Of a stretch of DNA of 32,000 bases, positions 1 to 32,000 are shown one piece after another. Location of the stretch: assembly GCF_007748075.1 (NCBI RefSeq), contig NZ_CP036280.1:1080001-1112000 (forward strand), given 5' to 3'. Below the pieces are notes generated by a model that was not told the origin of the DNA, did not search any database, and saw only the letters and a program-made list of their open reading frames with translations. Origin of the DNA: Mucisphaera calidilacus (GTDB taxonomy: Bacteria > Planctomycetota > Phycisphaerae > Phycisphaerales > Phycisphaeraceae). How positions within the stretch are numbered: position 1 is the stretch's first letter; each line of letters starts with the position of its first letter. The translations under genes were made by a program, and so were the position numbers.

Positions 1-183
1 GTAGCGTTCTTCGAGGTACCGCACGCGTGCCTCGGTGTCACCCGGCGTGAGCTCGCCCTCCGCGCTCAGCAGCAACTCCGACACGTCCCCCGGCGCCGCC
101 TTCATGATGCCGAACACCAGCAGCAGAATCCCGAGGAGCGTCGGGATCATCAGCAGCGTTCGTCGGATCAGGTAGACCAGCAT
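1..183 (-). CDS. ABC transporter permease (DppB/OppB type), 5' end only; gene continues past the left window edge
   Basis: Reverse-strand ATG at 181-183, 12 nt after the stop of the 196-2058 gene. Translation MLVYLIRRTLLMIPTLLGILLLVFGIMKAAPGD... is the canonical N-terminus/first TM helix of peptide/nickel-family ABC permeases. It is absent from the ORF track because the window edge truncates it. Confidence 0.75.
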   Translation of the reverse strand, partial: MLVYLIRRTLLMIPTLLGILLLVFGIMKAAPGDVSELLLSAEGELTPGDTEARVRYLEERY

Positions 184-195
184 CGAGTCAGGACC

Positions 196-2058
196 TCACT
201 GACGAAACTGCATCTCAGCAGGGACATACCACTCGATCGGCACCGGCCACGTCGAGGTGTAGTTCATCCCCACCACCGGCATCTCGTGAACGTTGGCGAA
301 CCGGTCATCCAGCCAGAAGCGGACCTTGGATCGGAACAGGAACGTGTAAGGCTGATCCTCATGAAGAATACGGTGGCACTGACGCCAGATCTCCATGCGC
401 TCCTCACGATCGAGCGTGACGTGCGCCTTCTCGATGAGCGCGTCCAAATCGGGGTTGCTGTAGGCATTGCGGTTGTCCCCATTGGGGATGTTGCGGCTGT
501 GGAACATCTGCTCGATGTCGCCCTCGAAACCGCCCGCGCCCCAGCCGAGCGTGATCGCCTCGAAATCCTTGCTGTTCATCGACTGGAGCAGCAGAGCCCA
601 CTTCTGCGGGTTCAACTCAAGGTTGATACCCGCCAACGCGTACTGGTCCTTGAAGGCGAGCATGATCTTCTGCCCCAGGTCGCTGCCCGCCGGATACGTG
701 ATCTGAATCTTGAACGGCTCACCCTCAGGCGTCAGCATCGTGCCCTTGTCGTCCCGGCGGAAACCCGCCTCCTCAAGCAATGCGATCGCACGATCCGGGT
801 CGTAAGGCCAAGGCTCGATGCTCGGGTCGTCCTGATCGCCAATCTCGTGGAACGGGCCGCTGGTGACGGTCGAGAATCCGAGGAAGATCTCCTCGCACAC
901 ACGCTCGCGGTCCAGCAGCATCGTCAGGGCCTGGCGGACGCGTCTGTCGGCATAAAGCGTCGGCTCGCCGCCACGCACCTGGTTCCACGCGATGTAGCGG
1001 TAACCCGAACGAATCTGCTCGTACACAAAATGCTGAGTCCGATCGAGCATCACCGGATCCTCAAGCAGCGCCAGGTGCTGCTCGGGCGTCGGCAGGTGCA
1101 GGTCGATCTCGCCGTTGCGGAAAGCCAGGTCCATCGCCTGATCGCTCTGGATGATGCGGTAGACAATGCGGTCGAGGCTCGGCGACACGCCCCAGTAACG
1201 GTCGTTGCGGAGCAGCACGATCGTCTCGCCAGGCGTGTAACGCGTCGGGTCGGCGATACGGTACGGGCCCGTCCCCAGCAGCAGCGCCGGGTGCTGACGG
1301 ATCTGCTCGTCGGTGTACTGGCTCAGGAATTTCTTGCTGTGGATCATGATCCCGAACACCGCGCGGTAAAGGTTCTCATAAAAAACCTTCTCGAAATCAA
1401 TCCGCACCGTGTAATCGTCGATCTTCTCGCAGCCGGTGATATGCCGGTAATACTGAATCAGCCGGCCGTCCACGATGTTGGCGTTCCGGATCAGCCCGAA
1501 GCTGTAGACCACGTCATCAGCGGTCATCGGGTCGCCGTTGGAAAAGGTGACGTTGCGCCGGAGCCTGACGGTGACCGAGAGTCCGTCATCGGCCATCTGC
1601 CAGCCCTCCGCGAGGAGAGGCACCAGCTCGCGCTTCTCAAGGTCGTAGGTCGCCAGTGGCTCTAGAACCTTGGTGTAAACCACGCGGCTGTAGACATCAC
1701 CCGACGTCAACTCATTGATCTTGGGCACCTCGGACTGAAAAGCGTCGACAAGCCAATCCCCCTGAGCGTAATCGGGTCGCTGCTTGACGGCACGCAAGCG
1801 GCGAAAGGGGCTGTTGTCGTCGGGCGCTGCTGTCGTGGTCGCCAGCGATTCCTCGATAACCGCGCCCCGCGCAGGCAACTCGGCGATCTGCTGCCTGATC
1901 GCCGTGAGGTCCTTGGTCTGGTTGCTGATCGAGTCCTCGATCACGTTCAGCCTGGACCACTGCCGGTCGTTCTGGATCATCCCGACCCACAGGGTGACGA
2001 GCACCCCGACGAGCAGCACGATCACCAGCACGTCCTTGAAACGAAAGCCCTGATCCAT
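196..2058 (-). CDS. ABC transporter substrate-binding protein, family 5 (peptide/nickel type), N-terminally membrane anchored
   Basis: ORF 196-2142. I prefer the internal ATG at 2056-2058 (MDQGFRFKDVLVIVLLVGVLVTLWV...) because the longer form overlaps the upstream permease gene (stop at 2090). Family-5 SBP-like stretches are present (VTFSNGDPMTADDVVYSF, IVLLRNDRYWG, PYDPDRAIALLEEAGF, AITLGWGAGG). The gene sits between two cognate permease genes. Confidence 0.85.
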   Translation of the reverse strand: MDQGFRFKDVLVIVLLVGVLVTLWVGMIQNDRQWSRLNVIEDSISNQTKDLTAIRQQIAELPARGAVIEESLATTTAAPDDNSPFRRLRAVKQRPDYAQGDWLVDAFQSEVPKINELTSGDVYSRVVYTKVLEPLATYDLEKRELVPLLAEGWQMADDGLSVTVRLRRNVTFSNGDPMTADDVVYSFGLIRNANIVDGRLIQYYRHITGCEKIDDYTVRIDFEKVFYENLYRAVFGIMIHSKKFLSQYTDEQIRQHPALLLGTGPYRIADPTRYTPGETIVLLRNDRYWGVSPSLDRIVYRIIQSDQAMDLAFRNGEIDLHLPTPEQHLALLEDPVMLDRTQHFVYEQIRSGYRYIAWNQVRGGEPTLYADRRVRQALTMLLDRERVCEEIFLGFSTVTSGPFHEIGDQDDPSIEPWPYDPDRAIALLEEAGFRRDDKGTMLTPEGEPFKIQITYPAGSDLGQKIMLAFKDQYALAGINLELNPQKWALLLQSMNSKDFEAITLGWGAGGFEGDIEQMFHSRNIPNGDNRNAYSNPDLDALIEKAHVTLDREERMEIWRQCHRILHEDQPYTFLFRSKVRFWLDDRFANVHEMPVVGMNYTSTWPVPIEWYVPAEMQFRQ

Positions 2059-2089
2059 CACGGCGTCCTCTGATTCGGTTTCGTAGGGT

Positions 2090-3040
2090 TCATCGACGAC
2101 GCGTGCTCCGCGGGTCAAAACGTTCACGCAGCTCGTCGCCAAGGAAGTTGAGCGACATCAGCGTCAGCCCGAGCAGCAGGCACGGGAACAGCAGCAGCCA
2201 CCAGTGGAAGGTCAGGTTGGCCGCGAGGTTCTGGAGCTCTTTCACACCGCCGGCGGCGAGGTTGCCCCAACTCGGCAGGGGGGCCTGCACGCCGATACCC
2301 AGGAAGCTCAGGAACGACTCCTGAAGAATCGCCTGCGGCACAGCCAGCGTCGCGTAGACGACGATCGGGCCGATCAGGTTCGGCAGCAGATGAACCACCA
2401 TCGCACGCATCGGGCTCAGCCCGAGCGCTCGCGTCGCCTCCATGAACGGCTGACTACGCAGCGACAGCACCTGACCACGGATCACCCGCGCCGTCGTCAG
2501 CCACGAAACACCGCCGATCGCCAGCAACAGCGTCACGACGTCCGCAACTCCCGACGCGACGTCCGCCTTGAGCACCCAGTTCGCGAAATGCTCCACCGCC
2601 GGACTCAAACCGATGTCCAGCAGCACCACCAGCAGGATGTAAGGCAGGCCGTAGAGGATGTCCACAAACCGCATCATCGCGGCGTCGATATTCCCGCCCA
2701 TGTAGCCGGCGATACACCCCCACGTCGTGCCGATCGTCACCGCGATGCACGCCGCCGAAATCCCGATCCCGAGGCTGATCGCACCCCCGAGCAGGCTGCG
2801 CCAGAACATCGATCGACCCAGAAGATCCGTCCCGAACGGCTCGGTCAGCTCGGGCGACATGTACTGATACGCAACATCGACCTGCATACGCTGGTTGTCG
2901 TACTCAGCCATCGACCAGGGAATCGTCAGGAAGCACGGCAGGGCGATGACCAGCAGCAGAATCGCGCCGACCACGCCGGGTGTGATCCGCCATGTGACGG
3001 GCGTCTTGATAACCGCTTGACCTGCGTCCACTTGCGTCAT
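2090..3040 (-). CDS. ABC transporter permease (DppC/OppC type)
   Basis: ORF 2090-3085; start moved to the ATG at 3038-3040 (MTQVDAGQAVIK...) so that it does not run through the upstream terminator hairpin. Multi-TM protein with the EAA-type loop region (FMEATRALGLSPMRAMVVHLLPN) typical of binding-protein-dependent permeases. Confidence 0.85.
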   Translation of the reverse strand: MTQVDAGQAVIKTPVTWRITPGVVGAILLLVIALPCFLTIPWSMAEYDNQRMQVDVAYQYMSPELTEPFGTDLLGRSMFWRSLLGGAISLGIGISAACIAVTIGTTWGCIAGYMGGNIDAAMMRFVDILYGLPYILLVVLLDIGLSPAVEHFANWVLKADVASGVADVVTLLLAIGGVSWLTTARVIRGQVLSLRSQPFMEATRALGLSPMRAMVVHLLPNLIGPIVVYATLAVPQAILQESFLSFLGIGVQAPLPSWGNLAAGGVKELQNLAANLTFHWWLLLFPCLLLGLTLMSLNFLGDELRERFDPRSTRRR

Positions 3041-3068
3041 GACCCACGAGTATACCCGCTCGCACAAC

Positions 3069-3094
3069 AAAAAAGGGCGGCCCAAAGACCGCCC
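3069..3094 (-). terminator. Rho-independent terminator candidate downstream of the metallophosphoesterase gene
   Basis: GGGCGG(3075-3080)-cccaaaga-CCGCCC(3089-3094). On the minus strand the hairpin is followed by TTTTTT (plus-strand A-run 3069-3074). It lies 25 nt after the stop at 3119. Confidence 0.6.
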
Positions 3095-3118
3095 GCTATG
3101 CCTGCTTGTCTGCCAGAT

Positions 3119-4540
3119 TCAGCGCCGACGCATCAGCATCGCCGCGCCAAGGCTCAGCAACGCCAGGCTGGCCGGCTCAGGCACGAAAGCGTTGTAGTTC
3201 ACCGCGAGGCTGCCGCTCGGCGAACGCAGGCCGTCGCTGAAGTCCAGCGGGTTGGTGGGGTCGGCGGCGAAAGCGAGCATCCAGAGGTTCTCCCACTCGA
3301 GGATGTTCTCGAAACCCGCAGGGATGCTCCCGCCGTTGGGCACGTTGAACATGTCGGCGAGATAGGCATTGAAATAATCCGCGTCCCAGTCCGGATGCAA
3401 CGCGAGGAAGTTGTCCGGGATCAGCGGGTTGTCCTTGAGGTTCGCCTCGAGGAACCCGAGGTACTCCGCATCGCTGCCGAAGCCGAGCAACGCCTTGACC
3501 TGATCACGCTGAATCCACGCCTGCTGGATCGTCTCGACAAAGTGATGCAGCGTCGAGCGGTATTCGTCGAGTGTCGGCGAATAAGTCTTCCACGAGAACG
3601 TGGAAGACTCGAGATCGATCTCATAGATGCGCATCCAGCCGTCGCCGCCGTTGCGGGCGTCCTGGTAGTCCGTCAGGATCTCGACCGTCTCCTCAACGAC
3701 GCTGTCAAACGACCCGGACAGACGCATCCACTCGCTGTGGAAGTGTCCCGCGTGCAGCATGAACACGTTATCGTTGGGGACCACGAGCTTCTCATACATC
3801 TGCTGCCCGTAGTTGCCGTCGGGCACGCCCGGAGCAAAGTTCTCCTTGACCACAAAGGTGCCGAGCGGCGTAATGTTCTCCTCGTTGTAACGCCCCGCGA
3901 TCAGCTTGTAGTCGTACATGTACCGGTGCGTGCCGAGGACGAAGAGCGTGTCCGGGTTGCTCCGGATGATGTTGTTGGCCCAGTCGATTTCTGCCTGCGG
4001 CTGATCGATGCTGAAATTGAGGAAGCCGATCTTCTGCCCCTCGTGGTCCATGAGCTGGTAATTACCACCGCCGCCGGGCGACGAGTCGGTATACCAACTC
4101 CGACCGGCAAAAACCTGCGGGCCGAAATTCGCGAGGTAGCCGGCGTTGTAGTCCTCGCCATGCTCCTCGTCGTCGTGGTTGCCCATGACCGTGCCGTGGG
4201 GGATGTCGGCATCCAGCAGCTTGTCCATCGCAGCCTTCGCGTTCGCCCACTCCTGCGGGGCACGGGCCGGGTCCTGCGCGTTCTGCACGATGTCACCAAG
4301 GTGGCCGACGTAGCGGATGTTCATCGCCTCGGCGTTGTCGACGATCCACTGCGTCTGCGCGCTGAAGATCGTCGCGGTGCCAGCCGGGTCGGTGATCGGC
4401 GGGAAGCTCATGCTCGGAAAACGGTTCTCAGAGTAGATCTGCGTGTCGGGCAAAGACACGAAACGGAACACCTCGGCTCCGGCTTGGGCGCCGACCGCCA
4501 GACTCACCGCTACCGCAACAGACTGTGCAAAGATCTTCAT
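3119..4540 (-). CDS. Secreted calcineurin-like metallophosphoesterase with C-terminal PEP-CTERM sorting tail
   Basis: ORF 3119-4591; start at the ATG at 4538-4540 (MKIFAQSVAVAVSLAVGAQA, signal peptide) preceded by GGAGA. Metallophosphoesterase motifs are present: GHLGDIV, GNHDDEEHG, GTHRY, HAGHFHSEW. The C-terminus VPEPASLALLSLGAAMLMRRR* is a textbook PEP-CTERM (PEP, hydrophobic helix, Arg cluster). Confidence 0.8.
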   Translation of the reverse strand: MKIFAQSVAVAVSLAVGAQAGAEVFRFVSLPDTQIYSENRFPSMSFPPITDPAGTATIFSAQTQWIVDNAEAMNIRYVGHLGDIVQNAQDPARAPQEWANAKAAMDKLLDADIPHGTVMGNHDDEEHGEDYNAGYLANFGPQVFAGRSWYTDSSPGGGGNYQLMDHEGQKIGFLNFSIDQPQAEIDWANNIIRSNPDTLFVLGTHRYMYDYKLIAGRYNEENITPLGTFVVKENFAPGVPDGNYGQQMYEKLVVPNDNVFMLHAGHFHSEWMRLSGSFDSVVEETVEILTDYQDARNGGDGWMRIYEIDLESSTFSWKTYSPTLDEYRSTLHHFVETIQQAWIQRDQVKALLGFGSDAEYLGFLEANLKDNPLIPDNFLALHPDWDADYFNAYLADMFNVPNGGSIPAGFENILEWENLWMLAFAADPTNPLDFSDGLRSPSGSLAVNYNAFVPEPASLALLSLGAAMLMRRR

Positions 4541-4684
4541 CCTCGATTCTCCTGATAAGTGATTGCAGCGCACGGAACACCACGGCCCCATGCTTCGAAG
4601 CGATAACGTAAGCCGGGAAAATCAGCGAAGAGTTACCGATCGGTTACGGTTACGTGAAGAGTCGGGCGACCCGTGTTCAGGCAT

Positions 4685-4720
4685 GAAAAACCCCGCATCG
4701 CAGAACGACACGGGGCTGCG
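4685..4720 (-). terminator. Terminator candidate downstream of the sulfatase gene
   Basis: CCCCG(4691-4695)...CGGGG(4711-4715) inverted repeat. On the minus strand it is followed by TTTTT(C) (plus-strand A-run 4685-4690). It lies about 20 nt after the stop at 4741. The loop is long (15 nt), so confidence is only moderate. Confidence 0.45.
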
Positions 4721-4740
4721 TTTGAAAGAGTGACCGGTGA

Positions 4741-6321
4741 TCAGTGCGTGGCGCCCTGCTCCAGCTTCTCCATCACCTGATCGACGCTGAAACTCGCCGC
4801 CTTCATCCGAGGCGGATACTCCTCGAACGTCGAAATGAAGCGGGCAACGTACTGCTGGGCCGGAACCAGAAGATAAACACGGTCGATCACCCAGTCGTAA
4901 TACGTGTTCGACGTGATCGGTGCACGCTCATACGGATCACGACGCATGTGCAGGATCAGCGGGACACGCAGCGGCGTGAACGGATTGGCCCACGCCTCCA
5001 GCGTCGCTTCGACCCTCTGCTCCATGAAGATGAGTTTCCAGTCGCCGTAACGCAAGGCCGTGAGGTCGCCGTCATCGGAGAAGTAGAAGATCTCACGCCG
5101 TGGCGACTGATCACTCTCACCCGTCAGCAGAGGCTTGATGTTGTAGCCGTCGAGGTGAACCTTGTACGTCTTGCCCTCTGCCTCCATCCCGTCAAGAAGC
5201 TTCTCCTTGACCGCGTCATCACCCGCGATAGCTGCGAACGTCGGGAACCAGTCCATGTGGTGCACGATCTCGTTGGTCACCGAACCGGCCTCGATCTGGC
5301 CGGGCCAGCGGACGAACGCCGGCACACGCCAGCCACCCTCCCAGTTCGTGTTCTTCTCGCCGCGGAAAGGCGTCATCGCCGCGTCGGGCCACGTGTTCAT
5401 GTGCGGGCCGTTGTCCGTCGAGTAGAGCACGATCGTGTTGTCCGCAATACCCAACTCGTCGAGCAGTTCAAGGAACAGACCGATGTGCATGTCGTGCTCG
5501 ACCATGCCGTCCGCGTACTCATCCTGACCGGAGATGCCGCGGAGTTCGTCCTTGACGTGCGTCCGGAAGTGCATCCGCGTGCCGTTCCACCAGCAGAACC
5601 ACGGCTTGCCCGCCTCGTGCTGCTCACGGATCCATTCGAGGGCACGCTGACTCGTCTCATCATCGATCGTCTCCATCCGCTTCTTGGTCAGCGGCCCGGT
5701 GTCCTCGATCCGCTGCGTACCGTCCTCATTCGCGTAGGAATGAATCACGCCACGCGGACCGAACTTCTCCCGGAACTGCGGGTCCTTGGGGTAATCCTCG
5801 TTCTCGGGCTCCTCCTCAGCGTTCAGGTGGTAGAGGTTGCCGAAGAACTCATCGAAACCGTGCGCCGTCGGCAGGTGCTCATCCCGGTCGCCCAGGTGGT
5901 TCTTGCCGAACTGGCCGGTCGCGTAGCCCTGCGTCTTGAGCATGAGCGCAATCGTCGGGTCATCAGGATGGCTGCCAAGCTCCGCACCGGGGAAACCAAC
6001 CTTGCTCAGGCCGGAACGATAAACGCTCTGGCCCAGAATGAACGACGAACGACCCGCGGTGCACGACTGCTCGCCGTAGTAGTCGGTGAAACGCATGCCC
6101 TCGTTGGCGATGCGGTCGATGTTCGGCGTGCGATACCCCATCAGACCGTGCGTGTTCGCACTGATGTTGGACAGCCCCACATCATCACCCCACACCACGA
6201 GTATGTTCGGTTTCTTGGAAGGCGCACGTTGCTTCTCCTCAGCCATCTGCGCATGACTGCAACCCACTGCCACGCCGATCATCACGATCAGCACATAGAC
6301 GTGCCTGAGCCCTGGATTCAT
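4741..6321 (-). CDS. Arylsulfatase (type I sulfatase, formylglycine-dependent), probable lipoprotein
   Basis: ORF 4741-6411; start at the ATG at 6319-6321 (MNPGLRHVYVLIVMIGVAVGC, lipobox-like AVGC). N-terminal sulfatase signature NILVVWGDDVG...SCTAGRSSFILG, with the Cys codon at 6061-6063 in a C-x-A-x-R motif. Also GKNHLGD and YSTDNGPH. The gene lies directly downstream of an FGE gene. Confidence 0.9.
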   Translation of the reverse strand: MNPGLRHVYVLIVMIGVAVGCSHAQMAEEKQRAPSKKPNILVVWGDDVGLSNISANTHGLMGYRTPNIDRIANEGMRFTDYYGEQSCTAGRSSFILGQSVYRSGLSKVGFPGAELGSHPDDPTIALMLKTQGYATGQFGKNHLGDRDEHLPTAHGFDEFFGNLYHLNAEEEPENEDYPKDPQFREKFGPRGVIHSYANEDGTQRIEDTGPLTKKRMETIDDETSQRALEWIREQHEAGKPWFCWWNGTRMHFRTHVKDELRGISGQDEYADGMVEHDMHIGLFLELLDELGIADNTIVLYSTDNGPHMNTWPDAAMTPFRGEKNTNWEGGWRVPAFVRWPGQIEAGSVTNEIVHHMDWFPTFAAIAGDDAVKEKLLDGMEAEGKTYKVHLDGYNIKPLLTGESDQSPRREIFYFSDDGDLTALRYGDWKLIFMEQRVEATLEAWANPFTPLRVPLILHMRRDPYERAPITSNTYYDWVIDRVYLLVPAQQYVARFISTFEEYPPRMKAASFSVDQVMEKLEQGATH

Positions 6322-6423
6322 GTCCGATCTCCAATTGCACAAAGTGACGATTTCCCGAGACAGTGCTCGCATCCTAAACACTCTGGGCAAGCCGGGCAAG
6401 GGCCAAACCACGATGTAACGCTG

Positions 6424-7473
6424 TTAATCTTCGCCGCGCATCGCGGGCGTCATCACACAACGAAAACCGAGGTGATTCATCGCGCTGTCCGGCGGCGAAG
6501 CCATCTTCGCACTCGGCCGGTAGCTCTCGCAATAACTCGCGTGACAGAGATAAGAACCGCCTTTATGGACACGTGAGTCCTTTGAGAAAGGATTGCGCGG
6601 GTCTGCAGCGGTCTCGGGACCGGTCGGGTTCACGCAGCAGGTCTCCTCGCCGAGTCGCGCAACACGCTGACGGTACGCATCGGGACGGAACTGATCGAGC
6701 GTCCACTCCCAGACATTACCCGCCATGTCATGCAGCCCGAGTTCGTTCGGCGGAAATCGACCCACAGGCGCTACCCCCACAAACCCGTCGCCGCCGGTGT
6801 TGCGATACGGAAACCGGCCCTGCCAGATGTTCGCCATCTGCCTGCCCTCAGGCATCAACTCATCACCCCACGTGAACCGCGCACCATCCCGACCAAAACG
6901 CGCAGCCCGCTCCCACTCCGCCTCGGTCGGCAGACGCTTGCCCGCCCATGTCGCATACGCCATCGCGTCGTCCCACGCCACCTGCACTACCGGATAATCG
7001 TCGCGCCCGACGATCGAACTGCCCGGGCCCTCGGGCTGACGCCAGCTCGCGCCGGGTGTCCACGTCCACCACTGCGTGTAGTCACGCAGGTTGACCGCAC
7101 GGTCCGGCGGCGTGAACACCAGCGACCCCGGCACAAGCACCTCATCCGGCGGCCGGGGCGTGCCCGGCGGCACCTGCTGCTTCATCTCCGCCCAGTCGAC
7201 CGGTCGCTCCGCGATCGTCACGTAACCCGTCGCCTCCACAAACGCGCGGAACTGCCCGTTGGTCACCTCGGTGCGGTCGATCCAGAAGCCGTCTACCTCG
7301 ACCTGATGCGCGGGCCGCTCGTCGTACCTGCCCTCCGGCCCATCCCATCCCATCGTGAACCGTCCACCCTCCACCCACACCATGCCCTCGGGAGCCTCCC
7401 CGGGCTCGGCCACAAGAGACGTGCACGCGGTAAGGACAAGACAGCCAATGACGAGTCGCTGAAGAAAGCACAT
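6424..7473 (-). CDS. Formylglycine-generating enzyme (FGE/SUMF1 family)
   Basis: ORF 6424-7503; start at the ATG at 7471-7473 (MCFLQRLVIGCLVLTAC, signal/lipobox). FGE hallmarks are present: RPAHQVEVDGFWIDRTEVTNGQFRAFV, AEWERAAR, GNVWEWT, HKGGSYLCHASYCESYR, LGFRCV. Confidence 0.9.
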   Translation of the reverse strand: MCFLQRLVIGCLVLTACTSLVAEPGEAPEGMVWVEGGRFTMGWDGPEGRYDERPAHQVEVDGFWIDRTEVTNGQFRAFVEATGYVTIAERPVDWAEMKQQVPPGTPRPPDEVLVPGSLVFTPPDRAVNLRDYTQWWTWTPGASWRQPEGPGSSIVGRDDYPVVQVAWDDAMAYATWAGKRLPTEAEWERAARFGRDGARFTWGDELMPEGRQMANIWQGRFPYRNTGGDGFVGVAPVGRFPPNELGLHDMAGNVWEWTLDQFRPDAYRQRVARLGEETCCVNPTGPETAADPRNPFSKDSRVHKGGSYLCHASYCESYRPSAKMASPPDSAMNHLGFRCVMTPAMRGED

Positions 7474-7541
7474 GGTTCCATGGTATCCCGTAGTCCCGTG
7501 CAATCGTCAACAGGCATGCCTCAGACCCCATCACGCACCAC

Positions 7542-7573
7542 AAAAAAAGCGGGCGACACAGAGTGTCACCCGC
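7542..7573 (-). terminator. Rho-independent terminator downstream of the chemoreceptor gene
   Basis: GCGGGCGACAC-aga-GTGTCACCCGC (7549-7573). On the minus strand it is followed by TTTTTTT (plus-strand A-run 7542-7548). It lies 28 nt after the stop at 7602. Confidence 0.65.
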
Positions 7574-7601
7574 TGGTATGCCGTTGATTCTATCGCCTAC
7601 C

Positions 7602-9305
7602 TCAGCTGATCTTGAACTGGCCGATCATGGACCGGAGCCGATCGGCCTGGGAGGCGAGGTCGCCAGCGGCCTCGGAGGCCTGCGAGGCGCTCTCAGCCGA
7701 GACGCGAGTGGTTCCCGAGATGCTGTCGAGGCTGTGGGAGATCTCCTCGGCAGCAGAAGACTGCTGCTCGGCAGCGGCGGCGATGGACTGGATCATGGCA
7801 GCAACCTGCTGGCTGCCGGTGACGATCTCCTCGAGCGACCCGCCGGCACGCTCGGCAAGCTGAACGCCCTCGGAGACCTGCTCGGTGCCCGCCTCGATGC
7901 GTCCGACGACCGACTTGGTCTCGACCTGGATGGTCTTGATGCTCTCGGCGATCTCCTCGGTGGCCTTGGTGGTGCGGTCGGCGAGCTTGCGCACCTCGTC
8001 GGCGACGACGGCGAAGCCGCGTCCGTGCTCGCCGGCGCGAGCCGCCTCGATGGCGGCGTTGAGAGCCAGGAGGTTGGTCTGGTCGGCGATGTCGTTGATG
8101 ACCGCGATGACCTCGCCGATGGCCTCGGAGCGTTCGCCCAGAGCATCGACCGCGACAGCGGCATCACGGACCATGTCGGCGATGCCGTTGATGCCCGTGA
8201 CGGTCTGGCGGACGATGTCGCCGCCTTCCTGGGCCTTGTCACCGGCCTGCTCGGCGTTCTGGTTGGCGTCGGAAGACTTCTTGGCAACCTCGACGACCGA
8301 CGAAGACATCTCTTCGACAGCGGAACTGATCTGGGTGAGCTGCTGGGTCTGGTCGTGCGCCTGGTCGGTGACCTGGCGGCTGCTGCTGGCGATCTGACCG
8401 GCCGACGCCGCGACCTGCTCGGTGGCGGAGGAGACCTCGGAGATGGTCTTGTGCAAACGGTCCATGAACAGGTCGAAGTAGCCCGAGACCTCGCCGATCT
8501 CGTCCTTGTTCTTGTAGCGGACACGCTGGGTGAGGTCGCCCTCGCCCTCGGCGATGTCCTTGAAACGCTCGGCGAGATGACGCAGCGGCTTCTGGATCGA
8601 TCGGTTGATGATCCAGAGGGTGAAGGGGATGACGATCAGCACGAGGTAGACACCCGAGATGATGCCGCCACGCGTGAGGAAGGTGTTGGTCACGCCGTCA
8701 AGGTCCGCCGCGATCGAAGCCTTGTGCTCGTCAACGTCGTCAACGTAAATGCCGGTCGCCAGGAAATACTCGGTGCCCGGGATCATGTTCGCATAACTCA
8801 GCTTCGGTGCCGGTGCCTCCTCGCCCGGACGCGTCCAGACGTAAGACACATAGCCGCCACCCGCCTTGGACTTCTCTACCATCTCACGGATGTACTGAAC
8901 ACCATTGCTGTCCGCACGCTCCAGACGATCCTGACCACGCAAGTCCGAATTCGAGGCGTGCGCAACACCCACACCATTCATGTCGTACACAAAGAAGTAA
9001 CCCTGCTTCTTGGTCTCGTCCTTGGTCGTCTTGAACCACGCCTTCTCAATATAAGCCTGGATCACATCCGGCTGCTCCGCTGCCGGCACATCCGCAATCG
9101 CCTGGCCGATGACAGCGGCATTCGAGTTCACAATCGTCTCCAGCCTCAGCTCATGAGCCTCCAGAAGCTGATGCCCCAGACGCTCCACCGATTCGTCACG
9201 GCATTCGGACAACGCACTCACACCCAGATAACTCGTCAGCACGCCAAACGCGGCGACCAGAATGACGAGTGACCAGACTTTGGTAGATAGACGCAGATGA
9301 AACAT
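7602..9305 (-). CDS. Methyl-accepting chemotaxis protein (Cache-type sensor, HAMP, MCP signalling domain)
   Basis: ORF 7602-9437; start at the ATG at 9303-9305 ([25 protein letters not shown]1). The periplasmic region has a Cache-like [17 protein letters not shown]...[10 protein letters not shown] second TM and HAMP ([28 protein letters not shown]) follow. The highly conserved MCP hairpin is present: [37 protein letters not shown]. Confidence 0.92.
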
Positions 9306-9551
9306 CGATCGACTCCTGACTTGAAGTTCCTCTCGCACAGAAACACAGCCCCCGACCATCACTACATCGTTAGTTTTTGAAGGTGATATAAGACGATTCG
9401 GAACGATGATCGCACAACGCGTCCCTACCCCTCCCACGCCCCTTGCTATCGGACGTTGATCGCCGAATCAAACGCACCACGCGTCAATCACGACGGTAGG
9501 CAACGAGAATTCGTGGCACGCCACCAGCCACGCCGATAGGCTGCCAAACGC

Positions 9552-10367
9552 ATGGAACCAACCGTTCCCATCGAAACCGTCGTCACCGCTGTCGTCGCGG
9601 GAATACTCGCAAGCCTCGCCTGCGGCCTGGGCGTGCTTCCCTTGTGTATCCCCCGACTCAACCTCCAGCGGCACATCGGCATCGGCTACGCCCTCGCCGG
9701 CGGACTGATGTTCTCAGCCAGCGTCTACAACCTCATCTACGAGGGACTGAAGATCAACCAGATCGACCTCTACGCCTTCCAGAACGTCTGGCCGGTCGTC
9801 CTCGGCATCCTCGCCGGCGCACTGTTCCTCAGCATCGCCGACACACTGGTACACAACCACACCGACAACGCGCACGCCTCAGGCCAACCCACACTCCTCA
9901 GCCACTGGGGCGGCAGAACCGGCATCCTCGTCTTCATCGCCATGACCGTCCACTCCATCCCCGAAGGCGTCGCCGTCGGAACCGGCTTCGCGCTTCAGGA
10001 CCACCCCCACTACAACGCAGAAGGCGTCGGAACCTTCATCGCCATCGCCATCGCCATCCACAACATCCCCGAAGGACTCGCCGTCGCGATCCCCCTCCGA
10101 AGCGCAGGCGTCTCCCTCGCACGCTGCTTCGCCGCCGCCGTCATCACCAGCCTGCCCCAACCCATCGCCGCCATCCCCGCCGTCATGCTCGCATGGTTCT
10201 TCGAACCCCTCATGCCCGCCCTCATGGGATTCGCCGCCGGCGCCATGATCTTCCTCGTCATCGTCGAACTCATCCCCGAAGCACTCCAGACCGAAAGCCC
10301 CAAACGCATCGCCTGGTCCTTCGTCGCAGGCTTCTGCGCCATGATCCTCATCCAGGTCCTCCTCTAG
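9552..10367 (+). CDS. zupT: ZIP-family divalent metal (Zn/Fe) transporter, ZupT-like
   Basis: 271-aa multi-TM ORF with the two ZIP signature helices HSIPEGVAVGTGF and HNIPEGLAVAIPL. Length and motif spacing resemble ZupT. Confidence 0.88.
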   Translation: MEPTVPIETVVTAVVAGILASLACGLGVLPLCIPRLNLQRHIGIGYALAGGLMFSASVYNLIYEGLKINQIDLYAFQNVWPVVLGILAGALFLSIADTLVHNHTDNAHASGQPTLLSHWGGRTGILVFIAMTVHSIPEGVAVGTGFALQDHPHYNAEGVGTFIAIAIAIHNIPEGLAVAIPLRSAGVSLARCFAAAVITSLPQPIAAIPAVMLAWFFEPLMPALMGFAAGAMIFLVIVELIPEALQTESPKRIAWSFVAGFCAMILIQVLL

Positions 10368-10472
10368 CCGCCACCGAACCACCAGCCCTGTAGCGGCGAC
10401 TATCGAAACAGCCTCCCCGCCAACCTGACCCCCGAGGACTTCGCTCGCTCAATCGGCTTTGGGGTTCCGGCC

Positions 10473-10723
10473 TAGTGTGGTCCAGACCGTTATCGGGAGG
10501 GCTGCACCGGCATTCCTGATGCTGTCCCAGTCAATCAATCATTTCTCTGTTTTAGGTTCTGAGAGACGATCTGCGTGCGCCGCTTGCATCATCGGCGGGC
10601 TTGATTCGCCGCGAGCGTATCCTCGGCGGGCTTCTGAATCATGACTACCGAAAAGCAGCATGACTCACGATGAAAACGGGCAGTGCCCGACAATCTGGAC
10701 CGGCCCCGCTGTGGACCAGGTCA
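10473..10723 (+). mobile_element. Short (251 bp) non-autonomous IS-derived element, copy A (MITE-like)
   Basis: Begins TAGTGTGGTCCAGACCG and ends CTGGACCGGCCCCGCTGTGGACCAGGTCA (TG...CA termini). It has about 45-nt imperfect terminal inverted repeats: left GGTCCAGAccGTtaTCGGG..CTGC versus the reverse complement of CGGGCAGTGCCCGACAATCTGGACC. It carries only the last transposase codons (..IRRERILGGLLNHDYRKAA*). Its last 130 nt are identical to the right end of copy C. Confidence 0.85.
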
Positions 10724-10815
10724 ATGCTCCTCCTATGGTCATCGCACCAGAGCTAAGTCCAAATACGGACCAGCCTGAAGAGAACAGGTCGATATGGATA
10801 TTATATAATACTATA

Positions 10816-11223
10816 TCATCTAGACAGACTCGCGTATGCACCAGTCCTCATCATGATGTAAGGGAGAACCCCATTGAACAGGATTAAATATTGATACATG
10901 TTTTTATACATCAGATAGTCTATGACTAATACACCCGTGCAATATAAGAATGCCAAACCACTCTCTGTTTTCTTTGTACGAGCATCCACCAACACAGGCG
11001 GGCTGCCGAACTGCAGCGACAATACACCGTAGATTGCCAGTCCGTATAAATGAGGTAGCAGCATAAGAGAAGTGAAATAATTCCATTGCCATACCTCAAT
11101 ATCATACACTATCGTTGACAATATAGAGAGCAAGGTATTTGTGGATATCGACCAGAGAAAGGAGGCGATTATCATATTGCGCCAATATGTGGAATACTTT
11201 GGAATCAACAGCGGAATAGTCAT
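10816..11223 (-). CDS. Small hypothetical membrane protein (~135 aa, about 4 TM), AT-rich
   Basis: ORF 10816-11301; start moved to the ATG at 11221-11223 (MTIPLLIPKYSTYWRNMIIASFLW...) because the longer form reads into element copy B. Four hydrophobic segments. I recognise no family. Local GC is far below the window average. Confidence 0.55.
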   Translation of the reverse strand: MTIPLLIPKYSTYWRNMIIASFLWSISTNTLLSILSTIVYDIEVWQWNYFTSLMLLPHLYGLAIYGVLSLQFGSPPVLVDARTKKTESGLAFLYCTGVLVIDYLMYKNMYQYLILFNGVLPYIMMRTGAYASLSR

Positions 11224-11239
11224 GCCTATATATCCTAAG

Positions 11240-11491
11240 TAGTGTGGTCCAGGCCGCTTTCGGGGATGCTGCGCCGACAATCTTGATGCTGTCCCAGTCA
11301 ATCAGTCATTTCTCTGTTTTAGGTTCTGAGAGACGATCTGCGTGCGCCGCTTGCATCATCGGCGGGCTCGATTCGTCGAGAGCGTACCCTCGGCGGGCTT
11401 CTGAATCATTACTACAGGCAAGCAGCATGATTCACGACGAAAACGGGCAGTGCCCGACAATCTGGACCGGCCCCAGTAGTGGGCAAGTTCA
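11240..11491 (+). mobile_element. Short (252 bp) non-autonomous IS-derived element, copy B
   Basis: Same termini and internal sequence as copy A. The first ~50 nt follow the copy-D variant (GCTTTCGGGGATGCTGCGCCGACAATCTTG) and the middle is A-like. The right terminus is degenerate (..CCCCAGTAGTGGGCAAGTTCA). Confidence 0.8.
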
Positions 11492-12244
11492 CTCTTGATA
11501 CTGCTTCAAGATATCCTTGACGGTAGTTGACACATCATCATCGCGTAATGCATGGCCTAGTTCTCTTTGACCCGATGCAGTTTTACCTAATTGCAACGCA
11601 ACAACATGAAGTACTTCTCTGTTATTCAGACTTATGGCAAGATCAAGCGGAGATTGATATCTGTCATCCAAACGACGTACATCCCCATCATTCTCCATGT
11701 CGACACCATGTGCGATCAATAATCGCACCATCTCTACGCTTTCGTTCCTAATGGCGATATGCATTACAGTATCCAGACTCCGCCAGTTATAAAACTGATG
11801 CATCGCACCAATAGACAGCATGGCTTCCACTTCGCGCAGCTTATCTCTAATAACACTATGATGTAAAGGGGTCATCCCAAGGTAATCTACAGCATTGATA
11901 TCATATCCATTGCTACATAGGAGTTCAATCATCTCAATGCTTTCCGTTGGCCTAATAGCAGCTAGATGCACTGGGGAATATCCAAATTCGTTTAGGCGAA
12001 ATATAGCCAGCTTGCGGTCATGCAAAATTTCAGATAATTTCAGTATATTATTCTGGAATATGCTCTGTACCATCATGCCGGCCAGCTTGTCGCTACACAA
12101 CCGGTCGCCCGTCTTCTGGAATGAGTACATGGATGCTGGGGAGTCATTAATATTACTCTTGGCTGGTGTGTCGCTGCGGCTAACATCTCCAGTCATAATT
12201 GCGAACAGCAGGGCAAGTATAGTGACGCTAATCGGTGATATCAT
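11489..12244 (-). CDS. Exported ankyrin-repeat protein, AT-rich
   Basis: 251-aa ORF with an N-terminal signal/anchor (MISPISVTILALLFAIMTG). It then has at least 4 ankyrin-like repeats (GYSPVHLAAIRPT..IEMIELLCSNGYDINAVDYLGMTPLHHSVIRDK..; DTVMHIAIRNESVEMVRLLIAHGVDMEN; QSPLDLAISLNN). Its stop codon (11489-11491) is the terminal TCA of element copy B. Confidence 0.85.
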   Translation of the reverse strand: MISPISVTILALLFAIMTGDVSRSDTPAKSNINDSPASMYSFQKTGDRLCSDKLAGMMVQSIFQNNILKLSEILHDRKLAIFRLNEFGYSPVHLAAIRPTESIEMIELLCSNGYDINAVDYLGMTPLHHSVIRDKLREVEAMLSIGAMHQFYNWRSLDTVMHIAIRNESVEMVRLLIAHGVDMENDGDVRRLDDRYQSPLDLAISLNNREVLHVVALQLGKTASGQRELGHALRDDDVSTTVKDILKQYQE

Positions 12245-12302
12245 GGCATCCTCATTTTATAGTATGTCTTCATGTATGATTACTACCAGCCCCAATTCCA
12301 AT

Positions 12303-12910
12303 TAGTGTGGTCCAGACCGTTTTCGGGAGGGTTGCGCCGGCGGGGGTGGTCCATAATGTTGGGCCGTTGTCGATACACGACTTACGCATCGAGGCGAGGA
12401 GGGCAGAATCATGGTGCCAGCGTGGCTGACGGCCTTGTTGTTGATGCTTGGGGAGGCCTGGTCGGTGCGCCGAGACGCGCGACTGCGCTTTGTTCTGGCT
12501 TAAATCGAACTGCTCAAGGCCCGCGTGCCGGGCAACCGGGTGATCCTCTCGCCGGACGAGCGGTTGCTGCTGATCAAGCTGGGGTCGTCCGTAGGGCATG
12601 ACGTCCATGATCTCGTCGGGATCGTCAGTGTCAAGACCTACAAACGCTGGCTTCGTGATCAGCAGGGGGTAGAGCCCCCGGACAGGTTGGCCGGCCGCCC
12701 AGGATCACCGCTTCGCTGCGGGCGCACCAGTCGCTTGAGAACACACCGCCCGAGGATGTCGGCAAGCCGCCGCCGACCTCGGCGGGCTTGATTCGCCGCG
12801 AGCGTATCCTCGGCGGGCTTCTGAATCATGACTACCGAAAAGCAGCATGACTCACGATGAAAACGGGCAGTGCCCGACAATCTGGACCGGCCCCGCTGTG
12901 GACCAGGTCA
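12303..12910 (+). mobile_element. 608-bp IS-derived element, copy C, with decayed internally deleted transposase remnant
   Basis: Same ends as A/B/D/F. The interior is collinear with copy F but lacks about 140 bp of the left non-coding part. The transposase remnant carries TAA at 12501-12503 where copy F has CAA, and the downstream frame is shifted (ORF fragments 12525-12791). Confidence 0.85.
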
Positions 12911-13082
12911 TTCCGTCCGCACGCGGGTAGATCGGGATTGTGCTCCGCGCGAGCGGGGGTAGAATCGTTGAAAACGGCCCGGCGGCGTAGCCGGGCAAAG
13001 GTCAAATGGGAAATGTCGGTCAAGGGCTTGAAGCCGCCGCTGCGGACAGAATCGTGACCAAACCACGATCAGGACCATCACC

Positions 13083-14486
13083 ATGAAGACACTCCGACAC
13101 AAGATCGCACAAAGCATGACCCTGCTCGCAGTTGCCCTGACTCTGGTGGGCGCTGCCGGATGCGGTGCCCGGTCGAGCGAGGAAGGGGTCATGACCTTCA
13201 CGGACGATCAGTTCGAAGACCTGGTCCGCCGTTCATGGCAGTACGTTGCTATGTACAACGTGAACAACAAGGGCGCGATCCAATACGGAGGCTGGAACGT
13301 CGTCGATGTCGACACTCAGCTGAAGGACCACACGCTCCAGCTCATCGCCCGACCGAATAACGACTCGCTCTACATCACCTGCATGCTCGACCTGCGCATG
13401 GAGCCCGTCATCCTCGACATGCCGGCCTTTGAGTCGAAGTACGTGTCGCTCATGGTCACCGGCTATGACCACTACGTGAACATCCCTATGTCGACCCGGC
13501 AGGGTGATTTCAAAAAGCCTGAGACAATGCTCGTCTTCAGTGAGCGCACCGAAGGCTACGAGAAGGGCGAGGAGGTCGAGGGCGTCGACCGGTACTTCGA
13601 GGCGACCGGGGACTTCCTCTCGGCCGTCTTCCGCGTCATGCCGCACGCCAACGAGCCGGAGCGCTTCGAGCGCATCAAGGAGCAGATGCAGTCGGTGAGG
13701 CTGCTCACCCTGTCCGAACTCCGCGGCGAGGAGCCCGAGCCGATCGGCGACGTCGACTTCCCTGCGGTAGGCAAGACAGACCTCGACCTCTTCGGGAACA
13801 ACCTCCTCGAAGTCATGCAGTTCGTCTTCAACCACACGACCTTTGACCCAAACAACAAGCTCGATCAGCAACTGCTGGCCGCTTACGAGCCCCTGGGAGT
13901 CGAACCTGGCAAGATGTACGACGCAAAGCAGATCGCGAAGATCGACGGCAAGCGCGTCCGTAAGGTCGCCGAGCGCATCGAATCCGATGAGATGGCCAAG
14001 GCGAACCGGCTGGCGGCCAGCACCGACCTGTTCCAGCCCAAGGGCGACATGGCTCTCGATCTGTTGCTCTTCCAGTCCGTCTTCGGCCCTATCGGGCAAC
14101 CGGCGATCGAAGCCGTCTACCCCGCGGTCACGACGGCCGACGGCCAAGCCATGAACGCTCGGCACGATTACGTGATTCGGATGAGCAAGGATGACATGCC
14201 CCCGGCCAAGGCCTTCTGGTCCTGCACCCTCTACGACACAGAGAACGGGTTCTTCATCCCCAACGACCGCAAGAAGTACAGCGTCGGCGAGAACGGCGGC
14301 ATGAAGCTGGATGAGGACGGCGGCATCGAGATCCACATCGCTGCGAAGCGACCCGAGGGTGTGCCGGAGGAGAACTGGCTGCCGCTCAACTGCGGCGATT
14401 ACGACATCGACGTCATCCTGCGGCTCTATGTGCCGGACCTGGAGAAGTACAAGAACTGGAAACCGCCGACGGCAGAGAAACTCTGA
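13083..14486 (+). CDS. DUF1254/DUF1214 two-domain protein, probable lipoprotein
   Basis: 467 aa with signal and lipobox-like LVGAAGC. DUF1254-type RPNNDSLYITCMLDLRMEPVILDMPAFESKYVSLMVTGYDHYVN. DUF1214-type AFWSCTLYDTENGFFIPNDRKKYSVGE...NWLP...ILRLYVP. Confidence 0.85.
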   Translation: MKTLRHKIAQSMTLLAVALTLVGAAGCGARSSEEGVMTFTDDQFEDLVRRSWQYVAMYNVNNKGAIQYGGWNVVDVDTQLKDHTLQLIARPNNDSLYITCMLDLRMEPVILDMPAFESKYVSLMVTGYDHYVNIPMSTRQGDFKKPETMLVFSERTEGYEKGEEVEGVDRYFEATGDFLSAVFRVMPHANEPERFERIKEQMQSVRLLTLSELRGEEPEPIGDVDFPAVGKTDLDLFGNNLLEVMQFVFNHTTFDPNNKLDQQLLAAYEPLGVEPGKMYDAKQIAKIDGKRVRKVAERIESDEMAKANRLAASTDLFQPKGDMALDLLLFQSVFGPIGQPAIEAVYPAVTTADGQAMNARHDYVIRMSKDDMPPAKAFWSCTLYDTENGFFIPNDRKKYSVGENGGMKLDEDGGIEIHIAAKRPEGVPEENWLPLNCGDYDIDVILRLYVPDLEKYKNWKPPTAEKL

Positions 14487-14493
14487 ATCGCTG

Positions 14494-15987
14494 ATGAGGA
14501 CTCAGACTGTGAACAGCTCGTTGAAGACACTCACCCTTGTCCTCTCGCTGGCCGCCGGGCTTCTGACGCCCGGTCTCGCGCTGGCGCAGGCCGCCGAGCG
14601 CGTGGACCTTAACGACGAACAGATGGAGGAGCTGGTGGTGCGCTGCTACCAGTATGTCGCCATGTTCAACGTGAACAACAGGTTCGCGCTCGACGCGGAT
14701 AACCCCTTGAGCTCGGGCGGGTACAACCGGGTCAAAGCCAATACGGATCTGGCCGATCACACGGTGCAGGCCGTCGCACGCCCCAACAACGACACGCTCT
14801 ACGTGGTCGCCATGATCGACGTGACCGAAGAGCCGATCGTGATGGAGATGCCGGCCTTCGACTCAAAGTACGTGTCGCTGATGGTCACCGGCTACGACCA
14901 CTACGTGAACATCCCCATGTCGACGGGTGATGGTGACTTCGGTGAACCGTCGAACATCCTCTTCTACAGCCAACGCACGCCGGGCTATAGAGGTGAGCCG
15001 GTGGAAGGCGCGGACGAGGTGTTCGAAGTGACGGGCGACTTCGTCAGCGCCGTGCTGCGCGTCATGCCGCACGCGGCCGAGCCCGAGCGCCTCGAAGCCA
15101 ACCGCGCGGCCATGCGCAGCGTCGATGTGGAGCCGCTGTCGGAGTTCCTCGGCAAACGCCACGATGACGCGGGCTTCGTGCCGTGGGGCAGCCCCTCCGG
15201 TATCGGCAGGAGTCTGGACCTCAAGGAGGACTTGGCCCGCTTCCCTGAGTTTGGTTCCGACTTCGAGATCTTCGAGGACCGCTTCCTCGAGGTCATGCAG
15301 TTTGTCGTCAACCACACGACTTTCGATCCCGGCGACGAGCTCGACACCGCGCTGCTTCGGATTCTGAAGCCGCTCGGCGTCGAGCCTGGCAAGGCGTTCG
15401 ATCCGGATGGCGTGGCGGAGATCGACGGGGCGGCCCTGCGCGAAGCCGCCGAGCGCTTCGCGTCCGCGAGCCTGGCGAAGATGGGCGATCCTGAGTTCCT
15501 CGCCGAGAACCTGACCAGGACCTTCAAGCCCAAAGGCGAGATTGACGTCGAGTTGCTGGCCATCCAGTCGGTGATCGGGCCGATCGGACAGCCCTCACAG
15601 GAAGCGCTCTATCCGCCCGTGAACACCGAAGACGGCAAACCGATGAACGCGATGTCCGACTACGAGATCGTGATGACGGCCGAAGAGCTGCCGCCGGTCA
15701 ACGCTTTCTGGTCGGCCACACTCTACGAAAACGATACCGGCTTCTTCATCCCGAACGACCGGTTCAAGTACTCCGTGGGCGAGAACGCGGGCTTCAAGCT
15801 CGATGAGGACGGCGGCATCCGTATCGTCATCGCGGCCGAGCAGCCCGAGGGGGTGCCAACAGAAAACTGGCTGCCCATCAACCGGGAAGACATGGACCTC
15901 GACATCATCATGCGCCTCTACGCACCCGACCTTGAACGCTACGAGAGCTGGCGTGCGCCGAAGGCGAAGAAAATCTCCGCGGAGTGA
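14494..15987 (+). CDS. DUF1254/DUF1214 two-domain protein, tandem paralogue
   Basis: ORF 14311-15987; start at the ATG at 14494 (MRTQTVNSSLKTLTLVLSLAAGLLTPGLALAQA, signal peptide), 8 nt after the upstream stop. It shares long identical stretches with the 13083-14486 product (KYVSLMVTGYDHYVNIPMST, LEVMQFV.NHTTFDP, AFWS.TLYE/D..GFFIPNDR.KYSVGEN). Confidence 0.85.
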   Translation: MRTQTVNSSLKTLTLVLSLAAGLLTPGLALAQAAERVDLNDEQMEELVVRCYQYVAMFNVNNRFALDADNPLSSGGYNRVKANTDLADHTVQAVARPNNDTLYVVAMIDVTEEPIVMEMPAFDSKYVSLMVTGYDHYVNIPMSTGDGDFGEPSNILFYSQRTPGYRGEPVEGADEVFEVTGDFVSAVLRVMPHAAEPERLEANRAAMRSVDVEPLSEFLGKRHDDAGFVPWGSPSGIGRSLDLKEDLARFPEFGSDFEIFEDRFLEVMQFVVNHTTFDPGDELDTALLRILKPLGVEPGKAFDPDGVAEIDGAALREAAERFASASLAKMGDPEFLAENLTRTFKPKGEIDVELLAIQSVIGPIGQPSQEALYPPVNTEDGKPMNAMSDYEIVMTAEELPPVNAFWSATLYENDTGFFIPNDRFKYSVGENAGFKLDEDGGIRIVIAAEQPEGVPTENWLPINREDMDLDIIMRLYAPDLERYESWRAPKAKKISAE

Positions 15988-15989
15988 AG

Positions 15990-16240
15990 TAGCGTGGTCC
16001 AGACCGCTTTCGGGGATGCTGCGCCGACAATCTTGATGCTGTCCCATCCAATCAGTCATTATGTCTCTTAGGCTCTAAGAGATATTCTGCGTGTGCCGCC
16101 ACCGGCATCGGTAGGCTCGATCCGTCGAGAGCGTATACTCGGCGGACTTCTGAATCATGACTACCGAAAAGCAGCATGATTCACGATGAAAACGGGCAGT
16201 GCCCGACAATCTGGACCGGCCCCGGCTGTGGGCCAGGTCA
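15990..16240 (+). mobile_element. Short (251 bp) non-autonomous IS-derived element, copy D
   Basis: TAGCGTGGTCCAGACCGCTTTCGGGG... to ...CTGGACCGGCCCCGGCTGTGGGCCAGGTCA. Collinear with copies A/B and the most diverged of the short copies. It starts 3 nt after the stop of the DUF1254/1214 paralogue. Confidence 0.85.
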
Positions 16241-16344
16241 GCCTCCCCGAACAAAGTCCGAATCATCATCGAAAACAAGCATCAATTCTGGATCAGGATC
16301 CGGGGAGAGGCGCAAGCTCAAGCAGTGAATACAAGGGGAATAGC

Positions 16345-17268
16345 ATGTACAGATTTACTCACTACGACCTGCTGTTTTTTGGTCTTTCATTATTTCTCTG
16401 CATTGGGGCTATATGTCTGGCCTCAAACGTGAGTCGGGATCAGGCACGTGGATCTACCTGCGTGTCGAATCTCCGGCAACTTGTCCATGCTGATCTGGTA
16501 TATGCAAATGACTATGATGGCCAGTTCTTCTCGGATTGGAGTTACAAGAAGCAGGCCAAATCTCCTCCTCGCCAGTACTGGTGTGACAAGAGGCGATTAG
16601 GGCAGTATATACAACAGGATAGAGTCGATTGGATTATTGAAGACTCACGTAACTTCACAGAAGGGCAAGACAAGCCATTACAGGCAATCAATGGAATCAT
16701 GAGGTGCCCGGCTTCTCTTGAAGATGAGGCGCGTTCGTATTCTCAGTCTCATTGGGCAAACGGACTTGGGCTCTTTACTAAATGGATTGGTGCTGGCGAG
16801 ATATCGAGAGCTTATCCTTTAGGCAAGCATTTCAATACTCAGAGTGTGAAGAATCCGAGCAAGACCATTCTTCTGGTAGAGTCTCTTGCCAAAACAGAGA
16901 TCATTCAGGACAAGTATTGGGGGACTGAAGAGGTTGGAGCATTTAAACTTCCAAGCTTGCGATGCGCTCCTCAGAAGCGAGTATGGGAGAGTCCTGTGAA
17001 TGTGTTCTCCCCGACTGAAGGCCGATACGTAAATGCAGCCTCTATTACATGGGATGTCAATTACTCTAATCATCGCACACGCAATAATATTACATATGAC
17101 CCTCGCCGAAATCCTGGTCCATTAGGGGTAGTCAGTATTGGATTTGTAGACGGGCACGTACAGTCTGTGTCCAGTGAGGCGATCTGGAGTCCTGACACTT
17201 TCAGATCAGTCTATAATATTCTGTGGTCAGATAACGACAAGGATATTGATAGTGAGTATTTTAAATAG
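16345..17268 (+). CDS. Degenerate prepilin-type/DUF1559-like (H-X9-DG-type) protein, AT-rich
   Basis: ORF 16186-17268; start at the ATG at 16345 (AAGGGGA RBS 6 nt upstream) because the upstream 53 codons are element-D sequence. N-terminus MYRFTHYDLLFFGLSLFLCIGAICLA...CVSNLRQL resembles the GFTLIELLVV...C.SNLKQ pseudopilin leader. The C-terminus has IGFVDGHVQSVS, like the H-X9-DG tail. Confidence 0.65.
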   Translation: MYRFTHYDLLFFGLSLFLCIGAICLASNVSRDQARGSTCVSNLRQLVHADLVYANDYDGQFFSDWSYKKQAKSPPRQYWCDKRRLGQYIQQDRVDWIIEDSRNFTEGQDKPLQAINGIMRCPASLEDEARSYSQSHWANGLGLFTKWIGAGEISRAYPLGKHFNTQSVKNPSKTILLVESLAKTEIIQDKYWGTEEVGAFKLPSLRCAPQKRVWESPVNVFSPTEGRYVNAASITWDVNYSNHRTRNNITYDPRRNPGPLGVVSIGFVDGHVQSVSSEAIWSPDTFRSVYNILWSDNDKDIDSEYFK

Positions 17269-17328
17269 AATCGCAAGGTCAACACGAACAAAGTGACCTG
17301 CCCCCGGTTGTTGCGCCAGCCGTAACGC

Positions 17329-17535
17329 TTACCACTGGCTGATCTCCAGGGGTTCCAGTGCTGACCGTAGCGTAGCGGAGGGCGGCTCTGGAACCAAGGT
17401 CTCTGGTGCCGGCGGGCGGTAGCCCAGCGACGAATGCGGCCGGATCGTGTTGTAGTGAATCCGCCAACGCTCGATCGCCTGAGCGACCCACTCGCAACCG
17501 GAACGATTGAACAAAAACGTGAACTGATCGGCATT
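17329..17535 (-). pseudogene. 3' fragment of an IS3-family transposase (OrfB/rve C-terminus)
   Basis: Minus-strand translation ..FTFLFNRSGCEWVAQAIERWRIHYNTIRPHSSLGYRPPAPE.. is the characteristic end of IS3-type integrase-core transposases. No upstream catalytic region or IS ends are present. Confidence 0.65.
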
Positions 17536-17614
17536 TACATCAAAGAGATAAAGGCTGATCCAGATACCAAAAGCGTCTCAATCAGCCTTTACCCGGCCTT
17601 GTTCAGACCGTTAA

Positions 17615-17741
17615 TAGTGTGGTCCAGACCGTTTTCGGGAGGGTTGCGCCGACATTCCTGATGCTGTCCCAGTCAATCAGTCATTTTGTGTCTTAGGTTC
17701 TAAGAGATACCCTGAGTTCGCTGACTGCGCGAGGAGGCGGG
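17615..17741 (+). mobile_element. Left end (about 127 bp) of the IS-derived element family, unit E
   Basis: TAGTGTGGTCCAGACCGTTTTCGGGAGGGTTGCGCCGACATTCCTGATGCTGTCCCAGTCAATCAGTCATTTTGTGTCTTAGGTTCTAAGAGATA... is collinear with 29645-29771 of copy F up to ..CTGACTGCGCGAGGAGGCGGG. Similarity then stops. Confidence 0.75.
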
Positions 17742-17827
17742 CCCCAGCGCGGGCAATGTGCCATGAGTTGGTGCTCGTCAGGGGGTTATTCTACCTGCAC
17801 CTGCCCGAATACGGTAACCGCCCGGGT

Positions 17828-19399
17828 TCAAGCGGCTCCGAGGCTCAGCACCATCGACACACCAACTCCCGCCGCACCGATCAGCGCGAGGACGTAAACC
17901 GCCAATCGGGGCATCTGCCCGTCGTTCTCCATCGCGCGGCCGAACATGAAAAACACGAGCGGGTGCACCAGGAAGGGCATCGCGAAGATGAAAGCGATCA
18001 GGGCCTGCGACTCCGGCCCGGCCATGCCGCCCTGGATCGCGGCGAACAGCCCGAAGTGTGACATCGCCGAACTGGTCGCCATCATCGCGTTCGCTACCGA
18101 CATGTTGGCGACAGCCAACAGCAGCAGCCCACCGAACACCGCAGTGAGTTGCCAACCGAAGCTGAACTGCATCAGCGCCTTGACCTCGCGGGCGTCATCG
18201 CCCCTGGCCGACGCAAGGTTGCGCAGGGCATAGAGGGTCAGCCCGAGCCCCAACACCGCTACGATCACGGAGGGCACCATCAGCAGCCGACCCTGTTCCA
18301 TACTCACCGCGAGGATGGAGAAGACGAAGATGTGGCCGAAGAACGGAATATTGATCATGATCGGGGCGCGGCGTGACGCGGTCTCGCCCAGGTCGCCCGC
18401 TGTGCAGGCGCCGGTGAGCCCCGCGTGCGAGAGCGCGCCCGCCATACCCGGGCCCAGGTTCCACGTCGCGGCCGTCCGGCCGAAGAAAACGAGCAGCGCG
18501 ATCCCCCCGAACATCCAGAATACCTGACCGAAAAACCCGTATGCCATCACGGCGTCCATCCCCGACAGCGCGAAAGCCTCGCCGATCCGCGATCCGCCGA
18601 TGATGAAGTTCGCCGCGAGCACCACAGGGATCCCGGCGAAGAGCAGGCATCGCACCGCCGGGCCGTGCTCCCAGCGGTACAGCAGCGCCCCAACACCCGC
18701 CGCGATGAGCATCACGAAGAAGATCTGGGGCAACGCGATCAACGGACTGACCCAGACCGCGATCAGGTACCCCGCCCCGAGCACGGCCATGATGGCGATG
18801 ATCTCTGCGACACCCTTGTGCAAGTAGGTCCGGGTGTTCGCGATCGTCGCTTTGTAGTCGATCAGGATCACCGCGATCACCAGCCCCATGTACGCGATCA
18901 GCGGGTAGTAGCGACCCAGCGACGTATCGGGCACGGTATCCAGAATGACCGCGGTGCCGGCCCCGATGCCGAGGAGCATCAAAAACGCCCGGGCGATGAA
19001 GATCACCTGGGTGCGTCCCGTACCCAGAAACACTTGCTCCGTCGCGTACGACACGCTCTGGTCTTGCAGGACTTCCTCACCCAAGAAGATTCGCCGCAGC
19101 TCCTGCCCGCCCACGAAGAAGGTGGCCGTCAGGGCGACGATGGTGGTCTGCGCTACCATGCCCAGCATGGGGAAGTCACTCAGCCCCGGTTCTGAAACGC
19201 CCGTGGCCACCATGAGGTAGCCCATGGCCAGGCCGAACACCACGATGATCAAGATGGCCGAATACCGGGTCCCCGCCACCACCGCTCTGGCCACCAGCAC
19301 CATCGGGATCACAAAGAACACCGACAACCAAAACTGATTGAACAGGTGCTGATGGGCTATTTCCTGCATCAGCTGTTCAGGCGCGATCGATCCGAGCAT
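17828..19399 (-). CDS. Polytopic membrane protein (about 12-14 TM), transporter-like, family not recognised
   Basis: ORF 17828-19441; start at the ATG at 19397-19399 (MLGSIAPEQLMQEI...) preceded by AAGGAG at a 7-nt spacing. The protein is hydrophobic throughout and its GC is like the host genome. It lies between the left and right ends of element unit E, on the opposite strand. Confidence 0.8.
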   Translation of the reverse strand: MLGSIAPEQLMQEIAHQHLFNQFWLSVFFVIPMVLVARAVVAGTRYSAILIIVVFGLAMGYLMVATGVSEPGLSDFPMLGMVAQTTIVALTATFFVGGQELRRIFLGEEVLQDQSVSYATEQVFLGTGRTQVIFIARAFLMLLGIGAGTAVILDTVPDTSLGRYYPLIAYMGLVIAVILIDYKATIANTRTYLHKGVAEIIAIMAVLGAGYLIAVWVSPLIALPQIFFVMLIAAGVGALLYRWEHGPAVRCLLFAGIPVVLAANFIIGGSRIGEAFALSGMDAVMAYGFFGQVFWMFGGIALLVFFGRTAATWNLGPGMAGALSHAGLTGACTAGDLGETASRRAPIMINIPFFGHIFVFSILAVSMEQGRLLMVPSVIVAVLGLGLTLYALRNLASARGDDAREVKALMQFSFGWQLTAVFGGLLLLAVANMSVANAMMATSSAMSHFGLFAAIQGGMAGPESQALIAFIFAMPFLVHPLVFFMFGRAMENDGQMPRLAVYVLALIGAAGVGVSMVLSLGAA

Positions 19400-19460
19400 T
19401 GCAACGCTCCTTGGAAGCTTGCCCCAGTGTAGCGGATGCAATACTCCTTAATCGCCCAAG

Positions 19461-19576
19461 GCTGAGGGATCGGTGTCCGAGGCGGCTTCTGATCATGACG
19501 ACAGGAAAGCGTTATGATTCACGAGGAAAACGGGCAGTGCCCGACATTCTGGACCGGCCCCGCGGTGGACCAGATC
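19461..19576 (+). mobile_element. Right end (about 116 bp) of the IS-derived element family, unit E
   Basis: ..GGCGGCTTCTGATCATGACGACAGGAAAGCGTTATGATTCACGAGGAAAACGGGCAGTGCCCGACATTCTGGACCGGCCCCGCGGTGGACCAGATCG aligns with the right ~115 nt of copies A/C/D/F, including the CGGGCAGTGCCCG hairpin. Same orientation as the left end at 17615. Confidence 0.75.
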
Positions 19577-19923
19577 GCCCTGGCAGGAATCATCTCAGAT
19601 CTCTCACTTCGCCTGGATCAGGTTCTGGGTTGCAGGTCAATCCTCTCACAGCAGGTGGACCAATGATCCCGAGGGGTCAGTTGTTGGGTGATTGGGTCAT
19701 GAGCGTTTACATATTCCTTATCGCTAGATGTTCCTTTGAGCTGTAAAGGCCTGGTTGGTCATCCAAACCACACAAAAGAGATCAAAAATTCGATTGATCG
19801 GAATAAAGGTTTACTGCCTCGAAGAAGTTCGTTAACCTAGGGGCATATTCTTTGGGTGGTTCATGCGTTGATGACTTCCTTTTCTGGGGCAGTGCCCGGT
19901 CAAGATTCCGAAGGGATATCGCT

Positions 19924-22900
19924 ATGTCATTGTTCTTGTGGATTCAGCGTCGCCTGGCATCTCAGTTCACTTCTGCTAACGATGAGCCCTCACCTTCTTC
20001 TGGACTAGAGACACTAGAGCCTCGTGTTTTACTTTCGGCTACACCGCCCGGGTTCTCTGGAGAGGGCTTGATGCCTCTCGGCTTCACCGCAAGCAGTCAG
20101 CTAGTCCTGTCTGACGGATTTAATCTGACCGGTACCAATGAGGATGACCTGCTCACATCACTTCGTACGACGAGTGGAAAGCGGAATTATTCATTTCTTG
20201 GAGGTGCAGGCGATGATGTCTTTATCATCCACAACACTAAGGGACATTTGTCTGGCGGAGCCGGCTACGACCGAGCCTACACAACAAACTCGAATCTAAC
20301 ACTGGACAGCGTTGAAGAGTTCTGGGTCCGTGATGACCAGAAAGTTCAATGGGTCCTGAGTGGAGGCTCGGCAATATCAGCAGATCGGATTGGTGAGACA
20401 CAATCATTTCACGAGATCAACGAGCGACTTAGCAGCAGACACCACGCCACTGGATCAGTACCTATTGCCACGTTGCCAACGCCGATTGCTTCATCGAGCG
20501 TATTGACTAGTGATGCTGATACCGAAATAGCCTTGTCGGGAGGGCTAAGTCTTGAGACATTAATCGTTCCTTCTCCATCAGATAATTCTTTCGCCTCGCC
20601 TCAGAATTTCTCGACTCTTAACCTGCCTGATAACTCTGATCTCCTTGTCTCTACGAACACCGGCGATGTTAACGATGACGGTGCGACTGATGCTCTGGAC
20701 ATCGATCTGCTGCTAAGTCTTCGCGGTACACCGGTAGAAGTCAGTCCTTCTGCAGATCTCTTTCCAGACGGTGTTCTCGATCAGCGAGATGTGGATCACC
20801 TAATATGGGGGATTTTGGGGACCGAGTATGGTGACTCGAATCTAGATGGCCGTGTGGATTTGCTCGATCTCGGGATTCTCTCAGCTAGCTTTAATGATGT
20901 TGGTGGGTGGGCGAATGGGGACTATACCGGAGAGGGTGGTATAGACTTGTTGGATCTCGGCATACAGGCTGCGGTATTCAATTTCGACGCTACCCTTCCC
21001 CGTAACGTCATAGGAACCAGTAGCGACGACATCCTCTACGGTCGCAGAGGCGATGACACACTCAACGGCTACGCCGGCGATGACTGGCTCTGGGGCGGCC
21101 AGGGCAATGACCTGCTCTACGGCGGCCCCGGCGACGACATCATGCACGGCAACCAGGGCAACAACACCTTCATTGGAGGAACCGGCTACGACCTCGCCGA
21201 CCAGGACGGAAAGTCCGACGTCCGTGCAACCGTAGGCGACCTCTCCGTCTCAGCAAGCAGCTCCGCAGACATCGGCTTCGGATACACCGTCTCGCTCGAA
21301 ACCGACGCCGCTTCAACCGGCCTGCGCTGGTGGCGAATCGACTGGGGCGACGGTTCGGATCCCGACGGCGACGGGATCGTCGGCGAAATCCTCGACATCA
21401 GCACAACCGAAGCCAACCACGTCTACCTCACAGGGCCCATGGCCACTCAGGTCACTGTCAGCGCACTCAGCGCAGACACTGAAACTGACGCTGTCATCAC
21501 ACCCATCAGCGTTCTCGACACAGCAGAAGGCCTGTCACTCCAAACCCCAGCGAATCTGATCGCCGTTGGTGTCGCACCGAACCAGATCTTCCTGAACTGG
21601 GACGACAACGAGACCGCCGAAGACGGCTATCAAATCAAAGACTTAGCCAATAACGAGACATTGTTCTTACCTAGAGACCACAGCAGCTACACCTGGACAA
21701 CTCCCAATCAGCACTACACCACCACCTTCGAGGTCTTGGCCTACTTCGAGAACGAAGACGGCACGGTAACCTACTCAGCACCTGCCGTTACAGACGCCGC
21801 GACCACATTGCCCCTGGCGCCGGTCAATGTGACAGGTATTGGCATAACATCGGAACGACTAGGTGTTTACTGGACTAATCTTGCCGATGCATCAGAGCGA
21901 GACAGAACTGGATTTATAATCGAATATACGCCATATGTAGAAGGCAGTGAGGCTGACTGGACCCGGGCAAGCACCCGTACTGAGAGTGATGAGGACGCTA
22001 ATTACTATACAATCAGTGATTTAAGTCCGGAACAAGACTACTGGGTTCGTGTGATTGCTGAAAATGACCTTGGCGCAACTGTATCGCTGGCAGCAATCGT
22101 AGCTACACGTGAGATCCCATTGCCTCCTACAGATTTATCCGCGACAGCACTCAGCAATACGCATGTCAGGCTCAATTGGACGAATAACAGCGAATATATT
22201 GATATGCATGAGGTGCAGTGGAGAGTGGCCGGCTCTCAAGAATGGGATGATTCCAGTAAGATCAAAATCCGGGCTGCTAATAGCGCGGTTGTTGATGGGC
22301 TTGATTCAAATACTACTTACGAGTTCAGAATTATTCCTTGGTACCTGTATACAGAAAGTAATATAACGTTAAATGATAACATTTACAATACCATACTAGA
22401 AACAACCCAAAACAGAGAGCTGGCAGATATTAAAACATACGCTGTCGCCGATCGTGCAACTTCGCGTATTAAAATAAAGTGGATCAATGAAGTAGACCCA
22501 GAAGTCGAGGATCGGGCCAGAATCATAGTTAAGTACAAGCCAGCAGATCAGGCTGATTGGGCTTTGGCTGAGCAGCGAACTGAAAGGAGTAGTTGTACTG
22601 AGACAACACTCCGCGGCCTTGCCAGCGGTACAGAGTATGACATTAGAATAGCCAGTGAGAATAGCTCGGGTATACGATCAGCGTGGCTACAGTTTAAGAC
22701 GTCAACACTGCCAGATTCTCAAGCATCAACAGGCCCTCTATCTCCGCCAAGTGCATTATATGCTATTCCAACAAAAGGTGACTCATTAGACCCTGATGGT
22801 GACTCATTAGGCCCTGATATCGAGCTGCATTGGCTCAATGCTCTTCCTGCTTCTGCGACAGGTCGAACCGGATTCAGGATAGAATATAAACCAGCCAGCA

Positions 22901-25900
22901 TTGAATCCTGGGATGAAACGCCCTTTGAGTCAATAGATACAAATTCTAAAGACTCTACCTTTTACGCACTCATTAGAAATAATATATTTAGCTCTGATAT
23001 TCTTGAATACGCAACAGAATACGATATTCGCATCTTTTCTAAAGGCCCGGGAGGCATTCTCTCAGAAGAATCAATCGAACTATCGTCGACAACATTCGTT
23101 CGCCCGGAAGCCCCAGTGAATCTTACAGCTACACCGCTTGCAAATAATGTAATACGGTGTACCTGGGAACATGATAGTGATGATTTATACAAATATAGTG
23201 TAAAAGGTAACTCGCTCTATGGAATAAGTACAAATACGAGGGCATACACACATATAATAGACCAATATCATGCGACAGAGGTGCGCGTCGTAGCGACTGA
23301 CTTGTCTACTGGGGTCTCTTCAGAATCTGTCAGCGTGAGCCTCGAAATACCCGTAGACCCGCTGCCTGTACCCCAGAATCTTGTTGCTGTTCCAATCGAC
23401 TCAAATAGCGTGCGTGTCGCCTGGCAGGATCAGGCCGACGATGAGTACTATAGCCGGCGTGGATCATATATTCAATACGTGCCGGTCGGACCAGATGGAG
23501 TAATTGACTGGGATAGTGACGAGGCTTACGAATCTCAGGATAATGATGAACGCAGTTTCAGAACAAGTAATAACGCAGGAGACGCAAGGCATGGTCTTAG
23601 TGTGATTATTACGGACCTGGACGCCGACACTGAGTACGCAGTGCGCGTCCGCACTCTGTCGTCCGGACCCGACACGTCAACAACAAATGGAAATGAAGTA
23701 CTATCCGAATATTCTGAACCTGTGATCGTAAAGACGACAGGCGAAGATCTTCATAGTGCAACCATCGACTCTGTACGCACGCTTCCTGGCGGCCACTGGC
23801 AAATCAACTGGTCCTACGACGACCAGAGCGCCCTCCCGCCCGACGGATACGAACTAGAACTCCAAAGCATCGGCTCAAACGGCCCCGAGGCCATCCCCGG
23901 CCACACCTACAATCTCCCTTACGGAATCAACGAATTCTTCATTGAACAGCCGCCAGCCGACGCCATCTTGATCGCTATCACGCCCACGCGAGGCAGCGAC
24001 ACCGGCACCACCGCCATCTCGTTCGCACCTGATCCCGCCACACCCCTTGTCGTTCCCTCACCCCAACAACTCCACCTCGCAGAACAGCCAGGAGATCCCA
24101 CCCAACTCCGCGTCGTCTTCTCCTCAGTACGCGACGCCGACGGCTACCGCCTCACCATCGAAGAGGCTGGCACCCTCACCCAAATACGCGAGATCCATCA
24201 ATCCGCCGAAGCCTACCTCAGCGAAACCCTACAACTCAATAACCCTAACGCCGACATCACCGTCACCATCTACTCAAAGCGCGGCGAGGACGTGACCCCC
24301 ACAGGCCGGTCAGCCAACCGACTCGCGCCGTCCACGCCCGCGCAGTTCACCGAGAACCTCTTCCTCGAAACCGTCTCATGGACACCCGTCACAGGTAGCG
24401 ACCACCTCTTGTTCCTCAACGATGGCATCCGCCATCAATACCTCGGCACCTTCACCGACAGCACCAACAATTACACACTCCCCGACGTCTCCGCAGACAA
24501 CCTTCAGGAAATCGCGCTGGTCACCCACACACCAGACAGCGGACCATCCCATCAAGCCACGGCCGATATCTACGTCACCAGTGCTCTCGGGGACAGCGAT
24601 ACCGACGGCCTCACCAACGGCCAGGAGTTCACAACCTACGGCACCGACCCATTCCAGCCCGATACCGACAACGACCTGCTCAACGACGGCGACGAAGTCC
24701 TTACCTACGCCACCAACCCACTCGATCCCGACTCGGACGACGATAACCTAGACGACGGCCTCGAAGTCCTCGTCCACAGCACCAACCCCAAAGCCCAGGA
24801 CACCGACAGCGACGGCCTCTCGGATGGCGCTGAAGTCCTCACCCACCTGTCCGACCCAACAAGCCAGCATTCAGATTCAGACGGTATCTCGGACGGCGAA
24901 GAAGTCCTCGTCCACGGAACCAAGCCCACCAATCCCGACACCGATGAAGACACCCTCACCGACGATCGCGAAATCTTTGCCGAACTCACCAACCCGCTCA
25001 GCTCTGACACCGACGGCGACGGACTCGATGACGCCTGGGAGGTCAAGTACAAGGACGTCGACGACATCGACCCAATCAATCACTACACCGACTCCGACAG
25101 CAACCCGGATGGCGATCTCCTGAACACCCTTCAGGAATACGCAGTAGGCACCGACCCCGGAGTCGCCGACGAACACCATTTCTGGACCAAACCCTCGCAG
25201 TCGCCCGACGCATCCCTCGATGCCGACCGCGACGGCATCCTCGACATCATCGAAGCCGACCTCGGCACCAATCCCAACACACGAGATACCGATGGTGATG
25301 GCCTCACTGACGGCTTCGAACTCCAGCACGGCTTCGACCCCAACAACCCCGACGAAGAAGGCAACCAAATCCTCGACGGACAGGACGACGCCGACGACGA
25401 CACCCTCAACAACAGCCAGGAGCAAAGCAACGGCACCAACCCATCCAACCCCGATACCGATGGCGACGGCACCAACGACAACGACGAAATCGCCAACGGC
25501 TCCGACCCCACCGACGCCTCCGATGGCGGCCAGCCCGTCCCCACCGCCTACCGCAACTCGATCCGCTTCACCCTCCACGACTCGGACAGTTCAGGCACAC
25601 ACTGGGATGAAGCATACGGCAGCCGCGAACTCATCATCAACGACCGCATCCGTCTCACCGTCAACCACAATGATGGCATCATCGAACACCAAGAATACTG
25701 GTACCACGCCGATGCCGACGAAGAAATCCAACTCCAATTCACCCATACCTGGAACCACGATCCCGACCTCGACTATCACTACCGGTACACCAACCTACCC
25801 GAAGGCGTCTCAGATCGTGGCTGGGGCTCGGGCTGGGGCTGGGGCTGGGGCGGGGGCTGGGGCTGGGGCCGAATCTACGTGAGCAGCAACACGCCCTTCT

Positions 25901-28659
25901 GGTCAGACGACCCCAACTACCTGCTCACCACAACCGTATGGCCCGCTGGCGATTGGGACTGGTCATACGAAAGGATTGATTCACCCCCGCCCGACATCAA
26001 CTGGTCCGGTTCGGCCACCATCCACACAGGAGGGCTCGACCTTGAAATCACCGACCTTCCCAACGACCAGGAAGACGACCCGCAGCAGGCACCCATCCTC
26101 CCCGTCTCCTCCGCCGATGCCGACAACGACGACATCCCCGACGCCCTCGACATCAACGACACCACACGCCCGCTCCTCCCCGTCGAACTCACCCTCTCCA
26201 GCAACTACAACGCCGGCTGGTCAAGCGGGATCGACCCCGCCAACACCATGATCACCTTCCGCTACCAGGGACCCGACCAGACCGAAATCAACAACCTCGC
26301 CTCACTCACCCCCACCACGCTCCAATCCCAAGGCGAACCAGCCACCACACCAGGCCTCCGCCTCTGGCAGGATGACGCATCCTCACCATCTCTCTACCTA
26401 GCCCCCGACACACCCATCTCCGCTCAAGACCTCGGCCTCTCACCCGGCAACACCGTCACTCTCTGGATCGAAGCCTCCCCCGGCTCCAACGCCAACCAGC
26501 CCTACGCCCTCGCTGCCGAGATGAACCTCACCGACACCAACCAAACCAATTACACGCGCCTCATCGCCGACACCGTCCTCGCCCGCCCACTTGCGGTCGA
26601 CCTCGACATCGATAGCGACAACACCGCGCTCTACGACCTTCCCGAAGGCTCCGAGTCGGAAGACGAAATTGAGGCCTCCAAACCCAAAGTCATCCTCGTC
26701 AACCGTGACGACGACGATAACGATCAAATCCCCGACTACGCCGATGGCTACGGTGCTTTCTCAGACAACCCCAGCAGCGTCTACAACGCCGATGAGCAGT
26801 TTGTTCCGGTCACCCTCAAGCTACCTGTTGTTCAAGACACCCAAGCCAGCCTCGTGTTTCACTACTCAGCAGACGACCCCGCGTCGGTCACCCGCAGCAG
26901 CCTCAACATCGAAGAAATCGCGAGCTACGCAGACCCCACAGCCTACGCCTACAGCGCCGCCGGCCAAGGCCTTCTCCGGCTATGGACCAAGCCGGGTGAA
27001 TACACAAGACTTGCAGACCCCATCTCCCAAGGCGGTGACTTTGTCCCCGCAGGAACAACCATCTCACTCGACGACCTCACCATCGATGCCCAAGGCACGG
27101 TCACCCTCTATCTCGAAGCCGTCTACGGCTCCGCAACACCCACAAATATCACGGTTGATTACACAGTCGACTCCAAGACCGCCTCGGATGTCATCGCCGT
27201 CCTCCCACTGGCTCCAGACATCAGCATCAGCAGTGATGTCCAACTCGAAGGCTATACCCTCATCACAGGCTCCGGTTCCATCACCGGAACCTCAGGCAAC
27301 GACATCATCTTTGGCTCAGACTCTGCCGACTTGATCGACGCCGGATCAGGTGACGACATCATCATCGCCGGCTCAGGCGACGACGAGATCTACAGCGGGA
27401 ACGGCTCAGACATCATCTACCCAGGCCGAGGCGACGACCTCATCGACGTCGATAACGCCGACACGCTCCCGATCGCTTCACCCGAAGCAGAGAACACCAT
27501 CATCTACCGCGACAAGATCGTGGTCTCCTACACCAACGACAACAACCTCATGCTCCTCGGCCAGGCCCTAGCCACCTACGAACTGCTCTTCGGCCCGGAC
27601 GATCCCTGGCTGGAGGCATTCGCAGGCATCGGCGGAACCATTCAGGCTCGCTCCGAGACCATCTGGACCTTCAGCGATGCGTACGTCGACAATGTCGACG
27701 GCAAGCCGGTCTTGACTCTCGAACTGGAAAACAGCGATCTCGATGACCCGTTCAAGATGGCCACCGCCATGAGACAGGCAATCCTCAGCTACGCCGGCTC
27801 CAGCCCCGTTCTTTTCAATGGCGGCTACCGCAAGTTCCAGGCCTACTTCACGGACAACCTCCAACTCTTCGACCTCGCCAAACAACGTAGCTACACAGAC
27901 GAACAAGATGAGATCAATACCTACCAGCAACTCCAGCAGCTGGGCATCGCTCAGGCAGCGGAGGCCGCAGGCCTCCTCGCAACACTTTACGCCTCAGGCG
28001 TCACCATCATCAGTGAAGCGGCAGATCTGGTCTTCGTGCTCCACGATCTGGCTACCAGCGAATCCGGCGAAGAACAAGTGATCGCGATGGCAGGCCTTCT
28101 GCCGTTTATCCCCGTAGGAGCTACAGGCGGCGTCGCTAAAATCATCCTGAGATCGCCCGTAGGTGAACTCCTGGTCTACACGACCGGCAAAGTCCTATAC
28201 CTCCCCAACACCACGGCGCAGCTCGGGATTAAACTCACCCGAGCAACACTGTCTGAGGGCGCCGAGAAAATCCGCTTCGTCGACGACCCCACAGGCATCT
28301 CTGTACCAATCTTTGGTCGAGGCCATGCTACAGGAGCCCTGAACCACGACAAAGCCACGGATAGATTAGCCGAGCAGTTGGCTGCCACCGGGAACTACGA
28401 ATACATCACCACGAATCTGACCTGGAGAACAACGCTCAATGACGCCGCTGGCAACCCATTAACAGATTCACCTCGACGACCCGATGTGATCGCCGTTCGC
28501 AGAGACGGCAGGGTTGAAGCTTACGAAATACCATCTGAATTAGATGACCCAACACTTCTATATAACCGTATGCAAGAGATAATGCAGACCTTACCTGATG
28601 AACGAAGAACTGATCCGATAATTATTTCTATTACCGATATCCTAGGCACACCCGAATGA
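19924..28659 (+). CDS. Giant (2911 aa) multidomain secreted/surface protein: LEPRVLLSA N-motif, dockerin-like, RTX, PKD-like, FN3 array, TSP3-type Ca repeats, (GW)n, RTX, unassigned C-terminal module
   Basis: ORF 19852-28659 (the track start is a TTG). I prefer the ATG at 19924 (MSLFLWIQRRLASQF) with AAGGGA 7 nt upstream. Domain calls come from reading the translation; see the sub-features below. Confidence 0.9.
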   Translation: MSLFLWIQRRLASQFTSANDEPSPSSGLETLEPRVLLSATPPGFSGEGLMPLGFTASSQLVLSDGFNLTGTNEDDLLTSLRTTSGKRNYSFLGGAGDDVFIIHNTKGHLSGGAGYDRAYTTNSNLTLDSVEEFWVRDDQKVQWVLSGGSAISADRIGETQSFHEINERLSSRHHATGSVPIATLPTPIASSSVLTSDADTEIALSGGLSLETLIVPSPSDNSFASPQNFSTLNLPDNSDLLVSTNTGDVNDDGATDALDIDLLLSLRGTPVEVSPSADLFPDGVLDQRDVDHLIWGILGTEYGDSNLDGRVDLLDLGILSASFNDVGGWANGDYTGEGGIDLLDLGIQAAVFNFDATLPRNVIGTSSDDILYGRRGDDTLNGYAGDDWLWGGQGNDLLYGGPGDDIMHGNQGNNTFIGGTGYDLADQDGKSDVRATVGDLSVSASSSADIGFGYTVSLETDAASTGLRWWRIDWGDGSDPDGDGIVGEILDISTTEANHVYLTGPMATQVTVSALSADTETDAVITPISVLDTAEGLSLQTPANLIAVGVAPNQIFLNWDDNETAEDGYQIKDLANNETLFLPRDHSSYTWTTPNQHYTTTFEVLAYFENEDGTVTYSAPAVTDAATTLPLAPVNVTGIGITSERLGVYWTNLADASERDRTGFIIEYTPYVEGSEADWTRASTRTESDEDANYYTISDLSPEQDYWVRVIAENDLGATVSLAAIVATREIPLPPTDLSATALSNTHVRLNWTNNSEYIDMHEVQWRVAGSQEWDDSSKIKIRAANSAVVDGLDSNTTYEFRIIPWYLYTESNITLNDNIYNTILETTQNRELADIKTYAVADRATSRIKIKWINEVDPEVEDRARIIVKYKPADQADWALAEQRTERSSCTETTLRGLASGTEYDIRIASENSSGIRSAWLQFKTSTLPDSQASTGPLSPPSALYAIPTKGDSLDPDGDSLGPDIELHWLNALPASATGRTGFRIEYKPASIESWDETPFESIDTNSKDSTFYALIRNNIFSSDILEYATEYDIRIFSKGPGGILSEESIELSSTTFVRPEAPVNLTATPLANNVIRCTWEHDSDDLYKYSVKGNSLYGISTNTRAYTHIIDQYHATEVRVVATDLSTGVSSESVSVSLEIPVDPLPVPQNLVAVPIDSNSVRVAWQDQADDEYYSRRGSYIQYVPVGPDGVIDWDSDEAYESQDNDERSFRTSNNAGDARHGLSVIITDLDADTEYAVRVRTLSSGPDTSTTNGNEVLSEYSEPVIVKTTGEDLHSATIDSVRTLPGGHWQINWSYDDQSALPPDGYELELQSIGSNGPEAIPGHTYNLPYGINEFFIEQPPADAILIAITPTRGSDTGTTAISFAPDPATPLVVPSPQQLHLAEQPGDPTQLRVVFSSVRDADGYRLTIEEAGTLTQIREIHQSAEAYLSETLQLNNPNADITVTIYSKRGEDVTPTGRSANRLAPSTPAQFTENLFLETVSWTPVTGSDHLLFLNDGIRHQYLGTFTDSTNNYTLPDVSADNLQEIALVTHTPDSGPSHQATADIYVTSALGDSDTDGLTNGQEFTTYGTDPFQPDTDNDLLNDGDEVLTYATNPLDPDSDDDNLDDGLEVLVHSTNPKAQDTDSDGLSDGAEVLTHLSDPTSQHSDSDGISDGEEVLVHGTKPTNPDTDEDTLTDDREIFAELTNPLSSDTDGDGLDDAWEVKYKDVDDIDPINHYTDSDSNPDGDLLNTLQEYAVGTDPGVADEHHFWTKPSQSPDASLDADRDGILDIIEADLGTNPNTRDTDGDGLTDGFELQHGFDPNNPDEEGNQILDGQDDADDDTLNNSQEQSNGTNPSNPDTDGDGTNDNDEIANGSDPTDASDGGQPVPTAYRNSIRFTLHDSDSSGTHWDEAYGSRELIINDRIRLTVNHNDGIIEHQEYWYHADADEEIQLQFTHTWNHDPDLDYHYRYTNLPEGVSDRGWGSGWGWGWGGGWGWGRIYVSSNTPFWSDDPNYLLTTTVWPAGDWDWSYERIDSPPPDINWSGSATIHTGGLDLEITDLPNDQEDDPQQAPILPVSSADADNDDIPDALDINDTTRPLLPVELTLSSNYNAGWSSGIDPANTMITFRYQGPDQTEINNLASLTPTTLQSQGEPATTPGLRLWQDDASSPSLYLAPDTPISAQDLGLSPGNTVTLWIEASPGSNANQPYALAAEMNLTDTNQTNYTRLIADTVLARPLAVDLDIDSDNTALYDLPEGSESEDEIEASKPKVILVNRDDDDNDQIPDYADGYGAFSDNPSSVYNADEQFVPVTLKLPVVQDTQASLVFHYSADDPASVTRSSLNIEEIASYADPTAYAYSAAGQGLLRLWTKPGEYTRLADPISQGGDFVPAGTTISLDDLTIDAQGTVTLYLEAVYGSATPTNITVDYTVDSKTASDVIAVLPLAPDISISSDVQLEGYTLITGSGSITGTSGNDIIFGSDSADLIDAGSGDDIIIAGSGDDEIYSGNGSDIIYPGRGDDLIDVDNADTLPIASPEAENTIIYRDKIVVSYTNDNNLMLLGQALATYELLFGPDDPWLEAFAGIGGTIQARSETIWTFSDAYVDNVDGKPVLTLELENSDLDDPFKMATAMRQAILSYAGSSPVLFNGGYRKFQAYFTDNLQLFDLAKQRSYTDEQDEINTYQQLQQLGIAQAAEAAGLLATLYASGVTIISEAADLVFVLHDLATSESGEEQVIAMAGLLPFIPVGATGGVAKIILRSPVGELLVYTTGKVLYLPNTTAQLGIKLTRATLSEGAEKIRFVDDPTGISVPIFGRGHATGALNHDKATDRLAEQLAATGNYEYITTNLTWRTTLNDAAGNPLTDSPRRPDVIAVRRDGRVEAYEIPSELDDPTLLYNRMQEIMQTLPDERRTDPIIISITDILGTPE
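20662..20982 (+). other. Dockerin-like Ca-binding repeat module within the giant protein
   Basis: GDVNDDGATDALDIDLLL...DLFPDGVLDQRDVDHLIWGILGTEYGDSNLDGRVDLLDLGILSASFNDVGGWANGDYTGEGGIDLLDLGIQAAVFN. A closely similar module sits before the PEP-CTERM tail of the GH30 gene at 30332-32000. Confidence 0.7.
21013..21192 (+). other. RTX / hemolysin-type calcium-binding nonapeptide repeats (block 1)
   Basis: GTSSDDILYGRRGDDTLNGYAGDDWLWGGQGNDLLYGGPGDDIMHGNQGNNTFIGGTGYD shows GGxGxD periodicity. Confidence 0.8.
21547..24580 (+). other. Array of about 10 fibronectin type III-like domains
   Basis: Recurrent ~90-120-aa units open with P.NL.A/V....V.L.W and close with Y.(F/V)R(V/I), e.g. PANLIAVGVAPNQIFLNWDD, PTDLSATALSNTHVRLNWTN..TTYEFRII, PQNLVAVPIDSNSVRVAWQD..TEYAVRVRT. 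Confidence 0.7.
24592..25530 (+). other. About 14 thrombospondin type 3-like (bacterial TSP3) Ca-binding repeats
   Basis: DSDTDGLTNGQEF..DPFQPDTDNDLLNDGDEV..NPLDPDSDDDNLDDGLEV..DTDSDGLSDGAEV..DSDGISDGEEV..DTDGDGLDDAWE..DTDGDGLTDGFE..DTDGDGTNDNDE. Confidence 0.8.
25818..25869 (+). repeat. In-frame hexanucleotide microsatellite (GGCTGG)n encoding (GW)n
   Basis: GGCTGGGGCTCGGGCTGGGGCTGGGGCTGGGGCGGGGGCTGGGGCTGGGGC encodes GWGSGWGWGWGGGWGWG. It contains eight consecutive G3-5 tracts with 1-3 nt loops on the coding strand. Confidence 0.9.
27268..27450 (+). other. RTX / hemolysin-type calcium-binding repeats (block 2)
   Basis: GSGSITGTSGNDIIFGSDSADLIDAGSGDDIIIAGSGDDEIYSGNGSDIIYPGRGDDLIDV. Confidence 0.8.
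28315..28656 (+). other. Extreme C-terminal module with PD-(D/E)xK-like motif arrangement (candidate nuclease/toxin tip)
   Basis: GRGHATGALNHDKATDRLAEQLAATGNYEYITTNL...RRPDVIAVRRDGRVEAYEIPSE. The PD codons are at 28480-28485 and E-A-Y-E at 28516-28527. This is a motif-level resemblance only, with no canonical Lys after the acidic residue. Confidence 0.35.
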
Positions 28660-29573
28660 ATCGCGATCATTTGAATAATTATGCTCACGCGTCATACGGA
28701 TTGAGGTGTACACGTGAACATATACCTCAATTTGTAAATACTGTACTATCCTTCGGGAGTGATAATAATCTTGGCTTGACTCATTTCCAGATAGATGCCC
28801 CAGGCTTTGCAAATAAACCACTGACCCTTAAACGCAAGCTATCAGAGCTCCGGGAAATAGCCCCAGAAGATTGCCGGTGTGTGAGCTTCTACCGGATGCT
28901 CAAAGGATCCAGGCAATGGTTAGGCGGTGACCAAATTTACATTAGCACACGGCTAATGCCAGAACTCCCATCTTCAAATGAATTCGCCTGTCACATTGGT
29001 GAAGATGTTGAACTGGATATGGTCAATACAATTAAATTATTACTATCTAGATTACTCCCAATACTCCGCCCCACTTATGCAATTAGTTACTATCTTAGTG
29101 TAAAGCGAAGACCATCACTTTACGCCATGCCAATAAGAGCAGGACTTCCATTACGTCATCAATGTGATTTTGAACAACTATATGAATGTGACCGCAGCGA
29201 AGCATTCTTCTTGAATAATAGTAGACAGCTCTACAACCACGGCATCCTCCGAGATGTCTACCCCGAGAACTTCCTAACCCATCACCAGCTCGACGCCGAC
29301 GTGCTCGGCCAGACCCTCCGGGACTGGATCACATCGAGCCCCGACCACGGCGTCCTCGAACACTACTGCCAAGACATCTACCGCTGGTCAGTCCCCGAAG
29401 ACAAGATCCAACCGATCACGGACGTCATGTGGAAAGCCGGCCGCCTCCTCACCCGTGACGAAGCCGAGGAATACGCCTATCAACTCGGCTTGGCTGAACG
29501 CCCACCCTACCGCCAGCCCGGCTGGCACCTCAAAGACCCCAGACCCGTCCCAGGCGACCCGTCCACATGGTGA
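28656..29573 (+). CDS. Hypothetical 305-aa protein translationally coupled to the giant gene (candidate immunity/partner protein)
   Basis: The ATG at 28656-28658 overlaps the giant gene's TGA (28657-28659) in an ATGA arrangement. There is no signal peptide or TM segment, and I recognise no family. The first ~190 codons are AT-rich and the last ~115 are GC-rich. Confidence 0.7.
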   Translation: MNRDHLNNYAHASYGLRCTREHIPQFVNTVLSFGSDNNLGLTHFQIDAPGFANKPLTLKRKLSELREIAPEDCRCVSFYRMLKGSRQWLGGDQIYISTRLMPELPSSNEFACHIGEDVELDMVNTIKLLLSRLLPILRPTYAISYYLSVKRRPSLYAMPIRAGLPLRHQCDFEQLYECDRSEAFFLNNSRQLYNHGILRDVYPENFLTHHQLDADVLGQTLRDWITSSPDHGVLEHYCQDIYRWSVPEDKIQPITDVMWKAGRLLTRDEAEEYAYQLGLAERPPYRQPGWHLKDPRPVPGDPSTW

Positions 29574-29644
29574 GCAAGAGACGATCGCAGGATCAAGCTT
29601 GCTCGTGAAATGCTAGCGGGAACATTCTTTTCTGTCGGAACAGG

Positions 29645-30390
29645 TAGTGTGGTCCAGACCGTTATCGGGAGGGCTGCGCCGGCATTCCTGATGCTGTCCC
29701 AGTCAATCAGTCATTTTGTGTCTTAGGTTCTAAGAGATATTCTGCATCAGCCGACTGCGCGAGGGGGGGCGGGATCCGGGTACTCTTCCGAGGGTCCGGT
29801 GGCCCGGGGTCCGGGGGGGCGGGGGTGGTCCATAATGTTGGGCCTTTGTCGATACAGGACTTACGCATCGAGGCGAGGAGAGCGGAATCATGGTGCCAGC
29901 GTGGCTGACAGCCTTGTTGTTGATGCTTGGGGAGGCCTGGTCGGTGCGCCGAGACGCGCGACTGCGCTTTGTTCTGGCTCAAATCGAACTGCTCAAGGCT
30001 CGCGTGCCGGGCAACCGGGTGATCCTCTCGCCGGACGAGCGGTTGCTGCTGCTCAAACTGGGGTCGGCCGTAGGGCATGACGTCCATGATCTCGTCGGGA
30101 TCGTGAGTGTCAAGACCTACAAACGCTGGCTTCGCCAGCAGCAGGGGGGTAGAGCCCCCGGACAGGTTGGCCGGCCGCCCAAGGTCACCGCTTCGCTTCG
30201 TCCGCACCAGTCGCTTGAGAACACGCCGCCCGAGGATGTCGGCAAGCCGCCACCGACCTCGACGGGCTGGATCCGTCGAGAGCGTACCCTCGGCGGGCTT
30301 CTGAATCATGACTACCGAAAAGCAGCATGATTCACGATGAAAGCTGGCCGTGCCCGACAATCTGGACCGGCTGCGCTGTGGACCAGGTCA
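29645..30390 (+). mobile_element. 746-bp IS-derived element, copy F: longest family member in the window, transposase core deleted
   Basis: Same termini as A-E (TAGTGTGGTCCAGACCG ... CTGGACCGGCTGCGCTGTGGACCAGGTCA). It has a 245-nt left non-coding region with a G-rich tract (29761-29825), then a 146-codon transposase remnant. The right-end hairpin is mutated (CTGGCCGTGCCCG instead of CGGGCAGTGCCCG). Confidence 0.85.
29890..30330 (+). pseudogene. Internally deleted transposase ORF (146 aa): N-terminal region fused in frame to the extreme C-terminus; DDE/rve core absent
   Basis: MVPAWL..RDARLRFVLAQIELLKARVPGNRVILSPDERLLLLKLG..VKTYKRWLRQ..GRPPK joins directly to RPHQSLENTPP..IRRERTLGGLLNHDYRKAA*. 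The tail (RPHQSL...RERLGGLL..Y.R.AA) is the typical end of rve-type integrase-core transposases (IS481/IS3-like). About 250 aa of catalytic domain are missing. Confidence 0.7.
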
Positions 30391-32000
30391 GGCTGGGAGA
30401 CCGCCGGGCACGTGGGGCCAGGGAGCTGAGCAGGCAGATAAGTACGCCGGGGGCGGGCTCGGGGATACGACTGCTGTCGTGGTTGAAATAGGACGCCAGC
30501 GTGCTCAGGTCGAGGAGATTGACAACGGTGTTGCCGCTGAAGTCACCGGAGGCCCAGCCGCCGCGTGTTTCGAAGGACTGCGCGAGCAGTGAGAGGTCGA
30601 GCAGGTCGACACGCCCATCGAGGTTAGCGTCGCCGTATTCCGTGTTGAGGATGTCACGGATCAGCATGTCGACGTCGGCGTGATTGACGATGCCGTCATG
30701 ACTGAGGTCGTACAGGGACGTTTCGGTGCCGAGATTCTCGAAGAGCAGGTCGATGTCGTCGGCATCCACCGTTCCGCTGGCGTCGAGGTCACCCGGGATG
30801 ACGCGGGTGTTCCAGGTGAGCGTGAGTGCGGAGCGTGCTTCGATGGTGTAGTCGAAGCGTGCGCCGGCGCGTTCGACCTCGAAGTGTTGCTCCTGCCATG
30901 TTGGGTTGTAGGCGATGAGTACCTCAGACGCGTCGGGGTTGACGAAGGCGACGGTTTCAACGACACCGTCGAAGGTGGTCGAGTCGATGCGGACTGCGCC
31001 GGGATCGATGAACTGGCTCACCTGGGCGAGCACGTAGTACTCGACTTCGCGTGTGATTTCGCCGCTCTGGCGGTCGATGGTGACGACACCTCGGCAGTTA
31101 CTGCAGCCCCCCAGGTGAGGGCCTCGGTTCTCGTCGAGCGCCAGGTTCCAGTAGAGAATGGTCTGGGACCAGTTGCGGAGTCCGCCGACGATGATGTTCT
31201 CGAAAGCCCAGATCAGGCTGTCGCCGAAGTCGGGCGCGAAATCACCGCCGGTGATCTCGGTGAAGTAGATGCCCTTGTCGGGCTTGAAATCGTGGAGGCG
31301 TGATTGATTCTCCACAGAGCCGGCGTAGCCGTGGAACGCCGTGCCGTCGATGTAGCCGCTGGCCTCGGGGTCGTTGAGGACGGTCAGGGCGTAGTTCCAC
31401 TCGTCCCAGTTATGGTCGTAGGCAAGGATCTTGGTATTGATACCCGATGACTCGAAGAGCGGTCCCAGGTGGTCGCCGATAAAAGTGCTCTGTTGATAGG
31501 TGGGCATCAACATTGATGGATAGGACGGGGTCGTGTGGAGGGGCTCGTTCTGAACCGTGACCGCATCAATCGCCAGGCCGTATCCGCTGTAGCCCTCCAC
31601 GAAACGACGGAAATACGCGGCGTAGGCCTCGTAGGACGACGACTTGAGTGATCCGCCATAGAGCGAATTGTTCGTCTTCATCCATGCGGGCGCACTCCAT
31701 GGCGACCCCATCAATTTGAGGTTTGGATTGATTGACTTGGCTTGCTGGAGTGCCGGTATCCGGTGCTCGAGGTCAGGTTCGAGCGAGAAGTGTGTCTGGG
31801 TCGGGTCTGTCTGGCCGGGCTGCAGGTCGTTGTAAGTGTAATGGGAGGTCGAAAAGTCGCTGGCCCCCATCGGGAGGCGAAGGTAGCTCAGCCCGATCCC
31901 CTCAGAAGTCGAGAAGAGTTCATTCATGAGCGCGTTGCGCTGCTGCTCGGTCAGGTTACTCATCAGCAACTGCGCCGAAGCATCCGTCATGGCTGCGCCA
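30332..32000 (-). CDS. Glycoside hydrolase family 30 (glucosylceramidase-like) with dockerin-like repeats and PEP-CTERM tail; 5' end beyond the window
   Basis: The frame stays open to the window edge (..AAMTDASAQLL is the conserved GFGAA.T..S region, so the true start is upstream). GH30 catalytic motifs VQNEPLH and IYFTEITGG are present. Dockerin-like GDLDASGTVDADDIDLL.., EYGDANLDGRVDLLDLSLLAQSF..GGWASGDFSGNTVVNLLDLSTLASYFN follow. PEP-CTERM reads IPEPAPGVLICLLSSLAPRARRSP. The last 19 codons and the stop are encoded by element copy F. Confidence 0.85.
   Translation of the reverse strand, partial: GAAMTDASAQLLMSNLTEQQRNALMNELFSTSEGIGLSYLRLPMGASDFSTSHYTYNDLQPGQTDPTQTHFSLEPDLEHRIPALQQAKSINPNLKLMGSPWSAPAWMKTNNSLYGGSLKSSSYEAYAAYFRRFVEGYSGYGLAIDAVTVQNEPLHTTPSYPSMLMPTYQQSTFIGDHLGPLFESSGINTKILAYDHNWDEWNYALTVLNDPEASGYIDGTAFHGYAGSVENQSRLHDFKPDKGIYFTEITGGDFAPDFGDSLIWAFENIIVGGLRNWSQTILYWNLALDENRGPHLGGCSNCRGVVTIDRQSGEITREVEYYVLAQVSQFIDPGAVRIDSTTFDGVVETVAFVNPDASEVLIAYNPTWQEQHFEVERAGARFDYTIEARSALTLTWNTRVIPGDLDASGTVDADDIDLLFENLGTETSLYDLSHDGIVNHADVDMLIRDILNTEYGDANLDGRVDLLDLSLLAQSFETRGGWASGDFSGNTVVNLLDLSTLASYFNHDSSRIPEPAPGVLICLLSSLAPRARRSPSLTWSTAQPVQIVGHGQLSS

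Follow-up and report, generated by a model that had tools for sequence, protein, structure and literature searches.

The window, a stretch of 32,000 nucleotides from the marine planctomycete Mucisphaera calidilacus Pan265 that was analysed as a whole, holds an island bounded by zupT and a GH30 gene, in which six related units (A to F) partition a region of about 20 kb and the genes between them lie on either strand, in agreement with the first-pass annotation (Table 1). For the 360-aa ORF of segment 4 the family matches were all below threshold, the best being to DUF1559 (E = 0.39), no family matched a remnant at about 17495-17600 on the plus strand, and the passenger protein enclosed by the two ends of unit E fits none of the Pfam or NCBIfam families. 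The two closest homologues of this passenger elsewhere are similar only as far as the coding region extends and carry no element ends, by which its travelling with IS ends in other genomes was ruled out. Neither an Rfam family nor a tRNA was found in the whole window. The insertion sequence (IS) debris noted earlier in the D-to-E interval is real, but it comes from a different IS than the units.

Table 1. Coordinates of the units, intervening segments, genes and junction features in the window.
Feature	Position	Strand	Description
A left flank	10465..10472	+	TTCCGGCC; may form one side of an 8-bp target duplication
Unit A	10473..10723	+	251-bp, MITE-like; left 118 nt and right 132 nt of parent IS; mosaic
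Hairpin	10677..10689 (unit A)	-	CGGGCACTGCCCG followed by TTTTC; terminator-like
Segment 1	10724..11239		GC 41.5%; small membrane-protein ORF on minus strand, 10816-11301, running into B
Unit B	11240..11491	+	252-bp, MITE-like; same deletion junction as A and D
Segment 2	11492..12302		GC 43.6%; ankyrin-repeat ORF 11489-12244, minus strand, reaching the junction with B
Unit C	12303..12910	+	608-bp; transposase-internal deletion in common with F; another 138 bp lost after position 39
C right flank	12911..12918	+	TTCCGTCC; 7/8 match to A left flank at offset 0
Segment 3	12911..15989	+	GC 61.8%, backbone-like; two tandem paralogous DUF1254/DUF1214 genes
Unit D	15990..16240	+	251-bp, MITE-like; starts 2 nt past the second DUF1254/DUF1214 stop codon
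Segment 4	16241..17614		GC 48.8%; 360-aa ORF and debris of another IS
Other-IS fragment	17329..17514	-	rve_3 C-terminal piece, Pfam E = 2.5e-10; rve-type (IS3/IS481-like) transposase, unrelated to the units
Unit E left end	17615..17737	+	91% identity to F positions 1-123
E passenger gene	17828..19441	-	conserved membrane protein, 523 aa in NCBI annotation, 537-aa ORF; GC 63.4%
Unit E right end	19484..19577	+	terminus ...GTGGACCAGATCG; 83% identity to F over 94 nt
Segment 5	19578..29644	+	GC 54.5%, internally mosaic (43-64%)
Surface-protein gene	19852-28659	+ (segment)	2935 aa, fn3/RTX/TSP3; in segment 5
305-aa ORF	28656-29573	+ (segment)	in segment 5
Unit F	29645..30390	+	746-bp; most complete copy
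Remnant ORF in unit F	29890..30330	+	146 aa; joins transposase residues ~1-105 (HTH region) to the C-terminal ~35 (...RRERTLGGLLNHDYRKAA)

The left ends of all six units lie on the plus strand, which confirms their uniform direction, and the right-end 21-mer GTGCCCGACAWTCTGGACCGG starts on the same strand at 10683, 11450, 12870, 16199, 19537 and 30350. Each end motif has exactly six occurrences in the window, on the plus strand only, against a chance expectation of 0-0.05. The units had been correctly placed at the outset, with the sole change that the right terminus of unit E falls at 19577 and not at 19576 when aligned with the other right ends. A repeat-family search of the window recovered the identical six units, and a blastn search with unit F (word size 7) on both strands of the whole window detected no further copy or fragment, positions 1-10472 included, so that the reported absence of copies from the first 10.4 kb stands. 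The unit termini form an imperfect inverted repeat matching at 8 of 13 bases (T....TGGTCCA.A), and small GGTC/GACC palindromes are present in each unit end; in unit F, GGTCCA occurs at 7 and 183, TGGACC at 719 and 735. Three structural types were distinguished, namely units of 251-252 bp (A, B and D), units of 608 and 746 bp (C and F, the remnant ORF of C being interrupted by stop codons) and the split ends of unit E, the right one of which is the most divergent of the right ends.

All six units arose by internal deletion from a single DDE (rve) IS and are non-autonomous, three of them being MITE-like, two longer and one MIC-like with a passenger gene. Their description as IS-derived miniature elements thus holds, as the ORF of unit F aligns with the transposases of the family and IS termini are present at the ends. 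This 146-aa ORF, which has full identity to a hypothetical protein annotated in Mucisphaera calidilacus, lacks the DDE core in alignment with full-length family transposases, and the rve domain is deleted in every window copy. One deletion junction is common to A, B and D and another to C and F, from which it follows that decayed copies multiplied after the deletion. The parent IS measures about 1.4 kb, encodes a 368-aa DDE/rve transposase and has imperfect TAGnGnGGTCCA / TGGACCnnnTCA termini, with a second GGTCCA site inside each end. In profile searches a reconstructed full-length relative matched rve_3 and HTH_32, and the integrase core is present in the relative at metagenome locus L002 (rve_3, E = 1.5e-10; rve_2, E = 1.8e-4). 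The reconstructed relative scored 97.8 bits against the NCBIfam model for IS481 (NF033577, cut-off 224) and 82.9 bits against that for IS3 (NF033516, cut-off 160), in both cases below the cut-off, and the parent IS is a member of a planctomycetal group only distantly related to both families.

An IS family with the same termini was found at 24 metagenome loci and is common in Planctomycetota metagenomes; both termini are present in the full-length relatives L002, L004 and L005, while L006 and L008 have the same left-end motif and related right ends. The plasmid collection returned only distant 'integrase core domain' proteins (<41% identity) from Streptomyces, Leptospira and others, and no named IS. 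In the window itself, Pfam scans of the principal ORFs gave no intact transposase, integrase or recombinase, as the first-pass annotation had concluded for catalytically intact enzymes, and no full-length M. calidilacus transposase occurred among the protein matches. The 21-mer that is invariant in the six copies had no match in viral contigs, and a scan of 185,579 species-representative genomes yielded no genuine one; its single match there, coding KVPDNLDRP in a DUF1501-like gene of a Planctomycetaceae MAG, was rejected as chance. As the scan may have lacked the source genome, restriction of the copies to the island is not proven.

Unit A is a three-part mosaic whose alignment columns 1-68 are F-like (differences 2/68 vs F and 11/68 vs B), whose columns 69-118 are identical to B (0/50, vs 15/50 for F) and whose right end is identical to C (0/132, vs 16/133 for B), with Fisher p values of 7e-5 to 0.01 for these tracts. 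Besides, the left-terminal haplotypes {A,F}, {C,E} and {B,D} cross the structural classes. Judged from these alignments, the copies have evidently exchanged sequence with one another. The copies differ by 8-24%, and are therefore either old or derived from already diverged donors. Mosaicism of this kind could alternatively arise from gene conversion following independent insertions.

No direct repeats of the kind left by target-site duplication flank any of the six units. Two of the junctions cut ORFs: the stop codon of the ankyrin ORF is the terminal TCA of unit B (its last three bases, read on the minus strand), and the minus-strand GH30 ORF has its final ~19 codons within the right end of unit F. 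Read along the plus strand, the gene of unit E follows a left end and precedes a right end; each of the other intervals opens with a right end and closes with the left end of the next unit. When target duplications were compared within and across copies, no pair stood out except the left flank of A and the right flank of C; as about 2% of random draws equal this match, it was retained only as a hint that A to C may have moved as one compound unit. The hairpin of unit A recurs at 11444-11456 in B, 12864-12876 in C, 16193-16205 in D and 19531-19543 in E; in F the site carries mutations. Related IS from other genomes conserve it, and the sub-threshold Rfam matches upstream of the IS copies of the relatives all fell on this terminator-hairpin region. 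Two end-like fragments beside unit E (CAGACCGTTA upstream and ...GCAGGTCA downstream) did not exceed the background of a window-wide local-alignment scan and were discarded.

The base composition of the DNA between the ends ranges from 41.5% GC in segment 1 to 63.4% in the E passenger, as compared to 61-62% for the backbone and 63.9% for the genome. The mean absolute GC difference across the units is 0.116, against 0.050 +/- 0.017 at random positions (P about 2e-4), and GC steps coincide with five of the seven element positions, E being counted as two ends. Unit B sits between two low-GC segments and unit F shows almost no GC step; low-GC DNA adjoins at least one side of each unit, at F just as a narrow stretch.

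Our preferred reading, to which we give roughly even chances, is that of a mosaic, largely foreign island which was assembled or reshaped by recombination at the IS copies. The proposal of an island assembled through repeated recombination between copies had been made from the outset, and the mosaic unit A, the GC steps and the missing own target duplications lend it direct support. The cut ORFs, the neighbouring copies that are co-oriented at five of six other loci and the apparent restriction of the copies to the island point the same way. What we infer here is in which order the events took place, with which donors and by which enzyme. The copies would provide portable homology wherever parts of the zupT-GH30 mosaic join; DNA segments would have been added at them and the array reshuffled later by recombination there. 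The reaction may have been carried out by RecA on the shared 100-700 bp, or by the family transposase acting in trans and leaving unresolved cointegrates. A circle integrating through one shared copy always produces direct repeats, adds no target duplication and yields hybrid copies, by which uniform orientation, missing duplications and mosaic copies are all explained.

Independent insertion of a MITE-like family into a pre-existing island is, in our estimate, unlikely. It supposes that a lost master IS mobilised the copies in trans by local hopping or with a preference for AT-rich foreign DNA, that co-orientation reflects chance or a replication-direction bias, and that later gene conversion made the mosaics. 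The shared deletion junctions, which show that decayed copies did multiply, and the low-GC DNA beside the units agree with it. Moreover, the intact members L002, L004, L005, L006 and L008 in other genomes have no target duplication of 3-15 bp at these five complete copies. The family thus seems never to leave such duplications, so that their absence here may be a family trait instead of a trace of recombination and is no argument against transposition. The chance of 1/32 calculated previously for co-orientation is arithmetically correct, but as a statistic from this window only it is weak taken alone. Independent insertions, however, need not land exactly on composition steps, as five of the seven positions do, and all six copies are packed within 20 kb of a 3.49-Mb genome, with the conserved 21-mer seen nowhere else in the genome scan. 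Adjacent copies of the family are also co-oriented at five of six other loci (L002, L024, L018, L012 and L003) and inverted only at L020, and no master transposase occurs in the window or among the M. calidilacus protein matches.

Import of the region en bloc, after construction of the array in another lineage or on a plasmid with an active IS family, appears rather unlikely to us; the copies would since have been inert apart from homologous exchange. The host that appears to be without a master copy, the divergence of the copies and the debris of another IS inside the region speak for it, as does the gene order, which on either side of zupT is unlike that of every relative available. The closest relatives by ZupT (75-76% amino acid identity) and a 'Mucisphaera sp.' genome have no neighbours in common with the window on either side, and hence no empty site could be reconstructed. 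Against such an import, the host-like GC of segment 3 and of the E passenger signifies that the region is not uniformly foreign, and the identical tracts of 0/132 and 0/50 differences show that the copies exchanged sequence very recently within the present genome. Nor does the window contain an att repeat, a tRNA or an integrase of the island as a whole, and the explanation merely shifts the question of how the array originated to another genome.

A dedicated cassette system, in which each ~250-bp unit would function as a recombination site like integron attC or pdif and a site-specific recombinase encoded elsewhere would insert and excise single-gene cassettes, is very improbable and largely refuted. 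The array shares with integron arrays and pdif modules the repeated, co-oriented short elements between single genes or short operons, and the small palindromes at each end also fit. The separators, however, are plainly remnants of a transposase gene with IS termini, of 251-746 bp and three structural types; the genes between them face both ways, two junctions truncate ORFs and unit E stands in the opposite register, on which grounds the earlier alternative of a cassette array with a ~250-bp separator is not supported. Unlike those systems, the locus has no integrase or Xer-type enzyme nearby, no attC structure and no XerC/D site, and the integron IntI integrase domain was not found in the principal window ORFs. 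With no own target duplications, cut ORFs, mixed gene direction and no recombinase, an integron-like system is not supported. That the array is an artefact of collapsed or mis-joined repeats is scarcely credible, for although repeats of 250-750 bp can mislead assemblers, the copies differ by about 8-30%, have distinct structures and unique flanks, and the genome is a closed chromosome of 3,486,541 bp.

Assembly by recombination at the copies, if true, would mean that foreign genes accumulate between directly oriented IS copies beyond the IS6 family and antibiotic-resistance regions as well, that transposase-less remnants of an unrelated IS can build such an architecture in an environmental planctomycete, and that decayed IS copies can usefully mark where the parts of mosaic islands join; if it fails, the locus is merely a local MITE cluster. 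In the relatives, the left end of the IS repeatedly falls where a tRNA-Met 3' end is located, and loci L011 and L013 agree over the IS and for at least 3 kb to its right but differ on the left side. More speculatively, and with low confidence, an uncharacterised planctomycetal IS group might transpose without target duplication, home to the 3' end of tRNA-Met in the relatives and leave unresolved cointegrates, its decayed copies forming a chromosomal platform of gene capture that also gives the captured genes a minus-strand terminator and even stop codons. Such a platform, if real, would be the equivalent, in a family other than IS6 and in non-clinical bacteria, of the resistance arrays built by IS26. 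The absence of target duplications and the possible targeting of tRNA ends make this IS group a candidate for biochemical study.

Among known systems, MITEs are matched by units A, B and D, which are about 250 bp long, without transposase, bounded by the inverted termini of the parent IS and multiplied after deletion. MICs, a concept that comes from IS231 derivatives of Bacillus cereus, consist of IS ends around a passenger gene, and the ends of unit E likewise flank an ORF in place of the transposase. Unlike MITEs and MICs, the copies here have no target-site duplications, are clustered and co-oriented and not scattered, and their parent IS was not detected in the host. With IS481 and IS3 the parent shares a single-ORF HTH + rve (DDE) transposase of ~370 aa and a right terminus ending in ...CA; it departs from them in NCBIfam scores far under the curated cut-offs, in two GGTCCA sites per end, in the lack of a 3-15-bp target duplication at the five complete copies and in the position of the left end at the tRNA-Met 3' end in relatives.

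The closest likeness in layout is to the IS26/IS6 arrays, where directly oriented IS copies are likewise interspersed with gene segments, internal copies have no target duplications of their own and genes are truncated at the IS boundaries. The IS26 arrays grow by cointegration at an existing copy; of such growth, or of movement as a translocatable unit, the mosaic copies and the pair L011/L013 would be no more than indirect traces here. In contrast to IS26, the transposase combines HTH_32 and rve_3 and is nearest to IS481/IS3 and not IS6, all copies are decayed with no transposase at hand and are 76-100% identical, whereas those of IS26 are identical, and the array occupies a chromosomal island of a planctomycete with surface-protein, ankyrin and transporter genes in place of resistance genes. 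Besides those of IS26, pseudo-compound transposons are reported for an IS1595-family element (PMC12561309). The array would by this analogy work like an IS26-type array of a different family, and the island resembles the known transposon-bounded gene clusters and not a new cassette system.

Both end motifs of the six IS-derived units (A to F) occur six times each in the window, always on the plus strand, against 0 to 0.05 matches in shuffled sequence, and the repeat finder delineates the same six units (see table). The first-pass annotation had described six units in one orientation and a first 10.4 kb free of copies; both hold, as blastn (word size 7) with F as query returned no further copy on either strand of the window. 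Its coordinates also stand, except that the right terminus of the split unit E lies one base further right.

Features of the island and of related loci
Feature	Position	Strand	Remark
Unit A	10473-10723	+	end motifs and repeat finder
Unit B	11240-11491	+	end motifs and repeat finder
Unit C	12303-12910	+	end motifs and repeat finder
Unit D	15990-16240	+	end motifs and repeat finder
Unit E (split pair)	17615-17737 and 19484-19577	+	end motifs and repeat finder
Unit F	29645-30390	+	end motifs and repeat finder
Ankyrin ORF	11489-12244	-	reaches edge of B; stop codon is B's terminal TCA
rve_3 fragment of a different IS	17329-17514	-	D-E interval
Terminator-like hairpin	10677-10689, 11444-11456, 12864-12876, 16193-16205, 19531-19543	-	scan listing
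A left end	alignment columns 1-68		nearest F, 2/68 mismatches; vs B, 11/68
A left end	alignment columns 69-118		nearest B, 0/50 mismatches; vs F, 15/50
A right end	132 nt		nearest C, 0/132 mismatches; vs B, 16/133
Double-hairpin/terminator region and IS left end	L004 1659-1975; L006 78-394; L011 9490-9806; L014 417-733		
Same region compared in L003	6500-6760 and 15100-15330		

The IS origin of the units, already proposed in that annotation, is confirmed by F and by the termini of 24 same-family loci found in a metagenome scan (TAG[AT]G[TC]GGTCCA... and ...TGGACCnnnTCA), where a conserved hairpin CGGGCAGTGCCCG directly follows the transposase stop codon. F carries a 146-aa plus-strand ORF (29890-30330), 100% identical to an annotated Mucisphaera calidilacus protein, whose first ~105 and last ~35 residues align to the two ends of ~370-aa transposases, the catalytic middle being absent. 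L002, a nearly intact relative from a 5.76-Mb genome, has a single TGG-to-TAG change and reconstructs to a 368-aa transposase that contains HTH_32 and rve_3 domains. Among curated models it matches IS481 (97.8 bits, cut-off 224) and IS3 (82.9 bits, cut-off 160) best, in both cases below the cut-off, so that it is a DDE/rve transposase outside the two curated families. The GGTCCA sites at positions 7 and 183 of F and the TGGACC sites at 719 and 735 amount to two sites per end. A, B and D retain F positions ~1-109 and ~602/615-746 with one common deletion junction, C and F have a transposase-internal deletion in common with C lacking an additional 138 bp, and E retains 123 nt of left end and ~94 nt of right end on either side of a minus-strand gene. 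By these deletion structures all six are derivatives of one IS: A, B and D MITE-like, C and F longer and decayed, and E like a mobile insertion cassette (MIC). At least two decayed forms multiplied after decay.

All units except F carry a minus-strand hairpin CGGGCACTGCCCG followed by TTTTC, 30-45 nt inside the right end. Since this terminator-like hairpin lies directly downstream of the minus-strand genes adjoining A and B, the units may terminate their transcripts. The passenger of E (17828-19441, minus) is a multi-pass membrane protein of ~520 aa that matched neither a Pfam nor an NCBIfam family. Its identity amounts to 70-78% across Phycisphaeraceae, Opitutales, Sumerlaeia and Kiritimatiellia, and to 91% with two metagenome proteins, which is unusually high conservation for an unnamed family.

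None of the six units is flanked by direct repeats. The last ~19 codons of the GH30 gene lie inside F, D starts 2 nt past a stop codon, and genes between units lie on both strands, as first reported; the junctions are thus arbitrary breakpoints as left by IS-mediated events, not tidy site-specific cassette boundaries. Neither an integrase nor a recombinase came up in Pfam scans of the window's principal ORFs, in agreement with the earlier reading, and the IS debris it placed between D and E is present and belongs to another IS. A short ORF (17495-17600, plus), which reads into the left end of E and ends ...TIEQKRELIGIYIKEIKADPDTKSVSISL, resembles a recombinase C-terminus by eye but matches no Pfam or NCBIfam model.

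The left and right ends of A resemble different copies in successive tracts, and these contrasts are significant (Fisher p 7e-5 to 0.01). The haplotypes of the first 39 nt ({A,F}, {C,E}, {B,D}) do not follow the structural classes {A,B,D} and {C,F}, and together with the mosaic tracts they demonstrate homologous exchange among copies. Part of it is recent relative to the 8-24% divergence of the copies, as some tracts are perfectly identical. The left flank of A (TTCCGGCC) and the right flank of C (TTCCGTCC) match at 7/8 positions in exact register, the sole such match in 36 flank combinations, equalled in 2% of random draws. This hints that A, B and C with the two segments between them might have been mobilised together, creating an 8-bp duplication; it stays a hint because five complete family members elsewhere have no target duplication.

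The units are located on GC steps, with the exceptions of B and F. Between units GC is, in order, 41.5, 43.6, 61.8, 48.8, 63.4 (E passenger) and 54.5%, against 61-62% in the flanking backbone, and the mean |dGC| over 400 nt each side of the units is 0.116 vs 0.050 +/- 0.017 at random positions drawn from the same region (P about 2e-4). The C-D interval holds two tandem DUF1254/DUF1214 paralogues (13083-15987, plus) of ~70% DNA identity and host-like GC. A 2935-aa ORF (19852-28659, plus) with fn3, RTX and bacterial TSP3 repeats is strongly mosaic in GC, at 44% near 22.1-23.6 kb and 60-64% where the TSP3 repeats lie.

Like the F ORF, ZupT is 100% identical to an annotated protein of M. calidilacus, which identifies the source as strain Pan265. 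The genome of M. calidilacus Pan265 (CP036280) has a GC of 63.9% (PMC8882080); its contig is 3,486,541 bp long. A 21-mer invariant in all six copies had a single match in 185,579 species-representative genomes, by chance within a DUF1501-like gene, and did not match viral contigs. If that set includes Pan265 with only the window masked, no other copy bearing the 21-mer lies outside the window. A search with the F ORF found no other M. calidilacus protein, and the next best match, 67% identical, is metagenome-derived; hence the host annotation contains no closely related master copy.

Elsewhere, a second copy or fragment lies co-oriented within a few kb at five loci (L002, L024, L018, L012 and L003), and an inverted pair was seen only at L020, of the most distant subgroup. 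With the window's five adjacent pairs, 10/11 neighbour pairs are co-oriented, these counts being partly interdependent. From the IS through at least 3 kb of right flank, L011 and L013 are 99.98% identical; to the left of the IS they differ. Such a pattern is expected of an IS-plus-flank unit or of recombination at the IS. At L004, L006, L011, L014 and one degenerate remnant, a conserved double-hairpin/terminator region stands 6-7 nt upstream of the IS left end (in L006, 13 nt further in). This region is uninterrupted in L003, where a tRNA-Met (15218-15292, minus) ends at exactly the IS left-end position; the right flanks of such copies are mutually unrelated and without tRNA. This suggests that the family homes to a tRNA 3' end or that the double-hairpin region travels with the IS; the window copies lack this type of flank. 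L002 also bears an IS110-family element (11377-12423, minus; DEDD_Tnp_IS110 and Transposase_20 domains) in the non-coding stretch on the right of the related IS, after the transposase stop codon and before the right terminus (12581). The contigs L009 (87-1689/9309-11233) and L022 (1-1168/8264-10174) are ~76% identical, with the IS equally distant (7-8 kb) from a conserved segment; possible explanations are an orthologous or a site-specific insertion retained in diverged genomes.

In the best-supported account the island would have been put together at the copies, which serve as its joints and where reshuffling continues; of the two readings first offered, recombination between copies is the better. 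A circle carrying one copy would recombine with a resident copy, always giving direct repeats and hybrid copies with no new target duplication; repeated integration would leave foreign segments lying between copies that all point the same way. IS26 arrays work in this way, through targeted conservative or copy-in cointegration (PMC7885326, PMC7986276). Identical products would come from RecA using the 100-700 bp of shared sequence; with transposase now absent, recombination by the host needs fewer assumptions to explain the recent tracts. One live alternative is that MITEs inserted locally and independently, with gene conversion afterwards; it is to be weighed against the GC steps, as random insertion into an existing mosaic is not expected to mark seams; en-bloc import of an array built elsewhere is also live, and both overlap in part with assembly at the copies. 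A dedicated cassette system, the other reading first offered, is contradicted by arbitrary breakpoints, two cut ORFs, genes running both ways and principal ORFs free of integrase and recombinase. Assembly error is a further, very improbable rival.

The array shows an architecture in the style of IS26 for degenerate copies from an unrelated IS, in a planctomycete of environmental origin, and it points to an IS group whose insertion behaviour is unusual. The array departs from integron and pdif systems in enzyme, site structure, gene orientation and junction precision, and the parent IS scores below the curated thresholds of IS481 and IS3. A, B and D have the size and terminal repeats of MITEs but not the target duplication, and the layout of E fits a MIC. 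Not a member of the IS26-type arrays, as its transposase is not of the IS6 family, the array would nevertheless work as they do.

Follow-up and report, generated by a model that had tools for sequence, protein, structure and literature searches.

Restriction-endonuclease-fold tips of polymorphic toxin systems have been described as Tox-REase-1 to Tox-REase-10 (Zhang et al., 2012; PMC3482391), and a DNase effector-immunity system has been described in PoNe/PoNi, where about 90% of PoNe genes adjoin PoNi (Jana et al., 2019; PMC6688995). Both resemble the locus reported here, which lies in a window of 32,000 nucleotides from Mucisphaera calidilacus. With the Tox-REase tips it shares a C-terminal domain of predicted nuclease fold, a variety of carriers (Rhs, HINT and PVC/eCIS metallopeptidase) and a presumptive immunity gene directly downstream. 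With PoNe it shares a toxin assigned to the PD-(D/E)xK superfamily, the use of several secretion systems and a definition through dedicated immunity linkage, the value of about 90% being comparable to the 16 of 17 genes found here. The differences lie in the motifs and in the partner. The H / PD / E-φ-x-S set of the window family fits none of the ten published Tox-REase motif sets (PMC3482391), and no Pfam model scores above threshold for the window tip or its relatives. PoNe retains the canonical D-(D/E)xK motif and PoNi contains DUF1911/DUF1910 (PMC6688995), whereas the window family has no conserved Lys and its partner has no Pfam domain.

The carrier is a giant protein encoded on the forward strand. 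Its open reading frame (19852–28659) is real and open from a TTG at 19852, but translation probably begins at the ATG at 19924, for a gene at 19924–28659 (stop codon 28657–28659) and a protein of 2,911 amino acids. From the N-terminus it consists of a leader, an RTX block, an array of FN3 domains, bacterial TSP3 repeats, a unique region of about 470 residues, RTX sequence, a pre-toxin module and a terminal toxin-like domain. The leader carries the motif LETLEPRVLLSATPPG (20005–20052, + strand; residues 28–43). The first-pass annotation had called this a PVC-type leader; it is indeed an N-terminal leader, but one already catalogued as the LEPR-XLL domain (NCBIfam NF012209; score 25.5 bits, cut-off 17). 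This motif and the calcium-binding RTX blocks link the giant to the LEPR-XLL giants of Planctomycetota (NF012209) and to RTX proteins. There is no classical signal peptide at the N-terminus, a search with the carrier body gave no homologue, and the window contains no secretion-system genes, with no ABC, MFP or TolC genes nearby. A literature search found no paper in which LEPR-XLL/RTX carriers are connected with a toxin tip and its immunity gene.

The last RTX nonapeptide block (27286–27450, + strand; residues 2455–2509, GTSGNDIIFG...GRGDDLIDV) lies immediately 5′ of the C-terminal unit, and the sequence past 27450 shows no repeats, as had been proposed. In four relatives (carriers P0003, P0004, P0006 and P0051) an RTX block likewise lies shortly upstream of the same pre-toxin module. 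RTX block, pre-toxin module and toxin-like domain form a conserved C-terminal unit. A comparable arrangement is known from CdiA-CT toxins, of which the EC869 o11 DNase and the Bp1026b tRNase reportedly have PD-(D/E)xK folds (Morse et al., 2012). In both cases a small C-terminal nuclease domain sits on a very long surface filament, with a pre-toxin or entry region 5′ and a specific immunity gene 3′, the nuclease and immunity functions being predictions in the window. The giant differs in having no two-partner-secretion or haemagglutinin-repeat domain (Pfam) and no VENN motif in its translation, and CdiA-CT structures are absent from the top 50 Foldseek matches.

The tip had been treated as a single unit (27451–28655). 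It is better described as two separable modules, and the mobile toxin-like domain comprises only the last 130 or so residues. The pre-toxin module, of about 245 residues (27478–28218, + strand), is recognized in the window, at E = 4.5e-70, by a local HMM of 18 sequences. It has the conserved motifs Y..LYG..DPWL, SEGaD.V and LPFvP and a single mildly hydrophobic stretch (maximum KD19 of 1.78). The module was seen only in RTX-type carriers, in short cassette proteins and in carriers whose N-terminal parts were unscanned, and in every case seen the toxin domain lies 3′ of it. The terminal domain (28258–28656, + strand; HMM E = 2.1e-40) is predicted to have a PD-(D/E)xK-like fold. An exhaustive HMMER search recovered 570 relatives. 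The pre-toxin module, the toxin domain and the partner have no match in Pfam, NCBIfam, PADLOC, PHROGs or PDB sequences. On these comparisons, the putative toxin domain and its partner are new families within the known polymorphic-toxin kind.

Base composition changes along the same region. The GC3 value is 0.75 in the carrier body and 0.74 in the pre-toxin module, falls to 0.48 in the toxin domain and to 0.31–0.42 in the 5′ part of the partner gene, and returns to 0.6–0.8 toward the partner 3′ end. The resulting low-GC3 island (28300–29250, + strand) covers the core of the toxin domain and the 5′ two thirds of the partner gene, and may have been left by the acquisition of a cassette.

The AlphaFold2 model of the toxin domain, calculated with a 57-sequence alignment, has a pLDDT of 95.5 and a pTM of 0.89. 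Its core has the topology α-β-β-β-α-β, with α(29–43), β(46–51), β(76–80), β(85–89), α(97–108) and a final β-strand. The best PDB and viral matches in Foldseek are mostly PD-(D/E)xK nucleases (VRR-NUC, phenuivirus endonucleases, SduA, NucS and TnsA), with weak scores, and weak Pfam matches across the members, none above threshold, include Hjc, VRR_NUC, Uma2, MmcB and SduA_C. The earlier guess of a restriction-endonuclease fold is consistent with this high-confidence topology and with these matches, the significance of which is marginal. We infer that the domain is a divergent PD-(D/E)xK-type metal-dependent nuclease.

The three motifs on which that guess was based, GHATGALNHDKATDRLAEQL, RRPDVIAV and RVEAYEIPS, are all present in the window, and their key residues go beyond chance, with one H, D, E and S each invariant across the 57 homologous domains on which conservation was counted (alignment A1). 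The His is the one in 'NHD', not the one in 'GH'; the Asp belongs to 'RPD', and 'E-I-P-S' supplies both Glu and Ser. His2808 (28345–28347, + strand; domain position 29) is the first residue of helix α1 (model helix 29–43). Asp2854 of the 'PD' motif (28483–28485, + strand; position 75) lies just before strand β2 (76–80), and the E-I-P-S segment (28525–28536, + strand) contains Glu2868, which closes strand β3, and Ser2871. Each of the four is conserved in 57 of 57 domains.

It had been noted that the canonical Lys is missing, and this is correct; its absence is no defect of the window copy. At the corresponding position 91 this copy has Pro, and R, I, A, Q, E, K, P and others occur across the family. 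As no part of the family conserves this Lys, the window copy follows the family norm in lacking it, and a basic residue is found instead at Glu+14 in 52 of the 57 domains (R in 39, K in 13). In the window copy, which retains H, D, E and S, this is Arg2882 (28567–28569, + strand; position 103) in helix α2 (97–108). This residue may substitute for the missing Lys, a catalytic role suggested by its position only. A similar arrangement is found in influenza PA-N, with its active site of H41/E80/D108/E119/K134, and in the similarly arranged bunyaviral cap-snatching endonucleases, all of which cut RNA. These enzymes and the window family alike have a His on helix 1 and a PD motif, followed by an acidic residue on the next strand and, some 14–15 residues later, a basic one on the ensuing helix. 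Phenuivirus endonucleases are among the Foldseek matches. However, the match is at the level of the fold only (PDB E values of 0.09–0.3; TM scores of 0.33–0.35), with no sequence similarity and different biology.

The partner gene (28656–29573, + strand; HMM E = 5.5e-69) encodes 305 residues and is the predicted cognate immunity gene. Its ATG (28656–28658) overlaps the TGA of the giant (28657–28659), giving ATGA at 28656–28659 (+ strand) as the first-pass annotation had it, which implies translational coupling. The same four-base overlap of called genes occurs at loci L005 and L017. The partner was also rightly said to belong to no recognized family: it has no match in the databases listed above, and because no Pfam model matches it, it falls in none of the Imm families of Pfam. 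Its relatives form an uncatalogued family of proteins of about 265 residues (alignment A3, 60 sequences) with the invariant residues Y, R, W, G and W. As this set is not typically catalytic and the protein has no hydrophobic leader (highest 19-residue Kyte–Doolittle mean of 1.06), the partner looks like a binder rather than an enzyme.

Relatives of the toxin domain are found on a range of carriers. The domain forms the very C-terminus of Rhs/YD-shell proteins (P0071, and L003 with an Rhs-core-like sequence at its end) and likewise ends six PT-HINT proteins, an eCIS_core protein and other RTX giants with cadherin, FG-GAP and dockerin domains. It also occurs in a T6SS-type locus on a Kosakonia plasmid, where a DcrB-related gene, read as the chaperone/adaptor slot, lies between the VgrG and Rhs genes and a partner-family gene lies 3′ of the Rhs gene. 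The putative toxin domain is thus mobile and is placed where toxins are placed. A partner-family gene directly follows the toxin-domain gene in 16 of 17 distinct genes, covering Planctomycetota, an alphaproteobacterial MAG, a gammaproteobacterial plasmid and unclassified metagenome contigs; at the exception, L003, an unrelated 196-residue ORF follows. Conversely, the toxin domain lies just upstream at all four loci picked via the partner. Tandem arrays of main gene, immunity gene, short cassette and immunity gene occur at L004/L017 and L001, and the same tip and immunity gene are observed on different bodies, the converse of the one body with different tips that had been envisaged. Among 12 cognate pairs, identity of the toxin domain is correlated with that of the partner (Mantel r = 0.57, p = 0.0017), a co-variation that shared inheritance alone could produce. 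The partner diverges faster, with 21–31% identity to the window compared with 31–41% for the toxin domain. The variety of carriers and the linkage in both directions support the polymorphic toxin-immunity layout of repeat carrier, toxin tip and coupled gene that had been suggested.

In our view, the locus very probably specifies an effector of the polymorphic-toxin type together with its cognate immunity protein. A pair of this kind in which the H/D/E/S site acts on another substrate, such as a nucleotide or lipid phosphodiester, or in which the toxin acts through binding alone, seems unlikely. The marginal Foldseek scores, the missing Lys, an invariant Ser that is unusual for the PD-(D/E)xK superfamily and the lack of an above-threshold Pfam nuclease match would suit it, but the model topology, with D on β2 and E on β3, fits a nuclease core, the best Foldseek matches are mostly nucleases, the weak Pfam matches common to at least two members include several nuclease families, and the Ser could merely cap the next helix (S-x-x-D).

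We consider it very improbable that the giant functions chiefly as a calcium-binding adhesin or surface protein, with a C-terminal unit for export or anchoring and a partner that serves as chaperone or secretion adaptor. FN3, TSP3 and RTX repeats are typical of adhesins, the pre-toxin module matches nothing of known function and alternative tips on this body were not found. However, Rhs, PT-HINT and eCIS_core carriers, which use different export machines, have the terminal domain in company with the partner, and an adaptor would follow the export machine, not the tip, which disfavours this role for the partner; in Kosakonia the partner-family gene is moreover separate from the gene read as the adaptor slot. 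A decayed remnant, a pseudo-toxin on its carrier with an orphan immunity gene, is equally improbable. The composition suggests past recombination, degenerate toxin-like domains occur in the family (P0018) and the window copy has Leu at position 53, which is Arg in 50 of the 57 domains, but six other members share this Leu, the four invariant residues and Arg2882 are intact, and both frames are open and coupled.

In the toxin-immunity interpretation, His2808, Asp2854 and Glu2868 would form the active site, with Arg2882 standing in for the canonical Lys. After export and on contact with a competitor, the C-terminal domain would enter the target cell and cleave nucleic acid, either DNA or RNA, and the pre-toxin module may aid translocation or release. 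The ATGA overlap would couple synthesis of the partner to that of the toxin, and in the cytoplasm of the producer the partner would bind the toxin domain and block its activity. If this is true, the locus would represent an uncatalogued nuclease-like toxin and its likely antidote, a new family pair among the polymorphic-toxin weapons that bacteria direct at their neighbours.

One very long open reading frame on the plus strand of the window extends from 19852 to 28659. The ATG at 19924 (MSLFLWIQRRL...) is the likely start of the giant gene, giving a protein of 2,911 residues in which Pfam identifies FN3, bacterial TSP3 and RTX repeats; a LEPR-XLL motif (NCBIfam NF012209) is located at residues 28–43 and scores 25.5 bits (cut-off 17). 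No repeats occur beyond the last RTX block (27286–27450), in agreement with the non-repetitive C-terminal region described in the first-pass annotation, and the three motifs quoted there are all present in this 401-residue tip. The stop and start codons overlap as had been described: the TGA at 28657–28659 shares bases with the ATG at 28656–28658 of a 305-residue reading frame, referred to here as the partner (28656–29573, plus strand). Between the two genes and 3′ of them, neither terminator-like sites nor promoter-like sites on the plus strand were found.

The tip and the partner gave no match in Pfam, NCBIfam, PADLOC, PHROGs or the PDB sequences, and word-indexed protein searches with either of them returned nothing; the same type of search with an alignment of the terminal domain returned two proteins only. 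For an exhaustive phmmer search the tip and the partner were joined end to end as one query, so that its results include both families together; among 1.84 billion representative proteins, 570 matched at E ≤ 1e-3, of which 115 reached E ≤ 1e-10. The best 150 of the 570 were mapped and listed locally, and the matches listed follow three patterns. The whole C-terminal region of approximately 360 residues is found at the end of proteins of 362–3,241 residues, the last 115–130 residues or so alone end many other proteins of 115–3,344 residues, and the partner falls in a family whose members are about 265 residues long. The two lengths at which the C-terminal region recurs indicate that the tip, which had been treated as one unit, consists of two modules: a pre-toxin module (27478–28218) and a terminal domain (28258–28656).

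A genome scan with a narrower alignment gave four loci only, E. coli genomes searched with the tip and immunity DNA of a Kosakonia plasmid contained nothing similar, a partner homologue had no match among plasmids by tblastn, and cluster look-ups provided no informative names. Searches of PDB sequences with single proteins and with profiles produced nothing meaningful; a match to the N-terminus of EfeB (E = 0.005) is weak and was taken as chance. As PADLOC and PHROGs gave no matches, nothing points to an origin in phage defence or in phages, and since both families are missing from these two collections and from Pfam and NCBIfam, their members are annotated as hypothetical at present.

The terminal domain, which forms the last 130 or so residues of a secreted-type multidomain giant in the window, is carried by a wide range of other proteins. 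RTX giants with cadherin, FG-GAP and dockerin domains have it (P0003, P0004, P0006 and P0051 among the related proteins), and in the 3,344-residue P0071 it follows PA14, Big_9, FG-GAP, YD-shell and RHS repeats. A protein in locus L003 ends in Rhs-core-like sequence and then the terminal domain, and in at least six proteins (P0152, P0059, P0111, P0132, P0139 and P0142) the terminal domain comes directly after a Pretoxin-HINT domain. On a conjugative Kosakonia plasmid the gene order is VgrG, a DcrB-related protein, an Rhs protein with the terminal domain at its end and a 263-residue hypothetical protein. In P0075 the domain is found on an eCIS_core protein, eCIS_core being the 'PVC-metallopeptidase' of Zhang et al. 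(PMC3482391). A C-terminal position on such carriers is as expected of polymorphic toxin tips (PMC3482391), and by its distribution the terminal domain appears to behave as a mobile toxin domain.

HMMs were built locally for the partner and for each of the two modules of the tip, and six-frame reading frames of every fetched locus were scanned with them. A partner-family gene lies directly after 16 of the 17 distinct toxin-domain genes, which occur two per locus in L001 and L004 (the same as L017) and singly in the window, L002, L003, L005, L006, L007 (= L008), L009, L010, L011, L012, L013 (= L014), L016 and L018. In the reverse direction, the terminal domain is just upstream in all four loci picked by their partner (P0017, P0016, P0034 and P0021), these four belonging to the same set of loci as the 17 genes. 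In L005 and L017 the two genes as called have four bases in common, as they do in the window. The exception is L003 (2–1948), where an unrelated reading frame of 196 residues follows the terminal-domain gene; this may be an immunity gene of a different family, or the locus may no longer have its partner gene. The sources with names are Planctomycetota (Planctopirus, with the cultured Planctopirus hydrillae at L002, and Phycisphaerales), an Aliidongia metagenome-assembled genome (Alphaproteobacteria) and the Kosakonia plasmid (Gammaproteobacteria); all of the other loci are unclassified metagenome contigs. In these arrangements the partner gene goes with the terminal domain and not with the carrier. 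The pairwise identities of toxin domains and partners are correlated over 12 cognate pairs (Mantel r = 0.57, p = 0.0017), which fits co-evolving cognate pairs, but shared descent alone could also yield such a correlation. The partners are the more divergent, at 21–31% identity to the window copy compared with 31–41% for the toxin domains.

Tandem arrays are present in L004/L017 (2718–9619) and L001 (898–6219), in which the main toxin gene and its immunity gene are followed by a short second gene and a second immunity gene. The short gene encodes an RTX region, the pre-toxin module and the toxin domain in 465 residues, and in L001 a frameshift splits the second immunity gene. An HMM scan of the window found no short toxin/immunity cassettes downstream. 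We note a different arrangement in L005, where the gene after the 3,241-residue giant P0003 encodes P0018 (436 residues, 11646–12956), a partner-family domain with a toxin-domain copy at its C-terminus in which only one of the four invariant residues remains (the histidine is lost, and E is changed to D and S to W). P0018 may be an immunity protein joined to a dead toxin-like domain. A hidden degenerate domain of this type was sought 3′ of the partner gene in the window and was not found.

In the alignment of 60 partner-family sequences Tyr141, Arg199, Trp224, Gly232 and Trp244 are invariant, and there is a conserved core, G-x-LRDVYP-x-NFL. The invariant residues do not form a typical catalytic set, the window partner has no hydrophobic leader and no relatives of the family were found in Pfam (the partner and 59 relatives) or the PDB. 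The simplest reading is a cytoplasmic binding protein, for which we infer an immunity function. Some family members exceed the usual length: P0109 (533 residues) has two partner domains in tandem, and P0034 (451 residues; L013, 1689–3044) extends about 160 residues beyond it at the C-terminus.

The 132-residue terminal domain was modelled with AlphaFold2 from an alignment of 57 sequences (pLDDT 95.5, pTM 0.89); a single-sequence model of the 401-residue tip was unusable (pLDDT 38). The model consists of an N-terminal hairpin, a helix (29–43), strands at 46–51, 76–80 and 85–89, a second helix (97–108) and a short final strand, an order that in the model corresponds to the α-β-β-β-α-β core of the PD-(D/E)xK nucleases. 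In a Foldseek search of the PDB the best matches are weak and mostly from this superfamily, including the VRR-NUC structure 4qbn (probability 0.89), phenuivirus cap-snatching endonucleases, SduA, NucS, VC1899, TnsA, Card1, the putative restriction endonuclease 9y1l, DrdV and a DUF820 nuclease. Against viral models the best E value is 7.6e-4, with many nucleases and L-protein endonuclease regions among the matches. When the 57 members were compared singly with Pfam, sub-threshold matches were obtained to Hjc (six members), VRR_NUC (two), Uma2 (two) and MmcB-like (two), and also to SduA_C and AHJR-like. The restriction-endonuclease-like fold proposed from motifs in the first-pass annotation is thus favoured by the topology of the model and the kind of matches, but no PDB structure was matched by Foldseek at E ≤ 1e-3.

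Four residues are invariant in the family: His29 (His2808 of the giant) in the motif NHD, the first residue of helix α1; Asp75 (Asp2854) in RPD, just before strand β2; Glu89 (Glu2868) in E-I-P-S, at the end of strand β3; and Ser92 (Ser2871) in the same motif, after β3. The invariant serine may do no more than cap the helix that comes after it (S-x-x-D). Of the superfamily signature, an aspartate at the start of β2 and (D/E)-x-K on β3, the PD and the glutamate are kept and the lysine is not conserved. Position 91, the canonical lysine site, differs among the members (R, I, A, Q, E, K, P and others), so that the proline in the window is normal for the family; the missing lysine had been noted correctly, but it is not peculiar to this protein. 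Position 103 in the next helix, 14 residues after the glutamate, is arginine or lysine in 52 of the 57 sequences (Arg2882 in the window). A similar layout of a histidine, a PD, an acidic residue and a helix lysine is found in influenza PA-N (His41, Glu80, Asp108, Glu119 and Lys134) and the bunyaviral endonucleases, and by analogy the conserved helix residue of the terminal domain would follow the same active-site logic. Among the PD-(D/E)xK toxins of CDI systems both a DNase and a tRNase are known. Taking the model and these residues together, we consider it likely that the toxin domain acts as a nuclease.

Four carriers resemble the window protein in having an RTX block ahead of the pre-toxin module. 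The module has the conserved motifs Y..LYG..DPWL, SEGaD.V and LPFvP and one borderline hydrophobic stretch (KD19 1.78). Every protein with the module also has the terminal domain among the best 150 of the 570 matches, and no protein among these 150 combines it with a different tip.

Base composition changes along the locus. In the giant gene, GC3 is 0.75 for the unique body region before the tip, 0.74 for the pre-toxin module and 0.48 for the toxin domain; in the partner gene it is 0.31–0.42 over the first 600 nt and 0.6–0.8 over the last 300–450 nt. The result is a low-GC3 island of approximately 950 nt (28300–29250) that covers the toxin-domain core and the 5′ two thirds of the partner gene, which fits a donor of lower GC content having supplied the toxin core and the greater part of the immunity gene, but as GC3 is likewise low (0.47) in the FN3 region this evidence is suggestive only. 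The 141-residue P0002 shares 84% identity with the C-terminal half of the partner only and differs at its N-terminus; together with the recovery of GC3 within the partner gene, this may point to a recombination event in the immunity gene itself. P0001 is a fragment 100% identical to the giant. No contig was recovered for P0001 or P0002 by exact-sequence look-up, and a metagenome scan with residues 2050–2520 of the body (numbered from the TTG at 19852) gave an RTX match only and no homologue of the body. An unusual Trp-Gly run (GWGSGWGWGWGGGWGWG) is located in the unique body region at approximately 26240–26300, near residues 2130–2150 counted from the same TTG.

The known systems to which the pair might belong were each considered. 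The pair would operate as classical polymorphic toxin–immunity pairs do, and a C-terminal toxin, varied carriers and a downstream immunity-like gene, as in the polymorphic toxin systems of Zhang et al. (2012), are all found here. Membership of their Tox-REase-1 to -10 families was rejected: these have different motif sets, no Pfam family of any kind matched the window tip at E ≤ 1 and no Tox-REase is among the Pfam families listed for the 57 members. The PoNe toxins have a canonical D-(D/E)xK, and PoNi immunity proteins have DUF1911/DUF1910 (PMC6688995); here the lysine is not conserved, and Pfam found neither domain in the partner and 59 relatives, and membership was rejected. Nor is the locus a CdiA/CdiB (type V) system: the Pfam scan of the giant and its neighbours contained no TPS domain, haemagglutinin repeats or cdiB, and the translation lacks VENN. 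The PT1 and PT7 toxins, the solved structures of which are described as new topologies (Nachmias et al.), were set aside too and were not indicated by anything in the PDB searches. The earlier proposal of a toxin tip with a coupled immunity-like gene is supported by the range of carriers and by the linkage in both directions (16 of 17 and four of four), and we regard it as very probable that the two genes form a toxin–immunity pair. They would add one new family of toxins and one of immunity proteins to a type of system that is already known.

Type I-secreted RTX proteins are defined by RTX repeats near the C-terminus, a C-terminal secretion signal and ABC/MFP/TolC partners. The giant has RTX repeats, its extreme C-terminus is the toxin domain, common to Rhs proteins, and type I transporter genes are absent from the 32 kb window, as are secretion genes in general. 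The neighbours in the window are a sulfatase and its maturase, a dockerin-bearing GH30 enzyme, a chemoreceptor, a ZIP transporter, two proteins with DUF1254 and DUF1214 and one with ankyrin repeats; Rfam and tRNA scans were empty. The DUF1254/DUF1214 genes are an adjacent paralogous pair (13083–15987), each with both domains, and as their reading frames overlap by about 175 nt the second gene probably begins later than listed. A stretch at 10500–12500 has a GC content of 0.46–0.49 compared with about 0.6 around it and may be an acquired island; it holds the ankyrin-repeat gene (11489–12244, minus strand) and a 161-residue reading frame (10816–11301, minus strand) without a Pfam family match. 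A second low-GC stretch (16000–19441, approximately 0.49) includes a 360-residue reading frame (16186–17268, plus strand), and one of 537 residues (17828–19441, minus strand) adjoins the giant gene on its upstream side; neither has a match in Pfam, NCBIfam or PADLOC.

In an incomplete coverage of the literature, we found no papers that describe toxin tips on the LEPR-XLL or RTX giants of Planctomycetota. The active-site pattern is non-canonical and this type of carrier has not been described before as a toxin chassis. A dedicated new delivery route seems rather unlikely. We offer only tentatively the combined reading in which the LEPR-XLL giant, with its RTX, pre-toxin and toxin unit, would serve a planctomycete-type contact-dependent delivery that relies neither on type V, VI or VII secretion nor on eCIS, with the pre-toxin module as a new translocation or release domain, the toxin as a non-canonical PD-(D/E)xK nuclease family using His, Asp and Glu (with the helix Arg/Lys) and the partner as a new immunity fold of about 265 residues.

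No concept is overturned by these results, as nuclease-tipped polymorphic toxins are already well known. What they provide is the definition of a toxin-like domain of about 130 residues and of a partner family of about 265 residues, both uncatalogued, together with a predicted variant of the nuclease fold that lacks the canonical lysine. The tight linkage of the two would allow many Rhs, HINT, eCIS and planctomycetal giant proteins to be annotated as effectors. For at least some of the LEPR-XLL/RTX giants of Planctomycetota, the function and export of which are poorly understood, it suggests a testable role in antagonism.
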